This document shows, one piece after another, positions 1 through 64,000 of a DNA stretch of 64,000 nucleotides. Position numbers and translations under genes: made by a program. Within the stretch, counting starts at the first letter, position 1. The number at the start of each line of letters is the position of its first letter. The notes under the pieces were generated by a model. That model saw nothing but the letters and a program-made list of their open reading frames with translations. It did no database searches and had not been told where the DNA came from. The stretch lies in the IMG/VR virus record IMGVR_UViG_3300037725_000018, positions 159,358 through 223,357 of that record, one strand, 5' to 3'.

Positions 1-1
1 A

Positions 2-172
2 GAGAGGGGAATGATTCCCACGATCCAAGAATCCACGTCTTCGCGGGATCGGCGTTCGAAGATCACGGAAGCCACCAAAGAAATTGAGCCGCTTGTGACT
101 TCGGTTCTTGAAGAGTTTGGCCTTGACGACACGAAGGCAGCAAGCCGCTGGAGCAAGGCAGGGCTTTTCTAA
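2..172 (+). CDS. 3' end of hypothetical protein truncated by window start
   Basis: Frame 2 open from base 2 (ERGMIPTIQES...SKAGLF*) to TAA 170-172, followed by a terminator-like hairpin. Confidence 0.45.
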   Translation, partial: ERGMIPTIQESTSSRDRRSKITEATKEIEPLVTSVLEEFGLDDTKAASRWSKAGLF

Positions 173-190
173 AAGGCGTTCGCTTCAAAC

Positions 191-222
191 AAAGGGAAGG
201 GCAAAGGCCCCTTCCCTTTTTT
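191..222 (+). terminator. Intrinsic terminator-like hairpin
   Basis: AAAGGGAAGGG..CCCTTCCCTTT stem followed by T-run. Confidence 0.7.
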
Positions 223-251
223 TATTTGAAAGCGATATAGGTGGTACTGAC

Positions 252-431
252 ATGATTGTGCTTTACGAGTCTAGAAAAGAGTGGGGGGAAATCCGCGAAT
301 TTTCTGTTGGTCCCAACCCCACGATAGAGCTTCGGGGAGAAACGTGCTCGATTGAAAACTTAGGTGATAACATTACAACCGTCAAATTCAAAAAAATTAA
401 AATCAAGCGGGCCTTAAAAGAAATTTCATAA
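252..431 (+). CDS. Family A small protein
   Basis: 59 aa from internal ATG of track ORF 108..431; starts MIVLYES, basic C-terminal helix IKRALKEIS. Confidence 0.75.
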   Translation: MIVLYESRKEWGEIREFSVGPNPTIELRGETCSIENLGDNITTVKFKKIKIKRALKEIS

Positions 432-438
432 AAAAGTA

Positions 439-466
439 GGAACCGGGCTTTATTCTCCCTGTTAAA
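439..466 (+). promoter_or_regulatory. Class B ECF-like promoter for 515..796
   Basis: GGAAC-N17-GTTAAA, then AAAGAGGGAACCCTTTT 5' hairpin. Confidence 0.65.
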
Positions 467-514
467 GCAAACGGAAAAAGAGGGAACCCTTTTCACCAAC
501 GAACCCTGTTTGCT

Positions 515-796
515 ATGAACGCCACGAAAGAAGAGATCCGCGAAAAGTTTTCTCTTCCGTCTGACAGTCGGGCAAGGAAGCTTCGGGACATGTTTTCGAA
601 GCACGTCACGTATCTGGACAAGAGCCTAAACCGGGCTTGGAAGGGTCCGGTCGAAGCGGTTGTGCCGAAAGAGAAGGCTAAAGACATGCGGGAAGCAATG
701 AGCTTCATCGGTGCTCATGTGGATAAGACCGAAAGCCTTCCGGGTGGCCGCGTTCGGCTTTACAGCCGGGGCTACTACGTTCACGTTGGGGCTTAA
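515..796 (+). CDS. Hypothetical phage protein (class B cassette inserted in family A array)
   Basis: 93 aa ORF with own promoter, 5' hairpin and terminator. Confidence 0.75.
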   Translation: MNATKEEIREKFSLPSDSRARKLRDMFSKHVTYLDKSLNRAWKGPVEAVVPKEKAKDMREAMSFIGAHVDKTESLPGGRVRLYSRGYYVHVGA

Positions 797-829
797 ATGA
801 AGCGACAGCTTCCCATTCAAACCCGCAGG

Positions 830-863
830 AAGGCCCACAGGGGGAAACCTCTTGTGGGCCTTT
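830..863 (+). terminator. Intrinsic terminator-like hairpin
   Basis: AAGGCCCACAGGGGG-AAA-CCTCTTGTGGGCCTT after 515..796. Confidence 0.7.
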
Positions 864-953
864 GCCATACCCTTTTCGGTTCCGAAAACTTCTTAGAAAC
901 AATTGTGTGGACAGGCAATATCTACCAGTAGACAAAGAAAAATAACAAAGAAA

Positions 954-1175
954 ATGATTGCAGTTATAGTCTCGACGCCAAAAGACTACGGAGAAGCTTC
1001 AAAGCTTCGGATCTATCTTTCCGTTAATGACGTTTTTAAAGAAGGAAAAAAAGACTCCAAAGAAATTCAGGTTATTTCAACCCCAAATTTCACCCGAAAG
1101 CAAAACAACCAGATTGAAGAAAAGAGTTGGTTTAAAAATATAAGGTCTAAAAAAGAACAAGTAAAAAACCTTTAA
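954..1175 (+). CDS. Family A small protein
   Basis: 73 aa, MIAVIVS (internal ATG of track ORF 903..1175). Confidence 0.75.
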   Translation: MIAVIVSTPKDYGEASKLRIYLSVNDVFKEGKKDSKEIQVISTPNFTRKQNNQIEEKSWFKNIRSKKEQVKNL

Positions 1176-1179
1176 CGGC

Positions 1180-1332
1180 ATGATCATCATACTTAGCGAA
1201 ACAGAAGAAGAAGATTATAAAGTGGAAGAAGTATTTGAATATGGCCCCGCTTCTATGTCTTGGTATCTTACAGATGATGAAGTTTCGAGAGAAGAGATTA
1301 GACACATAAAAAAAGACCTAAAAACATGGTAG
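1180..1332 (+). CDS. Family A small protein
   Basis: 50 aa, MIIILSETEEE...IRHIKKDLKTW; below track cutoff, read by hand. Confidence 0.7.
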   Translation: MIIILSETEEEDYKVEEVFEYGPASMSWYLTDDEVSREEIRHIKKDLKTW

Positions 1333-1658
1333 TTTTCTTTGAATCAAAAACGGAATTTTCAAATGCGCTTTCGAACTCTACGTCCAAAAACACACTTCTT
1401 GATCTTTCGGTTCGCGTAAACGGTGTTAAGCTTTCGTACGCGGAACACGAAAAGACATACAAAAAACATGTAAGTCCCAAATCTTTAAAGTTAGCGCAGA
1501 AGCAGGGGACGGTATTTGGGCTTTCCGACGAAAAAAAGCGGCTTACTCTGTCCGGTGGAAAGCTTGTATACAATTCGGGTTCATTTGCACTTTCTTCTGC
1601 TTTGTTTTCAACGTTTAAGTCAATATCCGGCTCGCACAAAACTGGCAATATAATATAA
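1326..1658 (+). CDS. Family A small protein (VNG subfamily)
   Basis: 110 aa, MVVFFES...VRVNG. Confidence 0.75.
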   Translation: MVVFFESKTEFSNALSNSTSKNTLLDLSVRVNGVKLSYAEHEKTYKKHVSPKSLKLAQKQGTVFGLSDEKKRLTLSGGKLVYNSGSFALSSALFSTFKSISGSHKTGNII

Positions 1659-1674
1659 CACAAGTTGAAAACCC

Positions 1675-1845
1675 ATGATTATCGTTGTGTCTGAAAATGA
1701 AAGAGATCGAAGAAGTCTTGTTGGCTTTCCTCTTCACAACAAGGGAGGATGCAAGCACGTACTAAACACAAAGCAATCTAAAGCCGCAAACTTGAAAAAG
1801 TCTATCGTGGCTAGAATTGAAATTGTGAACTTGCACGGTTGGTAA
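1675..1845 (+). CDS. Family A small protein
   Basis: 56 aa, MIIVVSENE; read by hand. Confidence 0.7.
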   Translation: MIIVVSENERDRRSLVGFPLHNKGGCKHVLNTKQSKAANLKKSIVARIEIVNLHGW

Positions 1846-1851
1846 AAGAAG

Positions 1852-2031
1852 ATGATTTTCATAATGTACGAAACAAAAAAAGAGCAGAGGCGTTCTTACA
1901 TTAACGCAAATGGAGAAGGTTTTTGTTTTTTTGGTTGGGAGGGAATGAAACTTTTGCCGGAAACAAAACTTAAAAGAATTGTAATCGAAAGGTTCAGAGA
2001 AGCTAGAGTGAAAAATGGTCGTCATTTTTGA
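1852..2031 (+). CDS. Family A small protein
   Basis: 59 aa, MIFIMYETKKE; read by hand. Confidence 0.7.
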   Translation: MIFIMYETKKEQRRSYINANGEGFCFFGWEGMKLLPETKLKRIVIERFREARVKNGRHF

Positions 2032-2260
2032 AACAGAAAAAGAAGTCGTTGACGCAATTTCATATAAAAACGTTCCCGCAAAGTGGGAAGTCAACGGAAA
2101 ACCAGTAGAGGCAAAAGAGGTTATCGTAATGCCAAATAACCTAACAAAAAATCACTTTCCCGCCCACAAACAAATTGTGAAACGAAATCTTCACGAAAAG
2201 CAAGAAGACCTCTCGATTCTAAAAAAAGTTTGGTCGTTTGCAGCGTCAATCTTCAACTAA
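2015..2260 (+). CDS. Family A small protein (VNG subfamily)
   Basis: 81 aa, MVVIFETEKE...WEVNG. Confidence 0.8.
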   Translation: MVVIFETEKEVVDAISYKNVPAKWEVNGKPVEAKEVIVMPNNLTKNHFPAHKQIVKRNLHEKQEDLSILKKVWSFAASIFN

Positions 2261-2262
2261 AA

Positions 2263-2442
2263 ATGCCCATGCCCATAATCGTCGGAAAAAGAAAGGAGCT
2301 TAAAGAGGCTTACGTTATCCCAATGACACAAAGACAGTCCCGGACCTACAAATGGTTTAAGCATTCTGAAGTAAGAAATATGGGAACTAAGATGGTCAAG
2401 GAGTTAATCAGAGAAATATCATCTGAACTTAAAAGAAATTGA
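2263..2442 (+). CDS. Family A small protein (atypical start)
   Basis: 59 aa, MPMPIIVG...MVKELIREISSELKRN. Confidence 0.65.
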   Translation: MPMPIIVGKRKELKEAYVIPMTQRQSRTYKWFKHSEVRNMGTKMVKELIREISSELKRN

Positions 2443-2452
2443 AACCCAAGTT

Positions 2453-2638
2453 ATGTTCATTGTATTTGAAAGCGAAAAAGAGCGAAAAGAAGCTGTAAAC
2501 ACCGACAAATCATCGGTTCGTTCATTTTGGATTGAGGAAGAAATGATTTCAATTAAAAACGTCATGCGGGTTTACAGTTGGGACAACATGCGGCTCGGAA
2601 AGTCTCAGGCACGCAAAAAAGTAGCACATAGGCTTTAA
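2453..2638 (+). CDS. Family A small protein
   Basis: 61 aa, MFIVFESEKE. Confidence 0.8.
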   Translation: MFIVFESEKERKEAVNTDKSSVRSFWIEEEMISIKNVMRVYSWDNMRLGKSQARKKVAHRL

Positions 2639-2645
2639 TAAGGAT

Positions 2646-2831
2646 ATGCAAATTATATTCGAGACGTACCTAAAATTTCAAGCTCACTCCACGCCGGAGC
2701 TTAGTTTTTCCGGCTTCAAGGTCGGGGAAGCAAGAGACGTGCCTTCCCGTTGCATCCATGTTAAAAACACAGACACGATCCGGTCTATAAAAAAGCGGCT
2801 TCGAAAAGGGCTCGCGCAAGGCAAAAATTGA
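2646..2831 (+). CDS. Family A small protein
   Basis: 61 aa, MQIIFET...IRSIKKRLRKGL. Confidence 0.8.
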   Translation: MQIIFETYLKFQAHSTPELSFSGFKVGEARDVPSRCIHVKNTDTIRSIKKRLRKGLAQGKN

Positions 2832-2919
2832 CTTCCATATCGAGACCGGGTAGAGAAACGATTTCAAAAGACCTACCCCCCTTCAAATAACAAGTTCAAT
2901 TGACCCCCCCCCCTTAAGG

Positions 2920-3081
2920 ATGGTTTTGATTGCACATTCGCATAAAGAACTTCAAATTGCAGTTAGAATGTCACACGACCTTCTTCTTGTTCACGATTCG
3001 GTTTTCTTTCCCCGCTCTTCATACTGGATTCGAAACAAAGAAAATATGCATCGGTTCATAAAAAGTGATTTGAAAGTGTAA
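2920..3081 (+). CDS. Family A small protein
   Basis: 53 aa, MVLIAHSHKE...HRFIKSDLKV; read by hand. Confidence 0.65.
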   Translation: MVLIAHSHKELQIAVRMSHDLLLVHDSVFFPRSSYWIRNKENMHRFIKSDLKV

Positions 3082-3098
3082 AGATTAGTAGTAACATC

Positions 3099-3308
3099 AT
3101 GGTTGTTGTATATACAAAGAAAACATTAAGGAAGATAGAATCAAAGGTCGTGGAAAAGTTTTTAGAAGAAGATGAGGACGCTTTTATTATGCCAGTGGAG
3201 CTTCCGGTGTTGAACTACAAGACGCAGCGGAGCATTGTCCAAAACGCGATTCAGTCTACGTCGTGGGAAGAATACACAAACCCTGAAATGCGACCTCAAA
3301 ACATATGA
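3099..3308 (+). CDS. Family A small protein
   Basis: 69 aa, MVVVYTK. Confidence 0.75.
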   Translation: MVVVYTKKTLRKIESKVVEKFLEEDEDAFIMPVELPVLNYKTQRSIVQNAIQSTSWEEYTNPEMRPQNI

Positions 3309-3487
3309 TCATTATCCTTCCAGAAAACGAAAAAGAACACGGGGCAGCTCTTTGGCGTCGGTGGGACAAAAATCCCAAGATACTTGTCCTTCCATACCGA
3401 ATGTCAAGTTTTCAAGGAGAAGGTGGGGCAGCCGTTTTCGGGAGGGTAAGGTTTCACGTAAAAGACAAACTAAGTAAAAAAGCATGA
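3305..3487 (+). CDS. Family A small protein
   Basis: 60 aa, MIIILPENEKE; ATGA overlap with upstream gene. Confidence 0.8.
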   Translation: MIIILPENEKEHGAALWRRWDKNPKILVLPYRMSSFQGEGGAAVFGRVRFHVKDKLSKKA

Positions 3488-3678
3488 TGGTTTTGATCTT
3501 TCAAGATGAAGAGTAAAGAAGTAAGGTTCTTGAGCAGCCCGGAGCAACCTTTTTTTCAAAAGTCAAATGCCACGACAAGAACATTAGAATTAAAGAAACG
3601 TGTGAATTTCTTCAAGGCAGGCTAAGAAACTCTAAAAAGCTGTCTAAACTTTTGAGGCTAAAAATTAAAACGGCTTAA
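3484..3678 (+). pseudogene. Family A member with in-frame stop
   Basis: MMVLIFQDEE*RSKVLEQ...KLLRLKIKTA*; single TAA at 3514-3516, frame otherwise open to 3678. Confidence 0.65.
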
Positions 3679-3686
3679 TAGAAGAA

Positions 3687-3881
3687 ATGCAAATCATCTT
3701 CAACGACATAGACGAAATCAAATCGTGCATCGAAGAGTCAATATATGCCAACTCGAAAACGCGCACCCTTAGAGGAACAAATGTTTCCATAAACGTTTGG
3801 GACATGTGGCACACCGATTATGTGCGAGCTAATGGAGCAGAGGTTATAAAAAAAGTTAGATCCAAATTGAAAGAAGAATGA
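3687..3881 (+). CDS. Family A small protein
   Basis: 64 aa, MQIIFNDIDE...VIKKVRSKLKEE. Confidence 0.8.
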   Translation: MQIIFNDIDEIKSCIEESIYANSKTRTLRGTNVSINVWDMWHTDYVRANGAEVIKKVRSKLKEE

Positions 3882-4093
3882 TTATATACTTCGAACGTGG
3901 CGAAAAACAAAAAAGCCACCTGCGCGGCCTTTTTGGAAGGCAAAAGAAAACAGACCTTTCCTTCCACTTCGGAAAGATTGAAGACACAGACTGCTATTGG
4001 TATAACATTTCCGGAAACACAAAACGAAAAAGACCGGGTGAAGGTCTTAGAAGCAGAGAGCACTTAAAATTCATAACCGAAATTGCAATTTGA
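3878..4093 (+). CDS. Family A small protein
   Basis: 71 aa, MIIYFER; ATGA overlap. Confidence 0.8.
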   Translation: MIIYFERGEKQKSHLRGLFGRQKKTDLSFHFGKIEDTDCYWYNISGNTKRKRPGEGLRSREHLKFITEIAI

Positions 4094-4100
4094 AAACCCC

Positions 4101-4286
4101 ATGCATATACTTTTTGAGGACACACGCGAATTTAAAAAATACGACGGGACGTTTTATTACTTCAACGGTGGGCCGGAAATTTACGCGCATGAAGCAAGTG
4201 TTTTGACATACAGACGCAAAAAACTTACATTAGACAAACAAAAAAGAAAGCGCGTAAAAAAGAGGCTCAAAAAAAACATCGCATAA
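4101..4286 (+). CDS. Family A small protein
   Basis: 61 aa, MHILFEDTRE...RVKKRLKKNIA. Confidence 0.75.
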   Translation: MHILFEDTREFKKYDGTFYYFNGGPEIYAHEASVLTYRRKKLTLDKQKRKRVKKRLKKNIA

Positions 4287-4305
4287 CGGCGGCAGCAGGC
4301 AAAAA

Positions 4306-4491
4306 ATGGTTATTATAGTATCGGAAGAAAACACAAAACAAAAAACGTGGACGTTTTACGATAAAAATTTTTTTTCAGATCACAAGACGTGGTTTATCCC
4401 CACGGAGTCTTATGAAATAGAGCAAGGAGAAAGGTTCCCAAGCGTCCGGAGAAAAGCGAATACATCCCATATCATCAAGTCTCTTTCTTAA
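4306..4491 (+). CDS. Family A small protein
   Basis: 61 aa, MVIIVSEE. Confidence 0.8.
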   Translation: MVIIVSEENTKQKTWTFYDKNFFSDHKTWFIPTESYEIEQGERFPSVRRKANTSHIIKSLS

Positions 4492-4495
4492 ACCA

Positions 4496-4663
4496 GTGAT
4501 TATAGCAATTCCAGAATCCAAATTTGAGTGGCAAGTTTTCTATCAAGACTTACCTTTTAAAGATTTAAAAGTTGTCCCGGAACCCCGAATTTACGATAAC
4601 TACATAGAAATGTCAAGAAAAAGAACGGTTCTTTCGATAATAAAGGAACAAACAACTTCTTGA
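4496..4663 (+). CDS. Family A small protein (GTG start)
   Basis: 55 aa, MIIAIPES; read by hand. Confidence 0.65.
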   Translation: MIIAIPESKFEWQVFYQDLPFKDLKVVPEPRIYDNYIEMSRKRTVLSIIKEQTTS

Positions 4664-4665
4664 AA

Positions 4666-4725
4666 ATGATCATCACGATTCCAGCGGAGAATAATAAAGA
4701 AAGAGAAAAATGGGAATGCTTGTAA
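4666..4725 (+). pseudogene. Truncated family A stub
   Basis: 19 aa MIITIPAENNKEREKWECL*, overlapped by next member. Confidence 0.5.
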
Positions 4726-4892
4726 TCTTTGAAAATTTTGAAGAAATGGACAAAGTTTCAAAACCGAAGGGAAAGTACGAGCTTGTCGGGGAAGCAAAAG
4801 TCCCCGCGTTCAACGTCCACGTCAAAAGAAACTTCAAACGCCCAAGCGTGTTTAGAAGAGAAATGAAAATAGCTGTGTTCTCTAAGTTGTAA
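4716..4892 (+). CDS. Family A small protein
   Basis: 58 aa, MLVIFENFEE. Confidence 0.75.
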   Translation: MLVIFENFEEMDKVSKPKGKYELVGEAKVPAFNVHVKRNFKRPSVFRREMKIAVFSKL

Positions 4893-5431
4893 GAGCAAAA
4901 GCAATAAGACAGCCATCCCGACCACTTTTCCTTGGACATGATACAGACAAAGAGTATTACAACATCCGGTCACACAAACCCGAAAGCGGTTTATTAGTAG
5001 GTGGTTTGCATATAAACGGGGAAAAGCTTTCTAGCCATTGGATATATGTCAGGTGAGTGAATGGAAGAAAGCCCCACACAAGGCAAATAAAACCTCACGT
5101 GAGGTAAAATATGGTTTTTATATTGAGACCGGGGCGAAAACCATTTCATTTTTACCGGGGGTACCGATTATAGCAAGTTATTTTTACCCCCACCCCCCTG
5201 TAGAATGTACACAGCCTTGTAGTAGATGGTAGAATGTACATGTGAATTCAAAAAGCCGTTTCAAAACGAAATGCAAAAGCTTCAATTCAAGACAAAGCAC
5301 ATGTAGTTTTTACCGTTTGCAGTTTTGGCATGGAATTTGCCTTCTGCGTCAAAACAAGACGTGTAGCTTTTACAAGGGAGGTGGGCGTTGGCATACAGTT
5401 TGCTTTAAAAAACCATAAACAGATAATTGGC

Positions 5432-5593
5432 ATGATTGTTGTTATCGAAAGAAGAGAAGACATAAACGGCTCCAGCCTTAAATTTTTTGATTCTGAAATA
5501 AGGCTAAAAGTAGGCAGGGCAGTTGTTCGTAGGTGGTGCCCGTCTGGGTGGCCTTTACGATACAAAAGAGAGTACATCCGAAAGCATATTTGA
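5432..5593 (+). CDS. Family A small protein
   Basis: 53 aa, MIVVIER...REYIRKHI (internal ATG of 5330..5593). Confidence 0.7.
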   Translation: MIVVIERREDINGSSLKFFDSEIRLKVGRAVVRRWCPSGWPLRYKREYIRKHI

Positions 5594-5612
5594 AAACCAG
5601 TTGAAAAAAGAT

Positions 5613-5786
5613 ATGATCGTTATCCTTGTTGAAGAGAAGGCCAATTCTTTTAGCGTCGAAGACTTTGAAAAAGAAGTTGCAGTTATCCCAAGTGCAAAGG
5701 CGTACGTCTCTCTTTCGGTTCTTTCAAATGTTCAAGGGCTAAAGATGCGGAGGCGACATGTGGATAATGCCATTCGAAAGCTTTAA
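5613..5786 (+). CDS. Family A small protein
   Basis: 57 aa, MIVILVEE (internal ATG of 5523..5786). Confidence 0.7.
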   Translation: MIVILVEEKANSFSVEDFEKEVAVIPSAKAYVSLSVLSNVQGLKMRRRHVDNAIRKL

Positions 5787-5859
5787 TAGAAGCCTCTGTC
5801 TTTTCTTCTAAGAAGTTTTTCATGTGTGCCCTTGCGGTGGGATAGGCAAATAAAAAAAA

Positions 5860-5893
5860 CCCCACACAAGGCAAATTGGCGCCTCGCGTGGGG
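5860..5893. terminator. Repeated bidirectional terminator-like hairpin (CCCCACACAAGGC family)
   Basis: CCCCACACAAGGC..GCCTCGCGTGGGG at a convergent junction; same left arm at 5072 and 11510. Confidence 0.65.
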
Positions 5894-5920
5894 AATTGGG
5901 TGCCCGAATGTGGCCGACGT

Positions 5921-6166
5921 TTACAGATTCATCGCCATAGCCGAAGCCAAGTGCTTCAAGAAGTGATGGATATCTCCGTTTTTGAAATCAATCTTTCGAA
6001 TGATCCTTTCAATCCGTTTCCTCTCTTGTCCCCGCGTCTGTTTGATCTGTTCAATCACATTTGAAGCTTGGATGTAGTTGACGGTTCCGTTTTCAGACTC
6101 GACGGTGTAAGTGCGGGTAGTGTCAACGTCTGCTTCCTTGAAGTACGTCGTGATGAAGTCGTTCAT
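5921..6166 (-). CDS. Hypothetical phage protein (class B)
   Basis: 81 aa MNDFITTY...; start chosen downstream of promoter and leader. Confidence 0.75.
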   Translation of the reverse strand: MNDFITTYFKEADVDTTRTYTVESENGTVNYIQASNVIEQIKQTRGQERKRIERIIRKIDFKNGDIHHFLKHLASAMAMNL

Positions 6167-6219
6167 CGGCTTTTTGTTTTGTGAAAGAGTCTCCATTGTC
6201 ACGTCTAACAACACAATTA

Positions 6220-6247
6220 AAAAACGAGCGCCCCCCAAGGATGTTCC
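6220..6247 (-). promoter_or_regulatory. Class B promoter inside terminator hairpin (weak -10)
   Basis: GGAAC-N17-GTTTTT; hairpin nearly identical to the one at 6586-6630. Confidence 0.45.
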
Positions 6248-6270
6248 CAAGGGAGGCGCTCGTCTTGGTT

Positions 6271-6540
6271 TTACCAATCCCAACTGTCCCAATTGTTTTC
6301 GGTTTCAAAAACCACTTCTCCGTCTTCGACTCGCTGAATAATGTTTTTGTTATACAACGTGTACGTTCTCATTCGCCCGTCAGAATACTTCATGACAAGC
6401 GAGTGGTCGGAAGGAAGAGTCTTCGTCTCCCGGCCTTCATTTTTGGAAAAACGAAAGTAATGCTTTGCTTCTTCTTTCCGGTAAAACACATTCAAGTGTT
6501 CATCGGAGAGAACAAAAAACGGGGCTTCGTAATCAAACAT
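6271..6540 (-). CDS. Hypothetical phage protein (class B)
   Basis: 89 aa MFDYEAPF...WDSWDW. Confidence 0.75.
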   Translation of the reverse strand: MFDYEAPFFVLSDEHLNVFYRKEEAKHYFRFSKNEGRETKTLPSDHSLVMKYSDGRMRTYTLYNKNIIQRVEDGEVVFETENNWDSWDW

Positions 6541-6585
6541 GTTTCTGTTTGCTTTTATGAAGTTTCCTCTCTTTAAGCCAGTGCA

Positions 6586-6613
6586 ATAAACAAGCGCCCC
6601 CCAAGGGTGTTCC
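6586..6613 (-). promoter_or_regulatory. Class B ECF-like promoter
   Basis: GGAAC-N17-GTTTAT. Confidence 0.65.
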
Positions 6614-6656
6614 CAAGGAAGACGCTCGTTTTGGTTTTTCAATTGCAACTTCCTTT

Positions 6657-6827
6657 TTACGAAGGAAGTGGAACTTCCGTCACGTTGGGTTCGCCATAGT
6701 TTTCTTCTAGCTCTTCAATCGAATCGTACCCGGCGTCGTCTACGTAATACGCCAAAGCATCTTCTTTGCTTTCGGCGGCGTAGAGGCCCAACATGGTTCC
6801 GTTTGCGGAAATCTCAAATGCTTTCAT
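6657..6827 (-). CDS. Small acidic hypothetical protein (class B)
   Basis: 56 aa MKAFEISANG... Confidence 0.7.
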   Translation of the reverse strand: MKAFEISANGTMLGLYAAESKEDALAYYVDDAGYDSIEELEENYGEPNVTEVPLPS

Positions 6828-6867
6828 GAGCTTCGGTGGTTTTTGTTTTCTTTCCCTGTGCAACCTT

Positions 6868-6895
6868 GTAAACCCACAGCCTACGAGTATGTTTC
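6868..6895 (-). promoter_or_regulatory. Class B ECF-like promoter
   Basis: GAAAC-N17-GTTTAC, with a TTCA box 11 nt upstream. Confidence 0.6.
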
Positions 6896-7153
6896 ACGAA
6901 CGCACGTGAACGTTTCTTCCGGCCACGGGGGACCGGAGATTTCCCGAAGCTGCCTTCCGTCTTCATCAATCTCAAAGACTTCCACATCTTCGAGCTTCGC
7001 CTCTTCCCACGGGAACAGGTTTAGCTCCATGTGGGCTTGATTTCGAGCGTTGTCTACCGCCTTTTGTGGACTTGCACTTGACCGGGCATAGACAAACCCG
7101 TATCGGCCCGAGTCCTTGCCAGTTGCAACTGCCGATGCTTCGTAGGTAGCCAT
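6881..7153 (-). CDS. Hypothetical phage protein (class B)
   Basis: 90 aa acidic ORF with A/C-rich leader. Confidence 0.75.
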   Translation of the reverse strand: MATYEASAVATGKDSGRYGFVYARSSASPQKAVDNARNQAHMELNLFPWEEAKLEDVEVFEIDEDGRQLREISGPPWPEETFTCVRETYS

Positions 7154-7199
7154 TTGTTTCTTTTGTCTTTGTGAACAGGTTCTCTTTTCTAAGCCACTA

Positions 7200-7220
7200 C
7201 AACAACAACAACAACAACAA
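7200..7220. repeat. (CAA)7 microsatellite in promoter region
   Basis: Seven perfect CAA units. Confidence 0.9.
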
Positions 7221-7289
7221 ACAAAAGGGAAGGGGAACTGCTCCCCTTCCCGTGTGAAGATTTGTTTAACTAGTGAAACTTAGCTTCAG

Positions 7290-7484
7290 TTAAGAAGAAG
7301 ACTTAGGGTAGATGATTTCCGAACCAACAGTTCGGGCGTCTTCGTCTTCGTAGCGGTAGAGAACTTCCGCGTCTTCCCCAAGACGCTTTGCGTGGTTTAT
7401 AGCCTCTACCTCCGAAAGATAAAACGCGGTGTCCGGGCCGTAGTTTCCATCGGGGGAAACAAGGTATTCTTCTGAAATCGTCAT
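7290..7484 (-). CDS. Small acidic hypothetical protein
   Basis: 64 aa MTISEEYL... Confidence 0.7.
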   Translation of the reverse strand: MTISEEYLVSPDGNYGPDTAFYLSEVEAINHAKRLGEDAEVLYRYEDEDARTVGSEIIYPKSSS

Positions 7485-7537
7485 ATCGGTTTTTGTTGTT
7501 AACTGTCTGTCTTGAAGCTTTGAGTTTCCTGTTAACC

Positions 7538-7819
7538 TCACACACTTGCCCAATCGGGATCTTCCCCTTCACGGGTAATGTCTTCGGCAGAAAAGCTTCG
7601 GACCCGGTGAGGAAAGAAATACACCTTCATATTTTCCCCATCGATAGAAGCGACGTATCCACCACTTCCTTCGGTGGCCTTGTCAAGTTGACGCCGCACC
7701 TCGTAGGATTGGGGAGTGTCGTCAAACTCGACGGTAATGGTTCCTTCTTCCTCAAGCTGGTGCCAGAACTCTTCAGTTGCCGGGTGCGGGTCTTCAACGT
7801 GAACGTGAATGTTATCCAT
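7538..7819 (-). CDS. Acidic hypothetical protein (class B)
   Basis: 93 aa MDNIHVHVED... Confidence 0.75.
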   Translation of the reverse strand: MDNIHVHVEDPHPATEEFWHQLEEEGTITVEFDDTPQSYEVRRQLDKATEGSGGYVASIDGENMKVYFFPHRVRSFSAEDITREGEDPDWASV

Positions 7820-7870
7820 AGGGTTAAGTGTTTGGGATGTTGCGGATTGTCTGCCGAAAAATGCGTGTGC

Positions 7871-7898
7871 TTAAAAAGGTGTTGGAAGATGAAGTTCC
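7871..7898 (-). promoter_or_regulatory. Class B ECF-like promoter
   Basis: GGAAC-N17-TTTTAA preceded by four TTCAC boxes (7898-7933). Confidence 0.6.
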
Positions 7899-8166
7899 GT
7901 GAAGCTTGTGTGAAGTGTGAATACTCTGTGAAGAGGGAACACTTTGTTGGTTTGAAGGTTTAAGTTAGTGCAGGGGGAGGAATATCTTTTTTTGCGTAAG
8001 TAGATTCTGTGAAGTGGAATGAATATTGCTTCGGTAGCAAATTCCATTCCAACCCTTCCGGCAGGTGTTCATTCAATATTGATTTATGTTTCCTGTAGAG
8101 ACTCAAGTAAACTTATTTTAGCCCCCAACCCTCTTAGACGCCGTTGAACGGGCTTTGGGCTTTTAT

Positions 8167-8192
8167 TTGAATATTGAATATTGAATATTGAA
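8167..8192. repeat. TTGAATA tandem heptamer repeat
   Basis: ttgaata x3 plus ttgaa in a gene-free interval. Confidence 0.85.
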
Positions 8193-8596
8193 CGCCAAGT
8201 GCCAACCAACCTGCCTTCAGCGGCTACAGACGTAGATTCTATGTTTCTCGCTCGGGGTTTGGTAAACTTATTTATTGTTGGAACGGGTTTTGCTACCGTA
8301 GACATACAATAACACATCAAATACTATGCCACACCCCAAGGCACATAGATCGCCTCTAAGCGGTTTAAGTGTTTGTAGGTATGTGGGGCAAGGCCATGTG
8401 GCGAAATCCACGCACACACGCGCACGTGCGCCCGTGAGGCTTGTCTTGATGTTAGCGGTGCAACGCTGTCCCCGCGTCTTTTGACACACGCTCCCTTGTG
8501 AGCTTAGGGACCTAAGTATGAGAAAAGATGCGGGGACGCTTTTCACGTGTCCCCGTTGACAGACGCCGAAGTTTTTTGATACACATTTGCCGGGTG

Positions 8597-8625
8597 GGAA
8601 CAAACTTATAGTTTCCCCCGTTTTA
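8597..8625 (+). promoter_or_regulatory. Candidate promoter for family A array 2
   Basis: GGAAC-N18-GTTTTA within a hairpin, 13 nt before ATG 8639. Confidence 0.45.
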
Positions 8626-8638
8626 GCGCCAAAAAAAG

Positions 8639-8812
8639 ATGATCGTCGTTATAGACAAAAAAGAAAGAGAAGACTTCGCTGCAACCAAGTTTCACAAGTT
8701 CGTAAACGTCCCTCCGGGTATGAGAAAAGACGTGGGGTGTCTTCATAACTTAGAAGACGGGTCCGGGCACCTTCTTCGGTTTGCAAAAGTTTTAGTCAAG
8801 TCTTACTTGTGA
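8639..8812 (+). CDS. Family A small protein
   Basis: 57 aa, MIVVIDKKERE; read by hand. Confidence 0.7.
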   Translation: MIVVIDKKEREDFAATKFHKFVNVPPGMRKDVGCLHNLEDGSGHLLRFAKVLVKSYL

Positions 8813-8886
8813 AAGAAAAAGCTGACGTGCGTGGTCCCCGTATACAATTTTTATTAGCCAATGCCAATGTCAATTTTTATCCGTTT

Positions 8887-9099
8887 ATGGTTGTTCTTAT
8901 TGAAACAAAAACAGAAGACGAAGAGTTTTACAATTACGTGTCCGGGATGCGGGTTTTGGTTTTGGGGACTTTTGAAACGGTCCCTTTATATCGAATACCG
9001 GATTTTGAAATTTTTAAGGTAGCCAAAACTGAAGGCTTCTGTGTAAAGGAGAATGGTCGGCTCACAATTCTTCATCACGGAATAGCAAAAGTGAGGTAA
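8887..9099 (+). CDS. Family A small protein, paralog of 9105..9308
   Basis: 70 aa, MVVLIET; shares FET..LY...F.....K.EG....E.GRL. Confidence 0.8.
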   Translation: MVVLIETKTEDEEFYNYVSGMRVLVLGTFETVPLYRIPDFEIFKVAKTEGFCVKENGRLTILHHGIAKVR

Positions 9100-9104
9100 A
9101 AAAG

Positions 9105-9308
9105 ATGGTTCTTGTTTTCGAAGACGAAACAGAAAAAGAAAGGTTTGACAAACAGGTGTCCGAAACGGGCGTGGGAGTGTTTGGCCTTTTTGAAACCCTT
9201 TCTTTGTATAAAGAAAAAGCATTTAAGGTTCTTCGGTTTGCCAAAAGAGAAGGGCTAATTACAAGAGAAGACGGGCGTCTCATTTTAGTTTACTATGGAG
9301 TAGAGTAA
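9105..9308 (+). CDS. Family A small protein
   Basis: 67 aa, MVLVFEDETE. Confidence 0.8.
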   Translation: MVLVFEDETEKERFDKQVSETGVGVFGLFETLSLYKEKAFKVLRFAKREGLITREDGRLILVYYGVE

Positions 9309-9324
9309 AACGTAGGGAAAAAAG

Positions 9325-9549
9325 ATGGTTATTCTTGTTGAAAACAAAAGAGAAAAAACCCCTTTGAAAAAAGCGTGTGGGGGAAGAGTTGAAGACGAAT
9401 TTGAACTTTTAAAAGAGCGGATTCTGTTGCACGCGGGGCACTCGTCTCCGATGGATTTTCTAGTGTACATCAAAAAAAGGCTCCACTCTTGCCCAAGCAC
9501 CGGAAGACTTACCTGCGACATAACGCCAATACGTAACAACAAAAAATAA
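9325..9549 (+). CDS. Family A small protein
   Basis: 74 aa, MVILVEN. Confidence 0.75.
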   Translation: MVILVENKREKTPLKKACGGRVEDEFELLKERILLHAGHSSPMDFLVYIKKRLHSCPSTGRLTCDITPIRNNKK

Positions 9550-9558
9550 CAGACAGTT

Positions 9559-9756
9559 GTGGTTGTTATCATTGAAGACTCGAAACTTGTTTCAGAAATT
9601 CAAGACTACTTCTCCGTCTGTTTAGAGGAAAATCTTGATGTGTATGAGCAGGTTTGGCTTTGCCGTGTGGATAGCAGCAAGCCGGAATATTTGCGTTTTA
9701 TGAAAAAACGCGGATTTGACAGGATAGAAGAGAACAAAAGAATGATTTTTAAGTAA
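9559..9756 (+). CDS. Family A small protein (GTG start)
   Basis: 65 aa, MVVIIEDS. Confidence 0.75.
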   Translation: MVVIIEDSKLVSEIQDYFSVCLEENLDVYEQVWLCRVDSSKPEYLRFMKKRGFDRIEENKRMIFK

Positions 9757-9808
9757 GCATACGCAAGGGAAAAATTAGCTCCTTCATCAAAACTGCGTAA
9801 AGTGTGCA

Positions 9809-9994
9809 ATGATTGTTTTCGTTGTTGAAAGCACAGAAGGCAAGTCCGCGTTTTTTGATTTGACAAACAAAAACCGGAAAAACTTTGGAAGCGGCGTAAG
9901 CGTGGTTTTCTCTCATAAGTACGTCGGCTCCGGAACGGCCCGAGAATGCGCTTTGAAAGTCAAACAAAAGATCAAAAAATCCAAGCAAAAGTAA
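9809..9994 (+). CDS. Family A small protein
   Basis: 61 aa, MIVFVVESTE. Confidence 0.8.
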   Translation: MIVFVVESTEGKSAFFDLTNKNRKNFGSGVSVVFSHKYVGSGTARECALKVKQKIKKSKQK

Positions 9995-10000
9995 TGAGCC

Positions 10001-10186
10001 GTGGTTATCCTAATAGAAAGCAAAAAAGAGGAAAAAGAGCTTAATAACTTAGTGAGGAGTTCTGGTTTTGAACTTGACTTTCTTGAAAGACTTCCTGCCT
10101 TTTGGCACGTGCCGGAACTTTTGCTGCGTGACCTGAAAACGGTAGGTTTTAAAACAGAACAAAGGCGATTAAAATTTAATCGGTAG
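10001..10186 (+). CDS. Family A small protein (GTG start)
   Basis: 61 aa, MVILIESKKE. Confidence 0.8.
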   Translation: MVILIESKKEEKELNNLVRSSGFELDFLERLPAFWHVPELLLRDLKTVGFKTEQRRLKFNR

Positions 10187-10201
10187 TAACCGAATCAGCT
10201 A

Positions 10202-10396
10202 ATGATTGTCATTTTGAAAAACATACAGGAGGGCAGGCATTTAGAAAATGTTAAGGGGGTGGGTCCCAAAAGAGAAGAGGTCGTATACGAATATAGATAT
10301 GGGCCACGCCTGCGGGTTCAAATCCTAAGAGATTGCAGAAAAGGGGCAAAAGAAGGTGGGGAGCGGCTGAAAATTCCGGGCCGAATACGTCAGTAA
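10202..10396 (+). CDS. Family A small protein, paralog of 10413..10613
   Basis: 64 aa, MIVILKN; shares R...L.D.R.G.K..G.RLK.P. Confidence 0.8.
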   Translation: MIVILKNIQEGRHLENVKGVGPKREEVVYEYRYGPRLRVQILRDCRKGAKEGGERLKIPGRIRQ

Positions 10397-10412
10397 AAAC
10401 AGATATGTAAAT

Positions 10413-10613
10413 ATGATCGTCATTGCAAATAACTTAAATGAAGACCGTTGGATAGTGGGACACCCGAATATCGAAAGAAAAGAAATTGCCTACGTTTACG
10501 TGTGGACACGGGAAGAGAGGACCCGTCTTTTAAAAGACTTCAGGCGGGGGATAAAAAAGAGTGGCAAAAGGCTAAAAATGCCCGATCACATGGAAACAAG
10601 TAAAAAATGGTAA
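10413..10613 (+). CDS. Family A small protein
   Basis: 66 aa, MIVIANN. Confidence 0.8.
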   Translation: MIVIANNLNEDRWIVGHPNIERKEIAYVYVWTREERTRLLKDFRRGIKKSGKRLKMPDHMETSKKW

Positions 10614-10624
10614 AAACGCTTCCC

Positions 10625-10816
10625 ATGATATTCATCTTCAAAGAGTTTGAGTACTCAAACAACATTGACTTCTTTAAAGAGACGATTATTTCAAGCGACG
10701 GGTTGGTAAAGTCCGGTTCTGTCGTTGCCGATTCTCCCGGAACAATCCCTCTAACAAAGAGTTCATACAAAAAAATCAAAGAATACGTCAAAACCCGGTT
10801 GTCAAACAAACAGTGA
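10625..10816 (+). CDS. Family A small protein
   Basis: 63 aa, MIFIFKE...KKIKEYVKTRL. Confidence 0.75.
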   Translation: MIFIFKEFEYSNNIDFFKETIISSDGLVKSGSVVADSPGTIPLTKSSYKKIKEYVKTRLSNKQ

Positions 10817-10998
10817 TCATCATCGAAGAAAACATGTTTGAACAGAAGCTAACGTTTCCCATTCGGCTTGCCCCCGAAGAACGAGTAAGCCGAAAAGACG
10901 CTTTCTTAAACGGGTGTATCTCTGCGCTTACTTTGCATAACCCAAGTGAAGGCTGGACGAAAAGGCGGCTTTGTTTAATCACCGAACGTTACCAATAA
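10813..10998 (+). CDS. Family A small protein (GTG start)
   Basis: 61 aa, MIIIEEN; GTGA overlap. Confidence 0.7.
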   Translation: MIIIEENMFEQKLTFPIRLAPEERVSRKDAFLNGCISALTLHNPSEGWTKRRLCLITERYQ

Positions 10999-11017
10999 CG
11001 AAACCCTTTGAAAAGAT

Positions 11018-11215
11018 ATGGTCGTTTGCTTTGAAAACGAAAATGAACTTGTTTCCAATACAACGATTCTTTTCGGGCGCAAGTCCGTAAACGGAATCAT
11101 TCTTGACCCTGAAGAAATTTGTATAGTCAAAAGACCGGATAATATCCATGCCCAAGTTGAAAAAAGCTTTTCGACCTGTCGCCTCACCTGTTTTGTAAAA
11201 AGTTCACGCACATAA
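11018..11215 (+). CDS. Family A small protein (VNG subfamily)
   Basis: 65 aa, MVVCFENENE...SVNG. Confidence 0.8.
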   Translation: MVVCFENENELVSNTTILFGRKSVNGIILDPEEICIVKRPDNIHAQVEKSFSTCRLTCFVKSSRT

Positions 11216-11226
11216 AAACCGGACTC

Positions 11227-11427
11227 ATGGTTGTCTATTTTGAAAAAAGAACGGAGTTTCTAAACCATTCACAATTCACAAATCGATTTCGAACAACAAT
11301 AACCGTTAACGGGCAGGTTCTTGTCAATTGCGAATATATCGTCTCGCCCAATAAAAAAGCGCCCCTTCAAATAAAAGAAAAGGACGTTCCTTTGTATCCG
11401 GGAACGCGCCTTGTTTTCGTTTTTTAA
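11227..11427 (+). CDS. Family A small protein (VNG subfamily)
   Basis: 66 aa, MVVYFEKRTE...TVNG. Confidence 0.8.
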   Translation: MVVYFEKRTEFLNHSQFTNRFRTTITVNGQVLVNCEYIVSPNKKAPLQIKEKDVPLYPGTRLVFVF

Positions 11428-11509
11428 ACGCTTGCCCAAAGCTTTGCAGAAGGCGCAAGACGGGTTTTCGGCTTTCGGTCTTTAAGGTACCCTTTACATA
11501 CAGAGAAAA

Positions 11510-11543
11510 CCCCACACAAGGCGTCCATTTGCCTCATGTGGGG
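11510..11543. terminator. Repeated bidirectional terminator-like hairpin (CCCCACACAAGGC family)
   Basis: CCCCACACAAGGC..GCCTCATGTGGGG at a convergent junction. Confidence 0.7.
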
Positions 11544-11571
11544 CCTCTTTTGTTTATGTGTTGGGGGGGGA

Positions 11572-12051
11572 TTACAAAAGCCTTCTTAGGGCTCGAAGAA
11601 GCGCCCCGCGAAAGTAGTTTCCGCTTTGCCGGGGGTCTCCGTCTCCGTAGGATCGGTACTTAACAAGCCCCCTACGCCGAAGTGCCCTCTTTGTTGCCGT
11701 TGGGTTTGCTGAAGTGACAAGCGGTTTGGTCGGGTCGTCTGCGTGAATGACGGTTGCGCGAATCACCTCCTTCATGGTTTCGGAAAGCTCTTCGGTGGAC
11801 TGAAGGCGTGCAAGCTCGACCATTGACTTGCAATCCTCCGGGTCCCACATCCGATACCAACCGTCCGCTAAGTTGCGTGCAGGGTTAATGTCAAGAAACT
11901 CCGCAAGCCGATCAAGAGCCTCCTTGACCTCCTTTTCGCTTATGTTAACACCATCGGCATTTAAAGCCATGTAAACGTCATGGGCGGTGAAGGCTTGCCC
12001 GTCCTCGTATTCGTTTTTCACCGTACTTGCAGTTTTCAAAATTACGTCCAT
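11572..12051 (-). CDS. Hypothetical protein, possible winged-helix DNA-binding domains
   Basis: 159 aa; FTAHDVY..L...EVKEALDRL and KRALRRRGLV patterns resemble wHTH. Confidence 0.65.
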   Translation of the reverse strand: MDVILKTASTVKNEYEDGQAFTAHDVYMALNADGVNISEKEVKEALDRLAEFLDINPARNLADGWYRMWDPEDCKSMVELARLQSTEELSETMKEVIRATVIHADDPTKPLVTSANPTATKRALRRRGLVKYRSYGDGDPRQSGNYFRGALLRALRRLL

Positions 12052-12103
12052 CGTCTCTTTTGTTTGTTTGTTGGAAAGGACTTCCCTCTCTGTTTCGTGT
12101 GCT

Positions 12104-12131
12104 TAAAATAGAAAAGCCCGTGGACAGTTCC
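12104..12131 (-). promoter_or_regulatory. Class B ECF-like promoter in hairpin
   Basis: GGAAC-N17-ATTTTA; upstream TTAAC..CTTCAC box. Confidence 0.65.
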
Positions 12132-12167
12132 ACGGGCCGTGTGAAGCGTTTGTTAACAAGTGATTTT

Positions 12168-12428
12168 TTAAGAAAGGTCCCACGTGATCGATTCAACCGC
12201 ATCAGCCTTATTTCGGACACTTTCCAAATCCGAATGCACTTGAATCATCTTTTTGCGCTGGAAGGCAAGACCGGCCTTCCCATCAATTTGAATGTACGCC
12301 ATTGCGACGTTTGCGGTTTTTTCCGGGTCGTAGTATTCGGGGTCCCCGTAAGAGTGTCTTCCTCGCTCTCGAAGCCGGGACTCGATCTCTTCTTGAATTT
12401 TCGAAAGCGCGTCTTCTACGATGCTCAT
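12168..12428 (-). CDS. Hypothetical phage protein
   Basis: 86 aa ORF. Confidence 0.75.
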   Translation of the reverse strand: MSIVEDALSKIQEEIESRLRERGRHSYGDPEYYDPEKTANVAMAYIQIDGKAGLAFQRKKMIQVHSDLESVRNKADAVESITWDLS

Positions 12429-12461
12429 GGGCTTTTGGTTTTGGTTTGTGAAAATTCGGCT

Positions 12462-12671
12462 TTAAGAGAAAGGATCTCGAAGATAGTCGTACCGGATATC
12501 GAAGTATGCCATTTTCTTCGTGTCAGTTACCCCGACGATGTTTCCGGTATCTTCGTCCTTTACGTGCCACTCGCTTAGGCTTTTTCGGACTTCAAAAGAC
12601 CGACCGTCTTCTCGTTTTGCGCGGTAGCGGCCCCGCTCGATCTTGCTTGTTTCAATTTCAAACGTGTCCAT
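12462..12671 (-). CDS. Hypothetical phage protein (class B)
   Basis: 69 aa ORF. Confidence 0.75.
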   Translation of the reverse strand: MDTFEIETSKIERGRYRAKREDGRSFEVRKSLSEWHVKDEDTGNIVGVTDTKKMAYFDIRYDYLRDPFS

Positions 12672-12724
12672 TTTTCAAGCCTTGTTTTATCGTTTGAAAA
12701 CGACCTCCCCTTTCTTGCGTGTAT

Positions 12725-12752
12725 ATAAACTGGTGGCCCACTGGACGGTTCC
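12725..12752 (-). promoter_or_regulatory. Class B ECF-like promoter in hairpin
   Basis: GGAAC-N17-GTTTAT; CTTCA 11 nt upstream. Confidence 0.7.
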
Positions 12753-12795
12753 AGTGGGCCACATGAAGATTCGGTAAAATAAAGCCCGTAGCCTG

Positions 12796-13002
12796 TCACA
12801 TCTTTCGGGAAGGGTTTCGGCTCTTTTCAAGGGTGTGCCGGGTAAACCCGTTTAGCCACCACTTTCGAAACGTTGAGCCTATCGCATACGGGCAATCGCT
12901 TACCCACCCGCCTTCCTTTTTCGCAGCATATCCTTCCTTGCGAATTTCTTCTTTTAGGTCCGAATGAGGGAGAGGCTCCATGTTTCCAACAAGGTCTTTC
13001 AT
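12796..13002 (-). CDS. Rmf/CrpP-fold-like small protein
   Basis: EGYAAKKEGGWVSDCPYAIGSTFRKWWLNGF matches the ribosome modulation factor pattern GYxA..G....CPY......R..WL.GW. Confidence 0.6.
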   Translation of the reverse strand: MKDLVGNMEPLPHSDLKEEIRKEGYAAKKEGGWVSDCPYAIGSTFRKWWLNGFTRHTLEKSRNPSRKM

Positions 13003-13043
13003 CGTCTTTTTGGGTTGGTTGGTAAAGGTCTTGTGGATTTGAT

Positions 13044-13277
13044 TTAGCTGAAGTTTCGGGCAAGAACCATCATGGCAGCTTTCATAAGCTGCTTTTCGGT
13101 CACGTCCGCTTTAGTATGCACAGACAGGTACTTGTACGACGAGCCGGGGCGAACCCCAAGGGTCACGTCAAAATCCATGTAGTGACCGGAGGACTCCAAG
13201 AGGTCTTTAACTTTTTCCCCCTGACCCGGAAGAATGTACCCAAGGTTTGCAGTCGTGCGGCTACCAGAAGTTTCCAT
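13044..13277 (-). CDS. Hypothetical phage protein (class B)
   Basis: 77 aa ORF. Confidence 0.7.
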   Translation of the reverse strand: METSGSRTTANLGYILPGQGEKVKDLLESSGHYMDFDVTLGVRPGSSYKYLSVHTKADVTEKQLMKAAMMVLARNFS

Positions 13278-13311
13278 TGCGTTGGGAAGCTTTTAAGTTC
13301 AACAGGCGGCT

Positions 13312-13339
13312 TTGAAAAAAACGCCGGAAGGCGGGTTTC
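13312..13339 (-). promoter_or_regulatory. Class B ECF-like promoter in hairpin
   Basis: GAAAC-N17-TTTCAA. Confidence 0.5.
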
Positions 13340-13377
13340 ACCCCCCGGCGCGTTTGGCTACTTTTGATTTTGGATTA

Positions 13378-13602
13378 TTAGAAGAACTGTTCGTCAAGCC
13401 ACTCCTCAACGATGTGGAATTCTTCGTCGGTGATCTTCTCACCGTCCTTTTCCCCATCGGAGGGGTAGTGCTCGATCCAAACGGCCCGTTCGACCTCGAC
13501 GGACGTTTCCGCAGGGGAACGCCGCGTTGCCTTCATGTGGCTAACGCTCATGTCAACTTCGATCACGCCGTCTTCGTGATGAACCGATTCGGTAACTGTC
13601 AT
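13378..13602 (-). CDS. Acidic hypothetical protein (class B)
   Basis: 74 aa ORF. Confidence 0.75.
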   Translation of the reverse strand: MTVTESVHHEDGVIEVDMSVSHMKATRRSPAETSVEVERAVWIEHYPSDGEKDGEKITDEEFHIVEEWLDEQFF

Positions 13603-13666
13603 GGCTGTAAGCTGCTTTTGTTTGAAAGATCAAACCCGAAGGGGCTTTCCCCCTTCTTGCGCTACT

Positions 13667-13694
13667 TTACACACGCGAAAAACGGATTGGTTCC
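13667..13694 (-). promoter_or_regulatory. Class B ECF-like promoter
   Basis: GGAAC-N17-GTGTAA; TTCAC..CTTCAC upstream. Confidence 0.7.
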
Positions 13695-13736
13695 CGGCCA
13701 AAGTGTGAAGCCTTTGTGAAGCCAAGCCCCGGCCCG

Positions 13737-14018
13737 TTAAAGAAGCTCACCGAGCCGGATCGGTTCCGGGGAAGAGCGGAGGGCTTCCCGCTCGCGCTTG
13801 CGGGACCGAAGCGCGGACATGCGCTTTTTGATGTTGCGCCTCTGCTCTTTGGCTTGCCGCTCTTTTTCGCGGCGAATGGCTTCTTTATACTCCGCTTTGG
13901 AGTCGTAAGAAGTCCAGTAGCGGCCCAAAGGCCCGTCCCACTCGATCCGCAGGCCATCAAAGTCGCTAAAGCGGGTGGAAGCGCGAACGGCTTTTTGGGT
14001 AGGCTCGCAAATATTCAT
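13737..14018 (-). CDS. Hypothetical protein with basic coiled coil (class B)
   Basis: 93 aa ORF. Confidence 0.7.
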   Translation of the reverse strand: MNICEPTQKAVRASTRFSDFDGLRIEWDGPLGRYWTSYDSKAEYKEAIRREKERQAKEQRRNIKKRMSALRSRKREREALRSSPEPIRLGELL

Positions 14019-14056
14019 TGTCTTTGGGGGATTGGTTCCCTCTCTTTCGCAATACC

Positions 14057-14084
14057 TTACACGCGGGGAAAGCGGGTCTGTTCC
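14057..14084 (-). promoter_or_regulatory. Class B ECF-like promoter
   Basis: GGAAC-N17-GTGTAA; CTTCA 11 nt upstream. Confidence 0.7.
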
Positions 14085-14290
14085 GGTTTAGGATGTGAAG
14101 AAGCTGTAAGCTCCTTCGGGCCTTTTGTTTTGCTTTTAAGCGTGTTTTGAACCTGCCTTTCCCCTACCCATTTCCACGGAGAGAAAAGTCCTTGTGGGCT
14201 TTCACAAAAACCTCAAAAGCCGCTGCGTAAAGGCGTGCCCCGCCGAAAATGGGCAGGGCACGCAGGCGCTACTTGCTTTTTTGGTTTCTT

Positions 14291-14503
14291 TTAAGCTTCC
14301 GGCGTGTAGGAAACAAACGCCGGGTCGCTTTCGCTTTCGAGCTTTTCGTCAATCCCGGAAAGCTCTTCCCGTTCGATCTTGTTGCGAACGTCGTAGTGAA
14401 CCACGTCCCAACCACCACGGGCGTCAAGAAAGTAAATCACCTTCTCCCCCGGCTCGATGTGGTTTTCGGCGTAGTCACGCGCTTGGGCAAGAGTCATAAC
14501 CAT
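14291..14503 (-). CDS. Acidic hypothetical protein (class B)
   Basis: 70 aa ORF. Confidence 0.75.
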   Translation of the reverse strand: MVMTLAQARDYAENHIEPGEKVIYFLDARGGWDVVHYDVRNKIEREELSGIDEKLESESDPAFVSYTPEA

Positions 14504-14558
14504 AGCAGCTTTAACTTTTTTGTTTGCTTGAAGGGGCCTTTCCCCGTCTTGCGTGTGT

Positions 14559-14586
14559 GTAAACCCACCGAAACCGGGGTTGTTTC
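14559..14586 (-). promoter_or_regulatory. Class B ECF-like promoter in hairpin
   Basis: GAAAC-N17-GTTTAC; CTTCAC..CTTCAC upstream. Confidence 0.7.
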
Positions 14587-14634
14587 GGTTTTGAATGTGA
14601 AGCGTCTGTGAAGGAAGGTTTCTTGGCAGACATA

Positions 14635-14671
14635 AAAAAGCGGGTCACGGAAAGCCCGTGACCCGCTTTTT
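14635..14671. terminator. Bidirectional intrinsic terminator
   Basis: AAAAAGCGGGTCACGG..CCGTGACCCGCTTTTT perfect stem. Confidence 0.85.
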
Positions 14672-14690
14672 GGTTCTGTGTGGCTGACTT

Positions 14691-14993
14691 TTAGCTAAGA
14701 GAATCAAGGTAGCCGGAAAGAGCGCCAACCGAAAGCCGCTTGGACTCTCCGGTTTTCATGTCGCTAACCTTCACGCGACCGTCTTCTTTAACGGAAAGCA
14801 CGTAGCGGTCAAACTCTGCAATCGACCACCCGTGACGCTCTTCCCGAACGGTCGGGCCGAAAGAGATTCCCGTGACTTTAAGCTCGTCACGGCCAATCTT
14901 CTCCCCGGTGCTAATGTCCGGGTTGGTGTATCCGGCGCTGAAAAGCTTCTGGTTGGCTTTCCGGTAGATTTCGTTTTTGGCCTTGTCAGTCAT
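14691..14993 (-). CDS. Hypothetical phage protein (class B)
   Basis: 100 aa from MTDKAK. Confidence 0.75.
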   Translation of the reverse strand: MTDKAKNEIYRKANQKLFSAGYTNPDISTGEKIGRDELKVTGISFGPTVREERHGWSIAEFDRYVLSVKEDGRVKVSDMKTGESKRLSVGALSGYLDSLS

Positions 14994-15038
14994 GGGCTTT
15001 CTCTTTTGATGAGGGGTTTCCCTTCCTAAGTGCAATAT

Positions 15039-15066
15039 GTAAATGCGCTTTTATAGGAGCAGTTCC
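15039..15066 (-). promoter_or_regulatory. Class B ECF-like promoter
   Basis: GGAAC-N17-ATTTAC; CTTCA 11 nt upstream. Confidence 0.7.
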
Positions 15067-15085
15067 AAGCTCTCTTGTGAAGACT

Positions 15086-15397
15086 TTATGAAGACAGAGA
15101 GCTTTCAAGGTCTTCAATCACCATTTCAACGCGGCTTAAAACCGGGCTTTCCTTCTCTTCGGATACAGACGTTCGGTACATTTGTCCGGTCATTTCCATA
15201 AGCCTCTCGTACGCAAATCTAGACGGGCTTCCGTATGGAAACGTTTCCACGTCTTTCATGTCTTCTGCGTGAGCCGCCAAAACCTTGTACGTGGCCTTTA
15301 AGTCCGAATAGGTGCCACGGGTTATGATCGCCTCTTTTATCTTTCGAAAATGGCTTAGAAGGCGTTGTGCAACCTCTCGCTTGCGTTTGTCTTTCAT
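15086..15397 (-). CDS. Hypothetical helical protein (class B)
   Basis: 103 aa from MKDKRK. Confidence 0.7.
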   Translation of the reverse strand: MKDKRKREVAQRLLSHFRKIKEAIITRGTYSDLKATYKVLAAHAEDMKDVETFPYGSPSRFAYERLMEMTGQMYRTSVSEEKESPVLSRVEMVIEDLESSLSS

Positions 15398-15442
15398 GTC
15401 GGCTTGGTTTTGTTTTTCTAAAAGTAGAGTGAATGCGCGTAC

Positions 15443-15470
15443 GTATACAAAAAGAAAAGGTCGGTGTTCC
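15443..15470 (-). promoter_or_regulatory. Class B ECF-like promoter
   Basis: GGAAC-N17-GTATAC. Confidence 0.6.
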
Positions 15471-15547
15471 CGCCTTTTTTGGAACACACAAGGCCACCTG
15501 TTAGTTTGGGCCTCTTGTAGAAAGCCAACAAACAAAAAGCGAAACCG

Positions 15548-15748
15548 ATGATACAAGTTGTTGTGGATACAAGTGAAGAATCCGCTTGGATGCAGACGTT
15601 TTCAAAAGAGTTTCCAACTGAAGAAGTGGACTATTTTCATTCTGGTAAGGCAATGGAAGAGCTTGGGCTAGCCCCAATAGAAACCGGATATCGAATCTAC
15701 ATTTCAAATAAGCTTGAACACAGGTTTAAAGCGACAAAAAAGACATGA
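15548..15748 (+). CDS. Family A small protein
   Basis: 66 aa, MIQVVVDTSEE. Confidence 0.7.
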   Translation: MIQVVVDTSEESAWMQTFSKEFPTEEVDYFHSGKAMEELGLAPIETGYRIYISNKLEHRFKATKKT

Positions 15749-15900
15749 CGATATTGATTGAAAAACCCAATGAGGCAAACCGTTTTTTAAACTTTAAGAT
15801 ACGGTCGGGTGAACGCATGATTGCAAAACCTAGTTCCCTCAAAAACAAAATTATTGCATTGCGCCAAATCAAAGAATCTGTAAGGGCCGAAAAGAAATGA
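15745..15900 (+). CDS. Family A small protein
   Basis: 51 aa, MTILIEKPNE; ATGA overlaps at both ends; read by hand. Confidence 0.7.
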   Translation: MTILIEKPNEANRFLNFKIRSGERMIAKPSSLKNKIIALRQIKESVRAEKK

Positions 15901-16121
15901 TCATCATTGAAAGACAAAGTCAAAAACGGTGGGAAGTTACGGTTCGCTCTGCAAAAAGGGAAGTTTTTACCAAAGAAACACATTCGGAAATGGGGGGTAG
16001 AATCGAAAAAAAGTATTCCGTCAAACATCAAGACTCCAATGTAAAAAGAGTCTTGCGCCACATGCTAAATAATTACGACCACGAATACTCTTTAGTTACC
16101 GCTAGCAGCTTCTTGAATTAG
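15897..16121 (+). CDS. Family A small protein
   Basis: 74 aa, MIIIER. Confidence 0.7.
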   Translation: MIIIERQSQKRWEVTVRSAKREVFTKETHSEMGGRIEKKYSVKHQDSNVKRVLRHMLNNYDHEYSLVTASSFLN

Positions 16122-16679
16122 TTCCTTGACAAATTCAACCCGAACGCTGTCAACGCCTGTTGGAACGCCAGCTTGAGACTTGTCAACTGCAGGAACCTCT
16201 TCGGTTCCCAAAGCTGCCGGGACGTAAGCTTGAAGAATAAAGGCGATTTGCTCGTGTGGACGCCTCATGTACCGGGAATTAAAATTAATATTGTCAACGG
16301 GAACGCCAAACATCTTGAACATAATCGGGGTTCTGTTTGCGATTTCAACAGAATCGGCTAAAAGTTTTGTGTCCATTTCCCCCGTGTTGTGGTGAAGAAG
16401 GTGAATGATCTCGTGGTTTAAAGTTTGGCTGTCCCGCCACTTTGCAAGAACGATTTCCCCCTCTTTGCGATACATACCCGCAATTGTGTTCTTTTCGTTG
16501 ATTTTGTCCAAAACTTCAACGGGAATGTCTTGCCCGATTTGGTTTTCCAAGGCCGAAAGAACCTCTTTTTCACCACGAGTGAGCCCGTGCCCGTTTTTTT
16601 TCTTATCTACGAACGTGAAGAGAAAGAAAAGGGTCAAAAACGAAATCAAAAAAGTGCGTGAAATTTTCATTGGCTTCAT
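16092..16679 (-). CDS. Membrane-anchored/secreted HExxH zinc metallopeptidase-like protein
   Basis: N-terminal hydrophobic segment (FLISFLTLFFLFTFV); TLNHEIIH motif; downstream HEQIA candidate third ligand. Confidence 0.7.
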   Translation of the reverse strand: MKPMKISRTFLISFLTLFFLFTFVDKKKNGHGLTRGEKEVLSALENQIGQDIPVEVLDKINEKNTIAGMYRKEGEIVLAKWRDSQTLNHEIIHLLHHNTGEMDTKLLADSVEIANRTPIMFKMFGVPVDNINFNSRYMRRPHEQIAFILQAYVPAALGTEEVPAVDKSQAGVPTGVDSVRVEFVKELIQEAASGN

Positions 16680-16724
16680 TTTTGCTGTTTGTGGAAAGAA
16701 ACTTTCTTTTGTCGTCTTTGTTAC

Positions 16725-16752
16725 GTGAATAGACAAACGACGAAAAGGTTTC
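16725..16752 (-). promoter_or_regulatory. Class B ECF-like promoter for the metallopeptidase
   Basis: GAAAC-N17-ATTCAC followed by AAAGAAAGTTTCTTT 5' hairpin. Confidence 0.55.
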
Positions 16753-16764
16753 TTTTTTGCTTAT

Positions 16765-16941
16765 ATGATTTTTATTATCACCGAAGACCGAAACGAGTTT
16801 TTCGAAGCTTGTGGCATGTACCAACACAGGCACGCGCCAAGTGCTCTTGCCCAAGTGCTTCCGGACCACGTTGAAATCGCTTCCCTGCCATACAGAAACA
16901 AGTTTGCAATCAAAAAACACCTTTCAAAAACCCCAAAGTAA
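16765..16941 (+). CDS. Family A small protein
   Basis: 58 aa, MIFIITEDRNE...FAIKKHLSK; read by hand. Confidence 0.7.
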   Translation: MIFIITEDRNEFFEACGMYQHRHAPSALAQVLPDHVEIASLPYRNKFAIKKHLSKTPK

Positions 16942-16943
16942 AC

Positions 16944-17228
16944 ATGTACGTAATAATTAGCGCCGAAGAAAAACGTAAGCTTTCAAAACAAAACTTCCTA
17001 TCCGGCCTAGAGTGGAGGCTGGACGTGCCTTCCTCAATTCGCGTAGTAAGAAATTTAAAGATAAACAGACAAAGAATCAAAGAAACCAAATCTGACATAG
17101 CAAGGCATTACCTCCGAAAAATGAAAACAGATAGAACTTGGATCACCGGAAGTTTAAAGGACAAAGAGGCGCTAGAGATCATTCAAGGCAAAAAGTTAAA
17201 AGACTGTCATGATCATTATTTTGTATAG
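16944..17228 (+). CDS. Family A small protein
   Basis: 94 aa, MYVIISAEE. Confidence 0.75.
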   Translation: MYVIISAEEKRKLSKQNFLSGLEWRLDVPSSIRVVRNLKINRQRIKETKSDIARHYLRKMKTDRTWITGSLKDKEALEIIQGKKLKDCHDHYFV

Positions 17229-17367
17229 AACAAATAAAGAGTGGGACGGAGTTCACGACGCTTTTAACACAGAAGCCTCTGACCCTTCCGAAGACTTGTT
17301 TATCATTCCGGATGAAAAAAGCCACTACTTTACCGCGAAACTAATTTTTGGCACAAAAAACGCTTGA
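17209..17367 (+). CDS. Family A small protein
   Basis: 52 aa, MIIILYRTNKE; read by hand. Confidence 0.65.
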   Translation: MIIILYRTNKEWDGVHDAFNTEASDPSEDLFIIPDEKSHYFTAKLIFGTKNA

Positions 17368-17386
17368 AGACAGCTTTGGCCGTTAG

Positions 17387-17869
17387 TTAATAGTCGTACA
17401 TCCCCTTTCGAAGCGGAACTTCTCCGAAGTGAAGAAACGCGCAATTTGGGCACACGATTTTTAAGTTTTCCCAACGGTGGTCTCTTTTGTCCCCGTTTTC
17501 GTGCATCAAAACAAGCGGGACTTTCTTATCTGTTACTCTCCGCTCGTCAAATCCACAGATTTCACATTCTTCTTTTTTATACCCGGAGCGAAGAAGCCTC
17601 TTTTTTAGTTTTACAGAATCGTATCCGGGCTTTTTCCCGTCAATAATGTCGTCAAGCGCGTCTTTTCCTTCATGAAGATTATGTGGGTTTGGAATCCCTT
17701 TCCCCGCTTGGTTTTTCTGCTCCTCGAAAAGCCCGTACATCTTGGCGTACTTTTTGTAGGTGTTATACGAACAGCCTAAGTATTCAGCCGCCTGCCTGCA
17801 AGACTTTGTTAGGTCATTTGCATTTTCAATCTCCGCTTTCGAGAAGTTGTATGAACTTGTATCGGGCAT
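17387..17869 (-). CDS. HNH endonuclease-like protein with N-terminal HTH (possibly degenerate)
   Basis: CEICG...LVLMHENGDKRDHRWENLKIVCPNCA; usual final His after CPNC is Ala. Confidence 0.75.
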   Translation of the reverse strand: MPDTSSYNFSKAEIENANDLTKSCRQAAEYLGCSYNTYKKYAKMYGLFEEQKNQAGKGIPNPHNLHEGKDALDDIIDGKKPGYDSVKLKKRLLRSGYKKEECEICGFDERRVTDKKVPLVLMHENGDKRDHRWENLKIVCPNCAFLHFGEVPLRKGMYDY

Positions 17870-17909
17870 AACAGTTTAAAAAAGGATTACTACTGTTAAT
17901 TGATAATGA

Positions 17910-18200
17910 TTAATAAAAAGCGTCTAAGCCGCCTAGAACGTTTAGGTCAACAACGTTTTCGATTGCCCCTGTAATGTTGTCCCAATTGAGCATAGCACCC
18001 GGATACGCCAAAATATAGACGTTTTCAGGCACTCGAATCGATTGGTTTGTGTAGTCTTCGGGGCGAATTTTAATCAAAACCCGCTCGTCTGCCGTGGAGT
18101 TTTGGGCCGCGTCAAATACTGCTTTTGAAAGCTCTGATGGGCTGTAATATTCGCGGTGCGCGTCGTTGTTTTTTGAAACTGTAATTAAACTTGTGTTCAT
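17910..18200 (-). CDS. Small tail-associated protein, homologous to N-terminus of 38333..39043
   Basis: RPEDY..I.VP..V.....PGA......G..ENVVDLN shared. Confidence 0.7.
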   Translation of the reverse strand: MNTSLITVSKNNDAHREYYSPSELSKAVFDAAQNSTADERVLIKIRPEDYTNQSIRVPENVYILAYPGAMLNWDNITGAIENVVDLNVLGGLDAFY

Positions 18201-18223
18201 TTTCTTGTAAGGCGTTTTCTTCG

Positions 18224-18604
18224 TTACAAGTCTTCAAATTGATTTTCTGCGTCTGCGAAGAACGAAAGGTTGCCTCGGGCGTCTGTCCACCACACCGGGT
18301 TGGGCTCCACGCTGTCCGGAGCGCCTTTCTCCGTGCCTTTTACGTAATTGTATGCGACCACGTAAATGTTTTCGCCACCTACAATAGCACGCTGATAAAT
18401 GATTTCGAGATCGGGCTCGGAAACCGTGTAGCTTTTGCGAGCAGCGATTCCTCGCCTTGGGTATTGAAGCCTTCGTGCTTGGTTTTCGTACCCGGCGAGT
18501 TGGATTTGCCCGGTCTTGTTGATCTTGTCAATGGTTACTGAACTGATAATCCAATATGATGCCGTGACGCCTCTCGGCGTTTCCATGTCTTTAATTAGTG
18601 CCAT
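18224..18604 (-). CDS. Putative tail fibre assembly/accessory protein
   Basis: 126 aa directly downstream of the largest fibre gene; MALIKDMETPRGVTASYWII-type start. Confidence 0.55.
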   Translation of the reverse strand: MALIKDMETPRGVTASYWIISSVTIDKINKTGQIQLAGYENQARRLQYPRRGIAARKSYTVSEPDLEIIYQRAIVGGENIYVVAYNYVKGTEKGAPDSVEPNPVWWTDARGNLSFFADAENQFEDL

Positions 18605-18625
18605 AAGAATGTTGAGTGGTTTAGG

Positions 18626-21600
18626 TTAATAGATTTCCCAATCGTCGTTCGTTGAGTTGTAAACAAGCGTAACGGAGTTGTTGTCTGTCGGAATAGTTGC
18701 GTTTGTGGAATCGTCAATGGTCGAAGATCCGGCAGTTTCAATCGTTACTGTTCCAGAGCCGTTGTTTTTAACGTTGATTTCTTTTCCGTCAATGTTTTCA
18801 GAAGATTGAATTGTTAAGGTAACGTTCCCGCTGGACGTGTCCACAGAGTAGTATCCGCTTCCGTCTGTGTTTTGTGTTGAAGAAACGTCTAAGCGGTCGT
18901 TGATGAGCGTTCCACCTATAAATTGAAGGTCGGTGTTTGTTACGACCCGATCTCCACCAAGACCAACGTAGTTTGAAGTTGAAATGGTGATGTTTCCGAT
19001 TGCAACTGCATTGTCTGCGCCAACTGTGGACCCGGAACCGACCGCAAAACTACCATTTACAGTAATAGCGCCGTTATCTAAACTTCCATTAGCTAAAAGA
19101 ACGGTATTTTCAACATCTTGTGAAAGACCGTTTCCTGACCAATAAGCTGTGATTGCGCCCTGCCCAACTCTAAATATGTTTCCCGGAAGAATAGGACCGG
19201 AAAAGTCAAAATCACTTAAATCAGAAACCCCAAGAAGGAATAGATTTTGAAGAATATTTCCGGAAGGAAATGCGTTTGTGTTGTTTCCGGATTTCCAAAG
19301 AAAGAGATCATTTGCGCTATCGGTGTTTAAGTTAAGATCGCTTCCTAAAAGAACTGACGTTGTGAGAATTTGATCTCCGGAAAATACGCTGTCTCCAATC
19401 AAAATTCCGTTTGCGTTTGAACTGGACGTTCTTCCAGATACGTCGTTTGTAGTTCCGAAGAATATCGATCCGGCTGGAGAAAATGAAAGCGCGTCTTGTG
19501 AAGCGGAAGGATTAACAGTTGCCACATAATTGGAGGTATAAACTGTAGCTTCGGTTTCGTCACTTCCACGCCGAACTACAAATGAATCTCTGCGGGAGAA
19601 TGATGTGCCCGATCCCACAACAAAGTCTTCTTCTTGATTATTCCATTCACCAACAGCCACTCCAGCTTCTTCAGTCATTTGAAGACCACGTCCAATTGTA
19701 ATTGCTGAATTATTTTCTGCGGTATTTGCTGCATTTTCTTCACCACCAAGAACAATAGAAGAAGGAAACTTTGAAGAACCTACTTCTCTAAATCCAATTG
19801 TAAATGCAAAGTTTTCATCATATGATGCTCCAAATCCCTCCGCACCAAAGTCTGTGGATTCAAGGGTTCGAAGTTCTCCCGTGGAAGTGTCTCGTATGAC
19901 AAACTCACCACCAACATCTTCAGCATTTCTAACATGATGGGTAACTACCCCGGTATCGGAAACGCTAAACGCTTTGTCAATTGAGTCTCCAACAGAAGTG
20001 TTGTATAGGTTAATGCTAAACACGTCAGATATGCTTCCACTCGACTGTTTAACAACAACACCCTCTGTATCTCCAAGAACAACACGGTTCTCGGTATCCG
20101 CAACTGCGGTTCCACCAATTGCAATAGAGTTGGTTCGGGCTTCACCTTTAATGGCAATAGCGTCAGAACCGCGAACATCACCTTTAATCGAAACGGAACG
20201 CCGCGCTTCATTCAAGTATGTCCCTGTGTCCGGATCTCTTTCGATACTTCCGTCTGCAAAAACTGCCGAATTTTCTGCCAAGTTGTCAAAATCCGATGAA
20301 GAAAAGAACGCTCTAAACGCTCCACCAACTTTGAAAAGGTTTTCAATTGAAGATGAATAAAGAGAGGTTTCTCCAACCACCGATAAGTCGTCAACTCCAA
20401 ATAAGATTGCTGACTCGATTCTTGTAGAAGGTGTAGATGAATTTCCGTTGCCACTTTCCCAAAGAAGCGATTGCACTATGTTGTCATTCGGTACAATATC
20501 GCTAGAAACAAGAATTGAGTCAAGTATATCAGACCCACTACCTATTGTAGTTTTTAGGATAATGGAATCACCTACCGAATTCGTACCCATTCCGGTAAAG
20601 TCGGAAAAATCTCCTACAACAACAGACCCTTGAACATCTACGTCTTGTTCAACGGGGTCGGAGGCAGAACTTGGAGAAAATCCTGAACTCAAAAAGGCAT
20701 TTGCATAAACTACGCTTCCATCCGAACCTTCTCGCACGTAAAAAAGATCGGATCTGTCACCATCCGATACCCCATTACCTACAGTAAATTCATAATCATT
20801 TGCGTTGTACTGCCCAAGAACAACTCTATTTGCATTTGATATATCAATTCCTCTACCAATTGCATATGAAGAACCAGTAAATGCAGGTGGATTTACGTTA
20901 ATATCTGCGCCAATTCCTATACTTAATGCCTCCGATACGCTAACTCCAAAATTATTTGAAGAATCCCCACCACCTATGGCTATTGTGCTTTGGTCATTTG
21001 CGGACACGTTCCTACCGATTGCAATGCTATCTTGTCCGCTAGCCCCTGTTTTATCTGTAGAAGTTCCACCAAAAACAATGGAATTATTACCCGTTGTTCC
21101 GGTTCTATAGCCAAATGTGAATGAATTATTGTTTCCACCGTACTTTGCTTCAAGATTATCCGAATCAGAAAGTGTAATCAACTCTCCGGTGGAAGAGTCT
21201 TGAAGGATGAAATTTGACTCAGTATCGGCTTCGGTGATACCAAGTCCAACGGAACCACCAACATCACCTTGAACGATTGTTCCGGTTTCATCTATCTCGA
21301 AAACTGTCTCGTACTGGCCCAAGCTGGCGTTATAAGCGTCAACAGAAAGGCCGTGACGAACATGGGTTCCATCCCGATACGTTACGTACAGCCCATCCAC
21401 TTCCCCGCGACCATCATAATATATGTTATCTCCGGGGCTTGCGGCAGGCGCTCCGTCCCCAACCCCAACTGCAAATATCCGGCTAGAATCTGTTAGGTTG
21501 GCGATTTGATTAATTTTGCTTGCCAGATAGTCTTCGTTGTATGTCCCCACCGTAAAGTTTGCCACGTTTTTGGAAACGGTGGCTCGCCCAATTGCCGCTG

Positions 21601-24496
21601 AATCGTTTGCGGTTGCCGTGGCGTTTCGCCCCACGGTAACAGAGAAGTTTCCGGAAGACTCTAGCCCCCGGCCAATGGCAATCGCGGCAAAGCCGCTTGC
21701 CTCCGAATCCCCAATCACGATGCTGTCGGAGCTTTCGTTTCCAGACCTTTTTCCGAACGTGAACGCCCCGTTCCCACCGTACCTAGCCGATAGGTTCGAG
21801 CCGGATAGGGTAATGAGTTCTCCGGTGGAAGCATCTTGAAGGACAAATTCGCTTGCGGCGTTTTGCCCGGTAACGTCAACGCTAACCGTAGTGGCTCCTG
21901 TGGACGGATTGAACGCGGAGGTAAGACCAATTCCAGTTTGAATGTTTGACGTGCCGCCACCGCCTCCAAGCAACGAACCGTCTACGTACTCAAGCTCTTT
22001 TGTGCTTGGGTTTCGAACAAGAACCTGTGAAGTGTTCGACCCGGAAGTGATCTCCCTTCCGATAGACAGAACGGACTCATACGTTCCGAGACTTTCGTTA
22101 TAAGCGTCAACAGAAAGGCCGTGGCGAACATGTGTCCCGTCACGATATGTGACATACAGCGAATCCACGCGGCCTCGACCGTCGAAGTAATCGTTGGCAC
22201 CAGAATTTGCTGAAGGGTTGTCTCCAGCACCAACTTGAAGCACGCGGTCGGAGGCGGCGATTCCTGAAATAGATCCGGGCTCCGTTCCCACGTCCTCGTT
22301 GTAGTTACCTATAGCTGCGCCTCCGTGGAATCCGGCTCGCGTGAACGATCCCGTGGCCAGAGCGCCAAGTCCGCTAGCCACGGTTTCGGAACCTGCGGCT
22401 AGGCTGGCGAATCCAGAGGCAACGGTGAATCCACCGAATGCGGCTGCGACGTTGTTGGTGGCTTCGGTGAACCGACCGAAAGCAACGGCATTGGGCGCTG
22501 TAGCTTTCACATTAGTTCCTTGCGTGAACGCGGACTCGCCCGTGCTGTCGTTGAATATGCCGAAGGCAACCGAACCGACGCCACTGGCCTCGTTGAAACT
22601 GCCCACCGTGAAACTGTTGCTTCCAACACTGCCCGAGCGCCCACCGAACGTGACTGCGCCGTTGCCTTCATACGTTATTTCGGAGTTTTCGACAAGCTCG
22701 CCTGAAGACTTGATGAACCCAAAGCCTGCAGCCACGTCTTCGCTACCGGGGTTCAGGTTCACCGTAAACTCGTCCGTGCTGGCGTTATAAAACGTGCTGA
22801 TGCTTGTGCCACCTGTAACGTTCACAGCTCCCGACATCAAACTGCTCCCGGCAACGTATTCAAGCTCGTTGGTGGAGGGATTGCGAACAAGAACCTGTGA
22901 AGTGTTCGTTCCAACAGAAAGGTCATTGAGCTTTAGAGTGGTTAAGATGTTCACGGAACCCCCCGATATTACTTCTAAGGCGTTCGAACGGTCAGAGTCT
23001 CCGGTTCCGTTTCCGATTATGAAAAGACGATCTTCATCGCTTGAAGTATCGCTTGGAATAGTATTGTACTCTCCAATTACAGTTGTGTGTATTTCATCTT
23101 TATAATTTAAAGAAAGTCCACGACCACTTCCAAATGTCAAGCCAAAATTATTGTTTGTATATCCACTGGTATTAAGTTCATTTTCTTTCCCAAATACAGT
23201 CAAGTTTGAAACAACTGGTCCATCATAAGTTGTAATTTCATTTAGTGATCCTGAGACAAAACCTCTCGTTAATTGTTTTGTGGAAAAACTAAAAGAAGGA
23301 ACAAATTGGAGGTCTTTTCTATCAAAAGAAGAAATATCGGTATCATTTAAAGGATTCGATGATGGAAAGGTGAGAACGTATTCGTCTGTACTCGAATTAT
23401 ACTCAACGGTGTCAGGTGTAGTCCAGTTTCCGGAACCCAACTTTCCAATTGAGTTATACTTCCATCGACCATCCAAAATGGGATTGTTTTCTAGGTTCGC
23501 ACCTATAAGACGAAGTTCATTTGTTGTAGAATTATATGAAAATCCAGCGTCTCCTCGAAATACTATGTTTATCGAATTTTCAGCTCCCTGAACAAAAACC
23601 GTATTAGCAAACGCTATAGAACTTTCTCTACTAAAATTAGCTAAATTAATAACTTCTTCTGCAGAAACGCTGTCTCCCGCAGCAAAAAAACTTTGGATAT
23701 TATTCCAATGCTGACTTTCGACACCGATTGAAGCTGATTGTACAAATTCATTTAGAACACCGGGCATTTCGCCAATGATTAAAGAACCTTCCACCGAAAA
23801 AGATTCTACCTCTTCATCTACCCTGTCAGACACAATAACAGAGTGGTTCGCCCCGTCAAATGATCCGTTCTCTTCGCTATCCCCCTGCAAAAGTATAACA
23901 GAATTGCGACTTTGTGAATTTAGCTTGGTATTATTTAATGAAATAAAAGATCGTTCTAAGTTACCATCAACTTCTCCGGAATTAGACGTAAAGAAACTTC
24001 CTTCTATATTACCACCCGAGCTTGGAATAGTGCCTGTTGCTGATACGAAACTAGTTGTTGTGCCAAGATTACCAAATGAAGCAGTGTCTCCGGACAAATA
24101 TGATGCTTGATGTCCTCCGCTACCAACGTCAAAAGCAAATCCTATAAATGAAGAGTATAAAGACACAAACGTTTGTGAGGAGAAGTCTACATCACTCCCC
24201 ACAACTAAATTTTGTATTCCCGATTCAACATTAGTTATCGTATCTCCAAGGGCTAACCCGGAACCGGAACCTTCAATTTTTAACAGGTCGTTACTTTTAT
24301 CATAAACAAAGGTAGAGTCAGATCCAAAACTTCCAGCGTCATTGAAGATGATCTCCCCGTCAGAGCCGGGTGCGATAACGTCGCTGCTATCTACACCAAC
24401 ACTAATATCCGGAAGTCCTGTGGATTGGTTGATAAAAGCGGTAATATTGGAAGATCGGTCCAAGTCTTCGACCGTTACGTGCGTCTTTTTTGCCAT
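18626..24496 (-). CDS. Giant modular tail fibre/adhesin with YadA-head-like repeats
   Basis: 1956 aa, G/S/D/N-rich and acidic; repeated A.G...A.G beta-roll turns; internal repeated modules. Confidence 0.8.
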   Translation of the reverse strand: MAKKTHVTVEDLDRSSNITAFINQSTGLPDISVGVDSSDVIAPGSDGEIIFNDAGSFGSDSTFVYDKSNDLLKIEGSGSGLALGDTITNVESGIQNLVVGSDVDFSSQTFVSLYSSFIGFAFDVGSGGHQASYLSGDTASFGNLGTTTSFVSATGTIPSSGGNIEGSFFTSNSGEVDGNLERSFISLNNTKLNSQSRNSVILLQGDSEENGSFDGANHSVIVSDRVDEEVESFSVEGSLIIGEMPGVLNEFVQSASIGVESQHWNNIQSFFAAGDSVSAEEVINLANFSRESSIAFANTVFVQGAENSINIVFRGDAGFSYNSTTNELRLIGANLENNPILDGRWKYNSIGKLGSGNWTTPDTVEYNSSTDEYVLTFPSSNPLNDTDISSFDRKDLQFVPSFSFSTKQLTRGFVSGSLNEITTYDGPVVSNLTVFGKENELNTSGYTNNNFGLTFGSGRGLSLNYKDEIHTTVIGEYNTIPSDTSSDEDRLFIIGNGTGDSDRSNALEVISGGSVNILTTLKLNDLSVGTNTSQVLVRNPSTNELEYVAGSSLMSGAVNVTGGTSISTFYNASTDEFTVNLNPGSEDVAAGFGFIKSSGELVENSEITYEGNGAVTFGGRSGSVGSNSFTVGSFNEASGVGSVAFGIFNDSTGESAFTQGTNVKATAPNAVAFGRFTEATNNVAAAFGGFTVASGFASLAAGSETVASGLGALATGSFTRAGFHGGAAIGNYNEDVGTEPGSISGIAASDRVLQVGAGDNPSANSGANDYFDGRGRVDSLYVTYRDGTHVRHGLSVDAYNESLGTYESVLSIGREITSGSNTSQVLVRNPSTKELEYVDGSLLGGGGGTSNIQTGIGLTSAFNPSTGATTVSVDVTGQNAASEFVLQDASTGELITLSGSNLSARYGGNGAFTFGKRSGNESSDSIVIGDSEASGFAAIAIGRGLESSGNFSVTVGRNATATANDSAAIGRATVSKNVANFTVGTYNEDYLASKINQIANLTDSSRIFAVGVGDGAPAASPGDNIYYDGRGEVDGLYVTYRDGTHVRHGLSVDAYNASLGQYETVFEIDETGTIVQGDVGGSVGLGITEADTESNFILQDSSTGELITLSDSDNLEAKYGGNNNSFTFGYRTGTTGNNSIVFGGTSTDKTGASGQDSIAIGRNVSANDQSTIAIGGGDSSNNFGVSVSEALSIGIGADINVNPPAFTGSSYAIGRGIDISNANRVVLGQYNANDYEFTVGNGVSDGDRSDLFYVREGSDGSVVYANAFLSSGFSPSSASDPVEQDVDVQGSVVVGDFSDFTGMGTNSVGDSIILKTTIGSGSDILDSILVSSDIVPNDNIVQSLLWESGNGNSSTPSTRIESAILFGVDDLSVVGETSLYSSSIENLFKVGGAFRAFFSSSDFDNLAENSAVFADGSIERDPDTGTYLNEARRSVSIKGDVRGSDAIAIKGEARTNSIAIGGTAVADTENRVVLGDTEGVVVKQSSGSISDVFSINLYNTSVGDSIDKAFSVSDTGVVTHHVRNAEDVGGEFVIRDTSTGELRTLESTDFGAEGFGASYDENFAFTIGFREVGSSKFPSSIVLGGEENAANTAENNSAITIGRGLQMTEEAGVAVGEWNNQEEDFVVGSGTSFSRRDSFVVRRGSDETEATVYTSNYVATVNPSASQDALSFSPAGSIFFGTTNDVSGRTSSSNANGILIGDSVFSGDQILTTSVLLGSDLNLNTDSANDLFLWKSGNNTNAFPSGNILQNLFLLGVSDLSDFDFSGPILPGNIFRVGQGAITAYWSGNGLSQDVENTVLLANGSLDNGAITVNGSFAVGSGSTVGADNAVAIGNITISTSNYVGLGGDRVVTNTDLQFIGGTLINDRLDVSSTQNTDGSGYYSVDTSSGNVTLTIQSSENIDGKEINVKNNGSGTVTIETAGSSTIDDSTNATIPTDNNSVTLVYNSTNDDWEIY

Positions 24497-24580
24497 TTAA
24501 CTATTTAGCTAGTTTAAAATTCGCCTGTGTTTCAAAAAGATGTGAAAACCTTTTAAAGTCTTTGTTAATATATAGGTAGT

Positions 24581-27500
24581 TTAAATCTCTTCAGATGTTA
24601 CGTTTCCGTTGTTGTCTACTGCAATTCGGTATTGGGTAGTTCCATCCGGTGTCGTGACAACCACTCCGTTTCCGGGGGTTTGAATGTCGATTTCATCATC
24701 AACAATGGTTACGTTTCCACCATAAAAGTCTGTGCCTCCTGTGTCCCCGATTGCAACTGTGTTTGACGTGGAAACTGACGCAATTCCACCGATTGCTACA
24801 GAGTTGTTTGCACCATCTGAAACATTTCCACCGGAAATGGAAGTTGCATTTGAAGCATTGCCGATGAATCCACCATTTTTCCCGGCTATGATAACAGACC
24901 CATCCCGTTGAAGACCACCCGCATAGGCTAAAATTTGCTTTTCGTTATATGCAAAAACCGTTACATTTGAAGTTGAATTGTTTTGTTGTCTAAACTCATC
25001 TATATTTGAAGAATCTATATCTGTTTTTATAAGGAACGTACCAAAGTCTATAGTAGCGTCAACTCCGTCAACGCTACTTGTAAACATGGCATTATCGAAG
25101 AAAGTAAGATTACTAACGTTAGTTAAAGAACTATTATAAAAGAAACTGTCGGCAACTCCCGCATCCCCCACGTCAGAATTTAGCAAAAAACTTTGACTTG
25201 GAGACCCATCTCCAGTAGAGTTAATTATTATAGAATTTGTAGGTGAACCGAATCCCGTATCGTTTAGGGTTGAATCTGTAGATGAAGGGAGATGAACAGA
25301 TGTTGTAGTAAAAATGGGAGTACCAGTTTTTACCTCTATAAACGCTCCAGTAATTCGTGTGCTGTCATTTTCACCCACCCCGACTTCAAATGAAGCATCT
25401 GACACGCCTTCATTATATGTTCCTATCAAAGTTTTACCGCTGCCAAATCCCCCCGAATTTAAGTTTAAGTTATTCCCTAAAACAACCGTTTCAGTTGGAG
25501 AATTTGTAACATTGTTTTGAAAACCAATGATTAAAGTTTCATCTGAAGAGTTTGTGTTTCCTATTCCAAAGGCAAAAGAGTTGTTTGCTTCAATGTTTTG
25601 CCGGGTTCCAGAAAAAGAACCTGCACCTCCTATGGCAACGGATCTTTCACCTCTAATATAATTTCCATAGCCCAAAGCCGCAGAAAAACGTGCTTGGTCG
25701 AAGCTACCGCTATTAATCTCGTTATAATGACCCACTATAACATTTCCTTCACCATTAGCAAAGTTTTCGGTATCTGAAGCAAGGCTTGGGTCTGCACCAC
25801 CAAAAACGGAACTATACTGTCCTGTATCGGTGCCTCTTCTATATCCTACCGTAAATGATCCGTTTCCTTCATGTTTTGCCGTGAGATCCGCACCACTAGA
25901 AAGAGAAATCAACTCTCCGGTGGAAGAATCTTGAAGAATCATATCCGATTCTGTATCGGCTTCAACCGGGTCAACATCAAGCGTTGTATTTCCTGTAGAG
26001 GCGTTGAATGTAGATGTAAGCCCAAGTCCTGCAAGAATTGCTCCACCGTTTCCACCACCACCGTTAAGTGCATTTAAGTCAAACGTCTCAATCTCTCCGG
26101 TGTTTGGGTTTCGAACAAGGGCTTCAGATATGTTAGAGCCAGAATCCGGCTTTCCGATTTTGATTGTTCCATCATCTTCAACTGTGAAAACTTGATTTAC
26201 AGCGTCTCCAACAGAAGTGTTGTATAGATTCACAGAGAAAAGGTCTGCTGTAGAACCTTGAACCTGCTTGACAACAGTTCCGTTGTCGTTTCCAAGAACA
26301 ATTCTATCCGAAGTGTTCACTTCAACATTTGGCCCGATACCCACAGAACGTGGAGCCCTCATTGTTGCCCCGCGAATGGAAAGAGAGTTTTGAACGTCTT
26401 TGATCGGGCTATCAACAGATCCGGTTCCAACCAAAACAAGCGATCCTTCTCTTTCGTTGTTTGGACCAACGGCTTGATAAGCCAAAATGGTATCGTCGTT
26501 GAACGCAAATACACTAATCGGTCCTGCTCCAGTTTCCGTTACGGCAAACTTTCTGCTGTTATCGTTATTCCCCTGACCGTCTTGACCAATTCTAGTTGAG
26601 TGAATAAAGGCATTTTCGTAAATTTCCGAAACACTATTTTGTGGAGTTAATTCGGCATTGATAAACATAGAGCCATCTCCACCTTGAGTTACGCCTTCGG
26701 ATACAATACTGCTGTTTAAAACGAAAGAACCACCTAGTTCACCCTCTCCAATTATAGAGTCAACAATAATGCTGTTAGATACGAAAGCACTACCTTCATT
26801 TACTCCGGATTCTACAGAGCTGGAAATAACGATATTTCTCCCACCGCGAAGCCCCCTCCAAGATGCTGTCGGGTCAATGTTGAGATATAGGTTATCTAGG
26901 TGAGTAACAGTTTCCTCATCTGCATTTCCTAAACGTTTAACAGCCAGTGCATTTCTTCGGGCCGAATCAGTTCCGCTTCCAACAAGAAAAGCCAAGTCCG
27001 TGCTTGAAGCAATGTCTAAGTTTCCAGACCCAATAATTACAGTTGGAAGAAAGGACGTATCTCCACTTCCCCAAGAAATATCATTACCGATAGCAAAGGT
27101 ATTATCTGATGCATCTTGAAAAATCGTGTTATTTTCACCTATTGCATAAAACGATTCAGAACCAAATGAGCTTTCAAGAGTATTATTACGCCCAAAAGCG
27201 TATCCATTTTCTGGATAAATTGTATTTCCTATTCCTATTCCAACGGTTCCGGTATTTTCTAACGTGTTGTTCGAGCCAAAGGCAAAAGACAGGTTAGTTT
27301 CGGTATTGAACGTAGAGTTAAATCCTACTGAATTTCCCGGCCCAATTGCAACGTTGTTTGTTCCGGGAGCCGAAGACGGATTGGATTCGGTAGCGCCGAT
27401 AACAACGCTGCTTTCGCCAATTCCATTTGAAACGCTTCTGTATCCAAGTGTAAGCGCCCCATTCCCTTCGTATCGTGCCCCAAGTGCAGGTGAACCACCA

Positions 27501-27781
27501 TCATCGAGCGTGATCAACTCCCCTGTTAGAGAGTCTCGAACAAGCAAATCGCCAGCCGAATCCCCGCCGTTAGGGTTGGCAAGCGTGACTTCGCCAAACT
27601 CGTTGACTTCAAACACAGATTCTTCTGTTCCCGTGCTTGGGTTAAACGATTTCACGGAAAGGGAAGACTGTTCGGTTCGAGTCAAAATTTCATCTTCTTC
27701 AAACCGAATCGCAGCGCCGGAATAATCGTAGTCTACAGAAACCGTAGGTTGATTTTTAAGTTGTGTTTCTATAAGTGCCAT
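24581..27781 (-). CDS. Modular tail fibre/adhesin with YadA-like repeats
   Basis: 1066 aa; shares modules with neighbours; C-terminal TTPDGTTQYRIAVDNNGNV motif. Confidence 0.8.
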   Translation of the reverse strand: MALIETQLKNQPTVSVDYDYSGAAIRFEEDEILTRTEQSSLSVKSFNPSTGTEESVFEVNEFGEVTLANPNGGDSAGDLLVRDSLTGELITLDDGGSPALGARYEGNGALTLGYRSVSNGIGESSVVIGATESNPSSAPGTNNVAIGPGNSVGFNSTFNTETNLSFAFGSNNTLENTGTVGIGIGNTIYPENGYAFGRNNTLESSFGSESFYAIGENNTIFQDASDNTFAIGNDISWGSGDTSFLPTVIIGSGNLDIASSTDLAFLVGSGTDSARRNALAVKRLGNADEETVTHLDNLYLNIDPTASWRGLRGGRNIVISSSVESGVNEGSAFVSNSIIVDSIIGEGELGGSFVLNSSIVSEGVTQGGDGSMFINAELTPQNSVSEIYENAFIHSTRIGQDGQGNNDNSRKFAVTETGAGPISVFAFNDDTILAYQAVGPNNEREGSLVLVGTGSVDSPIKDVQNSLSIRGATMRAPRSVGIGPNVEVNTSDRIVLGNDNGTVVKQVQGSTADLFSVNLYNTSVGDAVNQVFTVEDDGTIKIGKPDSGSNISEALVRNPNTGEIETFDLNALNGGGGNGGAILAGLGLTSTFNASTGNTTLDVDPVEADTESDMILQDSSTGELISLSSGADLTAKHEGNGSFTVGYRRGTDTGQYSSVFGGADPSLASDTENFANGEGNVIVGHYNEINSGSFDQARFSAALGYGNYIRGERSVAIGGAGSFSGTRQNIEANNSFAFGIGNTNSSDETLIIGFQNNVTNSPTETVVLGNNLNLNSGGFGSGKTLIGTYNEGVSDASFEVGVGENDSTRITGAFIEVKTGTPIFTTTSVHLPSSTDSTLNDTGFGSPTNSIIINSTGDGSPSQSFLLNSDVGDAGVADSFFYNSSLTNVSNLTFFDNAMFTSSVDGVDATIDFGTFLIKTDIDSSNIDEFRQQNNSTSNVTVFAYNEKQILAYAGGLQRDGSVIIAGKNGGFIGNASNATSISGGNVSDGANNSVAIGGIASVSTSNTVAIGDTGGTDFYGGNVTIVDDEIDIQTPGNGVVVTTPDGTTQYRIAVDNNGNVTSEEI

Positions 27782-27796
27782 AAAATTTTTATGAAT

Positions 27797-30700
27797 TTAA
27801 AGTTCTTCTGATACAATCGTACCGTCGTTCTTGACTTTCACGCGAAATCTAGTTCCATCGGGGCTTTTCAAAATTTGCCCAAGCCCCGGCGTCGTAACCT
27901 CCATTTCTCCAGACGTGACCCGAACAGAACCGCCGAAGTCAACTGCTTTCGCCACAACGTCCGAAAGCTCTACGGTGAAAGCGTCCGTGCTAGCGTTGTA
28001 GCTGGAGTCAATTCCTATGCCGCCAACAACGTTTGTCGAGCCGCCACCACCGGAAAAGTTGCTTGCATCTATGTATTCTAGCTCTTTCGTACTTGGGTTT
28101 CGAACAAGCACTTGTGAGGCGTTGGTGCCCTCTGCGATTTCACGTCCAATTGACAGAACGGTTTCAACTTGTGTTACGCCATCTACGTTCTTAATGTATT
28201 CGCCTGTGGAGTCGTTTACCTGAAATCGTTCAACCGTTAAGCCTTCACGAACATATGTTCCGTCCCTGTAGGTGACGTACAATCCGTCTGCTCTTCCAAG
28301 TCCGTCATTAAATTCACTACCAAATCCTTGTTGACTTGGATTATCACCAACTCCAACAGCAAGTAAGCGGTCCTGCGGCGTGATATCTTCAATACCGTCG
28401 GGCTCGTTGCCTGTGCCAAGGTAATCTTCATTATAAACACCTTGAGCGATTCCAGCATACGTGCGAGAGATTGTATAGTTTCCCATTGCTGTGGAACTAT
28501 AGCCTTTTGCTTCTGTGTAAATTCCCATCGCGGTAGATCCAATGCCGCTTGTTTCTGTGTTGGACCCCATTGCAACGGATTGGTTGGCGTTTGCTATTGT
28601 GCTAATTCCCATTGCAATGGAGTAAAAACCGTTTGCTTCTGTGCCAGCCCCTATTGCCGTGGAAAAACCACCGCTTGCTTCTGTGTTCTCTCCCATCGCA
28701 ACAGAATTAGCACCAACCGCACCCGCACGTGAACCCAACGTGAACGCCCCATTTCCTTCGTATTTTGCGAAAGCACTTGACCCGTCAAGCGTAATCAACT
28801 CTCCGGTGGACGAGTCCCGAAGAATCATATCCGATTCCGTATCTGAAATAATTGGATCAACGTTGAACGTCGTATCGCCTGTTGACGGGTTGAACACGGA
28901 TTCAAGCCCAGTTCCTGCAACAATGGTTTCGCCTCCACTACCCAACGTGGACCCATCTACGTATTCAAGCTCGTTTGTGTTGGGGTTTCTGACGAGAACT
29001 TGGCTTGCGTCTGTGCCCTCAGAAATCTCCGGGCCAATTCGAAGCTCGGTTTCATAGTCCCCCAAACTAGCGTTGTAACTGTCCAGAGAAAGCCCGTGCC
29101 GGATGTGCGTGCCTTCACGAACTGTAACGTACAGCCCGTCCACTCTTCCGCGACCGTCAATGTAATTCCCGTCGCCGGGGCTTGTGCTTGGGTTTTCACC
29201 CACGCCCACCGCGAATATGCGCTCAGAAAGGGATTGGAAGTCCTCGATCCCCTGCTGTGCGGGTGGTGGATTCTGGGTGAGACCGCCAAGATAGTCTTCG
29301 TTGAAGAACCCAACAACCCGGCTTGCATACGGCCACGCCACGGTGTTGTCTCCCCCGGCGTGAGAAGATCGCCCTCTAGCAAGCGTGTCGGAACCTTCGC
29401 TGTGAGAACTTGTTCCAAGAGCTTCAGTCCGAAACCCCTCGGCGTGAGCAGCCGCGCCCCCCCCGGCGACGGTCGAGTTACCTTCAGCAACGCAGTTTGT
29501 CCCCACCGCTTGGGTTCCAAGGCCCAGAGCGACGGCACCAGAATCAGTCGCCTGCGCTCCCTGTCCAGCGGCGAACGCGCCTATGTCCGTGGCCCTAGAA
29601 CCGCTTCCTAAAGCAACTGCGGCTGTGGAAGTGGCCTCTGTGTTCTCGCCAAGGGCGATAGATGCTTCTCCGGTCGCAATAAGCCCGGTGCCTCCTGCGG
29701 CGAACGAGCCGTTTCCTATCGATTGGGCTGAATCTCTCTGCCCGAAGGTGAACGCTCCACTGCCTTCGTAACGCGCCCGGTCGCCCGGAGTACGCGCAAC
29801 TTCCCCGGAAACGTCTGCGTTCATCAAAAGCCCGCCCGTTTCGGCGCTTGATGAAATTTGTCGAGTCGTAAAAAATATTTTCCCGAACGTTTCATTTTGC
29901 TGCGGGATATCCGACTGGTCCAATCCGGGAAAGTTGCTAAGAAGCGTTCCCTGCCCGGTATCCACAACGCTTGTTGTTGTGGTGTCGGTGATCTCCGCAA
30001 TAAGCCTGTAATCAAGGCTAAAGGTGCCACTGTCGAACTGCTCGACAATAACGTAATACTTCTCTGCCGACGAATTTTCTTGCCAATTCACTTCAACGGG
30101 GTTGCTGGAGTCAGGCGTTGGAAGGCTTTGGCGAAAGTCACCGTCCCTTGCGGTGAGAAGCCCACCCGGCGTCTCAGCTAAGACGAACCACGTCAGAAAA
30201 AAGTTTCCCGAATTAGAGTGCTGGACGTTCACAGTTGTCGGGATATCGGGAACAAAACCCATGTCAAACGTGCCACCCGGTTGGACGGTGAAGCCTGAAG
30301 AAATAAGTGAAGACCCGTTGAACGCAAGGTCTGGGCTTGCCCCTAGACTTCCGTTATCGTTAAATTGAACTTCATTATCATTTCCAGAAGCAACAACGTC
30401 GAAGATGGTTTCGCCCGTTGAAGCGTTAAATGTGGAGGAAAGCCCAAGTCCCGCCTGTATGGTTGAACTCCCATTCCCGCCACCGGAAAATTGACTACCG
30501 GAAACTTTTTCTATTTTTCCGGTCGTTGGGTTGCGAACAAGAACTTGATCTGTATTAGAAGCATTTGAAGGTTCTGTTATTTCGATATCACCATTTTTTC
30601 GAAAAACAAACCCGTCACTTCTGTTCCCATCATTGTTTCCATTTCCAATGACAAATAGTTTGTCATTGTCTGTAGCTGTGTCGGTTCCGGCTTCATTAAA

Positions 30701-32179
30701 TTCGCCAAATATAGCCATTGGAACTTCGTTTGAATAATCAAGATTGAGACCATTACCGAACGCAAACTTTGAACCGTATGCGTCAGATTCTGTAAACGTT
30801 TCGGTATTCATCTCATTTCCGGTACCGAACACATAAATATCGCTAGTGGAACCAGCTTGATTTTCCCCTATAGCGTTTATTTCATTAAATCTACCAAAAA
30901 CGAAAACTCGGTCATTGCCCGTACGGAACCCGCCCGGTCGATAACGAAGAACGCCTTGATTAAAATCAAATTGACTAAGATCAGAGTTGCTTAATGGCTC
31001 ACTATTAAAACTTACAGTCCAAACATTTGTTGATGAATTGAAACTAGAATTTCCAGCTTCAACATAAGAAGACCCATTTACGCTTTGGTTATCAAACTCA
31101 AAAAGACTAAAACTTGGGTTTCCAAAAAGTTCGGGACCGTCTTCTATTTTTAATTCATTTGTGGTGCTGTTGTATTCAATTGCAAGGTCTGAAACATCTC
31201 TGTAATTGACGAAATTATCAATTCCAAAGTTTCCGGAATAATCGGAATCTACAAGTGATCCGGAACTACTAAACATCAAAGAGGTTAAAGTAGAATCAAT
31301 CAAGCCTTGTTGCCCAGCCTTAATTGAATTTCTAATCCCCCTAGCCGCCGCAGATTGGGCACCTATAAAGAGATTTGATGATGAATCATTCAAATTTCCA
31401 AACTCTACCTTGTCCGGGAGAAGTCCAAGATATGCATTATACTTTCCCCCATTAGCGTTAAAGTTTCCGCTTGCTAATCCTACTATTAAACTTTTGTCAA
31501 TGTTTTCTATTGTATTTGAGCTTGTAGAGGCAACATTGACAAAAGAGTCAGTTATGTTATTTAAGGACACGCCACCGTCTGCGGCATTAACAAAACTTCT
31601 TTCTGTATTACTTATTGAACCACTACGAACATTTGCAAAAGTATATTCTACGTCTTCACCAAATGTACCACCATCCCCTGTAAGAAAGGAAGCAATTTTA
31701 TCTGTGCCAAATCCAGCCCCGGAATACGTCATATCGTTTCCGGTTGCAAAAGTAAAACCAATGTTGGAAACTTCGGAACCTTGACCCGTGACAATCGAGT
31801 TTTCTACAACGCCGGGAATTGTAATGTTAACCCCGGTAATAAAACTTTCTTTTGCGGGAATTGCAAAATCAGCAATATCTACCCCAAATCCAGTAACAAA
31901 GTTAGATTCTCCAAATTCTGTTGACGTTGGGTTTCCAAGAACAACTTGTCCGGGTTCTCCAACCGAAAGGTCCCCAATGTTAGCGTCAAACGTTAGGTCC
32001 GGGCTTGAACCAAACGTACCTTGATCGTTGAATTGAATTTCGGTGTCGTTTCCTGCTACGCTAGCAAGGATATCGGCGTCAACGTCGAAAACGTAGTTTC
32101 CCGTTGAACTGTTGAAGGTAACGGAAACGTCACCGTCAGCAAAAAGTAGATCGTCTTCTGTTATGTGAAGTCCTGCCAT
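27797..32179 (-). CDS. Modular tail fibre/adhesin with Hep/Hag YadA head repeats
   Basis: 1460 aa; tandem S.AMG..TEA.G repeats; C-terminal KSPDGTRFRVKVKNDG. Confidence 0.85.
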   Translation of the reverse strand: MAGLHITEDDLLFADGDVSVTFNSSTGNYVFDVDADILASVAGNDTEIQFNDQGTFGSSPDLTFDANIGDLSVGEPGQVVLGNPTSTEFGESNFVTGFGVDIADFAIPAKESFITGVNITIPGVVENSIVTGQGSEVSNIGFTFATGNDMTYSGAGFGTDKIASFLTGDGGTFGEDVEYTFANVRSGSISNTERSFVNAADGGVSLNNITDSFVNVASTSSNTIENIDKSLIVGLASGNFNANGGKYNAYLGLLPDKVEFGNLNDSSSNLFIGAQSAAARGIRNSIKAGQQGLIDSTLTSLMFSSSGSLVDSDYSGNFGIDNFVNYRDVSDLAIEYNSTTNELKIEDGPELFGNPSFSLFEFDNQSVNGSSYVEAGNSSFNSSTNVWTVSFNSEPLSNSDLSQFDFNQGVLRYRPGGFRTGNDRVFVFGRFNEINAIGENQAGSTSDIYVFGTGNEMNTETFTESDAYGSKFAFGNGLNLDYSNEVPMAIFGEFNEAGTDTATDNDKLFVIGNGNNDGNRSDGFVFRKNGDIEITEPSNASNTDQVLVRNPTTGKIEKVSGSQFSGGGNGSSTIQAGLGLSSTFNASTGETIFDVVASGNDNEVQFNDNGSLGASPDLAFNGSSLISSGFTVQPGGTFDMGFVPDIPTTVNVQHSNSGNFFLTWFVLAETPGGLLTARDGDFRQSLPTPDSSNPVEVNWQENSSAEKYYVIVEQFDSGTFSLDYRLIAEITDTTTTSVVDTGQGTLLSNFPGLDQSDIPQQNETFGKIFFTTRQISSSAETGGLLMNADVSGEVARTPGDRARYEGSGAFTFGQRDSAQSIGNGSFAAGGTGLIATGEASIALGENTEATSTAAVALGSGSRATDIGAFAAGQGAQATDSGAVALGLGTQAVGTNCVAEGNSTVAGGGAAAHAEGFRTEALGTSSHSEGSDTLARGRSSHAGGDNTVAWPYASRVVGFFNEDYLGGLTQNPPPAQQGIEDFQSLSERIFAVGVGENPSTSPGDGNYIDGRGRVDGLYVTVREGTHIRHGLSLDSYNASLGDYETELRIGPEISEGTDASQVLVRNPNTNELEYVDGSTLGSGGETIVAGTGLESVFNPSTGDTTFNVDPIISDTESDMILRDSSTGELITLDGSSAFAKYEGNGAFTLGSRAGAVGANSVAMGENTEASGGFSTAIGAGTEANGFYSIAMGISTIANANQSVAMGSNTETSGIGSTAMGIYTEAKGYSSTAMGNYTISRTYAGIAQGVYNEDYLGTGNEPDGIEDITPQDRLLAVGVGDNPSQQGFGSEFNDGLGRADGLYVTYRDGTYVREGLTVERFQVNDSTGEYIKNVDGVTQVETVLSIGREIAEGTNASQVLVRNPSTKELEYIDASNFSGGGGSTNVVGGIGIDSSYNASTDAFTVELSDVVAKAVDFGGSVRVTSGEMEVTTPGLGQILKSPDGTRFRVKVKNDGTIVSEEL

Positions 32180-32193
32180 AAAAATACTTTAGT

Positions 32194-34050
32194 TTAGTAT
32201 GTTAAAGGTTTTTTACTAATTTTGTAGATTGCCTCTTCATCTTCGGTACTCGTTTCATCCGTGAAATAGATATTTCCTTTATACTCTCCAATAAAAGAGC
32301 CGAACCGTCCCGTAGGACGTTCACCACGATTTCTAGGTGCCCACCAAAACGAGCGTTGCCTGTCAAGATCGTAAACGTATCTCCCCGGATCTCCAGAAAA
32401 CGTGTTGAAGTGAATTTGATTGTTAGCCACTCCTTCTCGTGCTACCGTAACGTCTTCGGGATTTTCATCTGCGTCTCCTACAACGGATGGATCAATAGGA
32501 ACTGGCGTTATTTCTAAAGTTTGAAGATTTAGTTTCCTATACCCCTCCAGTATAATATTACTTCCATTTATCGAAGTAATACCGCCGATATAAGAGTGGT
32601 TATTATCGTCTGGAACTTCCCATTTCCGGTAGTAGTCTATGCTTTCGGTAACGATATCGATAACCACAATCTGTTTATAATACTTGTTATTAGCTGTGTC
32701 CAAACTAGCTGGAACATCCACATAAAGTTTACGGTTTTCCGAAGATATAAAAATGCTGTGGTCCGAAGTGGGAGTTATGTATTTTTGATCAATGTTTGAA
32801 GACCCTATTTGTATTTCACTATCAATTTCAAGAACACTAGATACCGTTTGATTCTCAATGTCGAAACGAAGAATTTCGGTATCCGCTCTAATGAAATACA
32901 AATACTCATTTCCCTGTATGTCCACATAGTAGCTTAACCCCTGAATACTGTCCGGTATGCCGGGATCGAAAATTTTTGTAACATAAGGTTCTCCGGTGCT
33001 AGGATTTATATCATTCAAGTCAATTTTCCATATGTTTCCACCACCCGGTTCATCGGCAAAGTAAAATGTGTCCCTTACAAGATTTAAGTCTGTTGGAAAG
33101 TCAACTTCTGTGGGCTGGTCAACCAAAACAAATTCTTCGGTGTCTAAGTCCAGAATGGAAATTGCATCTATGCCATCAAACCCACCGTTATTGAATTTAA
33201 ACACATACTTTCCTATTACTTGGTTTCTTGTGCCTTGAGACAAAGCTGTTGTTCCGTCGTCTATGATTTCATAAGACGTATCATATACATCGCCTTGAAC
33301 AAACTCTATACTATCATTGTTTACTTTGAATTCAGCGGTTTTGTTTGGCTTCACAACTTCTGTGGGGGACTTCCCTTCCGATTCTGGAAACCGAACCGGA
33401 TAATCTGTGCGGTTTTCTATGGTGAACTTTTGTCCATCTCCAAGATCGTCAAATTCGCTAGGCTTAAATTCATTGTAACCACGATTAAATGGGTCTTGAA
33501 CGTCTCCGGTGTCCCAAGGCGTTTCAGCGGTAAACACAAACGTATCACCATCAGAAATTTCTTCAACTTCATAAAATCCTGAGTCAATGGTCGTAGTCTC
33601 TGGTTCCACCGGAAATGAGGTTTTACCGAAGACTAATTCTCCCCCGGAATTATAGTTTGATAAAGACTCTCCCGGTGGAACAGATACAAAGTCTTTTCCT
33701 TCTACTCCACCTGTAAAGCCAAAAGAAGACGAGTCAGGTGCAACTAAAACCTTAACAGAAGCGCGGTTTTTAATTGTCACTTCTCTGTTTTCAGAAAAAG
33801 AAGAAGGTGGAAGAACTACATTTATTTGTATCAGTTCAGATCCTGTGTTCTTTATCACGTATACATCACTTTCTACGTTATCCTCCCCAACTAGATTTAT
33901 TCCGGCTGTACCATCTACATCTATAATGCGAGATTTTAGTTTTCTTTCATCTGTTACTTCAAATTCTCCTGTGGAGGCGTTAAAAGAAAAGTCAACGTCC
34001 CCGGATGAATTTTCAAATGAATCTTTCGTTGAGTAGCTATCTACTGCCAT
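32194..34050 (-). CDS. Tail-associated protein, probable C-terminal beta-propeller
   Basis: 618 aa acidic; FNASTG motif; repeated four-strand patterns in C-terminal half. Confidence 0.6.
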   Translation of the reverse strand: MAVDSYSTKDSFENSSGDVDFSFNASTGEFEVTDERKLKSRIIDVDGTAGINLVGEDNVESDVYVIKNTGSELIQINVVLPPSSFSENREVTIKNRASVKVLVAPDSSSFGFTGGVEGKDFVSVPPGESLSNYNSGGELVFGKTSFPVEPETTTIDSGFYEVEEISDGDTFVFTAETPWDTGDVQDPFNRGYNEFKPSEFDDLGDGQKFTIENRTDYPVRFPESEGKSPTEVVKPNKTAEFKVNNDSIEFVQGDVYDTSYEIIDDGTTALSQGTRNQVIGKYVFKFNNGGFDGIDAISILDLDTEEFVLVDQPTEVDFPTDLNLVRDTFYFADEPGGGNIWKIDLNDINPSTGEPYVTKIFDPGIPDSIQGLSYYVDIQGNEYLYFIRADTEILRFDIENQTVSSVLEIDSEIQIGSSNIDQKYITPTSDHSIFISSENRKLYVDVPASLDTANNKYYKQIVVIDIVTESIDYYRKWEVPDDNNHSYIGGITSINGSNIILEGYRKLNLQTLEITPVPIDPSVVGDADENPEDVTVAREGVANNQIHFNTFSGDPGRYVYDLDRQRSFWWAPRNRGERPTGRFGSFIGEYKGNIYFTDETSTEDEEAIYKISKKPLTY

Positions 34051-34086
34051 TTTGCTGTTTTTTACTTGGTTTTTGTTTGAAAATCG

Positions 34087-34758
34087 TTAAACTGTTTCTG
34101 TTTTCAAAAGCCCGTCGTTTCCAAGCCGAACACGTTTTCTTTCGTTTCCGTCCGGACTTACAAGAATAATCCCTTTTCCCGGCTCATAAAACTCTGCATC
34201 CCCACCAACGTTTAAAGTGAATATTTCGCTAAGGCTTGAGTCTTCTGCCAAAATAAGCGGGTCCGTTTGCCCGGAGTTGGCCGTAATTGTGATTTGGTTG
34301 AGTCTTGTGTCGTCTGTTTGCCCGGAACCTACAAGACTTGTTCTCAAGTTTCCGGAATTTGTAACGTCAACAAGCCACTCGTTTCCGTTATCGGATTGAA
34401 GAACAATTCCGTCCGGGTCAATTGAAACTTCTGTTGCTCCGGTGGATGCATTAAAAGAAGTGACAATTCCGTTCTTACCGTCTAAATTCGCAGTAACGGC
34501 TTGGCTAAGTTCATCTTCTGTAACAACGCTTTGGACTGCCCCACCATCGTCGGGGTCGGTTCCGATTTTCCACTCCTCGCTTATGTTGTCATAATAAAGA
34601 ACCGCAGAAGGTTTGTTTCCGCGCCCAATCCGAAGACCTCCAAACTCCGGAAGAGCCGTTAACGTAGGGTCGGGCGTATTGACAAAATCGCTATTAAAAT
34701 CAACGATCTTGTCTTTTGCCTTAAAGTCTTCTACAAGTGTATCTACTAGTGTTGCCAT
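34087..34758 (-). CDS. Short tail fibre/structural protein
   Basis: 223 aa; FNASTG linker; LQSDNGNEW and LVSPDGNERKRVRL motifs. Confidence 0.7.
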   Translation of the reverse strand: MATLVDTLVEDFKAKDKIVDFNSDFVNTPDPTLTALPEFGGLRIGRGNKPSAVLYYDNISEEWKIGTDPDDGGAVQSVVTEDELSQAVTANLDGKNGIVTSFNASTGATEVSIDPDGIVLQSDNGNEWLVDVTNSGNLRTSLVGSGQTDDTRLNQITITANSGQTDPLILAEDSSLSEIFTLNVGGDAEFYEPGKGIILVSPDGNERKRVRLGNDGLLKTETV

Positions 34759-34817
34759 TCAGTTGCCGGGATTTCAAACGTGCATAGAAATTGTAAACCA
34801 TACTTTAAAAAAGATTT

Positions 34818-36149
34818 TTATGAAAGGCGATCAACTTCCTCTTTCAAGTCTTTCACGCTTTGAATCAAAACGCTAACCATCCGGGAGTAATTTACAGATT
34901 TTGGACCATCTTCATCAAAGCTTACAAATTCCGGGTAGACCTCGGCAACCTCCTCGGCAACAAGCCCGTACTGCTCTTCCCCGTGTTCGGTTTCATATGT
35001 GACCGGGCGAAGGCTTGAAATCTTCTCAATTTGGCTTTCTGTGCCGACAATATTGTTCTTAAACCGCTCGCTAGAAAGTTCTGTAAGTTGGTTGCATGTG
35101 ATTTCTCCAAGCCCTGAACTTCTCGTTGCCGTTGCGTCTAAGTTTCCTTGCAACGTAAGCGTTCCGGCGTTGTTGAGACTAACGTTTTCGGCGTTCATTG
35201 TCAAAACCCCGTTTCCAGTTGCAGAGCCACCGTCAAGCCCGGTAGAGTTATCCACGATAAGGGAACCGGAGTTGAAGTTGTATGTCCCCGATCCGGTGTT
35301 TGAACCTGTCGTCTTGATATAATTGTTGTCAAGGTAAGTTGTGTCAACGGAAACCTCATAATCATTTGTTCCCGTTGGGCCAGAGAGATTGATTCCGGTT
35401 CCCGCCGTTAATACTGTTCCAAGGTCAACTCTTAGCTCTAAAGTTCCCGCCGATTCATTGGTAATAGATTGAAGTCCATATGTGGAATCTACAATAATGT
35501 CAAGCCCACCAGAAGTTGCTCCACTTGGAAGATTTTGAAGGACGCCATCTAGAAATCTTCCCGTGTACACGTAGCAAGAAAGAAATGCCGAACCAACTCC
35601 AGACGTTAAAAGCTGTTCAAGTTCTTGACTTGCAACGATGATTGAGGCAACCGGGTCAACTTGCCACTCAACCGGATCTCCACCAACGGTAGCAACCGGA
35701 CTTACGCGATTGGAAGCGTTGGCAGGCGTGTTTTTGAAAAGGTCAAACCCATATCCACCTCCCGTTTCACTTGAAGACGTGTCAAGTTTTTGGGGAATGA
35801 TCTGTGTCCAGTTTCGGACTCGGCGTTGGTTCGGAGTTTTCCCGCTCATGTCCACGGAGCCAGATTTAAGTTGAAGCGTCACGCTTTCCGGAAACAGAAG
35901 TTCATATGAAAATCCCGGCTGTCCTCCACTTGGAGTTGCGCCAAGTTCAAGTTGAACTTTTTGAGCAACTCCATTGGAAACAGCCGAAGCCGGATTTTCC
36001 GATATTTCTTCTCCAAAAACCTCCGTGGCCCCAATTGAAATCTGGCTTGGGATAGACTCGTTATAAAAGGCGTTTTGGTCCTGTGTATTTGCAAATCCGA
36101 TAAGTTTCTTAAAGGATATCGCAGACCGTGTTGCGTCAGATAGTGCCAT
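34818..36149 (-). CDS. Tail fibre protein with C-terminal intramolecular chaperone (Peptidase S74)
   Basis: LSSERFKNNI...LRPVTY...YGLVAEEV.EVYPEFV...VNYSRM..coiled coil. Confidence 0.85.
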   Translation of the reverse strand: MALSDATRSAISFKKLIGFANTQDQNAFYNESIPSQISIGATEVFGEEISENPASAVSNGVAQKVQLELGATPSGGQPGFSYELLFPESVTLQLKSGSVDMSGKTPNQRRVRNWTQIIPQKLDTSSSETGGGYGFDLFKNTPANASNRVSPVATVGGDPVEWQVDPVASIIVASQELEQLLTSGVGSAFLSCYVYTGRFLDGVLQNLPSGATSGGLDIIVDSTYGLQSITNESAGTLELRVDLGTVLTAGTGINLSGPTGTNDYEVSVDTTYLDNNYIKTTGSNTGSGTYNFNSGSLIVDNSTGLDGGSATGNGVLTMNAENVSLNNAGTLTLQGNLDATATRSSGLGEITCNQLTELSSERFKNNIVGTESQIEKISSLRPVTYETEHGEEQYGLVAEEVAEVYPEFVSFDEDGPKSVNYSRMVSVLIQSVKDLKEEVDRLS

Positions 36150-36229
36150 TTTTTATTTTAAAGTTTCATTAATATTTGATACAAAGTTGTGTAACAGGTT
36201 TGAATTTGAAATTAAATGAACTTATGTTA

Positions 36230-38266
36230 CTACACTCCACCCCAAACAACTTCGATGCTTTCAATTTCTACGTTTGAAGCGTTGCCCATTGTAATGCGGT
36301 AAAACATCCGGTCTTGGTGGTTGGCCGTAAACTTCGTTTGCGTAGTGACCCCAATCGGAGTTCCGTCAAGCGTTTGGTTATCGTTCACCCCGGCGTCAGG
36401 GTTATATGCACCGTCTTCATCGGAAATGTTTCCCGTTACAAACTGTTCGGAAACGTCAAGCCAACCCGTTCCCGTTTCTCCGGAATTAGGGTCAGCTATT
36501 GACTCGTCTCCAACACGAATTTCCATGATAAACTGGTTCGTTCCAAGAGAAGACGTTCCGGCGTCAACCATCGAACCGGAGCCTTGAATTTTCAATGCAA
36601 AGTTAGCAACAGATTGAGTATCTGTAAAGTACCCAATATACCTACGAGTTCCGGTGAGCGTGTCGTACTCAATTCCGGAATTTCCCGGCCCGTAGTCGAT
36701 ATCTCCACCATTTGAAGTGTTTCGAAAATCTCCCTTCGGGTAAACAAGTTTTCCACCAAACACTTGAAGCTCATTAGTTCCAGAAAGACTTGCGGTGTTG
36801 TCATAATTTGGACTTACGTTTGCGAAGTCTCCGGTTGTTTCTTCAACCCTTCTGTTTTCGTTGATAAAGTCGTTTTGAAGGTCTGGATTTGTTTGGGAAG
36901 TCACGCTATCCACCAAGAACTTTCTATTTGCTTGAATAGTAAGTGGCGTTGGGTTGTCTTGCGTTTCATCGTTTACGCTAATTTGGAATGAAGGTTGTCC
37001 TCCCGGTGTGGAAGAGGTTCCAACAACAACCGGGGAACTTGTTCCGTTTCCAAGTTCACCTGTTTCCGTCACGTTCAAGACTTCAGCGTATGAAGACGGT
37101 GAAGGAACTGTTGGAGCGGAAATGTCAAAATCTGAAAGCTGGTCAAATGTAAGGCCGTTTTCGTCGTATGTGTAATAATACAAGTTTGCAACGTCAATGT
37201 CAGTTTCTACAGAAGCAAGCGTAAAGTAGTCAACACCACTTACAGTTTTTGAACCTGACGTTACGACAGTTCCATAGTTATAACCGTCTCCGACCGTTCC
37301 TTGTCGGGTAATTGAAATATTTTGACTACCGTTTTGAACGCTTGGGTCGTAATAGAAAACGGCTGTGTTTGTGTCCCCAATCTCGCTAGACGTGGACGGG
37401 TCAAAATGAACAACCTCAATTGTGTGAAGTCCAAACGAACCAAAGCCGCTTTCAACAACTTGAAATTGTGCGGTTCTATACCTGTTTCCAGTTGGAGAAC
37501 CATCGACAAATGTCACGTCGTCGCTTGCGTCAACAACAAACCCTGTTCCTGTTCCGAAGTTTGTTCCGCTTCCTCCGGTTGTGTTGATTGAACTTTGCGT
37601 GCTTGTAAGGTCTACAGAATCAACTTGGGTCCCATCAACGTAAAGGCGAAGTTCTCCGGTGTCTCCTTGCGTAAATGCATCGTCTGGATATTGCCCGGTT
37701 GCACCTGCCTTATCGAAATTTAAAGTTCCACGGATTCTTCCCTGCGCTCCTTGACCATCAAAAATTCCCGTTTCATACGGGTCGTTTGTCTGGTTTTCAG
37801 AGTTTGAAAAACTGTAGCCGGAAGAACGGTTGATTGTTCCAGAGCGGGTATTTGCGGATTCATTCAAACTTAGATTTTGGCTTGCTCCTTGGTCGGAGCT
37901 TGTCGTTGAAAGTACCTCCGCGTTTGGAAGAAGCTGTTCTAAAACTTCACCAACTCTTCGCCCATTGTCGTCTAAAACGAAGTCAAACGCTCGAACCGCG
38001 CCTTCAACGTCAACTTTTTCTCTTGGGGTTCCGGGCGTACCTGAAGGGAAGTTTGATCCATTTCCAATAAGAACAGAACCATCACTTGATCCCGGAAAAG
38101 CTCCGGAGTCAGACGTTGTTCTCATAACTTCAATTTGACCCGAAGAAATGTCTTGTTTTAAAAGAAGAGCAATATTTTCGTTGTTTTCATCCACGCGACC
38201 GGGTTGACCAACTTCTGGTTCGTTATCCGGATCGTTGGAAATTACACTTGAATTAAGTCTTGCCAT
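36230..38266 (-). CDS. Structural (baseplate/tail) protein
   Basis: 678 aa acidic beta-rich protein in the virion cluster. Confidence 0.65.
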   Translation of the reverse strand: MARLNSSVISNDPDNEPEVGQPGRVDENNENIALLLKQDISSGQIEVMRTTSDSGAFPGSSDGSVLIGNGSNFPSGTPGTPREKVDVEGAVRAFDFVLDDNGRRVGEVLEQLLPNAEVLSTTSSDQGASQNLSLNESANTRSGTINRSSGYSFSNSENQTNDPYETGIFDGQGAQGRIRGTLNFDKAGATGQYPDDAFTQGDTGELRLYVDGTQVDSVDLTSTQSSINTTGGSGTNFGTGTGFVVDASDDVTFVDGSPTGNRYRTAQFQVVESGFGSFGLHTIEVVHFDPSTSSEIGDTNTAVFYYDPSVQNGSQNISITRQGTVGDGYNYGTVVTSGSKTVSGVDYFTLASVETDIDVANLYYYTYDENGLTFDQLSDFDISAPTVPSPSSYAEVLNVTETGELGNGTSSPVVVGTSSTPGGQPSFQISVNDETQDNPTPLTIQANRKFLVDSVTSQTNPDLQNDFINENRRVEETTGDFANVSPNYDNTASLSGTNELQVFGGKLVYPKGDFRNTSNGGDIDYGPGNSGIEYDTLTGTRRYIGYFTDTQSVANFALKIQGSGSMVDAGTSSLGTNQFIMEIRVGDESIADPNSGETGTGWLDVSEQFVTGNISDEDGAYNPDAGVNDNQTLDGTPIGVTTQTKFTANHQDRMFYRITMGNASNVEIESIEVVWGGV

Positions 38267-38332
38267 TTATCTTTTCTTTATGTGTGGTATTCTTAGTGTA
38301 GACTTTGCTTGACTTCTGATTATATATAGAAA

Positions 38333-39043
38333 CTATGAAGTAACCTGTTGCAACTTTTTATCTAGCTCTTGAACCGCCTCTATAAGAACGGATGTAAGTT
38401 TTGAGTACTGGACGCCTAGGGGGTTTCCATCTTCATCTTTGGTCACAAATTCCGGGTACACGTCGTTGACTTCTTCGGCAATAAGACCTTTACTTTTCTC
38501 CCCATTTTCTTTCCATGTAAAATTTACCGGGTTTAAATTTCGAATCTTTTTAAGTTCTCCGTTAAGCGGACTTATATCTTTCTTTAAGTCTCTTCTTGAA
38601 AGTTCGGTAAGAGAATTACATGTGATGTTGTCGTCAACAGTTAACGTCTCTTTTACCCGAAGATTTTTTTCAAAAGTGGATTCGTTACTCGATGTGTTGT
38701 TTTGAACGGTTAAATTTCCGTTAACTGTTAGATCGTCTGGAAGAGAGAAGTTCGAGCCTGCAAGTTTGTTTAGATCCACCACGTTTTCGGTAGATCCGGT
38801 AAACGCTCCGTCGTCAAACTCTGCTCCCGGAAGAACAACAACGTTAACATAACTTGGGACGTTGATTCCGGTAATACCGCTATAATTTCCGGGCTGAACA
38901 GTTACTTGGTATTCGTTGTTGTTTCCCGGATCGGTGTCAACGTCAATAATATCTTTGATCTGCCCAAAATCAGACGGAAGAAGTTCAAACCCTTCCAAGT
39001 CTTCATTTGGTTGTGACCGCGATACTCTAGATACAATTGCCAT
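38333..39043 (-). CDS. Tail fibre protein with C-terminal intramolecular chaperone (Peptidase S74)
   Basis: LSRRDLKKDI...LNPVNFTW...GLIAEEV..VYPEFV...VQYSKL. Confidence 0.85.
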   Translation of the reverse strand: MAIVSRVSRSQPNEDLEGFELLPSDFGQIKDIIDVDTDPGNNNEYQVTVQPGNYSGITGINVPSYVNVVVLPGAEFDDGAFTGSTENVVDLNKLAGSNFSLPDDLTVNGNLTVQNNTSSNESTFEKNLRVKETLTVDDNITCNSLTELSRRDLKKDISPLNGELKKIRNLNPVNFTWKENGEKSKGLIAEEVNDVYPEFVTKDEDGNPLGVQYSKLTSVLIEAVQELDKKLQQVTS

Positions 39044-39531
39044 TACGTTTTGTCAATCCACTTTTCAAAGGTTAATGTTCCGGTTCCGTCTTGCGCTTGC
39101 GTTTCAAACGTCGCCTGCTTTTGAAATCTACCGGGGATCTCCGGGTAGAAAACGTCGCAGCCGTGCGTTCCGGGAATTCGTGTAACGATGATTTGATCCG
39201 TGAGACGGTCTACCGTCTGTCTATAAATAGATGATCCACCGCAGATGTAAAGATTGTGATATCGGTCGGAGAGAGACCTTAGCTGCTCTAAAGTGAGGTA
39301 ACGAACGTTTTCGTTTTTATTGGACTTTGACCTTGGATTTCGAGTTAAAACGAAAAACGAGCGATTCGGAAGAGCACCCATGTTTTCAAATGTTTTTCTG
39401 CCAACAGCGCACCTGCCCCCAGTCGTGTGAAACCGAAACCAAGATAGGTCTTTCGGGTAGCTCCACGGAATCCCGTGTCCGGTTTTTCCAATGCCCCGGT
39501 CTTCGTCAAATGCAACAATTTGTGTAACCAT
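39043..39531 (-). CDS. folA: Dihydrofolate reductase
   Basis: IVAFDEDRGIG..GIPWSYPKDLSWFR..T...VGRKTFENM.ALPNR...ICGGSSIY..CDVFYP. Confidence 0.92.
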   Translation of the reverse strand: MVTQIVAFDEDRGIGKTGHGIPWSYPKDLSWFRFHTTGGRCAVGRKTFENMGALPNRSFFVLTRNPRSKSNKNENVRYLTLEQLRSLSDRYHNLYICGGSSIYRQTVDRLTDQIIVTRIPGTHGCDVFYPEIPGRFQKQATFETQAQDGTGTLTFEKWIDKT

Positions 39532-39552
39532 AGTTTATATAGGATTTAGTGT

Positions 39553-39993
39553 TTATTTAAATTCAACAGTAACAAATCCCGCATCGTCTTTTCCAAAACT
39601 CACGTTTTGAAACTTTGAACGAATAGCTTTTCTGTATATTCTTTCTCTTTTTGCTGTAGACCCATCGTAGGCGTATCCTTTAAGATACGGATAATCTGAA
39701 AGCTCGGTCTTCCAAAGGTCCTGCGCTATATCAAAAACAGTTGAAACCACCTTTGTTGCTTTATCTTCACCTGTAAGTTCAAGCCAGCTTCCACCACGAA
39801 CTGCAAAGTTTATGTCAACATACTCTCTTCCATTGTTATCAAATACAACGAAATAATTGTTTTCATTTGTTTCGAAGCTAGCCTTTACGTCTACCTGTAC
39901 AGTATCTCCACGTCTGTTTATATTCTTAGTGTTATATTTCCATTCATATTGTTCATCAAAAATTTCCGTAAGTAAGTCGTTCAGCTTTATCAC
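39553..39993 (-). CDS. Hypothetical protein, possibly virion-associated
   Basis: 146 aa; MIKLNDLLTE N-terminal helix. Confidence 0.65.
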   Translation of the reverse strand: MIKLNDLLTEIFDEQYEWKYNTKNINRRGDTVQVDVKASFETNENNYFVVFDNNGREYVDINFAVRGGSWLELTGEDKATKVVSTVFDIAQDLWKTELSDYPYLKGYAYDGSTAKRERIYRKAIRSKFQNVSFGKDDAGFVTVEFK

Positions 39994-40000
39994 TTGGCCG

Positions 40001-40678
40001 CTAGTAATGTTTTAAGTATTCTTGATTTTGGACTTGGGTTTTGCTCCAAGCCGCGTATTCGGTTTGTCCGTTTCGGTTTTTGTATGCAGACAAGTTTTCG
40101 TTTCGGTTCTGCCTGTCTTGAACGTGAGACACGTGAATCCACCCGGACTCCCCAAACTCGTAAATGATTTGGTCATACGGAAGACCACTCTCTACAACAA
40201 TCCATTCGTAAACGGTAGACAAACTTTCATTTGAAACTTGAAAGTCGATTGCTTGGCCTGTGGTGTGTTGTGAATTGTCATGGGAACCAATAGCCCGGTT
40301 AAGTTTCAATGAGCGATACCCGCTTGTCACGATAACGGGTTTACCGAAGTGAGTTCGAACAGGCTCCATAACGTTTTGAAGAAGCTTTCGAAAGTTGTCC
40401 ACGTGCTTCTTTGGTGGGGTATTGTCAATCCCAAGACGCTTTGCGGTATTGGAGTGAATCATTTCTCGATACCGAAAGTGCCTTGTAAGATGGTCTTGGG
40501 GCTTTGGACGGACCCAACGCTTTTCTTGAGGCTCATATTCTACGTCTGTCGGGTCTTCTTCTTTTACGCCTACCTTAACCTCTGGAGGCTCCACAACGGA
40601 AGGCTCAAAGGAAGGTGACGGTTTATCTTGATTTTCAGATTTGAAAAACGAAGCTGCCTTTTTAAAAATGTTCTTCAT
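40001..40678 (-). CDS. Peptidase M15A (D-Ala-D-Ala peptidase-like), probable endolysin
   Basis: HFRYREM..S.TAKRLGIDN...VTSGYRS..LNRAIG...SQH..GQAIDF...WIHVS; start placed after TATATA motif. Confidence 0.88.
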   Translation of the reverse strand: MKNIFKKAASFFKSENQDKPSPSFEPSVVEPPEVKVGVKEEDPTDVEYEPQEKRWVRPKPQDHLTRHFRYREMIHSNTAKRLGIDNTPPKKHVDNFRKLLQNVMEPVRTHFGKPVIVTSGYRSLKLNRAIGSHDNSQHTTGQAIDFQVSNESLSTVYEWIVVESGLPYDQIIYEFGESGWIHVSHVQDRQNRNENLSAYKNRNGQTEYAAWSKTQVQNQEYLKHY

Positions 40679-40720
40679 ATTACACATCTTTTTGTGTATA
40701 TATAGGGCAAAAATAAAAAA

Positions 40721-40746
40721 GGGAAGACCTGTTTTCAAGTCTTCCC
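40721..40746 (-). terminator. Terminator-like hairpin downstream of tRNA
   Basis: GGGAAGAC..GTCTTCCC stem with A/T-run. Confidence 0.55.
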
Positions 40747-40770
40747 TTCGTTCTTAAAAAAGTAAGTGAG

Positions 40771-40843
40771 TACCCAAGGCAGGACTCGAACCTGCAACCT
40801 TCGGATTAGGAATCCGACGCTCTTCCGGTTGAGCTACATGGGT
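40771..40843 (-). tRNA. tRNA-Arg(CCU)
   Basis: ACCCATG/CTTGGGT acceptor stem (one mismatch), TAGCTCAA D-arm, TCGGA-TTCCTAA-TCCGA anticodon arm, GGTTCGAGTCC T-arm; no encoded CCA. Confidence 0.9.
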
Positions 40844-40863
40844 AGCCAATCTGTTTTGACTAA

Positions 40864-41178
40864 TTAGAAGCTCACGCCAACAAAAGCTCCAACGTCAACA
40901 ACGTCAAACGGCCCGACGCTATCGTTGGTTACAGAAAACGGTGTGCGTACCATAATAGAAGCGTAAATCGGATCGTTGAGGTTATCTTCGGTTAGGCGAA
41001 AGCCCACTTGGGAAAGAAGTCGGTCTTCTCCTTCAAAATCCATGTCCTTTTTCCGAAAATCCCCAACAGACACGATATCTTTTTCCGACATGACTTGATT
41101 TCCAAGCCGATCACACGTGCCATGTGTGATTAACGTATCTGTTGGGTTCCAATGCTTACAAGATTGGCAGTATTTCAT
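40864..41178 (-). CDS. Hypothetical Cys-containing protein
   Basis: MKYCQSCKHW...GTC. Confidence 0.65.
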   Translation of the reverse strand: MKYCQSCKHWNPTDTLITHGTCDRLGNQVMSEKDIVSVGDFRKKDMDFEGEDRLLSQVGFRLTEDNLNDPIYASIMVRTPFSVTNDSVGPFDVVDVGAFVGVSF

Positions 41179-41200
41179 GATTTCTTCTTAATTTGATTTT

Positions 41201-41443
41201 TTACCACCGGACTTCCCGGTACACTTCTTCTCCATTCACTTCAAACCGGGTAAAAGGCAAAGACTGAACCGTTTCTTCGGCGTTAAACTCTTGCCTGTAG
41301 ATGGAATTTTTATTTCCACCTGCAACGGCCTTTACCTTTTCACCTTCTTCGGTTTCCCCAACGTAGGTGAACGAATACTTGTAGTAAGATGAAAATTCAA
41401 GTTCAACTTCGCCGTACTTTTCTACTACTTGGGAGTATTCCAT
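41201..41443 (-). CDS. Hypothetical phage protein
   Basis: 80 aa, SSYYKYSFTY motif. Confidence 0.75.
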   Translation of the reverse strand: MEYSQVVEKYGEVELEFSSYYKYSFTYVGETEEGEKVKAVAGGNKNSIYRQEFNAEETVQSLPFTRFEVNGEEVYREVRW

Positions 41444-41454
41444 TGGTTTGCCTC

Positions 41455-41613
41455 TTAGTAGTAGTTTGCAAGAAAGGATTTGTGCTTGCGGTTTTCCGCT
41501 TCGTCCTCTTCCGGGAACGATTCTTCTTCGATCTCTTCTTCAAGGTCTTCGAAGAATCCGTAACGGAAGCGGTCAGCGGCTTCAAGGCTTTCGGTAGACA
41601 GAAAATCATCCAT
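41455..41613 (-). CDS. Small very acidic protein (class B)
   Basis: 52 aa MDDFLSTE...EDLEEEIEEESFPEEDE. Confidence 0.65.
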   Translation of the reverse strand: MDDFLSTESLEAADRFRYGFFEDLEEEIEEESFPEEDEAENRKHKSFLANYY

Positions 41614-41663
41614 CGGTCTTTGGCGTTTTTTGTTCAAGGAACTTCCCTTCTTAATCCACTACG

Positions 41664-41691
41664 TTAAATGACAAAGGGCCGGGTTGGTTCC
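41664..41691 (-). promoter_or_regulatory. Class B ECF-like promoter in hairpin
   Basis: GGAAC-N17-ATTTAA; CTTAAC..CTTCA upstream. Confidence 0.7.
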
Positions 41692-41725
41692 GGCCCTTTG
41701 TTTGAAGCGTTTGTTAAGAAGCTAG

Positions 41726-41968
41726 TTACTCTTCTTCACGTTCCCATTCGTCCATTTCGTGATAGACGGGAAGAACGGTAAACCGCGAATACCCGTACTT
41801 TTCGGCACCGAACTTTACCGCTTCTTCTTCGGTGTCGAAATCATCGTACGTTTGCCTCTTTCGCCCGTACGTACCGATTTGGCGAACGTTAAGTACCGAA
41901 TGGCATTCCCCGTCCACGCGCCGTTCCCGAAGCTTGTAAACGCGGTACTGCTTTTTGACGTTATCCAT
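41726..41968 (-). CDS. Hypothetical phage protein
   Basis: 80 aa ORF. Confidence 0.75.
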   Translation of the reverse strand: MDNVKKQYRVYKLRERRVDGECHSVLNVRQIGTYGRKRQTYDDFDTEEEAVKFGAEKYGYSRFTVLPVYHEMDEWEREEE

Positions 41969-42007
41969 AGCGGTTTTAAGCGGTTTTGATTAGAAAGAAA
42001 GGTGATG

Positions 42008-42481
42008 CTACTTAGAAGTGAAAACGCCTTCTTCAAGCCCTTCCTTCGGGCTTAGAGCGCCCATCTGGAGCCGGGTAAACACCATACCTACAATCTCGTC
42101 GGCAATTTTCACCAAGGCTCGTTCAAACCGCGCCTGTTGCTTCGAGTTGTGTTCATCTTCGAAGTAGGAAACATAATCCTTTCGCTCGACCGCCCGGAGA
42201 TTGTAGTACATCATTTCCGCAAGGTCAGTGGCCTTTTCGGAAAGATGATCTTCGCTAAGGCGAACAAGCTCACTTGCCATGTCCGTCCGGGCGTTGCACG
42301 AACCGTTGTTGTAGTGGTCGTATGTAAGATTCGAAATCGACCGAAGAAGCTCGCCTTCCTCTGTGCTTGCAGGTCCGGTAGACGGAACCAAGGCGTCGTA
42401 ATACTTCGAGTAAAGGTCGAACAGATCCGCTTCCCGGTTCCAATAGGTCTTTTCCGGGGAAGTGTCGGCAGTAGCAGGCAT
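42008..42481 (-). CDS. Hypothetical phage protein (class B)
   Basis: 157 aa; YW...LVPSTG.A.TEEGELLR..S...YD.YNNG pattern. Confidence 0.75.
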   Translation of the reverse strand: MPATADTSPEKTYWNREADLFDLYSKYYDALVPSTGPASTEEGELLRSISNLTYDHYNNGSCNARTDMASELVRLSEDHLSEKATDLAEMMYYNLRAVERKDYVSYFEDEHNSKQQARFERALVKIADEIVGMVFTRLQMGALSPKEGLEEGVFTSK

Positions 42482-42527
42482 GACGCTTTCTTTGTTGGTA
42501 AAAGGTCTCTTTCCTTAATGCAGTAGC

Positions 42528-42555
42528 TTTAATGTCCGTTAGGCACGTTTGTTTC
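42528..42555 (-). promoter_or_regulatory. Class B ECF-like promoter
   Basis: GAAAC-N17-ATTAAA; CTTCA 11 nt upstream. Confidence 0.65.
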
Positions 42556-42859
42556 AACGATCCGTTTGAAGATTTTTTGAAACTGCTGAAATGACTTCTT
42601 CACTTTCAATTTGAGACAGAATCTCACGTCCGGTGTGGGGAATGAGGTTAAAACTCCACCCCCTATCGTATCGCATAACAATCCTTTCTTCTCGCTCGTT
42701 GGTCACGTCAAGTTTGCTAACGTGGCCTTCTGCGCCAAGATCGGTGATTGCAAAGTCTTCACTTGGCTCCGGGTACACCTTCGCAGAAAAGGCAAACGGT
42801 ACACTATCGATTGTCACGGTGCCTCGTACCCAATTTCCTTTAACGCTTGTGATGTTCAT
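42554..42859 (-). CDS. Hypothetical phage protein
   Basis: 101 aa ORF. Confidence 0.75.
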   Translation of the reverse strand: MNITSVKGNWVRGTVTIDSVPFAFSAKVYPEPSEDFAITDLGAEGHVSKLDVTNEREERIVMRYDRGWSFNLIPHTGREILSQIESEEVISAVSKNLQTDR

Positions 42860-42904
42860 AGTAGATTTTTTGTTTTGGTTTCGTTGGTTTAGAGAGTTAT
42901 TAGA

Positions 42905-43147
42905 TTAGAAGTTTTGTGGAGTCAAGACCTTCTTTTCTTCAACGCCAAACTCGTTTGCAAATTCCGTTTCAAGATTTTCCGCAAAACTAAGGTCCGAAAC
43001 GCGGTCAAGCTCGGAGTTTTCAAACGGGGGGCTAAAAAACCAAACAACGCCGTGATCAAATTCCCGACGCACAAACGATCTTGGCTCTCCGCTTTTTTGT
43101 GGGGTTAAGTGGTGACTAACGTGGTGGTCGATAAACTTGCTTTTCAT
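42905..43147 (-). CDS. Hypothetical phage protein (class B)
   Basis: 80 aa from MKSKFIDHH; start re-called downstream of promoter. Confidence 0.7.
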   Translation of the reverse strand: MKSKFIDHHVSHHLTPQKSGEPRSFVRREFDHGVVWFFSPPFENSELDRVSDLSFAENLETEFANEFGVEEKKVLTPQNF

Positions 43148-43185
43148 TTTCTCTGTTGGGTCAGTTCCTTTGATAACGCAACAAG

Positions 43186-43213
43186 TTAAATGGAAAACAG
43201 CCAAGCTAGTTTC
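43186..43213 (-). promoter_or_regulatory. Class B ECF-like promoter
   Basis: GAAAC-N17-ATTTAA; CTTAAC..CTTCAC upstream. Confidence 0.65.
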
Positions 43214-43234
43214 CAACCGGACGTGAAGCGTTTG

Positions 43235-43435
43235 TTAAGAGACGAAGTGTTCAAGAGGGAACGGAAAATTTTCAAAACGGTGAAATGGGGGGCTTATCTT
43301 TGTGACGTGTGTTCTGTCTTTTTCGCCAATTCCCCGCTCCCAAACCAAAAATGTAGTGCCTTCAACGTTCCTATACAAATCTTCAAGCTCTTTTTCGTGA
43401 TCGGAAAGTTCTTCGTAGGTTAAAAGAACGTGCAT
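43235..43435 (-). CDS. Small acidic hypothetical protein
   Basis: 66 aa ORF. Confidence 0.7.
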   Translation of the reverse strand: MHVLLTYEELSDHEKELEDLYRNVEGTTFLVWERGIGEKDRTHVTKISPPFHRFENFPFPLEHFVS

Positions 43436-43448
43436 GACTTGGAAATAT

Positions 43449-43793
43449 TTAGCTAAGAAGATTGTGCGGATACATCCATCCCCGAACGGACGTGTTTTCC
43501 TTTCCGTCCCGAACGAAGGTGACTTTCACTCGGCAATAGCCATACTCAGAGCCTTTACGACGCCACGTGCGACCCGTAACTTCGACGTTCACGGCCACTT
43601 TAAGGTTTCGCCCGTCATTGTACTGCGGGTGTTTCCTTCCGGTGTCGAGCCGAAACTCAGCTTCTTTCCAATTGGTGCAATCGGAAATCAAGCCGCCTGC
43701 ACCCGGCCCGTGCTGCTCTTCCCACGAATCGGGAAGAATGTAATCTCCTTCTTGCGGGAGGTAGTCTTTCGGGGAAGAAGTCAAGCCTTTCAT
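43449..43793 (-). CDS. Hypothetical phage protein (class B)
   Basis: 114 aa ORF. Confidence 0.75.
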   Translation of the reverse strand: MKGLTSSPKDYLPQEGDYILPDSWEEQHGPGAGGLISDCTNWKEAEFRLDTGRKHPQYNDGRNLKVAVNVEVTGRTWRRKGSEYGYCRVKVTFVRDGKENTSVRGWMYPHNLLS

Positions 43794-43843
43794 ATCGGCC
43801 TCAAAGTGTTTGGTGAAAAAGTCTTCCTTGCCAAAGCACTACA

Positions 43844-43871
43844 TCAAATAAGAAAAGCCGGGGTTGGTTCC
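43844..43871 (-). promoter_or_regulatory. Class B ECF-like promoter in hairpin
   Basis: GGAAC-N17-ATTTGA; TTCAC..CTTCAC upstream. Confidence 0.7.
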
Positions 43872-43901
43872 CGGCCTTTCTGTGAAGGTTGTGTGAACAG
43901 A

Positions 43902-44060
43902 TTAGAAAAGAAACATAAGCAAAATCCCAAGCGTGATAAGAACCGCAAACGATTCAAGTGGGTTAACGGTAAACTCAAGTTCCCTCAAGTTTCCGCGTTC
44001 ATCTTCCCACGGGTAAAGAGTAACGACAAAAAGGTATGTGGTTCCACGTGGATAAAGCAT
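43902..44060 (-). CDS. Small protein with C-terminal transmembrane helix
   Basis: 52 aa MLYPRG...FAVLITLGILLMFLF; read by hand. Confidence 0.55.
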   Translation of the reverse strand: MLYPRGTTYLFVVTLYPWEDERGNLRELEFTVNPLESFAVLITLGILLMFLF

Positions 44061-44094
44061 TTCTTTGTTTTTGTTTTATTTGAAGGTTGTTTGG

Positions 44095-44340
44095 CTAGCA
44101 GCGCGGATCATCGATGCAATCGATCCACTCGTAGTTTCCAAACTCGTCAATTTCGTAAACGTCAATAAACGCCCCGTGTTCCGGGTCCTCGTTAAGAATA
44201 TCCTGTTTGGACTCTTTAAAGCTACTGCGCTCTTTAGCACACGTCTTTTTAGCTGACGCAAGATCATCGTCTCTGTCTTGAGGTGGGTTTGTCCACCACC
44301 ACGCTTCGTAAACTTTCGTTCCCGGCTTTTTACTATTCAT
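44095..44340 (-). CDS. Acidic hypothetical protein
   Basis: 81 aa ORF. Confidence 0.7.
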   Translation of the reverse strand: MNSKKPGTKVYEAWWWTNPPQDRDDDLASAKKTCAKERSSFKESKQDILNEDPEHGAFIDVYEIDEFGNYEWIDCIDDPRC

Positions 44341-44475
44341 AGCTACTGCCTGTTTTTATGGAATTTAGCTTTAACGTCGCACATCTTAAAAAAAGCGGTG
44401 GGGGACTTCAATCTCGCTTTCAATAACCATAGCAGGCTTTTTGCCTTTGGTGAAGGGTTTCCTGTCTTAACTTCA

Positions 44476-44862
44476 CTACATTACACGCCGTATCCACCGG
44501 ACAGGTTTCAAAAGATTGTGTGAAACGCGGTTCCATCCGGTAAAGTGCTCTTCTTTAACGTCAACAGTCTTTTCCTTCCACTTCACGTCTCCACGTACAG
44601 AACAGATCCCGTCGTAAAGGTCTTTTGCTTCTTTTCTTCCAGACACGTTGTACTTCTTTTTGGCGTACCAGAAGTATTTTGGCGACGTAGACTGGAAAAC
44701 ATACTTTCTTTTTTGGTGAAGAAAAAGGGAGTGATATTCATAAGTGTCTGTTTCGTAAACCGCTAAGAAGTCTCCGGTTTCGCTAACGTAAAGAAAATCT
44801 TTTCTGGACCGAAGTTTCTGATCAAGCTGATTTCTTTTTCTTTTCACCACGTCTCTTTTCAT
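44476..44862 (-). CDS. Hypothetical basic protein
   Basis: 128 aa ORF. Confidence 0.6.
   Translation of the reverse strand: MKRDVVKRKRNQLDQKLRSRKDFLYVSETGDFLAVYETDTYEYHSLFLHQKRKYVFQSTSPKYFWYAKKKYNVSGRKEAKDLYDGICSVRGDVKWKEKTVDVKEEHFTGWNRVSHNLLKPVRWIRRVM
44481..44509 (-). promoter_or_regulatory. Class B ECF-like promoter (18-nt spacer)
   Basis: GAAAC-N18-GTGTAA with CAGGAAACCC leader. Confidence 0.5.
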
Positions 44863-45064
44863 TTTGTAACAATTTCTTCAAATACAATATAAGTTCGATA
44901 TCGTTTTGAAAATTTTCCGTCCATTTTCCTTCTTCTGACCCCTCTTTTGTATAATATTTAAATCTAAAAGAAGGAAACGCTTGGGTATCAAATATAATAA
45001 GGTCTTTCTTCACGACCGAAACAGAATATGGGTTTCGGAAAGCTTCTTTCGTTATAACGATCAT
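44822..45064 (-). CDS. Family A small protein (dispersed)
   Basis: 80 aa, MIVITKE. Confidence 0.7.
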   Translation of the reverse strand: MIVITKEAFRNPYSVSVVKKDLIIFDTQAFPSFRFKYYTKEGSEEGKWTENFQNDIELILYLKKLLQNEKRRGEKKKKSA

Positions 45065-45077
45065 GATACTTGCCCGT

Positions 45078-45326
45078 TCAAATGTGGTCTTTTATTTCCT
45101 TCCGGGTTCTTCGTCTTGCTCTGCTCCCCGAAGTAGAATCTTGAGTTAGCCAGTTATATATCACTAAAGATACAAAAGACGCAACGTTTTGTTCCCACTT
45201 ATATAACGTGAAAAACTTCTCTTTTTTGGTTTCTCGAAAGAGCAGGTCTTTTTCTTTGAACTCGGGGTTGTCTTCGGCATCCGGCATATATGCCGGGGGG
45301 TCTTGTCTGTTAAGAATAATCAGCAT
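45078..45326 (-). CDS. Family A small protein (dispersed)
   Basis: 82 aa, MLIILNR...RKEIKDHI. Confidence 0.7.
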   Translation of the reverse strand: MLIILNRQDPPAYMPDAEDNPEFKEKDLLFRETKKEKFFTLYKWEQNVASFVSLVIYNWLTQDSTSGSRARRRTRKEIKDHI

Positions 45327-45499
45327 AGCCTGCGTGTTGAAATTTGAAATTCAATAATCATTCTAGTTTTTCCGAAAATTGCGTGTTCTTTTAAACAGAA
45401 GATGTTTGCTTTTGTTCCTTTTAGAATATAAATCTTGTCTCCGTCTCTCAAAAAGTCGTCTTCAATCAATCTTTGATCTGTTCTCTTTACAACAGTCAT
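45320..45499 (-). CDS. Small hypothetical protein coupled to thyA stop
   Basis: 59 aa from MTVVKRTD; ATGA overlap. Confidence 0.5.
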   Translation of the reverse strand: MTVVKRTDQRLIEDDFLRDGDKIYILKGTKANIFCLKEHAIFGKTRMIIEFQISTRRLC

Positions 45500-46410
45500 A
45501 CCGCAATCGGGGCCTTGATCCAACTTCCGCTTTCGTACCCTTTTAGATTAAAATCTTCAAACTCAAAGTCGTCAATCGACGTTTGACCTTCGGAAACTTC
45601 AAGAGAGGGGAGGGAATAGCTTTTTCGGTTCATCATTTCAACGGCAGGCTCGAAGTGATTTTTATACAAATGCGCGTCCCCAATTGTATAGACAAGTTCG
45701 CCGGGAACGTGTCCGGTAAGCCGCGAAACCATGATTGTAAGAAGAGAATAGGAGGAAATGTTAAATGGAAGGCCCAAAAACGTGTCGTTGGACCGAATGT
45801 AAATCTGGCAGTCCAGCGCCCTTTTTGGAACGTCGTATGTTTGAAGAACAGACTCGTTAACGGGTTTGCTGCACGGGCCACCTAAAACCTCTTCTTCAAG
45901 TGCCGTTACCCGCTCTTGAAAAGAAAGCGTTCGGCTGTAGAATTGAAACATGATGTGGCAAGGAAATAGGTTCATGTCTTCGAGCTTCCCTGCGTTCCAA
46001 GCGGAAACGACGTGTCTTCTACTGTCCGGGTTGGAGTTGATATTGTCAATAACGTTTTGAAGCTGGTCAATGCGGTTTCCGTCCTTGTCTTCCCACTTTC
46101 TCCATTGAACGCCGTACAACGGGCCAACATTTCCATCTTCGTCTGCCCACTCGTCCCAAATTCCAACTTCGTTTTCAACAAGGTACTTGATGGATTCTTC
46201 CCCCCGAAGAAACCATATAAGCTCGTGAACTAAGCTTCGAAACTTTGTTTCTTTAACTGTAACAATTGGAAAGTTGTCTGTTGAAACCGGGAACCTCATT
46301 TGGTGGCCGAAAACCGAACGGGTTCCTGTTCCTGTTCGGTCTTCTTTGTCTGTTCCCGTTTGGATAATTTTTTGAATTAGGTCTGTATACTGCTTATCAA
46401 CAATGTTCAT
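45496..46410 (-). CDS. thyA: Thymidylate synthase
   Basis: DRTGTGT, YGVQWR, RRHVVSAWN, FPCH, YIRSNDTFLGLPFNI (Asn, dUMP type), GDAHLY. Confidence 0.95.
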   Translation of the reverse strand: MNIVDKQYTDLIQKIIQTGTDKEDRTGTGTRSVFGHQMRFPVSTDNFPIVTVKETKFRSLVHELIWFLRGEESIKYLVENEVGIWDEWADEDGNVGPLYGVQWRKWEDKDGNRIDQLQNVIDNINSNPDSRRHVVSAWNAGKLEDMNLFPCHIMFQFYSRTLSFQERVTALEEEVLGGPCSKPVNESVLQTYDVPKRALDCQIYIRSNDTFLGLPFNISSYSLLTIMVSRLTGHVPGELVYTIGDAHLYKNHFEPAVEMMNRKSYSLPSLEVSEGQTSIDDFEFEDFNLKGYESGSWIKAPIAV

Positions 46411-46597
46411 GTTTTGATATGTGTTTGATAACTTTGTTTCTTATGTTTAACTTATCTTCGATTTTTGTTTTTCCGTATTTAAACTCCGGAAATGAACGGT
46501 ATTTGTTCTTGTAGTTTACCGGGTATACCTTATCTGAAGTAGAAGCTGGCTCTTTGAAAAGCTCAAATGTAAGCGCACGTTCAAACAAAATAATCAC
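46397..46597 (-). CDS. Family A small protein (GTG start, dispersed)
   Basis: 66 aa, MIILFER...IRNKVIKHISKH. Confidence 0.7.
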   Translation of the reverse strand: MIILFERALTFELFKEPASTSDKVYPVNYKNKYRSFPEFKYGKTKIEDKLNIRNKVIKHISKHEHC

Positions 46598-46598
46598 G

Positions 46599-46751
46599 TC
46601 ACATCTTTTCCTTAACGAATGACTTGATTCTTCGCCTTTTCTTTTCGCTTCGGAAATAGTCAACGGAGTGGATGCAATCGATGGAGAAGCTATTCTTCTC
46701 AATGACGCTCCATATTCGAAGGTTTTCTGAATTTCGAGTTAAAATCACCAA
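46599..46751 (-). CDS. Family A small protein (TTG start, dispersed)
   Basis: 50 aa, MVILTRNSE...RIKSFVKEKM; read by hand. Confidence 0.55.
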   Translation of the reverse strand: MVILTRNSENLRIWSVIEKNSFSIDCIHSVDYFRSEKKRRRIKSFVKEKM

Positions 46752-46768
46752 CGTCTAACGCTTGTTTG

Positions 46769-47350
46769 CTAGAGCCTTTGAATATCAATATCTACCTTAC
46801 CGCTTAGAGTTCTCCCGTGTGCCCCGGCAGAGTGTGGCATGGTCCACCAACGGGCAAGGCTTTTGCTTTGTCTTGGAAAAGAGACGTACCTATTTTCTTT
46901 CATGTACTCGAAGATCGTTTTGTCTTCGGTCACGTCAATTTCAACAAAGAACGGCTCCCCGTTTTCTACAGTCCCAAGCTTCTTCATAAAATCTCTGTTT
47001 TGAAGCTCTTGTCGGCTTGCGGTGGAAGGGCCAAGTCCGTTTCTGTAAACATAAGCATGAACAGAGATTTTGTCTCCGTTTTTAACCGCAACAATCCGGT
47101 CGCTGTCTTCGTGGGTTGGGCTAAAAAGCTGTCCCCAACCACCGTTTTTGACTCTTTGGTAGCTAAACGGCCTCACTTCGCTAAAACCAACGAGTTTGAT
47201 GGATTCCCCGTCTTTTACGTTTTCGCCAAAGTCAACTCGAAGCTTCCAAACTTCCCGGCTTTGGAAGGTAAAGCCCACAAAGCAGTTGTAAACCGCTCGT
47301 TTCCAAAACGGGCGAACCCACGTCTTGTCTTTTGGAATATGAAATTTCAT
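46769..47350 (-). CDS. Hypothetical beta-rich protein
   Basis: 193 aa from MKFHIPK; ATGA overlap with upstream gene. Confidence 0.65.
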   Translation of the reverse strand: MKFHIPKDKTWVRPFWKRAVYNCFVGFTFQSREVWKLRVDFGENVKDGESIKLVGFSEVRPFSYQRVKNGGWGQLFSPTHEDSDRIVAVKNGDKISVHAYVYRNGLGPSTASRQELQNRDFMKKLGTVENGEPFFVEIDVTEDKTIFEYMKENRYVSFPRQSKSLARWWTMPHSAGAHGRTLSGKVDIDIQRL

Positions 47351-47667
47351 GTCAATTCTGCAAAAATTTTGAATGTGTCTGAATCTAACCTTTTGAGTCG
47401 GATTCCACACAGAACAAGCGTGGAACCTGACTGCTCGGCAAACGAATTGATCTGTTTATAAATGCAAAGAGAAATGGACTCCATAACCTTTTGGATACGC
47501 TTCTTGTCCCTTTTATACTTGTACAAAGGGATTGCGTTCCGGTCAACCTCGATTTCAAGGTCTATAAGGTCCCCGGACTTTGAATAGTCAATTGTAAAGG
47601 AAATGTCAAACTGGTCGTAGACCTCTTGCAAATGTTTTTCGATAACTTTCTCTTTTGAAGAGTTCAT
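47347..47667 (-). CDS. Hypothetical protein
   Basis: 106 aa ORF. Confidence 0.7.
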   Translation of the reverse strand: MNSSKEKVIEKHLQEVYDQFDISFTIDYSKSGDLIDLEIEVDRNAIPLYKYKRDKKRIQKVMESISLCIYKQINSFAEQSGSTLVLCGIRLKRLDSDTFKIFAELT

Positions 47668-47676
47668 CGTTTTTTG

Positions 47677-48093
47677 TTAATTCACAAGTGCGGATTTGAT
47701 TTCTTCTCTACGGTCTTCTAAGATTTCAAACCACTCTTCCTTTCGAATTTCGTTAGTTCCAAGGTAATACTCCCAATCTTCTTCATCTACCTGTTGAATA
47801 TACGCCTCGTCTGGAACAACCGTCTTTCTTCGAAGGGCCGGGACCATATCGATTTGGTGGACAAAAGAAATTTCAACGTCTCCGTCTTTTTCCTTCCGGC
47901 TTGTCCAGTTGTCCCCACAAACGATGCACGTAAAAAACGCATTTTCCTCGCTTGTGTCATATACATCTTGATCTCGAATATCCATAAACTCCCCGTTTGC
48001 TGGCCCCTCTTGGATTTGCGGAACTACGGACTTGCAGCCGCAGCATTTGCACTCGATAAACGGGGAATCGTCGGTTTCGTGTGGTTCAAACAT
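47677..48093 (-). CDS. Zinc-ribbon protein
   Basis: CKCCGC and CIVCG motifs. Confidence 0.7.
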   Translation of the reverse strand: MFEPHETDDSPFIECKCCGCKSVVPQIQEGPANGEFMDIRDQDVYDTSEENAFFTCIVCGDNWTSRKEKDGDVEISFVHQIDMVPALRRKTVVPDEAYIQQVDEEDWEYYLGTNEIRKEEWFEILEDRREEIKSALVN

Positions 48094-48104
48094 ATAAGTT
48101 TTTA

Positions 48105-48830
48105 TTAGTTTAAGGCTTTATGAATTTCTTTACGAATGAATGTTCGAAGCGATTCGTTTTTTTCGTCTTCGTCCGGGTCACTTGACGTGTATGTTGGTTC
48201 GTCGGAATCCCCGTCTTCGGAGCTTTGATCCGCGTCGTCGGATTTTACAGATTGACGTTTCTTTCTAACAAGCTCTTCTTTTTCTTCGTCAGAAAGTTTT
48301 TCTGCCTTTGATTTTGGAACGCATTTTGGGTACTCGTGTTCCGGATTGTCTTCTCTATCTTCGTCGTCGCTTGACGCTCCACACGGCGGGTGCTCTCCGT
48401 CAACGGTTCTTGAAATATCTACCCAATTTTCCTCATCGAACCAGTTATCCAAATCTTCATCTTCGTTTAACATTCGAGAAACAGACTTGAACGTGTCAAC
48501 GTCTTCTCGAATTTGATTTCGAATGAAAGTGCGAATAACGGACTCGGATTTTCTTTGGTCGCTTGGATCTGAACTTACCATGTCTGGATCTTGCTTGTTG
48601 TCGTTGTTTTTACGTCTTTTCCGGCGAACCAAACGCTCTTTTTCTTTTTTTGTCATTTGATCCGCTTTCTTTTTCGGAACGCATTTTGGATAACCTTTCT
48701 TTTCTGTGTTCTCTCCACATTCAGGGTGAGAACCGTCGTCGTTTGTCCGGGATATATCAACCCACGTTCCACCCCCTTTGCTAGAGTCAAACCACGTGTC
48801 AAGACCGTCTTTTTCGCCTAAGATTCCCAT
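48105..48830 (-). CDS. Protein with two tandem WF..W.DISR...HP.CG...YPKCVP domains (DUF5872-associated type)
   Basis: Domain repeated twice, each copy followed by an amphipathic (I/L)RTFIR helix. Confidence 0.75.
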   Translation of the reverse strand: MGILGEKDGLDTWFDSSKGGGTWVDISRTNDDGSHPECGENTEKKGYPKCVPKKKADQMTKKEKERLVRRKRRKNNDNKQDPDMVSSDPSDQRKSESVIRTFIRNQIREDVDTFKSVSRMLNEDEDLDNWFDEENWVDISRTVDGEHPPCGASSDDEDREDNPEHEYPKCVPKSKAEKLSDEEKEELVRKKRQSVKSDDADQSSEDGDSDEPTYTSSDPDEDEKNESLRTFIRKEIHKALN

Positions 48831-48835
48831 AACTG

Positions 48836-49624
48836 CTACTTGCCGATTTGCCTTTTGATTTCTTCACGGACCACCTTCCGAAGCATTTGTTCTTCAACGG
48901 TTTCCCACTCGCCCCCAAGTTCTTCGTACCTTTGAACAGCCCAACCATTAGCGTAAGCGGAATTTCCGGTAATTGTTACTGTTGACCCTTGACGCATAAC
49001 CCACGTTCCGTGTTCAGTCTGTGGGCACCAAACATCTTCTCTTCCGTCGTCTTCAATGTGCATGTTTTGTAAACCTCGGTGGCGGCGCTCTACGTCAAAA
49101 CTTGATAATTCTTCAAGGGCTTCTCCTTCAACACTTTCCGAAAGCTTCGCAGATGTTAAAAGGTTGTAGCTCGTTGGAAGCTCAGACGTTTCAATGAGCC
49201 TTCGGTCTTCAAACTTGTTTTTTCGAAAGGCAACCCACTTGTGCCCCGGAGTGCAGCGAACATCAAAACTTACCCTGTCTTTTGACATGCGCTTTATCGG
49301 AGCATCTTCGAATCTATGTTTATCTTCAACTTTGCTCCATGAAAGCACATTTTCATCTATATCATAAGCCAAAATTTCATCGCCAATTTCAATTCGGTCA
49401 TGGGCTTTCCAACCTTCGCGAGTCAAGGCTTGACTGTCAAGGGGGACGCAAGGGTAAACGTCAAATCCATCCCCGTCGTTTGGGGCCTCGACGGTTACTT
49501 CCTCCCCGTCCACAGTTCGGGACACGGAGTTTTTTTCGCCCTTGGTTACGGCAAGCACGTCTTGCCAGAGGTCTTCATCTTTTGGCCTGTTATCTGTATC
49601 TTCTGTTAAACGTCTTCTTTTCAT
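48836..49624 (-). CDS. DUF5872-like protein interrupted by a mini-intein
   Basis: Exteins join to FDVYP|SAYANGWAVQRYEELGGEW. Confidence 0.8.
   Translation of the reverse strand: MKRRRLTEDTDNRPKDEDLWQDVLAVTKGEKNSVSRTVDGEEVTVEAPNDGDGFDVYPCVPLDSQALTREGWKAHDRIEIGDEILAYDIDENVLSWSKVEDKHRFEDAPIKRMSKDRVSFDVRCTPGHKWVAFRKNKFEDRRLIETSELPTSYNLLTSAKLSESVEGEALEELSSFDVERRHRGLQNMHIEDDGREDVWCPQTEHGTWVMRQGSTVTITGNSAYANGWAVQRYEELGGEWETVEEQMLRKVVREEIKRQIGK
48962..49450 (-). mobile_element. Mini-intein (Hint domain, no homing endonuclease), 163 aa
   Basis: Starts CVPLDSQALTREGW; block B CTPGHKW; block F DVWCPQT.HGTWV; ends ITGN before Ser +1. Confidence 0.88.
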
Positions 49625-49672
49625 CTGTTTTTGTTACTAATTTATACGACATTCATGCATAACATATATATC

Positions 49673-50266
49673 TTAGTTTTGCCTGACATTCGAGTTTTCA
49701 AGCATTTTTGAAAAGTCGTCAAAACTTACCCGCTCTGCTTGGTCGTTCATGATTTTAACCTTGTCTTTGTACTCTTCTTCATGCTTTTCGATAATCGTGT
49801 GAAGGATCTGCATCCCCTGTTTCATGTACACCGTTCCGAACGCTTCCTCGCAAAGCTCGTATCGGTTTTGAAACAGGTCTTGACTTTCTTCAACAATTTC
49901 ACCCTCAAGTTCGATGTAATACGTCATTTTGTTTGATTTGGCTTTGTTTTGATAAAAGTCTCTATTTGGGTTTTTTGTTTTCATACTGTCGTATTCTTCC
50001 ATGATCCGGTCCCCCTCTTTCGGTTCAAGCATAACAATCATCTGCCCGTCCTCTTCCGGAGAAGGCCGGACTTCAACGTTGTATTTGTCTTTTACTCGTT
50101 TGATTGGTTTTCTTCGCTCTGAGTTCACAAACCGCTCGCTAGAGAACAGAGTTTTAAACACAGAAGAGGTCTTGACATTTTCATACAAATGAGCGATTTT
50201 ATCTTTCGCCCAAAAAAGGAAAGAGAAAGGAAACGCTTCTTTAAGCTTTTGTTTCGGGGTTTTCAT
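49673..50266 (-). CDS. Hypothetical protein
   Basis: 197 aa ORF. Confidence 0.7.
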   Translation of the reverse strand: MKTPKQKLKEAFPFSFLFWAKDKIAHLYENVKTSSVFKTLFSSERFVNSERRKPIKRVKDKYNVEVRPSPEEDGQMIVMLEPKEGDRIMEEYDSMKTKNPNRDFYQNKAKSNKMTYYIELEGEIVEESQDLFQNRYELCEEAFGTVYMKQGMQILHTIIEKHEEEYKDKVKIMNDQAERVSFDDFSKMLENSNVRQN

Positions 50267-50267
50267 G

Positions 50268-50603
50268 CTACTGCCGTGTGTAGTTTATAAATTCATCAAA
50301 TCTTTCGGCGTTAAACGCCTTGTCGTCAACAAATACGTCAAAAGCGGGTTTGCCCATTTTTAACTCGTCGTATTTACACCCCCACCTTTGAAGTTGGCGT
50401 TCTGTAAGGGGCCTCCAGTTTTTCCCGGTCTTTGTTCCTCTTGCGGTCCAATAAACAACGGTATGACCGTCTTCGTAGATTTGGTTGATCTTTTTGATGT
50501 TTTCCTCGATTGGAACCGCGCTTTCGTATGAATAGTCTTCAGGGCCTTCTGTTTGGCCTCTACCTTCACAAATTACGTTATCAATGTCTACATATACGTC
50601 CAT
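50268..50603 (-). CDS. HAD-family (capsule-biosynthesis-type) phosphatase
   Basis: VDIDNVIC, YWTARG, MGKPAFDVFVDDKA motifs. Confidence 0.85.
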   Translation of the reverse strand: MDVYVDIDNVICEGRGQTEGPEDYSYESAVPIEENIKKINQIYEDGHTVVYWTARGTKTGKNWRPLTERQLQRWGCKYDELKMGKPAFDVFVDDKAFNAERFDEFINYTRQ

Positions 50604-50605
50604 AT

Positions 50606-51256
50606 CTAAAATCCGTTTAAACGCTTTCTCATGCTTTCTACAGAACCATCATGTCCGAACATCGTTTTTAGCTTCTGCACATACATACGAATATGTTCGT
50701 CCGTTTGTTCCGAGCACCACCAATCGATGTGCTGGTTTAAATCCAGTGTACGCAACCTTTCGATAAGCTTTTTTGCCCCGGACGGGCGAATCACGTAAGC
50801 CACGAAACCTACGTTTGGCTTCTTTGAATAACTTGATGGACTAGAGTACGCAGGCTTTATTTTCTTAGGGTCGTCTTCAAGCAAATCGTGGTTTGGATTC
50901 GGTCTTCGGGCAAACAGGTTGTAAAAATCCCCGTCTGGAAGCCGGGTTAAAATGCTTTCAATCTTGTCTTCAAGCCCTTTAACAAGCGGAACCGCATCGT
51001 CTTCTAAGACCAAAACTGGTACTTCCATACTTTGAACATGCATCCAAAGAGAAAGGTGGGCAATCGCCGCCCCTGCTCTACCTTTCTTTGAATCTTCATA
51101 ATTGGGATTTTTGACTTTCGACAGCGCCGTTTGCACCCGAACGTCTTCGGGGTTTTCAACCACGTCTACGGGTTCCCACTGCAAAAGATCAAACGGAAAC
51201 TTTTTTTGTTGAAGCCTGAAATCTTTATCACTCGCAATACAAAATGTTTTGAACAT
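50606..51256 (-). CDS. Glycosyltransferase family 25-like
   Basis: GAAIAHLSLW...VLVLEDDA...AYVIRPSGAKKLI...HIDW. Confidence 0.82.
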   Translation of the reverse strand: MFKTFCIASDKDFRLQQKKFPFDLLQWEPVDVVENPEDVRVQTALSKVKNPNYEDSKKGRAGAAIAHLSLWMHVQSMEVPVLVLEDDAVPLVKGLEDKIESILTRLPDGDFYNLFARRPNPNHDLLEDDPKKIKPAYSSPSSYSKKPNVGFVAYVIRPSGAKKLIERLRTLDLNQHIDWWCSEQTDEHIRMYVQKLKTMFGHDGSVESMRKRLNGF

Positions 51257-51259
51257 TCT

Positions 51260-51496
51260 TTAATACTGGTTTTTATGATGCTCGTTGACGGTGGGGTCTT
51301 CAAAACCAAGAGATTTCAAAGCTTTCTTCATTCGATCCGGGTCATTCAAGTCTTCGGTTCGAATCTAATCGGCATAGCCGAGCTTTTCAACACGCTCGTA
51401 ATACATGTCCCAATACCTACTAATCGCTTCAAGTTTTGAAAGATCCGTTGAAAAGTTCGGAAAGCATCGGGTGTGAAGTGATAACCGATTAGTCAT
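51260..51496 (-). pseudogene. Gene remnant with in-frame TAG, possibly a sulfotransferase-like C-terminal fragment
   Basis: MTNRL..CFPNF..EAISRYWDMYYERVEKLGYAD*IRTEDLND..LKSLGF; TAG at 51365-51367. Confidence 0.5.
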
Positions 51497-52276
51497 TTAT
51501 TGAAACATGTCCAATGGAATATTAAAGTAGTTGTCCACAACTTGACCGTCTCCGGGAGAGGGCTTCCAATTTTTGATGTTTCGGACCTTTCCAACAAGAT
51601 TCGAGCGGTCTAGTCTTCTTCTTGACGTGTTTTTATACTTCCAGAGAAGGTTTTCTCGAACGTTCTTCATGTGATGCATATGAACATCTTCAGGATGAAA
51701 AAGATGTCCTACGTTGTCTTCGGTATTTTTAATTTTTCTAGTAGGGTCCACCTTACAAAAGAAATCGTTTGCTATTTTGGTATTTTGATTAATTTCGCAA
51801 ATGAATGGAACATGAAAACGCCCACCTTCAGAGTACCCTTCCTTTTGATAAATGGGAAGATTCCAGTAGTTTTTGATTTTACAGGCGGTAAGAGGCAGCG
51901 TCCGGTTTTTTACTTGCCTCTTTGCCCATTCAAACTCGCGGGTCCTGTAAAATTCGTCTACATCCATAGACACAAAATGCGTACAGCCGTTTTCTAGGCA
52001 GTCTTCAATTCCGGCCATTCGTTTCTTTTTTTCATGACCCTTGGCTATGTCCACAGTTCCGGTGTCTTTTGGGTTCATCTTAATCAACTTATCAACAAAC
52101 CCCTCTTTTCTTAGAGTTTTCAACCGTTTTTTATCTACTTCTCGGATGCCTTGCCCATAGTAAGATTCGGTTTGATATACAACGTTAATATAATCTACGT
52201 GGTTTTGGACAGAAAGAATCGAATACTTTAAAAGCTCAATTCCATCAAATGCAGAATAAGAAAGTGCAAGTTTCAT
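51497..52276 (-). CDS. GT-A fold glycosyltransferase
   Basis: SILSVQNHVDYINVVY; HFVSMDVDEFY DxD motif. Confidence 0.75.
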   Translation of the reverse strand: MKLALSYSAFDGIELLKYSILSVQNHVDYINVVYQTESYYGQGIREVDKKRLKTLRKEGFVDKLIKMNPKDTGTVDIAKGHEKKKRMAGIEDCLENGCTHFVSMDVDEFYRTREFEWAKRQVKNRTLPLTACKIKNYWNLPIYQKEGYSEGGRFHVPFICEINQNTKIANDFFCKVDPTRKIKNTEDNVGHLFHPEDVHMHHMKNVRENLLWKYKNTSRRRLDRSNLVGKVRNIKNWKPSPGDGQVVDNYFNIPLDMFQ

Positions 52277-52277
52277 G

Positions 52278-52901
52278 TCACAAGTGGTTTATCGTTCCTT
52301 CATCAATCCAATGCTGAATAACTTTTGCTTCGTTTTCTAGGTCATGAATCCGGTCCAATGTATTTTCGGAGGCGCTATCGTCGTAGTAGTGAACACCCGT
52401 GTCTCCAGTTTCGGTCAAGCTATCAAATCCGGTGACGTACACGTTTTGATATCTGTCGTCCATTATGCAGTGAGACACAATGATAAGACCAGATGAAAAA
52501 TCTTTTCGTTTATGCATCCCCAGATTGTTTTTTCGGTTGCACCGATAAACGTGTTTTTTTACTCTATTGTAATTGATCGTTTCAAACTGATCTCCCATTT
52601 TTCTTTTAAGCATGTGAAGACCCCTACGAAGACTGGATTTGTGAGTCCACGTCATTAAAAAGTAAACACTTCCAAACTTCTCTTTAAAGTAGTTTTGGTC
52701 GAACTTCTTTTTCATGTCTCGAAGGGTATATATATTCGTGTTAAAAGATATCGAATCTACCTTCGAGCCAACACGGTCTTCATTTTCAAAAATTCCTTTT
52801 TCAAACCCCTTAAATCGAATGACGTGATTGAAGCTGTCAATCACGTCTCCATTTTTATCATCTAATAAGGTGTCTCCGGATGCGGCAATCAAAGTCTTCA
52901 T
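52278..52901 (-). CDS. GT29-like sialyltransferase (divergent)
   Basis: Sialylmotif L-like IDSFNHVIRF...VGSK; S-like SSGL...VYVTGFD; HYY; HDLENE. Confidence 0.72.
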   Translation of the reverse strand: MKTLIAASGDTLLDDKNGDVIDSFNHVIRFKGFEKGIFENEDRVGSKVDSISFNTNIYTLRDMKKKFDQNYFKEKFGSVYFLMTWTHKSSLRRGLHMLKRKMGDQFETINYNRVKKHVYRCNRKNNLGMHKRKDFSSGLIIVSHCIMDDRYQNVYVTGFDSLTETGDTGVHYYDDSASENTLDRIHDLENEAKVIQHWIDEGTINHL

Positions 52902-52929
52902 AATCGTTTCGTCTTTGGTTTGTGCTTAA

Positions 52930-53433
52930 TCAAACCTCCTCAATTATATCTTTCCAAGCAACCTTTCCAAAAACTCTAGCAAGCCTGTACGCGGTCCACC
53001 GAAGATATTCTGAATCTTTCGGGTCTGAAACCAATACAAGGTCTGCCTGTTTTTGAGTCAAACGCCCACCCTTAATTTGCTTCCAGCTAGTTGTTTCTGC
53101 AAATCCAACAGACGGGTTCACAGAGGGTTCTTTAACTTGATAGGTAACTTCCCCTTTGTTTTTATAAATCCAGTCGTGAGCCACCACAGAACCTTCTAAA
53201 GCGTAATAGTCAAAAAGAAGTACCTTCAAAGGTTGAACGGGCCTTGGGATGCTCATTTCATATTCATAACCTTCCGGAACCGTAAGTTTTGCCTTCTGCC
53301 CATTTAAGAGGGGAAAAACGTGTGTATAGTCTTCACATAAGGTTCGTTTTTTCTTTCCGTTTGACGGGTGGCTTTTCGGGCTGTCAACTTGCCCACATTC
53401 CCAATCTGAAATCAATCTTTCTTCGATTCTCAT
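52930..53433 (-). CDS. DUF1353-like protein
   Basis: TVPEGY...SIPR...AHDWIY...QKQADL...Y...RVFG pattern. Confidence 0.7.
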   Translation of the reverse strand: MRIEERLISDWECGQVDSPKSHPSNGKKKRTLCEDYTHVFPLLNGQKAKLTVPEGYEYEMSIPRPVQPLKVLLFDYYALEGSVVAHDWIYKNKGEVTYQVKEPSVNPSVGFAETTSWKQIKGGRLTQKQADLVLVSDPKDSEYLRWTAYRLARVFGKVAWKDIIEEV

Positions 53434-53801
53434 ACTTCTTTTTTGCTAATTCGATCTTGTATAATGATTTCTCCTTCAACCGGAAAACGAGAGTTTTCTT
53501 CGGAAGGAACGTCTACTCTAAGGTCGTAAACCGATTTTCCCGGTGATATAACTTGTACGTCTTCCGGAGCAAGGTTGAACTTGACTTCTGAAGAATCTTC
53601 ATCTAAAGAAAGTCTGCCGTTTTCTATGCTACATTCAAGGAGGCTAGTTTCATCGGATCTTCTTCTTTTTATCCGGACAAAAAAGTTCCACTCGGACACG
53701 TCTTTTGGGGTTCCGTCGCTTTTAAGAAAACGGTCAATTTCTAAGTAAAGACCGTTTCCTTCGCTTACGTGATAGTTTTTCTCTTTAGGCTGTGAGTTCA
53801 T
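53430..53801 (-). CDS. BppU-N/Ig-like phage structural domain protein
   Basis: DGTPKDVSEW.F...IK...V.F.L.PED......VYDL...VEG.III pattern. Confidence 0.6.
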   Translation of the reverse strand: MNSQPKEKNYHVSEGNGLYLEIDRFLKSDGTPKDVSEWNFFVRIKRRRSDETSLLECSIENGRLSLDEDSSEVKFNLAPEDVQVISPGKSVYDLRVDVPSEENSRFPVEGEIIIQDRISKKEV

Positions 53802-54727
53802 TTTCTAAGATCCTTTCTCTTTTCTTTTTCTTCATCTAGGAGCGTTCTTGGCGAGTTCCCGGACAGACTTTTTTCTGTATTCACAAGAATTTCAATAAGC
53901 CGATACATTTCATCCGGCTCCAAAGAAGCAAACTGGTCGCTCCCCCACATATCTCTGTCTAAGGTCACGTGGCGTTCCATCCACTTCGATCCCAAGGCAA
54001 CGGCTACTGCTGCGGTTTCAAGTTCGGTTTCATGCCCGGAGTACCCAAGCTCTTTACCGTGACCCGTTCCGTACATCTGTTGAAGTGTTCTCTTTAGGTG
54101 TCGGATGTATTGAAGTTGAAGATTTTCTGCTTTTGTCGGGTAGCTTGAAACCGAATGCATAACAACGTCCGGGTCGCAGTTCCAGATGCTTTCTTGAATT
54201 TCCCGCTCAGTTGACATTCCCGTTGAGACAATGAGAAAGTCAAACTTTTCTCTTGCGTATTCGGTAAGCTTTTTGTTTGTAAGATGTGCAGATGGAATTT
54301 TGCCTATGTCCGTGTATTGGGCCATAAAGTCAACACTTTCGGTGTCCCATACGCTAGAGAAAATGGAAACATCCAAGTCCCGGACATACCGAAAAAGTTC
54401 TTCAAACTCTTCCTTGCCAAACTCGATATACTCTTTGTACTTAATGTACGGGATAGGGTCCTCTTCAAATGGGGTTTGGCGAAGCTGGCTTTTTTTCCAT
54501 TCGGGGACGCAAACTTCCGGTGTTCTTTTTTGAAACTTCACAAAATCAAACCCACACGTTTCAGACACATCAATTAACTTTTTCGCGGTGTCTACGTCTC
54601 CGTTGTGGTTGATTCCGATTTCGCCAACCGAAGTTACGTTTTTCGGCGTAACTTGACGTTTATCTGTTGATTTTAAAAAAGAGTCGGTTTGGTTTTTTAC
54701 GTCGTCATATGTGTAAAGTGTGTTCAC
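53798..54727 (-). CDS. neuB: N-acetylneuraminate/nonulosonate synthase (short form, no SAF domain)
   Basis: GEIGINHNGD, VKFQKR, KIPSA, IVSTGMS, MHSVSSYP, GYSGHE, ERHVTLDR.MWGSDQ.ASLEP. Confidence 0.93.
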   Translation of the reverse strand: MNTLYTYDDVKNQTDSFLKSTDKRQVTPKNVTSVGEIGINHNGDVDTAKKLIDVSETCGFDFVKFQKRTPEVCVPEWKKSQLRQTPFEEDPIPYIKYKEYIEFGKEEFEELFRYVRDLDVSIFSSVWDTESVDFMAQYTDIGKIPSAHLTNKKLTEYAREKFDFLIVSTGMSTEREIQESIWNCDPDVVMHSVSSYPTKAENLQLQYIRHLKRTLQQMYGTGHGKELGYSGHETELETAAVAVALGSKWMERHVTLDRDMWGSDQFASLEPDEMYRLIEILVNTEKSLSGNSPRTLLDEEKEKRKDLRK

Positions 54728-54777
54728 GTTACTTTTAATAATATCTTGGTAGTTTGTTCTTCAAAACCTGTGTAACA

Positions 54778-55434
54778 CTAGTATTTGATTTGAATTTTAT
54801 CTTGTTGTTGCATTCGTTTCATAAGTTTCTTCTCTGCGCTGTAGTCGTGTGGCCCGGAAATGTCTTGATCCAACTCTTCAAAATAATGTCTTTTTTCCAC
54901 GTCTGACTTCATGTGAAAACCAAAACCATAAAGATCAATCTCTACGTCACTTCCAGAACACTCGCTTAACAGAATCGTCATTAAAAGTCCAAGACTCGCT
55001 TGCCCGTGAGTGTTATACTTTCGAAGCTTACGTTTTGACAGAGAATAAATTCTATTGTTTAAAAACAAAAGCTCGTTTGCCACATCTTCATAAAATTCAA
55101 CTGCCCGTTTTCTGCGTTTTGATCCAGAGGGTTTGAATATAAGACGTTCTCCGTCCGTGATTCGGGCCATATCCTCTTTAGTTGTTTCAGAGGCGTTAAT
55201 TCCGTGTCCTAAATGCATTACGGAGTTTAAACACCGAAACGTCGTCTTCGACCCAACGTGCTTTTCGTACCCCTCTACCTCTGCACCGTTGAACCTTAAA
55301 ACCCAATCATGGTCGTCAATTTCGCTTCCAAGTGTGTTTTCTAACACAACGCCGGAGTTCCCAACAATCGCCACAGATGAAGGGATCGTGTAGTTGAACT
55401 TAGATTGAAAATACGTTGAAATTCCTTTTGGCAT
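54778..55434 (-). CDS. GT29 sialyltransferase
   Basis: Sialylmotif L AIVGNSG..IDDHDWVLRFN....Y..HVGSKTTFR; S-motif; HYF; HDYSAE. Confidence 0.88.
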   Translation of the reverse strand: MPKGISTYFQSKFNYTIPSSVAIVGNSGVVLENTLGSEIDDHDWVLRFNGAEVEGYEKHVGSKTTFRCLNSVMHLGHGINASETTKEDMARITDGERLIFKPSGSKRRKRAVEFYEDVANELLFLNNRIYSLSKRKLRKYNTHGQASLGLLMTILLSECSGSDVEIDLYGFGFHMKSDVEKRHYFEELDQDISGPHDYSAEKKLMKRMQQQDKIQIKY

Positions 55435-55440
55435 TTTGAT

Positions 55441-56082
55441 TTATTTCACAATATCAAATTGATTAGACTCGCAAAACCTGTTCACAACTTCTTCTTCTTT
55501 ATCCCACGTATGAGAACCGTCGTGGTGGTCGCTCCATTGTTCCCAATAATGGCGGTTTTCAACTTTTTCTTGGTGAAACCCAAATCCGTAAAGCGTAACA
55601 TGCTCGCAAAGGCAAGAAAACGTAAGACAAGCAAACATTCCGGTTGAAGGGTGTCTATTTAACTTGTGTTTTACATCTTTTGAAATATATTCTTTAAATT
55701 CTTCAGTAAGCTCGTAAATCGTATTTGAACTATGCGTTAAATTTCGAGCAACGTTTAAAGACCTTTCGTTAACGGGGACGAATATCAAATTTTGATTTCT
55801 AAGCGTTTTAAGCCAGTTTGAAGGCGTAGACGTGTAGTTAAGCGTTTTTCCCTGCTGAAGAAGCCCGTTGACAAGCCGAAACGTCGTTTTTGATCCAACG
55901 TCTTCTTTATGTCCTTTCACTTCTGCGGCGTTCATCCGAACAACACATTCATGGCTGTCAATTTCTTCTCCATTTCCAGAACCGGAAAGGATTCCGCTAT
56001 TTCCCACCACCGCACAATCAGTGAAGCTAACTGTTTTATCTTTGAATATGCGTTGGTGGGGTTTGGGTTGCCGCTTAATCAT
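55441..56082 (-). CDS. GT29 sialyltransferase
   Basis: CAVVGNSGIL..IDSHECVVRMN...DVGSKTTFR; PSTGMF..C..VTLYGF; HYW; HTWDKE. Confidence 0.92.
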   Translation of the reverse strand: MIKRQPKPHQRIFKDKTVSFTDCAVVGNSGILSGSGNGEEIDSHECVVRMNAAEVKGHKEDVGSKTTFRLVNGLLQQGKTLNYTSTPSNWLKTLRNQNLIFVPVNERSLNVARNLTHSSNTIYELTEEFKEYISKDVKHKLNRHPSTGMFACLTFSCLCEHVTLYGFGFHQEKVENRHYWEQWSDHHDGSHTWDKEEEVVNRFCESNQFDIVK

Positions 56083-56779
56083 TCACTTTTTCTTGATATT
56101 GCCTCCAATCTTCTTTTGTGTCTACGTCAATAACTCTGTTGTTTAGTCGGTAATATATAGTATCTTTGTTATAGAGGTTTTTATTTAGAGAATCAAGTTC
56201 GTCCACCCGAAATACAGATACAAAATGGCTGTACTCGTAGACGTTTTCTCCGGAATGGATTTCAAAGTCAAGGTCTTTGAGCTTCCCCTTTGCCTCTTGC
56301 CTACGAAACTTCCCCCTTTCAGATGGAAAAACGTGACGCGCCTTCATCGTATCTGAATCAAGACGCATCATAAGATGTGAATACGTGTCTTCGGTCGGGG
56401 GCTGCAGGCAAAGAAGGGAAGAAGCTTGGTTCTTTTTGTAAAAGCCAAGGATACTTCGAACGTCTCGCTTGTATTCACGCTCCGGGTAGGTAGGGTACAA
56501 AAGAACAATGTCGTCGTTGTCGTAGAAATCAAACTTTGAAAAGACGTGTTCGATTACAGGCTTTATACTTGTTTCATCCTGTGCAAGTTCTTTGGGGCGT
56601 TCGACAAGCTTCATCCGGCTTTCACGAACGAACTCTTGAATTTTCGGGTCGTCTGTTGTCACAATGATTCGGCTTAAAACTCTACGTGGAAATTTTTCTT
56701 TGATGATCGGGACAAGCTTCCGATTTTTATTCGGAAAACCTTTTGATCCCTCTCTTGCAGGTACAATATAGTGGAACAT
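56075..56779 (-). CDS. neuA: CMP-N-acetylneuraminate (acylneuraminate) cytidylyltransferase
   Basis: IVPAREGSKGFPNKN, VTTDD, RPKELAQD, LYPTYP.R, IDVDT..DW. Confidence 0.9.
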   Translation of the reverse strand: MFHYIVPAREGSKGFPNKNRKLVPIIKEKFPRRVLSRIIVTTDDPKIQEFVRESRMKLVERPKELAQDETSIKPVIEHVFSKFDFYDNDDIVLLYPTYPEREYKRDVRSILGFYKKNQASSLLCLQPPTEDTYSHLMMRLDSDTMKARHVFPSERGKFRRQEAKGKLKDLDFEIHSGENVYEYSHFVSVFRVDELDSLNKNLYNKDTIYYRLNNRVIDVDTKEDWRQYQEKVND

Positions 56780-56825
56780 ACGTGTGTAACATTAAATTTT
56801 AGTAAGTGAATAAAGACTGGCGTTG

Positions 56826-57269
56826 CTACTCTACAACGCGGTCAATTTGATCTGTAAGACTTGTTGTGTACACAAACGATTGAATACCGGACATGTTTCG
56901 AAGATCAAATGTCCGGTACGGATTTTGCTCGAACCCAAAACTTACAATCACGCTATCGTAAAAAGACCTTGGGTTTGGAATAAAGAGGTCCAAAACCGGA
57001 AGAAAACCTTCAAGCGTGTCTGAAACGTTGTCCGGTAAAAACCCAAACGCGGTCAAGACCAAATCTAAAATCTCTTGCTCTGAAATATACTTTATATCAA
57101 TTCCGTGAAGTTTAGAATCGACGTTTTTTTCAAGCACAATCACCTTTCTAGTCTCGGTTTTTCCAGAGGATTTCAAATACTTAAACTCAATAAAGTCCCC
57201 GGACTCCACGTCTTGAAGAACCGTTGGTGATTTATCTGATATTTGATCTTCGTGGTCAAATTCTCTCAT
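56826..57269 (-). CDS. Hypothetical protein (SH3/WYL-like N-terminus, YRTF C-terminal motif)
   Basis: IEFKY..SG..ETRKVIVL...LHGID...YRTFDLRNM. Confidence 0.6.
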   Translation of the reverse strand: MREFDHEDQISDKSPTVLQDVESGDFIEFKYLKSSGKTETRKVIVLEKNVDSKLHGIDIKYISEQEILDLVLTAFGFLPDNVSDTLEGFLPVLDLFIPNPRSFYDSVIVSFGFEQNPYRTFDLRNMSGIQSFVYTTSLTDQIDRVVE

Positions 57270-57460
57270 AGCTCTTTAACACGCCTTTCAAGTTTTTTTT
57301 CAAAGCATCCCGGATATGAAAAAACAGAGTCTTGACTAGTTATTTCACAAGACTTCACGTTAAGAAGAGCCGCTCGAACCGAATCGGTTACTAAATCGGA
57401 CGCATACTTGTCATACTTTTCATTGGACTCTCTGTTGCGGTCAAAAAATATGATAACCAT
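57266..57460 (-). CDS. Family A small protein (dispersed)
   Basis: 64 aa, MVIIFFDRNRE. Confidence 0.75.
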   Translation of the reverse strand: MVIIFFDRNRESNEKYDKYASDLVTDSVRAALLNVKSCEITSQDSVFSYPGCFEKKLERRVKEL

Positions 57461-57463
57461 TTT

Positions 57464-57637
57464 TTAAAAACTGTTTGTGATTATACCCTTCACTTTTTTA
57501 GCGCCCCATGAAGGAAGGATAACCTCGTCTTCTACGGAGTCTAACAGATGATCTTCGCTATATACAAATTCAGAAGAGTAAAAGTTAACCAATCCTTCAT
57601 GGAGCTTTTCATCTTTTCTTGAAAATATGATTACCAT
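57464..57637 (-). CDS. Family A small protein (dispersed)
   Basis: 57 aa, MVIIFSRKDE...VKGIITNSF; read by hand. Confidence 0.7.
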   Translation of the reverse strand: MVIIFSRKDEKLHEGLVNFYSSEFVYSEDHLLDSVEDEVILPSWGAKKVKGIITNSF

Positions 57638-57640
57638 GTC

Positions 57641-58093
57641 CTAGCCATAAATCACTTTGCTTTTGGTTCCGTGAGTTTCGCAATGCTTTAGGGTGTTCTT
57701 GGTTCCACGGGACTTTTCATCGTCTCCACGCGCCTCTTCTGGCATAAGGGCAATAACAATTCCTCCAGCTTCGGAAACCACCTTTGCGATTTCTTCGTTT
57801 CGCTCGAAGTAATTTGTGGCCTTGTACTCCTGCCCGTAGTATTCCGGGTCATGTGCAAAGTATTCTTCATATTCGTAATGGGCCGGGGCATACTCTGTGT
57901 AGGTTACGTCTTCGAACTTCTCTTCATTTTGAAGAAGCCACTTCACCATACGGTCTACGCCTTTTGGATTCCCACCGGAAACAATTTCTAGATTTTCAGC
58001 ACCGAACTTGCTAACGGCTTTTTCAATGACTGTCCGGATCTTGTCCCATCCGTGGTCCCAACTTCTACTTCCAACAATTCCAATCTTTTTCAT
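57641..58093 (-). CDS. SLOG/YspA-like (DUF2493-type) nucleotide-binding protein
   Basis: KIGIVGSRS...IVSGG.PKGVD...RNEEI...SRGTKNT. Confidence 0.8.
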   Translation of the reverse strand: MKKIGIVGSRSWDHGWDKIRTVIEKAVSKFGAENLEIVSGGNPKGVDRMVKWLLQNEEKFEDVTYTEYAPAHYEYEEYFAHDPEYYGQEYKATNYFERNEEIAKVVSEAGGIVIALMPEEARGDDEKSRGTKNTLKHCETHGTKSKVIYG

Positions 58094-58136
58094 AATAGTA
58101 GTAATTGTAAACTGTTTTTTGATTCGTTTAATTCTT

Positions 58137-58577
58137 TCAAACTCCAAGGAAACCGTCCTCAGAGCTATTGTTTTCGCTGTTTAGTATAAACTCGTCCAAT
58201 TCAACGCCCGAAAGAACGTCTTGTTCCGAAAGAGAGATAATGCACTCGTAAGCCCCAACGCATTCTCCAACCGGGCTTTCAACGTCTTCGTCCCAAACCA
58301 TATTTTGAATTTCTTTACGGCTTGGGAGAGAAAGCCGATATCCTCCCACATCGATAGAGCTTAATCCGTCTTCTTTCTCTTTGAATTTGAAATCTCTGTC
58401 AGGGTACCGTTTTGTCAATACCCACATAATCGCATAGTCCGGGTTATGGATAAAGTCTATGTTGTTTGCGGCTCTACTTTCCGAATCTGTAAGTTCAAAG
58501 TTCCCCCGCTCAACTAAGTTTTGAAACGAAAGAGTGCTTTGATCTAGTACCGCTTGTATAAGTTCATTTGGGGTCAT
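58137..58577 (-). CDS. Acidic hypothetical protein
   Basis: 146 aa ORF. Confidence 0.7.
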   Translation of the reverse strand: MTPNELIQAVLDQSTLSFQNLVERGNFELTDSESRAANNIDFIHNPDYAIMWVLTKRYPDRDFKFKEKEDGLSSIDVGGYRLSLPSRKEIQNMVWDEDVESPVGECVGAYECIISLSEQDVLSGVELDEFILNSENNSSEDGFLGV

Positions 58578-58640
58578 TGATATATTTGCTACGTTAGTTT
58601 GTGGTTCATCTACTCATAGATATTAAAAACGTAGCCCTCT

Positions 58641-59120
58641 TTACTGTTCCAACTTGCCCCCAACCATTCTCTTTTTTACCTCTCTGTGCAAATCTTTGAA
58701 AGTGTGCCCTCTCTTTTCATACACCTTTTCTCTTTCAAATATCTTGTCTATTTTCTTGCTCAGATCACAACTTCTTTTCAACCGCACAACACTTCCATCT
58801 TTAAGTTTAACATAATACGTATCGCTAATAAAGAGTGGAAAAATGTCAAAAGACTCCGGATAAGCTACCCTTGCCACATACTTTACATTGTCGGTGCGAT
58901 AAAAATGGATCATTTTTTCCTCGGCACATACAGCGTAGTAACCATCTAAAGAAACGTAACCCGGATCTCTTGACAGCCCATAATTTTTTAGGTCTCTTTC
59001 AAGAGAATCGCATTTAGAATATGCCTTACCGTAAACTTGTAAGACAGAAACTTTTTCAAAAACGGGAATAAGAATTGCCAACAACAAAAAGTTGCCAACG
59101 AAAATTAAAAGCAGATCCAT
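58641..59120 (-). CDS. Membrane-anchored protein, paralog of 59131..59613
   Basis: N-terminal TM helix; shared LQ..G...SK, AE..I.FY..D, FP..F...Y....KD. Confidence 0.7.
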   Translation of the reverse strand: MDLLLIFVGNFLLLAILIPVFEKVSVLQVYGKAYSKCDSLERDLKNYGLSRDPGYVSLDGYYAVCAEEKMIHFYRTDNVKYVARVAYPESFDIFPLFISDTYYVKLKDGSVVRLKRSCDLSKKIDKIFEREKVYEKRGHTFKDLHREVKKRMVGGKLEQ

Positions 59121-59130
59121 TGAAATTTAC

Positions 59131-59613
59131 TTAAACGTTATCTTTTTTCCTTCGCTCGATTTCCCGCACGATTTCTGAAAACGAGAGTTCCGTATCAAGT
59201 TCACCATTTTTCGGCCTATGTGTTCCGTTAATAACCGATGAAAAATACCTGTGTAGTTCGCTAAACGGAAAAACAACTGCGCTTTTTTTGCCAAAGTCTT
59301 TTGTTAAGATCACGTAAGAGTGTGGAAAAAACATAAGTGGTGGAAAAAAGCCCCGGCGCATAGCTACACAAAGAGCCTCTTTATCCTCCCCGTAGAAGTA
59401 TATTGCATCTTCTGCAACAATATAGTCCGGGACTCCCTTTTTGCCAGATACCTCTAAGGGGCCTTTGCCATTCTCAATGTATCCCACGACCTCCGGGCGC
59501 TCATCCTTACTAAAAACAAGTCCCCCAAGAATTTGTGCCTGCAAAACCAACTCTATGAAATACAAGGCAACCACGCCTCCAACGGCAATTGAAAAAAGAA
59601 AAATCCAAATCAT
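59131..59613 (-). CDS. Membrane-anchored protein, paralog of 58641..59120
   Basis: N-terminal TM helix and shared motifs. Confidence 0.7.
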   Translation of the reverse strand: MIWIFLFSIAVGGVVALYFIELVLQAQILGGLVFSKDERPEVVGYIENGKGPLEVSGKKGVPDYIVAEDAIYFYGEDKEALCVAMRRGFFPPLMFFPHSYVILTKDFGKKSAVVFPFSELHRYFSSVINGTHRPKNGELDTELSFSEIVREIERRKKDNV

Positions 59614-59628
59614 TATTTTAATTTGAAA

Positions 59629-60141
59629 TTAAAGGGCCTGTTCTACAATTTCGTCGTGTTTCATTTCGTCGATTTTGCTTTTCTCCCCGAAAACATCCCC
59701 ACTTAGTTCTCCAGCATAGTCAAACGCACAAATTCTTCCGTCTACAACACTTTTCCCGACCTGCCTGCAATCGATGTTTTCAGCCCAAGCCGGGACCATT
59801 GATTCAAATCCTGTTTCTTTGTCCGGTTCAGAAAACGGGATCACCCGCTCCATCATAAGAACGTCAATTCCGTTCATCGAAAGCGTTCTACAGGCGGCAA
59901 GCCTATCCCGGTTCTCTGTTTGGTTTTCGTAGTTTTCTCTTTCGTCAGAGTTTTGGTGCCTTGCGGGGTAATCAATGGGAAGCTTCAAAACATAGTCAGT
60001 TCCTTCTTTAGCCCAAACTATTCTCCCCATTCCGGAGCCAATCCGAACAAACCCAAGCTCTTTAAGTCGCTTTTTACACTCCGAAACTTTTCTGTTGTAC
60101 AACTCCGCTTCGTCGCTAAATACCTCTGACACGTCGTTCAT
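59629..60141 (-). CDS. Minimal protein-kinase-like (phosphotransferase fold) protein
   Basis: RIGSGMGRIVW Gly-loop, YVLKLP Lys, N..E helix, LMMERV, D...QVG...FDY. Confidence 0.65.
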   Translation of the reverse strand: MNDVSEVFSDEAELYNRKVSECKKRLKELGFVRIGSGMGRIVWAKEGTDYVLKLPIDYPARHQNSDERENYENQTENRDRLAACRTLSMNGIDVLMMERVIPFSEPDKETGFESMVPAWAENIDCRQVGKSVVDGRICAFDYAGELSGDVFGEKSKIDEMKHDEIVEQAL

Positions 60142-60177
60142 AACAGGCTTTGGGGGTTTGACTTCAAAACTCGATAT

Positions 60178-60264
60178 TTACACGCAAAAAAGACAAAGCT
60201 TGTTCCCGGTTCACACACGCTTAATTTTTAAAACCGGGAACACACTTTTAAAAAGCCTGTTCAA
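60178..60264. promoter_or_regulatory. Divergent pair of class B promoters
   Basis: Minus: GGAAC(60202-06)-N18-GTGTAA; plus: GGAAC(60237-41)-N17-GTTCAA. Confidence 0.55.
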
Positions 60265-60307
60265 AGAGTAGAAATAAATAAGGCCCCAATGACAAAGCTT
60301 ATTAGAT

Positions 60308-60613
60308 ATGAAGCTTCTTTTTTGCCCCCATTGCGACGACATGTTCAAACTTGACAGAACTGAAACCCGCTCTTGCAAGTGCGGAAGAGTCCGGGGAAAG
60401 AAGTCTGACGGTAGCCACGCAGTTACAAACGGCTGTGGAATCCCTGTTGCTATTGACAACCGGGACTTGTTTATGGCGGCTATGAATCTTAATGAAGAAG
60501 ACTCCGGTGATATGCAATATGAAGAATTCCAGAAGAAGTATAAAATTAAAGCTTGGCTTCGGCCCCACGAAGGAAAAGGAAACCCTCGGTCTGTCGTTGA
60601 CGAAGACCTGTAG
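60308..60613 (+). CDS. Zinc-binding hypothetical phage protein
   Basis: MKLLFCPHCDD...SCKCG; only plus-strand gene in this block. Confidence 0.75.
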   Translation: MKLLFCPHCDDMFKLDRTETRSCKCGRVRGKKSDGSHAVTNGCGIPVAIDNRDLFMAAMNLNEEDSGDMQYEEFQKKYKIKAWLRPHEGKGNPRSVVDEDL

Positions 60614-60919
60614 TTAGTTGAGGGGAATCTCTTCGACCGCATTTGTTTTCTCGTTAAACCGAAGATAATACTTTCCAGCTTCCGCACCTGACTCGTAAGA
60701 CATGCAGACGTGTTTGGATATGTAAAGCTGGTGGATACTAGGATCAAAAGGGACCCAAAATATCTTTCGTTTATAGTCGCAAATCGGTGATCGATCTGAG
60801 TACGTAACAGACCAATCGTGTACGTTTCGAAAAAGGTTATACGTGCTTTTGATTCGTCGGTTTATATCAAGAGGTTCCATCATTTTCTTACTAGTCTTCA
60901 TCGATCCATTTATCATCAA
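60614..60919 (-). CDS. Hypothetical protein (start uncertain)
   Basis: 101 aa ORF. Confidence 0.55.
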   Translation of the reverse strand: MMINGSMKTSKKMMEPLDINRRIKSTYNLFRNVHDWSVTYSDRSPICDYKRKIFWVPFDPSIHQLYISKHVCMSYESGAEAGKYYLRFNEKTNAVEEIPLN

Positions 60920-61865
60920 TATATCCTTTCATTCCAGAGGGATACGAGTCGAAACGTTCTCCATCTTGATCACAAATTCCGTACTTTGAATCTCCGTTAA
61001 ACTGCTTTGAAAATGGGCAAAAGGCACACTTGAACTTTTCCGGGCGCTTTTCCATTGGCTCGGTCGTCTTTTTTCCACCCGGAAAGCCTGTCCGGAGAAA
61101 CTCGTTGAGCCAGTTGTCTACTTGTTCATGGGCCTCACTTGACGTTGGTGGAGTCCATTCGTTGATTCGGCCCGAATCCCAACGCGGGTCAACTTCTCTT
61201 TGGGCAATCCAATACGAAACGTCAACTTGCTCTTTTTTTACTCCAAGCTTGTTTGCGTAAAAGTCTCTGTATGCCAAAAGCTGGTTGACGCGCTCTGGCT
61301 CTTGTTTGTCCCACTTGTTCCAACCGCTTGTTGACGTTTTAATGTCAATGATCTTGTAAGACTCGCGGTGCTTTTCTTTTAAGATCACGTCAAGATAGCC
61401 CACAAACACAACTCCGTCTTTTACCTCTTCTTCAATGGGAACCTCAATACCAACAAGTTCAGTAAAGCTCGGATCAAAGTAATAGTCCCGGTACTTTTTG
61501 AACTCGTCAAGTATCTTTTCGGTCTTCTTGAAGTATTCAGCAAGCTCTCTAGGCGTTGTTGGGGTATCTTCGATACTTGCCCAAGGCTCATTTTCGTTCG
61601 TCTGTTTAAACGCCTCTTGAAGCTTCTCTTTAAACATTTGCTTCAAGTCAATGGCCTTAGCCTTTTCTTTTCCCTCCTCGTACAGAACTTTTAGGTAATG
61701 CTGGATTGTTTCGTGAAAAGCCGTTCCCCCGATTGTGTGAATGCTATCTGTCGGAGGTTTATGGCCTTGCACGTACCTGTACTCCCAAGACTTCGGGCAA
61801 CTCACAAACTTTTTCATTTGCGAGTAACTAATTGTGTGACTATCTGACTTTTTTGAGTTTTGCAT
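60891..61865 (-). CDS. PD-(D/E)XK nuclease, Cas4/RecB-like exonuclease
   Basis: ISYSQ....SCP..W; GTAFHETI; IE; GYLD; IIDIKT; QL.AY; CAFCP...C. Confidence 0.88.
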   Translation of the reverse strand: MQNSKKSDSHTISYSQMKKFVSCPKSWEYRYVQGHKPPTDSIHTIGGTAFHETIQHYLKVLYEEGKEKAKAIDLKQMFKEKLQEAFKQTNENEPWASIEDTPTTPRELAEYFKKTEKILDEFKKYRDYYFDPSFTELVGIEVPIEEEVKDGVVFVGYLDVILKEKHRESYKIIDIKTSTSGWNKWDKQEPERVNQLLAYRDFYANKLGVKKEQVDVSYWIAQREVDPRWDSGRINEWTPPTSSEAHEQVDNWLNEFLRTGFPGGKKTTEPMEKRPEKFKCAFCPFSKQFNGDSKYGICDQDGERFDSYPSGMKGYIDDKWIDED

Positions 61866-61892
61866 GAAGAAAGACCTTGTTTGGTTCTTTCT

Positions 61893-62111
61893 TCATATAT
61901 AGTCAGACTGTATTTTATTATGAAGTTCTTGTTTAGATTCTACTCTTAGACTAGAAGAAAATTTTTGGTAGTCGTATGCCCGAATGCCTAGCTTGCTTTT
62001 TTCTCTCCGGATGAAAAGGAGTGAAAAATTTTCATCCTTGATTAAAGAAAGAAACGGATTATCAAAGTTTGGAATACTTTGGTAATATGTGCGATCAAGA
62101 AAGATAACCAT
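61893..62111 (-). CDS. Family A small protein (dispersed)
   Basis: 72 aa, MVIFLDR...LHNKIQSDYI. Confidence 0.7.
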   Translation of the reverse strand: MVIFLDRTYYQSIPNFDNPFLSLIKDENFSLLFIRREKSKLGIRAYDYQKFSSSLRVESKQELHNKIQSDYI

Positions 62112-62117
62112 CGATCT

Positions 62118-62687
62118 TTATCGGTTATCTCCGTCTCCACGAAGAACGTTTCTTTCGCTTCTGTCAAGTAGCTTGTTTACATTTAAGCTCATAACCGTTT
62201 CTAAACTAAAGAATCCGGCATGATGAGATATATGTTTCATGGTGCTAAATATAGTCTTCAAATTTTGAGCAATGTCTTCAATCTTTTCTTCTTTTCCATC
62301 GTCACCGCGAATAATCTTTTTGATTCTTCCATTCACGCGAACAGAACTTAAAAGAAGTTGTTCGGAGTATTCTCCGATTTGTTTAATCTGCGGTCCAAGT
62401 GGGCTTCCGGAAATATCTTGATCTAACTCTTCTTGAAACTGTTCTGTGTCTATATCAAGCTCATCAATAATACGAGCAGTGTACCACATAACGTCTCCAA
62501 GCTCACCCGCAAGACTTTTCCGTTCTTTTTGGCCGTACCTTTTGTTTCTGGCTCCGGCGTATTTAGAAGCCTTTTCATGAAACTCTCCAGCTTCATCGGA
62601 AAGCCCAAGTGCAACATAAGAAATTGCTTTTTCAGATGGATAAACTGCCGTTTCTTTTGTTTTTTCGATGTACTGTTGAATATTCAT
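62118..62687 (-). CDS. MazG-like nucleotide pyrophosphohydrolase with duplicated, degenerate second half
   Basis: LGLSDEAGE...GELGDVMWY; C-terminal N..KL.DR..R.VL.G.GDNR. Confidence 0.85.
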   Translation of the reverse strand: MNIQQYIEKTKETAVYPSEKAISYVALGLSDEAGEFHEKASKYAGARNKRYGQKERKSLAGELGDVMWYTARIIDELDIDTEQFQEELDQDISGSPLGPQIKQIGEYSEQLLLSSVRVNGRIKKIIRGDDGKEEKIEDIAQNLKTIFSTMKHISHHAGFFSLETVMSLNVNKLLDRSERNVLRGDGDNR

Positions 62688-62719
62688 AACTGTATTTGTC
62701 TTATGGCTTTTGTTTGTTC

Positions 62720-63049
62720 TTAAAGGTTATCTCCGTTTTCAAACCAATGGTCATACCGAAAATCGTATCGGGTACGCTCTCTTTTTGTGGCAAATTTCGG
62801 AGGGTGTGTTTCAACCAAGTTCGGCTCCATCCACTCGATTTCAATCTCGTTGACGTTCTTTTTTAGCTTTTCAAACGCCTCTTGAAGAAGCCGATTGTTT
62901 TGCTCGATCTCCCGTCGCATAGACCCAAGACGATCCTCTCCGGTCATTTGCTTGTACTTCTTATATGCCTCTTTTAACTCTTGGTTCTTTTTGGCGTAAA
63001 ACTTACGAATTTCAGAAGGAAATTGAGAGTTTTTGATTCGCTGTTTCAT
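62720..63049 (-). CDS. Hypothetical coiled-coil protein
   Basis: 109 aa ORF. Confidence 0.65.
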   Translation of the reverse strand: MKQRIKNSQFPSEIRKFYAKKNQELKEAYKKYKQMTGEDRLGSMRREIEQNNRLLQEAFEKLKKNVNEIEIEWMEPNLVETHPPKFATKRERTRYDFRYDHWFENGDNL

Positions 63050-63055
63050 AGTCTG

Positions 63056-63424
63056 TTAATATCTTGTGTTGTTTTGTGGTTCGTTTTCTTCGGAAGAAGA
63101 AGGCGTTTGACCTTCTGTTCGTTCTTTATGTAGACTGTACATGATCTTTAGGTAGTTCAAAGCGTCTTCGAACCGCCCGTCAATCTTTTCTTCTTGATGT
63201 ATGTTGTCGCTCTTTGCATATGACATAAGGCTCGTCACATGCTTCATAAAGTAGACTGTAGCAACTAAGATCGGGTCTACGTCAAGAAAGTCCGCAATGA
63301 CCCGGAAGTTTTTATGTACGTCTTTTGCGTCCCCACTATACGCGGGGTTCTTCCTCTCTTCAGTTCTTCTTGCGTTCTTTAAAAGCTTGTTTTTTCTCTT
63401 CTGGTACTTTTTCTTTGTTGTCAT
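63056..63424 (-). CDS. Nucleotide-modification-associated domain 1-like (all-alpha NTP-PPase)
   Basis: KN.AY....DV..NF...KH......I..RF.DA.NY pattern. Confidence 0.65.
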   Translation of the reverse strand: MTTKKKYQKRKNKLLKNARRTEERKNPAYSGDAKDVHKNFRVIADFLDVDPILVATVYFMKHVTSLMSYAKSDNIHQEEKIDGRFEDALNYLKIMYSLHKERTEGQTPSSSEENEPQNNTRY

Positions 63425-63624
63425 GTCTCTTTTTCTTTCCTTAGAAATGTCTTCACAAGATGCTCTTCATCGTCGGTGGTGTAAATGGATTGCCATTTTA
63501 AGGAAACGTAAGACCCGGATCTGTTGTACCGGGTTTTCATTTCATCCCCTTCTTGGCACACAGATTTGAAAAATTCTCTATCTGGTTTATTTTCTCCCCT
63601 AGAAATGTCAAATACGAATGTCAT
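63421..63624 (-). CDS. Family A-like small protein (dispersed)
   Basis: 67 aa, MTFVFD; ATGA overlaps at both ends. Confidence 0.6.
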   Translation of the reverse strand: MTFVFDISRGENKPDREFFKSVCQEGDEMKTRYNRSGSYVSLKWQSIYTTDDEEHLVKTFLRKEKET

Positions 63625-64000
63625 ATCTGTTTGAGGTCTTTAACTTCATCTTCTTCAAGTGGGTAATTTTTCATTACCTCTTTGAACCGGGACTTATGTT
63701 TTTCGTCTTTCATGAAGATTTCAAAATACTCTTTCGCCTCCGAAACAGAGCAGTCGTAAAAGTCAACCAAATACTCGATCATCCAGTCTTTTGGAAAATC
63801 GCTTCCCTCTTCTTCCTTCTTCACATATTTGTAATACGTGTCGTCAGGAGGAAGAAGATGTTTGTACATTTTGTATGCCGCCTCGTCTGGCATTTCCATT
63901 GTAAGGTGTTGTACTTCGTTCACAACCGGACAGAGATCCGGGTTCATGGAAACGCCCCGGTTGACCATGTACGTGTTCCACTGCTTTCTCTCGGACTCAG
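63621..64000 (-). CDS. Clamp loader small subunit (T4 gp62-like), 5' end beyond window
   Basis: WNTYMVNR.VSMNPD...VNE.Q...Y...LP....Y.KY.K...Y.CS..EAKEY; frame open to window end. Confidence 0.7.
   Translation of the reverse strand, partial: ESERKQWNTYMVNRGVSMNPDLCPVVNEVQHLTMEMPDEAAYKMYKHLLPPDDTYYKYVKKEEEGSDFPKDWMIEYLVDFYDCSVSEAKEYFEIFMKDEKHKSRFKEVMKNYPLEEDEVKDLKQI

What the first reader, a model, noticed from the sequence alone, without database searches (positions are those of the whole stretch)
44822..63624. Family A units seeded singly or in pairs between core genes
Seen: eight tagged minus-strand members sit at junctions of core genes: both sides of thyA (44822, 45078, 46397, 46599), upstream of the neuA block (57266, 57464), between nuclease and MazG (61893) and between Nmad1 and the clamp loader (63421). 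Several overlap neighbouring start or stop codons. Inference: the units behave like promoterless morons that piggy-back on existing operons, so they would be expressed in several temporal classes.
Basis: partly seen in the sequence, partly recalled or inferred. Interest (0 to 1): 0.62.

Follow-up and report, generated by a model that had tools for sequence, protein, structure and literature searches.

The report
Small tagged genes wedged between phage core genes
Eight short, fast-evolving but real genes sit between DNA-metabolism and sugar genes of an uncultured T4-like giant phage; four clearly and four weakly carry the N-terminal tag of a family of about 60 small genes that is known only from this phage lineage and has no known function.

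Summary
The eight ORFs exist at the stated coordinates and are real genes. They are conserved in place in two related strains, with dN/dS 0.12-0.29 and no stops. They share no sequence similarity with one another. "Family A" is only an N-terminal signature, M-[IV]-[IV]-[ILV]-[FILV]-E-x3-E, kept at the amino-acid level. It is found on about 60 small genes of this phage (>223 kb, T4-like, tidal-flat metagenomes), mostly in tight + strand arrays at window 250-17,400. The signature is 20-50 times denser here than in 1.9 Mb of related phage DNA, and the proteins tested have no homologue outside the lineage.

Four units are typical members (46599, 46397, 57464, 57266). Four are marginal (44822, 45078, 61893, 63421). 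All lie within -41 to +27 nt of their neighbours and have no promoter- or terminator-like site of their own, so co-transcription is plausible. One unit (57464-57637) is present in this strain but missing in two relatives. An array unit (10413-10613) is a strain-specific tandem duplicate.

The "moron-like accessory gene" reading is partly supported. "Several temporal classes" is not: no clear family member lies in a structural block (only a few small genes there) and none follows the late-promoter-like motif. Function is unknown. Both structure models were low confidence.

The parts
44822..45064 (-). Junction unit, 80 aa (MIVITKE...), weak family signature, basic C-terminal tail. Overlaps the next gene's start by 41 nt.
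   Evidence: score -3.2, p=0.06; dN/dS 0.16 against strain B; 71 aa there; divergent patch in the otherwise identical contig L164; no homologues.
45078..45326 (-). Junction unit, 82 aa (MLIILNRQD...), weak family signature, Arg/Lys-rich C-terminus.
   Evidence: p=0.025; dN/dS 0.12; 21 substitutions, 12 at third positions, no stop; only a strain variant found.
45320..45499 (-). Extra small ORF, 59 aa (MTVVKRT...), directly after thyA with a 4-nt stop/start overlap.
   Evidence: dN/dS 0.17; p=0.04.
45496..46410 (-). Thymidylate synthase (core neighbour).
   Evidence: PF00303, E=2.5e-104; dN/dS 0.04.
46397..46597 (-). Junction unit, 66 aa, GTG start (MIILFERAL...), typical family member. Overlaps the thyA start by 14 nt.
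   Evidence: ATG start in strain B contig L165; dN/dS 0.29; score 7.3, p=0.003.
46599..46751 (-). Junction unit, 50 aa, TTG start (MVILTRNSE...). Typical family signature if TTG is the start. Gene model uncertain.
   Evidence: JGI calls a 101-aa ORF instead; score 5.3 with the TTG start; -1.9 from the GTG start.
57266..57460 (-). Junction unit, 64 aa (MVIIFFDRNRE...), typical member, present in strains A and B and species C.
   Evidence: score 9.7; A-B dN/dS 0.13; A-C 52% aa identity against 91-95% for its neighbours; recombinant patch 57228-57358 in L158.
57464..57637 (-). Junction unit, 57 aa (MVIIFSRKDE...), best family score of the eight. Present only in this strain: strain B has a 65-nt spacer and species C a 15-nt spacer.
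   Evidence: score 11.3; joint 57462/57648 in three runs.
61893..62111 (-). Junction unit, 72 aa (MVIFLDR...), weak signature, between MazG and the nuclease, conserved in A, B and C. Its last codons are the late-promoter-like motif.
   Evidence: p=0.027; dN/dS 0.12; A-C 67% identity; hyper-diverged central 72 nt.
61895..61902 (-). CTATATAT motif (candidate late promoter) 30 nt upstream of the nuclease gene, inside the 3' end of unit 61893-62111.
   Evidence: 26 of 31 genome copies are intergenic, mostly 20-75 nt upstream of structural genes.
63421..63624 (-). Junction unit, 67 aa (MTFVFDISRGE...), weak signature. 4-nt overlaps with clamp loader A upstream and the 122-aa gene downstream. Conserved in A, B and C.
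   Evidence: p=0.04; dN/dS 0.13; A-C 66% identity.
43235..43435 (-).
   Evidence: score 4.3, p=0.006; dN/dS 0.39.
252..17367 (+). Main body of Family A: about 35 tightly packed small ORFs (gaps -7 to +19 nt within runs), interrupted by minus-strand gene blocks that lack the motif.
   Evidence: (28 of 33 + strand small genes pass; 2 of 16 minus-strand ones).
10413..10613 (+). Array unit that is a tandem paralogue of 10202-10396. Present in this strain, absent in strain B.
   Evidence: the alignment with L173 breaks at 10375/10595; the ORF lists are compared there.

Best explanation
The eight ORFs are real, short (50-82 aa) accessory protein genes. They are packed without signals of their own between conserved DNA-metabolism and sialic-acid-type genes of an uncultured T4-like phage of more than 223 kb. 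They are most likely co-transcribed and translationally coupled with their neighbours (inferred).

Four of them (46599, 46397, 57464, 57266) belong to a multigene family restricted to this lineage, with about 60 small genes. The other four carry only a faint version of the family signature.

The family lives mainly in tight + strand arrays. It gains and loses units, and tandem duplication is one observed route. Copies diverge so fast that only about 10 N-terminal residues stay alike: a beta-branched hydrophobic run, a Glu, then an acidic stretch. This is kept by selection on the protein. A basic C-terminal third is also shared.

Junction copies are dispersed members that became fixed at the species level. 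They evolve 2.5 to 12 times faster than their neighbours and are occasionally lost or gained.

Function (inferred only): small accessory proteins of the T4 'hyperplastic region' type, made before the late genes and acting in host takeover or anti-defence. The shared N-terminal segment would be a common structural element or a common docking handle.
For: Real genes:
- Against strain B, dN/dS is 0.12-0.29 for six units, with no stops.
- Substitutions are enriched at third codon positions in the variant patches.
- The units are called by independent gene callers.

The signature is real and specific to this phage:
- 61 of 201 small genes carry it, against 5 of 172 large genes.
- In two related giant phages only 12 of 218 and 4 of 75 small genes carry it.
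- A strict pattern occurs 15.2 times per 100 kb here, against 0.3-0.8 in 1.9 Mb of related DNA.

Protein-level constraint: codon choice inside the motif equals genome-wide usage. The same-codon fraction is 0.486 against 0.457 expected.

No similarity beyond residue 12: family-to-family alignment scores equal family-to-non-family and shuffled scores, apart from a few recent tandem pairs.

Duplication and loss:
- Unit 10413-10613 duplicates 10202-10396 and is absent in strain B.
- Unit 57464-57637 is absent in B and C, and B keeps about 19 nt of its 3' end.

No signals of their own: gaps are -41 to +27 nt. Sigma-70-like sites and terminators are at shuffle level. No Bacteroidota-type or CTATATAT motif lies upstream of any unit.

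Accessory: no homologue in relatives G001 and G002, including at the same junctions. No homologue elsewhere.

Faster evolution: A-C identity is 52-67%, against 74-95% for flanking genes (MazG is the 74%).
Against: - Four of the eight have only marginal motif scores and could be unrelated orphan genes.
- Common descent of the whole family is inferred from a 10-residue motif plus a few observed duplications. It is not shown by alignment.
- Both structure models are low confidence (pLDDT 50 and 44), so a common fold is untested.
- The timing of expression is inferred from gene neighbourhood only. No RNA run holds this phage.
- The basic C-termini may partly reflect the A-rich translation start region of the next gene.
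Confidence: 0.6

Rival explanations
1. The N-terminal segment is a targeting or processing tag rather than part of a common fold. A shared partner would read it on otherwise unrelated small effectors. Candidates are the scaffold and prohead protease, as for the T4 capsid targeting sequence, or the phage's own ClpB/ClpC-like unfoldase and DnaJ. Duplication and divergence would then diversify the cargo while the tag is held constant.
For: - Only about 10 N-terminal residues are conserved and the rest is indistinguishable from unrelated proteins.
- The constraint is at the amino-acid level.
- Among orthologues, residues 2-7 are more conserved than the rest (88% against 76%, p=0.02).
- In 23 of 55 members, positions 4-6 read hydrophobic-x-Glu, which resembles the T4 protease site L/I-x-E.
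- The phage encodes a Peptidase_S77 prohead protease, a ClpB/ClpC-like AAA+ protein and a DnaJ.
- T4 internal proteins are described as diverse proteins sharing only a capsid targeting sequence (PMC3012670).
Against: - A better capsid-targeting-type leader exists in the same genome: MI[RK]FNDLL[RK]E on 7 larger proteins, three of them in or beside the capsid gene block, including ADP-ribosyltransferase-like and zeta-toxin-like ones.
- Family A genes are not found in structural modules and do not follow the late-promoter-like motif.
- Their narrow size range (about 45-110 aa, median 66) fits one small domain better than varied cargo.
- Most of the eight lack Glu at position 6.
Confidence: 0.2
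2. The four weak units (44822, 45078, 61893, 63421) are not Family A at all. They would be independent orphan genes fixed at these junctions, whose hydrophobic N-termini resemble the motif by chance.
For: - Each has p = 0.025-0.06 against the null and scores below more than 90% of family members.
- About 5% of small genes in related phages pass the loose motif anyway.
- 63421, 61893 and 57266 are positionally fixed in A, B and C.
Against: - Eight of 25 small genes in this block pass a 6% threshold (P=7e-5), so chance alone does not explain the set.
- The weak four share the family's size, AT-richness and basic C-terminus.
- Their N-termini are nearly invariant among orthologues.
Confidence: 0.35
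3. The motif is an RNA-level feature of translation initiation in a host without Shine-Dalgarno pairing: U at the second position of codons 2-5, followed by A-rich codons. It would not be a protein feature.
For: - No gene of this phage has a Shine-Dalgarno sequence, and upstream regions are A-rich.
- All NUN codons encode hydrophobic residues, so the codon-usage test cannot exclude a periodic-U constraint.
Against: - Most genes of this phage do not carry the motif, and neither do the large structural genes, which are presumably the most highly expressed.
- Ile and Val are strongly preferred over Leu, Phe and Met at positions 2-3, and Glu is conserved at positions 6 and 10. This points to a strand followed by a helix cap.
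Confidence: 0.08
4. The junction ORFs are chance open frames in spacers, not genes.
For: They have low coding scores (5-14) and no database homologues.
Against: - dN/dS is 0.12-0.29.
- The reading frames are intact in three lineages at up to about 20% nucleotide divergence.
- Lengths are conserved.
Confidence: 0.03

Closest known systems
Small lineage-specific early ORFs of the hyperplastic regions of T4-like phages
   Same: Short orphan genes, tightly packed, lying between conserved replication and nucleotide-metabolism genes, variable between related phages and fast evolving.
   Different: About 60 of them here share one N-terminal signature and many form long tandem arrays. I know of no such shared tag for T4 early ORFs (own knowledge, not tested). 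Early timing is not shown here.
T4 internal proteins with the capsid targeting sequence (IPI, IPII, IPIII, Alt)
   Same: Diverse proteins that share only about 10 N-terminal residues (PMC3012670). The loci are variable between relatives.
   Different: Family A lies outside the head and late modules and lacks the late-promoter-like motif. The hydrophobic-x-Glu site is present in under half of the members. A separate and better matching leader family (MI[RK]FNDLL[RK]E) exists in this genome.
Morons of lambdoid phages (Hendrix and colleagues)
   Same: An extra gene between genes that are adjacent or differently filled in relatives, with a base composition different from its flanks.
   Different: No promoter or terminator of their own, a virulent T4-like phage rather than a prophage, and mostly fixed in place among close relatives.
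Tandem paralogue families of giant phages and giant viruses
   Same: Expansion by tandem duplication, with copy-number differences between strains.
   Different: Divergence is so extreme that only the N-terminus is recognisable. A profile of five paralogues and their strain-B orthologues found nothing outside the lineage among 1.84 billion representative proteins.

Membership tests
Family A (N-terminal-signature family of this phage) | N-terminal M-[IV]-[IV]-[ILV]-[FILV]-E/polar...E, scored with a 12-residue matrix trained on other members | tested here: inconclusive
   Met by 57464, 57266, 46397 and 46599 (with its TTG start). Marginal for 45078, 61893, 63421 and 44822.
Family A (N-terminal-signature family of this phage) | Small size (about 45-110 aa), basic C-terminal third, AT-rich, tight packing | tested here: met
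   The eight are 50-82 aa. By eye, several have Lys/Arg-rich C-termini; the family-wide enrichment is. Mean GC is 36.3% against 42.8% for core genes, and gaps are -41 to +27 nt.
Family A (N-terminal-signature family of this phage) | Detectable homology to other members beyond the N-terminus | tested here: not met
   None for the eight. This is also true for most array members, so it does not discriminate.
Moron | Gene absent from the same junction in related phages | tested here: met
   57464 is absent in strains B and C. All eight lack homologues in G001 and G002, whose junctions hold other ORFs or none. However, 63421, 61893 and 57266 are fixed in A, B and C.
Moron | Own promoter and terminator flanking the gene | tested here: not met
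   Consensus scans are at shuffle level and there is no space for such signals. Scans are consensus based, and the host's promoter type is unknown.
T4 capsid-targeting-sequence proteins | N-terminal leader ending in L/I-x-E, read by a gp21-type prohead protease | tested here: inconclusive
   The protease is present (PF03420). Hydrophobic-x-Glu at positions 4-6 occurs in 23 of 55 members, but among the eight only in 46397. Cleavage is not testable here.
T4 capsid-targeting-sequence proteins | Late expression or head-module context, and presence in the virion | tested here: not met
   No strong-scoring family gene lies in the structural blocks, and no CTATATAT motif lies upstream. Virion content is not testable.
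Any curated protein family (Pfam, PHROGs) | Significant profile match | tested here: not met
   Searches gave only chance-level single hits. The DUF7207/phrog_407 lead for 44822 (E=0.02-0.05) was not supported.
Homing-endonuclease-type mobile genes of T4 junctions (Seg, Mob) | GIY-YIG or HNH nuclease domain | tested here: not met
   No Pfam domain was found and the proteins are far too short.

The most novel reading that the evidence does not exclude
The MIIVFE-type N-terminus is a dedicated address tag. It would be read by one phage or host machine, for example the phage ClpB/ClpC-like unfoldase with DnaJ, or the scaffold and protease. It would mark a repertoire of about 60 rapidly diversifying small effectors for timed degradation, delivery or activation. 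This would be an early-gene counterpart of the T4 capsid targeting sequence. The junction copies would be members placed under different operons.
Probability: 0.2. Interest if true: 0.8.

Novelty: new variant of a known kind. Interest (0 to 1): 0.55.

Why it matters
Roughly one gene in six of this giant phage carries the same 6-10-residue N-terminus on an otherwise unrecognisable small protein. The family turns over between strains that co-occur in the same sediment. If the tag is a common handle, it gives one experimental grip (mutate residues 2-6, then pull down the partners) on dozens of orphan phage genes at once. It would also show how a phage builds and spreads an effector repertoire. 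If it is only the last conserved strand of a decaying fold, it is a clear natural example of how fast duplicated phage genes lose all detectable similarity. That bears on how 'orphan' genes are counted in viral metagenomes.

Tried and rejected
- DNA search of window 44000-51900 against isolated phages found only short hits in thyA and a polymerase-like piece.
- Searches for related loci with the nuclease protein found nothing in viral contigs or metagenome contigs. The thyA loci found are at most 48% identical and not syntenic.
- The subfamily alignment A2 could not be used for a locus scan because it has no conserved stretch.
- A 30-mer from the variant strain, taken from the read laying loose end, was not found in metagenome or viral contigs. 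The variant contigs were reached instead through 90%-identity cluster members.
- Structure prediction of array member 9105-9305 with 10 sequences (pLDDT 49.8) and of unit 57266-57460 (pLDDT 44.2) was too poor for fold searches, so none was run.
- ESM Atlas gave no usable lead.
- N-terminal resemblances recalled from memory were treated as leads only: CsrA (MLILTRR...), ThiS and ubiquitin (MQI...), and glutaredoxin (MxVVIYTK). No Pfam match supports any of them.
- Sigma-70-type, Bacteroidota-type (TTTG...TAnnTTTG) and T4 late (TATAAATA) promoter patterns are not enriched and do not sit at the units.
- Rfam found nothing in 44000-64000.
- No complex prediction was sent, because no specific binding claim is made.

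Full report
CONTEXT. The window is the last 64 kb of a 223,357-bp IMG/VR virus record. The phage is T4-like: Pfam finds a Gp23 capsid protein, a T4-type portal and a T4-type terminase, and a Peptidase_S77 prohead protease. Its capsid protein is 66% identical to that of an uncultured 484-kb phage, 52% to Microcystis phage Mel-JY01 and 48% to Flavobacterium 'immuto' phages. No gene has a Shine-Dalgarno sequence, and the regions upstream of start codons are A-rich. The DNA comes from tidal-flat metagenomes, and no RNA run holds it. The record is not complete. It stops inside the clamp-loader gene, and a 171-kb contig from a sister sample continues into a clamp-loader AAA+ subunit and DNA polymerase B, which are absent from the record.

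THE OBSERVATION. All eight minus-strand ORFs exist. The label 'Nmad1' for 63056-63424 got no hit. The units are packed with gaps of -41 to +27 nt. There are 4-nt stop/start overlaps on both sides of 63421-63624 and downstream of 57266-57460.

Upstream of thyA, the JGI caller annotates a single 101-aa TTG ORF. I prefer two ORFs, 46599-46751 and 46397-46597, because in a variant strain the second one begins with ATG exactly at the MIILFER motif.

WHAT 'FAMILY A' IS. The eight share no pairwise BLAST similarity. What they share is an N-terminus of four hydrophobic residues, mostly Ile or Val, followed by polar or acidic residues.
- Across the genome, 61 of 201 small genes (up to 120 aa) have this kind of start, against 5 of 172 larger genes.
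- About 35 of them lie in tight + strand runs at window 250-17,400, with gaps of -7 to +19 nt inside the runs.
- The consensus from 55 members is M-[IV]-[IV]-[ILV]-[FILV]-E-[ED]-x-x-E.
- Two complete relatives, of 263 kb and 216 kb with capsid proteins 64% and 55% identical, show only background: 12 of 218 and 4 of 75 small genes.
- A strict pattern occurs 15.2 times per 100 kb here, against 0.3-0.8 in 1.9 Mb of related phage DNA.

The signature is held at the protein level. Codon choice inside it equals genome-wide usage. Identical residues use the same codon in 48.6% of pairs, against 45.7% expected. There is therefore no conserved DNA cassette and no gene conversion.

Beyond residue 12, family-to-family alignment scores are the same as family-to-non-family and shuffled scores. 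Only a few tandem neighbours are still alignable. A second shared trait is a basic C-terminal third, which may partly reflect the A-rich start region of the next gene.

HOW WELL THE EIGHT FIT. I trained a 12-residue matrix on 55 other members and used the genes of the two relatives as the null. The scores of 57464, 57266 and 46397 (11.3, 9.7 and 7.3) were reached by at most 0.3% of the null genes, the top two by none. Unit 46599 scores 5.3 from its TTG start. Units 45078, 61893, 63421 and 44822 are marginal (p = 0.025-0.06). As a set, 8 of 25 small minus-strand genes in window 38.3-64 kb pass a 6% threshold (P = 7e-5). For comparison, 28 of 33 pass in the + strand arrays and 2 of 16 among the minus-strand genes interleaved with the arrays.

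THEY ARE REAL GENES. Contigs of the same phage population gave two further lineages. Strain B is 82-90% identical in DNA (L165, L173, L179-L182). Species C is about 78-82% identical and comes from other samples (L183, L184).
- Units 46397, 45078 and 44822 are in place in B, with dN/dS 0.29, 0.12 and 0.16.
- Units 63421, 61893 and 57266 are in place in both B and C, with A-B dN/dS 0.12-0.13.
- Their A-C protein identity is 52-67%, against 74-95% for the flanking genes, MazG being the lowest.
- Among orthologues, residues 2-7 are more conserved than the rest: 88% against 76%, p = 0.02.
- Two contigs otherwise 100% identical to the window carry sharply bounded divergent patches exactly over family units: 44975-45186 in L164, which ends at 44972 so one boundary is unseen, and 57228-57358 in L158. 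A third patch, in L163, lies in non-family genes. The L158 patch carries the same differences as the variant contigs laid, so it is recombination between co-occurring strains. The changes are enriched at third codon positions and introduce no stops.

TURNOVER. Unit 57464-57637 is present only in the window strain.
- Contigs from three runs join 57462 to 57648 with 70 other letters between.
- Strain B has a 65-nt non-coding spacer there, and species C has 15 nt.
- B still aligns to the last ~19 nt of the unit's end of that interval (window 57458-57476), which suggests loss in B. Absence in C leaves the direction of change open.
- The first 16 nt of 57464 and of its neighbour 57266 match at 15 positions, but the rest of the two units is unrelated.
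- In the array, unit 10413-10613 is a tandem paralogue of 10202-10396 and is missing in strain B.

The strains also differ by non-family insertions: a 303-aa helix-turn-helix gene, a 215-aa SocA_Panacea gene, and two 66-aa ORFs.

At greater distance the junctions are filled differently. In the 263-kb relative, the junction between clamp loader and the next conserved gene holds an unrelated 81-aa ORF, and thyA is followed by an unrelated 74-aa ORF. No unit has a homologue in that relative or in the 216-kb one.

NO RELATIVES, NO FOLD.
- Pfam and PHROGs give nothing for the eight or for 57 members scanned together.
- Word searches of 5.8 billion proteins with 44822, 45078 and array member 9105 return only strain variants.
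- A profile of five array paralogues and their strain-B orthologues (10 sequences), run against 1.84 billion representatives, returns only the lineage's own four clusters.
- The two AlphaFold2 models have mean pLDDT 49.8 and 44.2, and the ESM Atlas gives no lead.

The fold and the biochemical function are therefore unknown.

EXPRESSION SIGNALS. Sigma-70-like promoters and intrinsic terminators occur at the rate expected from shuffled sequence, and Bacteroidota-type promoters are rare. An 8-mer, CTATATAT, is strongly intergenic (26 of 31 copies). It lies 20-75 nt upstream of portal, capsid-module, tail and tail-fibre genes, and is a candidate late promoter. None precedes a family unit or an array. 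One copy forms the last codons of unit 61893-62111 and sits 30 nt upstream of the nuclease gene, and the C-terminus of this unit is conserved in A, B and C.

No strong-scoring family gene lies in the structural blocks (genome 40-80 kb, window 17.4-38.3 kb). Those blocks hold few small genes, so this absence is weak evidence. By analogy with T4, where replication and nucleotide-metabolism genes are early or middle genes (own knowledge), the neighbours suggest one broad non-late class. This remains an inference.

INTERPRETATION. The best-supported picture is a multigene family of small accessory proteins that is restricted to this lineage. It expands by tandem duplication, loses units, and diverges until only a protein-level N-terminal element remains. 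Dispersed copies are fixed between replication, nucleotide and glycan genes, where they ride on neighbouring transcription and translation.

The closest known parallel for 'only the N-terminus is shared' is the T4 capsid targeting sequence (PMC3012670). However, this genome has a separate and better candidate for that role: the leader MI[RK]FNDLL[RK]E on seven larger proteins. One of these lies directly upstream of the prohead protease, one has a weak ADP-ribosyltransferase-like hit, and one is zeta-toxin-like. A tag function for Family A cannot be excluded, and I rate it at about 0.2.

Four of the eight units may be unrelated orphan genes. I rate that at about 0.35.

LIMITS.
- The gene calls are my own crude codon-usage caller, cross-checked against JGI and Logan calls.
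- Family counts depend on how the motif is defined.
- The relatives used as the null are distant.
- The promoter scans are consensus based and the host is unknown.

Noticed in passing
window 39553-39993 (-); genome record 3464-4198, 30318-30575, 31908-32309, 71359-71829, 71826-72329, 129959-130864 (loci L041, L042, L044, L047): A second N-terminal family: seven proteins of 85-301 aa start with MI[RK][FL]NDLL[RK]E, a 10-residue leader ending in L-x-E like the T4 capsid targeting sequence. One lies directly upstream of the Peptidase_S77 prohead protease, one has a weak ADP-ribosyltransferase hit (compare T4 Alt), and one is zeta-toxin-like. They are probably packaged, injected proteins.
   Followed up: partly
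window 61895-61902, 56153-56160, 40698-40705, 38322-38329, 24568-24575 (all -), and 26 more in the record: The CTATATAT(A) motif is almost exclusively intergenic and lies 20-75 nt upstream of structural genes. It is a candidate late promoter, analogous to T4 TATAAATA.
   Followed up: partly
window 52278-56779 (-): A sialic-acid-type gene cluster in a phage: NeuB, a CMP-NeuAc-synthetase-like cytidylyltransferase, two clear GT29 sialyltransferases and one weak one, with a GT25 gene nearby. GT29 is, to my knowledge, mainly a eukaryotic family.
   Followed up: no
window 63621-64000 and contig L157:1-9424: The virus record is rated 100% complete but ends inside the clamp loader A gene. A 171-kb contig continues into a methyltransferase, split DNA polymerase B genes and a clamp-loader AAA+ subunit, none of which is in the record.
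   Followed up: yes
window 58661/58667, 60922-60957 and 44404/44407, compared with L179-L182 and L165: Strain B carries extra genes at other junctions: a 215-aa SocA_Panacea-domain gene, a 303-aa helix-turn-helix gene after the nuclease, and two tandem 66-aa ORFs (MLIDKEVE...). Contig L158 has a 20-nt deletion in ORF 58641-59120.
   Followed up: partly
genome record 142992-144959 and 154182-155000 (L048): The phage encodes a ClpB/ClpC-like double AAA+ ATPase and a full DnaJ (J domain plus C-terminal domain).
   Followed up: no
window 11572-15487 (-), repeats at 12059-12108, 12681-12730, 14515-14564: The minus-strand small genes interleaved with the arrays lack the Family A start. A repeated ~50-nt element lies at three places between them, and TACACGCA is an enriched intergenic 8-mer. 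This may be another promoter class.
   Followed up: no
genome record about 87-100 kb (L045): tRNA-like sequence words recur here (GGGTTCGA 31 times in the record, 25 of them intergenic), and family units start directly after tRNA-like 3' ends at 87,634 and 98,157. No tRNA scan was run.
   Followed up: no

What the first reader, a model, noticed from the sequence alone, without database searches (positions are those of the whole stretch)
50268..56779. Phage-encoded nonulosonic (sialic) acid synthesis-activation-transfer cluster, possibly KDN
Seen: NeuB-like synthase without a SAF domain, NeuA cytidylyltransferase, a stand-alone HAD phosphatase, three GT29 sialyltransferases, GT25 and a GT-A enzyme. 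No NeuC epimerase is in the window. Established: synthase + HAD phosphatase + CMP-transferase without an epimerase is the logic of the Bacteroides KDN-9-phosphate pathway from mannose-6-P. Inference: the phage builds a sialylated/KDNylated glycan on its virion (a DUF1353 and an Ig-like structural gene are embedded in the cluster) or remodels the host surface to block superinfection. A negatively charged coat could also aid solubility in brine.
Basis: partly seen in the sequence, partly recalled or inferred. Interest (0 to 1): 0.8.

Follow-up and report, generated by a model that had tools for sequence, protein, structure and literature searches.

The report
Phage-encoded sialic-acid-type sugar pathway
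A large tidal-flat phage carries a complete, animal-style set of genes to make, activate and attach a sialic-acid-type sugar (probably Kdn), using a sialyltransferase family (GT29) that I found no paper reporting in phages.

Summary
On the minus strand of 50268-56779 lie a CMP-sugar synthetase (NeuA), three GT29 sialyltransferases, a SAF-less NeuB synthase, a GT-A glycosyltransferase, a GT25 enzyme and a 111-aa HAD phosphatase. All are soluble and under purifying selection (dN/dS 0.04-0.15). No Epimerase_2 (NeuC) is in the window or in a 484-kb relative with the same cassette.

New findings:
- The small HAD accompanies this NeuB type in 68 of 79 viral loci, often directly adjacent. In the closest bacterial homologues (Streptomyces, Chloroflexota) a HAD is fused to NeuA. 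This supports a 9-phosphate route.
- Streptomyces walls contain Kdn, so Kdn is the most economical product, but it is unproven.
- The NeuA-GT29-NeuB cassette recurs in many uncultured phages. Some add fucosyltransferase and sulfotransferases.
- The window keeps only a truncated sulfotransferase (51266-51469). A co-occurring sister strain has it intact.

Not supported:
- "Brine": the source is tidal-flat metagenomes and the cluster proteins are not especially acidic.
- DUF1353: the match is below threshold.
- "Ig-like structural gene": only a lead.

The acceptor (virion or host surface) is unresolved. This is a new variant of a known kind. Interest 0.72.

The parts
56075..56779 (-). NeuA-like CMP-nonulosonate synthetase (234 aa)
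   Evidence: Pfam CTP_transf_3 32.2 bits (cut-off 22.6). TIGR03584 PseF aligns full length, E 8e-13. PDB 6ifd CMP-NeuNAc synthetase E 3e-9, 1eyr E 8e-6. dN/dS 0.066 against L003.
55441..56082 (-). GT29 sialyltransferase a (213 aa). Has all four sialylmotifs and both cysteines of the eukaryotic L-S disulfide pair. No membrane anchor.
   Evidence: Pfam PF00777 E 4e-38. PDB pig ST3Gal-I 2wml E 4e-18, with the L, S, III (HYWE) and VS (HxxxxE) motifs aligned. Motif table. No hydrophobic segment. dN/dS 0.03-0.045.
54778..55434 (-). GT29 sialyltransferase b (218 aa). Motifs III and VS intact, no cysteine pair.
   Evidence: Pfam PF00777 E 4e-29. Alignment A1. Falls in a separate deep lineage in the tree. 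dN/dS 0.061.
53798..54727 (-). SAF-less NeuB-family nonulosonate (probably 9-phosphate) synthase (309 aa, GTG start)
   Evidence: Pfam NeuB E 2e-53. Below the NCBIfam NeuB and PseI equivalog cut-offs. Best PDB match is 6ncs, a 290-aa NeuB. Catalytic columns invariant in A3. K1 NeuB aligns only over its residues 3-280 of 346. dN/dS 0.057.
53430..53801 (-). 123-aa phage protein of unknown role. Leads point to LtfC/BppU_N-like small structural domains.
   Evidence: phrog_1084 E 2e-10. Atlas structure TM 0.7-0.78 to LtfC/BppU_N-like viral clusters. Conserved next to NeuB in L003, L009 and L097. dN/dS 0.083.
52930..53433 (-). 167-aa ORF, uncertain. DUF1353-like below threshold. Variable between strains.
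   Evidence: Pfam DUF1353 17.2 bits, below the 22.5 cut-off. phrog_1158 E 2e-9. Atlas leads under 0.9 to HNH-type nucleases. No homologue in L009. One strain replaces 52772-53110 with other sequence.
52278..52901 (-). GT29 sialyltransferase c (207 aa). Divergent L motif, motifs III and VS intact.
   Evidence: Pfam PF00777 29.8 bits (cut-off 23). Orthologue in L009 at 39% identity. Motif table. dN/dS 0.080.
51497..52276 (-). GT-A fold glycosyltransferase of a phage family without a Pfam model (259 aa)
   Evidence: 176 homologues, none with a Pfam domain. Invariant D105-x-D107-E108. AF2 pLDDT 95.5, pTM 0.92. Foldseek against PDB: SunS/ThuS, SpsA, TarS, COLGALT1, E 1e-7 to 1e-5. Atlas leads to GT2/GT17/CgtA.
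51266..51469 (-). Remnant (last third) of a sulfotransferase gene. About 421 bp are deleted relative to the sister strain.
   Evidence: The 203-aa Sulfotransfer_4-like protein of L097 (10831-11442) matches here over its residues 135-202, 76% identity, E 5e-33. blastn shows L097 10811-11231 has no counterpart in the window. One run has 441 extra letters at 51470/51487.
50606..51256 (-). GT25 family glycosyltransferase (216 aa)
   Evidence: Pfam PF01755 28.7 bits (cut-off 24). phrog_854 glucosyltransferase E 7e-7. GT25 also follows GT29 in L002, L094 and L097. dN/dS 0.15.
50268..50603 (-). 111-aa cap-less HAD phosphatase, proposed nonulosonate-9-phosphate phosphatase
   Evidence: Motifs DIDNV, WTARG, GKP and DD. 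PDB 9iqw E 2e-9. phrog_1238 E 3e-25. TIGR01689 E 6e-5. Co-occurs with NeuB in 68 of 79 viral loci. dN/dS 0.098.

Best explanation
This is a phage-encoded, fully cytoplasmic pathway that makes, activates and transfers a sialic-acid-type nine-carbon sugar. It follows the eukaryote/Bacteroides logic rather than the usual bacterial one.

Proposed steps:
1. The SAF-less NeuB condenses PEP with a host 6-phospho-hexose. Mannose-6-phosphate is the most likely, which would give Kdn-9-phosphate.
2. The 111-aa HAD phosphatase removes the 9-phosphate.
3. NeuA makes the CMP-sugar.
4. Three soluble, anchor-less GT29 sialyltransferases from three deep lineages cap a glycan.
5. The inner sugars of that glycan are laid down by the GT-A enzyme and the GT25 enzyme.

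Sister strains and related phages add sulfate, and some add fucose.

Shown here: the gene identities, intact catalytic motifs, purifying selection, solubility, the HAD-NeuB linkage and the absence of an epimerase.

Inferred: the phosphorylated intermediate (about 0.7), Kdn as the sugar (about 0.5) and the acceptor. My best guess for the acceptor is phage structural proteins, giving a glycosylated virion (about 0.45). Host envelope precursors come next (about 0.4).
For: - Family assignments and motifs.
- All ten genes under purifying selection against an 87% sister strain, dN/dS 0.04-0.15, dS 0.2-0.95.
- No transmembrane segment in any cluster protein.
- HAD within 10 kb of this NeuB type in 68 of 79 IMG/VR loci, within 50 bp in 31. 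NeuA in 65 of 79. GT29 in 17 of 79, always with HAD and NeuA.
- The nearest cellular NeuBs (40-46% identity; Chloroflexota, Streptomyces) lie directly behind NeuA-HAD fusions.
- Streptomyces walls carry Kdn teichulosonic acid (PMC11481543).
- Kdn-9-P synthases use Man-6-P and need a phosphatase (PMC6200933).
- No Epimerase_2 in the window, in the GT29 phage loci L001-L009 and L094-L098, or in the 80 bacterial loci. None in the 484-kb LR756508.1 with two different queries.
- The NeuA-GT29-GT29-NeuB-GT29 order recurs on independent phage contigs.
- The phage is found in at least five tidal-flat samples.
Against: - No biochemical, transcript or proteome data exist.
- Substrate specificity of NeuB cannot be read from the sequence.
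- The HAD is of the EcbF/BcbF-like kind (TIGR01689, PDB 9iqw). From my own knowledge, the known Kdn-9-P phosphatase is of the YrbI kind and NANP is another HAD type again.
- 10 of 79 viral loci with this NeuB and HAD also carry an Epimerase_2, so the module is not always epimerase-free.
- The other 159 kb of this phage's 223-kb contig was not examined.
- The link between the Streptomyces locus and Kdn is by organism, not by a tested gene.
- Nothing in the window identifies the acceptor.
Confidence: 0.6

Rival explanations
1. Same pathway, but the sugar is Neu5Ac (or another 5-N-acyl sialic acid). It would be made from host ManNAc-6-phosphate through Neu5Ac-9-phosphate, exactly as in animals.
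For: The synthase/HAD/CMP-synthetase/GT29 set is also the animal NANS-NANP-CMAS-ST set (PMC5811610). The best PDB matches of NeuA are CMP-Neu5Ac synthetases. 10 of 79 related viral loci carry an Epimerase_2 beside NeuB and the HAD.
Against: No epimerase or sugar kinase was seen in this window or in the GT29-bearing relatives. From general knowledge, ManNAc-6-P is not a common bacterial metabolite, whereas Man-6-P is. The closest cellular NeuB homologues include Streptomyces, an organism known for Kdn polymers (PMC11481543).
Confidence: 0.2
2. The target is the host cell surface. The soluble enzymes would modify LPS/LOS cores, capsule units or surface proteins on the cytoplasmic side during infection. 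This would mask receptors against superinfection and stop progeny being lost on debris.
For: GT25 is by its Pfam description an LPS-biosynthesis family. From general knowledge, bacterial LOS sialyltransferases act at the cytoplasmic face. The cluster sits among replication and nucleotide genes, not among the tail genes. Gene content differs between close strains, as in surface-antigen loci.
Against: The Pfam hits of the ten cluster proteins and of the called genes in nine related loci show no flippase, polymerase, ligase or initiating phosphoglycosyl transferase, and no integrase either. The GT-A enzyme's nearest folds are peptide glycosyltransferases SunS/ThuS.
Confidence: 0.4
3. The HAD is unrelated to the synthase. 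NeuB would use an unphosphorylated host sugar (ManNAc, or a 2,4-diacetamido-6-deoxyhexose giving legionaminic or pseudaminic acid).
For: NCBIfam scores NeuA best against PseF, and NeuB also matches PseI. PHROG labels the HAD family 'phosphoheptose isomerase'.
Against: The HAD is linked to NeuB in 86% of 79 viral loci and is fused to NeuA in bacteria. No dehydratase, aminotransferase or N-acetyltransferase genes of the Leg/Pse routes were seen in the cluster or its relatives. NeuB scores far below the PseI cut-off (134 against 340 bits).
Confidence: 0.1
4. The glycosyltransferases hypermodify the phage DNA with glycans, as described for phage GT-A/GT-B enzymes acting on 5-hydroxymethylpyrimidines.
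For: A thymidylate-synthase-family gene, DHFR and MazG lie within 5-12 kb of the cluster. Phage GT-A enzymes near ThyS-like genes glycosylate DNA (bioRxiv 10.1101/2023.12.21.572611). TarS and TarP appear among the fold matches of the GT-A enzyme.
Against: The ThyA passes the curated equivalog cut-offs for a true thymidylate synthase, and DHFR is present, as expected for dTMP synthesis. No TET/5mYOX or C5-methyltransferase was seen. That preprint does not mention sialic or nonulosonic acids.
Confidence: 0.04

Closest known systems
Kdn pathway of Bacteroides thetaiotaomicron and Prymnesium parvum (Kdn-9-P synthase, Kdn-9-P phosphatase, CMP-Kdn synthetase)
   Same: NeuB-family synthase plus HAD phosphatase plus CMP-synthetase, with no UDP-GlcNAc 2-epimerase (PMC6200933).
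   Different: It is encoded by a phage. The phosphatase is a tiny 111-aa EcbF/BcbF-like HAD. It is coupled to GT29 transferases. The substrate is untested.
Animal/eukaryotic sialylation pathway (NANS, NANP, CMAS, Golgi GT29 sialyltransferases)
   Same: The same four enzyme classes. All four sialylmotifs are present, and GT29a keeps the L-S cysteine pair.
   Different: The GT29 proteins are about 210 aa, with no membrane anchor or stem, so they are presumably cytoplasmic. There is no GNE epimerase/kinase and no transporter.
Bacterial GT29 sialyltransferase-like proteins of marine proteobacteria (Petit et al. 2018, PMC5811610)
   Same: Short prokaryote-type GT29 with sialylmotifs, from marine settings.
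   Different: That paper reports 23 bacterial sequences without the conserved cysteines and does not mention phages. Here GT29 sits on phage contigs in multi-copy cassettes, and a minority keep both cysteines (7 of 96 short forms).
Streptomyces/Chloroflexota loci with SAF-less NeuB behind a NeuA-HAD fusion (Streptomyces walls carry Kdn teichulosonic acid)
   Same: Closest cellular NeuB homologues (40-46% identity). Same synthase-phosphatase-cytidylyltransferase logic, with no epimerase nearby (PMC11481543).
   Different: In the phage the HAD is a separate small protein of another subfamily. The transferases are GT29, whereas the Streptomyces locus L033 has a DUF6716 glycosyltransferase upstream.
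Virus-encoded glycosylation machineries (chlorovirus and mimivirus capsid or fibril glycans; mycobacteriophage virion glycosylation). Named from general knowledge, not tested here.
   Same: Soluble virus-encoded glycosyltransferases and sugar-nucleotide enzymes acting in the cytoplasm.
   Different: As far as I found, none of these uses GT29 or a Kdn/sialic acid pathway. The acceptor here is unknown.

Membership tests
CAZy GT29 / Pfam PF00777 sialyltransferases | Profile match above the curated threshold | tested here: met
   131.7, 102.3 and 29.8 bits against a cut-off of 23 for the three ORFs.
CAZy GT29 / Pfam PF00777 sialyltransferases | Sialylmotifs L, S, III (H-Y-aromatic-acidic) and VS (H-x4-E) | tested here: met
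   GT29a has all four, aligned to pig ST3Gal-I. Motif III His, VS His and VS Glu are present in a, b and c. The L motif is degenerate in c.
CAZy GT29 / Pfam PF00777 sialyltransferases | Type II membrane anchor and stem (Golgi topology) of the eukaryotic enzymes | tested here: not met
   The proteins are 207-218 aa and the highest 19-residue hydropathy is 1.3 or less. This is a feature of the eukaryotic members, not of the catalytic family.
CAZy GT29 / Pfam PF00777 sialyltransferases | Transfer from a CMP-nonulosonate donor | not testable with these tools
   Needs an enzyme assay.
NeuB family nonulosonate synthases (PF03102) | Profile match and conserved catalytic or metal-binding residues | tested here: met
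   181.7 bits. Invariant E36, N40, K64-F65-Q66-K67, S194/Y196/P197, H232-E233 and E251-R252-H253 in A3.
Neu5Ac synthase equivalog (TIGR03569) / pseudaminic acid synthase equivalog (TIGR03586) | Score above the curated equivalog cut-off | tested here: not met
   171 bits against 399.65, and 134 bits against 340.25. So it is not filed as a NeuB or PseI orthologue.
Canonical two-domain NeuB | C-terminal SAF (antifreeze-like) domain | tested here: not met
   The protein is 309 aa and Pfam finds only the NeuB domain. K1 NeuB aligns over its residues 3-280 of 346. SAF-less forms are known in environmental bacteria (PMC8208679).
Kdn-9-phosphate pathway | Synthase uses mannose-6-phosphate | not testable with these tools
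   Needs an assay with Man-6-P, ManNAc-6-P, Man and ManNAc.
Kdn-9-phosphate pathway | Dedicated phosphatase genetically linked to the synthase | tested here: met
   HAD in the cluster. It co-occurs with NeuB in 68 of 79 viral loci and is adjacent in 31. In bacterial relatives it is fused to NeuA. Its substrate is untested.
Kdn-9-phosphate pathway | No UDP-GlcNAc 2-epimerase (NeuC) in the genome | tested here: inconclusive
   None in the 64-kb window or in the 484-kb relative. The other 159 kb of this contig was not seen. 10 of 79 viral loci do have one.
HAD superfamily phosphatases | Motifs I (DxD), II (S/T), III (K) and IV (DD) | tested here: met
   DIDNV, WTARG, GKP and VDDK are conserved in six phage homologues. 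PDB 9iqw E 2e-9.
CMP-nonulosonate synthetases (PF02348) | Profile match above threshold and similarity to solved CMP-Neu5Ac synthetases | tested here: met
   32.2 bits against 22.6. 6ifd E 3e-9 over residues 5-231.
GT25 (PF01755) | Profile match above threshold | tested here: met
   28.7 bits against 24.
GT-A fold glycosyltransferases | Rossmann-like GT-A fold with a DxD motif | tested here: met
   pLDDT 95.5. 230 PDB matches at E 0.001 or better, led by GT2 enzymes. Invariant D105 and D107.
DUF1353 (PF07087) | Profile match above threshold | tested here: not met
   17.2 bits against a cut-off of 22.5.

The most novel reading that the evidence does not exclude
Tailed phages of marine and sediment bacteria are a large, overlooked reservoir of GT29 sialyltransferases. 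They carry a whole eukaryote-style glycan toolkit: sialic acid/Kdn synthesis through 9-phosphate, GT29, GT10 fucosyltransferase, GT25 and sulfotransferases. They use it to coat their virions with sialylated or Kdn-ylated glycans, in some lineages sulfated and fucosylated 'Lewis-like' ones. These phages may also have carried GT29 between bacteria and early eukaryotes.
Probability: 0.25. Interest if true: 0.9.

Novelty: new variant of a known kind. Interest (0 to 1): 0.72.

Why it matters
GT29 is the family that makes all animal sialoglycans, and its origin is debated. The only prokaryotic members described in the paper I found are 23 bacterial sequences (PMC5811610).

Here GT29 appears in multi-copy, strongly conserved cassettes on phage genomes, together with a self-sufficient donor-sugar pathway. 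My searches found no paper describing this.

If the product is confirmed, this would be:
- the first phage-made sialic-acid-type glycan;
- a source of small, soluble, anchor-less sialyltransferases, and of a minimal 111-aa phosphatase, for glycoengineering;
- a new data set for the question of where eukaryotic sialylation came from.

The strain-level gain and loss of the sulfotransferase suggests that the glycan is under diversifying pressure. That points to a role in recognition.

Tried and rejected
- **DNA-level searches.** Searches of the cluster and of the tail region against the phage collection found nothing. Only protein-level searches were informative.
- **GT29 profile on the bacterial and archaeal genome collection.** It returned nothing, because only one narrow peptide pattern was usable. 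This says little about bacterial GT29.
- **Single-sequence AlphaFold2 of the 259-aa ORF.** It failed, with pLDDT 29. With 45 homologues it succeeded.
- **tblastn with E. coli K1 NeuC.** It proved too insensitive, scoring true viral Epimerase_2 proteins only at E 1e-9 to 2e-4. I replaced it with a profile HMM on six-frame translations and a second tblastn query.
- **Promoter and terminator scan.** It was no better than shuffled sequence.
- **Brine or halophile idea.** Rejected.
- **DNA-glycosylation idea.** Judged unlikely.
- **My by-eye reading of ORF 48836-49624 as intein-containing.** It got no support from Pfam, NCBIfam, PHROGs or PDB.
- **PHROG scan of the flanking ORFs.** It gave nothing that points to an acceptor.
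- **GT29 tree.** It is midpoint-rooted and unlabelled, its support values were not examined, and it uses the 150 hits closest to a phage profile. I use it only as a lead.
- **Literature searches for phage GT29, phage sialic acid or phage Kdn.** They found nothing relevant. The library is incomplete, so this is not proof of novelty.

Full report
**What is there**

The finding spans ten back-to-back ORFs on the minus strand. From the upstream end they are:

| Coordinates | Product | Main evidence |
|---|---|---|
| 56075-56779 | NeuA-like CMP-nonulosonate synthetase | Pfam 32.2 bits; full-length PseF-model match; PDB 6ifd E 3e-9 |
| 55441-56082 | GT29a | Pfam E 4e-38 |
| 54778-55434 | GT29b | Pfam E 4e-29 |
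| 53798-54727 | NeuB-family synthase | Pfam E 2e-53 |
| 53430-53801 | 123-aa ORF | phrog_1084 |
| 52930-53433 | 167-aa ORF | sub-threshold DUF1353 |
| 52278-52901 | GT29c | Pfam 29.8 bits, above the cut-off of 23 |
| 51497-52276 | 259-aa ORF | GT-A fold |
| 50606-51256 | GT25 | Pfam 28.7 bits against 24 |
| 50268-50603 | 111-aa ORF | HAD phosphatase |

- GT29a aligns to pig ST3Gal-I (2wml, E 4e-18). Sialylmotifs L, S, III (HYWE) and VS (H-x4-E) are in register, including both cysteines of the conserved L-S pair.
- GT29b and GT29c keep the motif III His and the VS His and Glu. They lack the cysteine pair, and GT29c has a degenerate L motif.
- NeuB has no SAF domain. It is 309 aa, and E. coli K1 NeuB aligns only over its residues 3-280 of 346. 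It scores far below the NCBIfam equivalog cut-offs for Neu5Ac synthase and pseudaminic acid synthase. Its best PDB match is a 290-aa NeuB, 6ncs.
- The 111-aa ORF has the four HAD motifs, and PDB 9iqw matches it at E 2e-9.
- The 259-aa ORF belongs to a 176-member family without any Pfam domain. With 45 homologues it folds at pLDDT 95.5 into a GT-A fold. The nearest solved structures are the peptide glycosyltransferases SunS/ThuS, then SpsA, TarS and COLGALT1. It has an invariant DxD motif.
- None of the proteins has a membrane segment.

The DUF1353 label is below threshold. 'Ig-like' is only a lead, to LtfC/BppU_N-like domains.

The 240-bp 'gap' between GT25 and the GT-A gene holds the last third of a sulfotransferase gene (51266-51469, minus strand).

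- A sister strain at 87% nucleotide identity has the same ten genes plus an intact 203-aa sulfotransferase at that place. It occurs in the same JGI sample as the window and in another (L098, L097).
- The window lacks about 421 bp of that gene.
- Logan contigs of tidal-flat runs show both strains side by side. Two further local replacements were seen, one of them over the 167-aa ORF.
- Against the sister strain every gene has dN/dS 0.04-0.15 at unsaturated dS. This includes GT29c, the HAD and the two small ORFs. The genes are therefore in use.

**Where it comes from**

- The window is the last 64 kb of a 223-kb IMG/VR contig.
- It is a tailed phage. It has tail-fibre C-terminal domains, an endolysin, DHFR, ThyA, MazG, a PD-(D/E)XK exonuclease and one tRNA.
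- Its nearest cultured relatives by the exonuclease are Flavobacterium myophages (34% identity). The 484-kb uncultured phage LR756508.1 matches at 40%.
- The runs that hold it are tidal-flat metagenomes, not brines.

**Is the cassette a one-off? No**

- LR756508.1 has a SAF-less NeuB (51% identity), four Pfam-confirmed GT29 genes around it (tblastn counts five GT29-like places in the genome) and the small HAD. GDP-mannose dehydratase and an epimerase/reductase lie next door.
- Independent phage-like contigs carry NeuA-GT29-GT29-NeuB-GT29. Several add GT25, sulfotransferases and a GT10 fucosyltransferase.
- A word-indexed search of 5.8 billion proteins found only about 13 short relatives of GT29a.
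- The exhaustive profile search found 93 clusters at E below 1e-30. Among the best 150 plus the earlier hits, 96 are short (180-262 aa). Of these, 95 lack an N-terminal hydrophobic segment and nearly all have intact motif III and VS residues.
- All three that I sampled were on phage-like contigs.
- A rough tree puts GT29a, b and c in three deep lineages. The anchor-bearing (eukaryote-like) sequences form one clade among the short ones (a lead only).

**The pathway logic**

In 79 IMG/VR loci that encode this NeuB type (45-57% identity), I counted genes within 10 kb of NeuB:

| Gene within 10 kb of NeuB | Loci of 79 |
|---|---|
| Small HAD | 68 (within 50 bp in 31) |
| NeuA | 65 |
| GT29 | 17 (always with HAD and NeuA) |

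- The nearest cellular NeuBs (40-46% identity) are in Chloroflexota, Streptomyces, Myxococcota and a few others.
- In 70 of the 80 bacterial loci fetched a NeuA-like ORF lies near NeuB (in most, about 400 aa or longer and directly upstream). In the two I checked with Pfam it is a NeuA-HAD fusion.
- A synthase that always travels with a phosphatase is what a 9-phosphate route predicts. That is the route of animals, B. thetaiotaomicron and Prymnesium (PMC6200933).
- Streptomyces walls are decorated with a Kdn polymer (PMC11481543). That makes Kdn the natural guess for this NeuB clade.

**Epimerase**

- A profile HMM for Epimerase_2 found nothing in the six-frame translation of the window. It also found nothing in the GT29 phage loci L001-L009 and L094-L098, or in the 80 bacterial loci.
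- It did find one in 10 of the 79 IMG/VR loci, each time together with the HAD, and in one distant GT29 locus.
- LR756508.1 has none by two tblastn queries.
- So the core module does not need an epimerase, but some phages add one. The remaining 159 kb of this contig was not searched.

**Mechanism I commit to**

Host Man-6-P plus PEP gives Kdn-9-P (NeuB). The HAD converts this to Kdn, and NeuA makes CMP-Kdn. The three GT29 enzymes then transfer it onto a glycan started and extended by the GT-A and GT25 enzymes. All steps happen in the cytoplasm.

- The phosphorylated route: about 0.7.
- Kdn rather than Neu5Ac: about 0.5.

The acceptor is open.
- For virion proteins: all enzymes are soluble; the Pfam hits of the cluster and of related loci show no flippase, polymerase or ligase; the GT-A fold is nearest to peptide glycosyltransferases; a conserved small phage-structural-like ORF sits in the cluster.
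- For host envelope precursors: GT25 is an LPS-type family, and the cluster sits among replication and nucleotide genes.

I put virion glycosylation slightly ahead (0.45 against 0.40).

DNA glycan hypermodification is unlikely. ThyA passes the curated cut-offs for a true thymidylate synthase, and DHFR is present.

**Novelty**

- Every enzyme belongs to a known family, and SAF-less NeuBs and bacterial GT29s have been described (PMC8208679, PMC5811610).
- New here are the carrier (phages), the assembly (a self-sufficient eukaryote-style pathway with several GT29 paralogues, plus sulfation and fucosylation in relatives) and the tiny stand-alone HAD.
- My literature searches found no report of phage GT29 or phage Kdn. 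The library is incomplete.
- Verdict: a real feature, a new variant of a known kind, interest 0.72.

Noticed in passing
window 51266-51469 (minus); L097 10831-11442; L098 9619-10230: The window has a 5'-truncated sulfotransferase. A co-occurring sister strain, present in the same sample, keeps an intact 203-aa gene between the GT-A and GT25 genes. This is a presence/absence polymorphism inside the glycan cluster.
   Followed up: yes
L002 5528-20654; L094 7364-14956; L096 3620-10259: Related phage contigs combine NeuA, three or four GT29 genes and one or more sulfotransferases. L002 and L094 add GT25 and a GT10 (alpha-1,3-fucosyltransferase-type) gene. NeuB is present in L094 and L096. L002 also has GDP-mannose dehydratase/epimerase. 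This is the enzyme set expected for sulfated, fucosylated, sialylated 'Lewis-like' glycans.
   Followed up: partly
window 50780-56779 (runs X1, X5, X6, X7): Two strains differing by about 13% of nucleotides, mostly transitions, coexist in the tidal-flat samples. Local replacements occur at 51470/51487 (441 extra letters) and 52772-53110 (331 different letters).
   Followed up: partly
L001 10084-11229 (LR756508.1); window 52930-53433: In the 484-kb phage a GIY-YIG homing-endonuclease-like gene sits between NeuB and the next GT29. In the window the variable 167-aa ORF occupies a similar position downstream of NeuB and has weak HNH-nuclease-like leads. Mobile insertions may be punctuating the cassette.
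   Followed up: partly
window 48836-49624 (minus): By eye this 262-aa ORF looks intein- or Hint-like: a Cys-Val-Pro-Leu-Asp stretch begins a segment that ends in Thr-Gly-Asn-Ser. Pfam, NCBIfam, PHROGs and PDB gave no support.
   Followed up: partly
window 27797-32179 (minus): A 1460-aa fibre-like protein rich in Ser/Thr/Asn/Gly, with repeated Ala/Gly/Ser/Thr-rich motifs reminiscent of trimeric-adhesin head repeats. It coincides with a local GC peak (0.53). It is flanked by 1956-aa and 1066-aa ORFs. These are possible virion fibres and possible glycan acceptors.
   Followed up: no
window 1-11500 (plus): A block of tightly packed 55-110-aa ORFs on the plus strand with strong positive AT skew. 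No ORF here exceeds about 130 aa. It looks like an early-gene block of tiny proteins.
   Followed up: no
window 45496-46410 (minus): The thymidylate synthase passes the curated cut-offs but matches its models in two or three pieces, with an insertion of about 27 residues near positions 160-188.
   Followed up: no
window 58641-59613 (minus): Two adjacent ORFs of 159 and 160 aa each start with a strongly hydrophobic segment (hydropathy 2.8 and 2.4). These are the only membrane or secreted candidates near the cluster.
   Followed up: no
L135, L140, L150, L152, L165, L178: Several IMG/VR contigs with the same SAF-less NeuB type are labelled GVMAG (giant-virus bins). Either giant viruses share the module or phage contigs were binned with them.
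   Followed up: no
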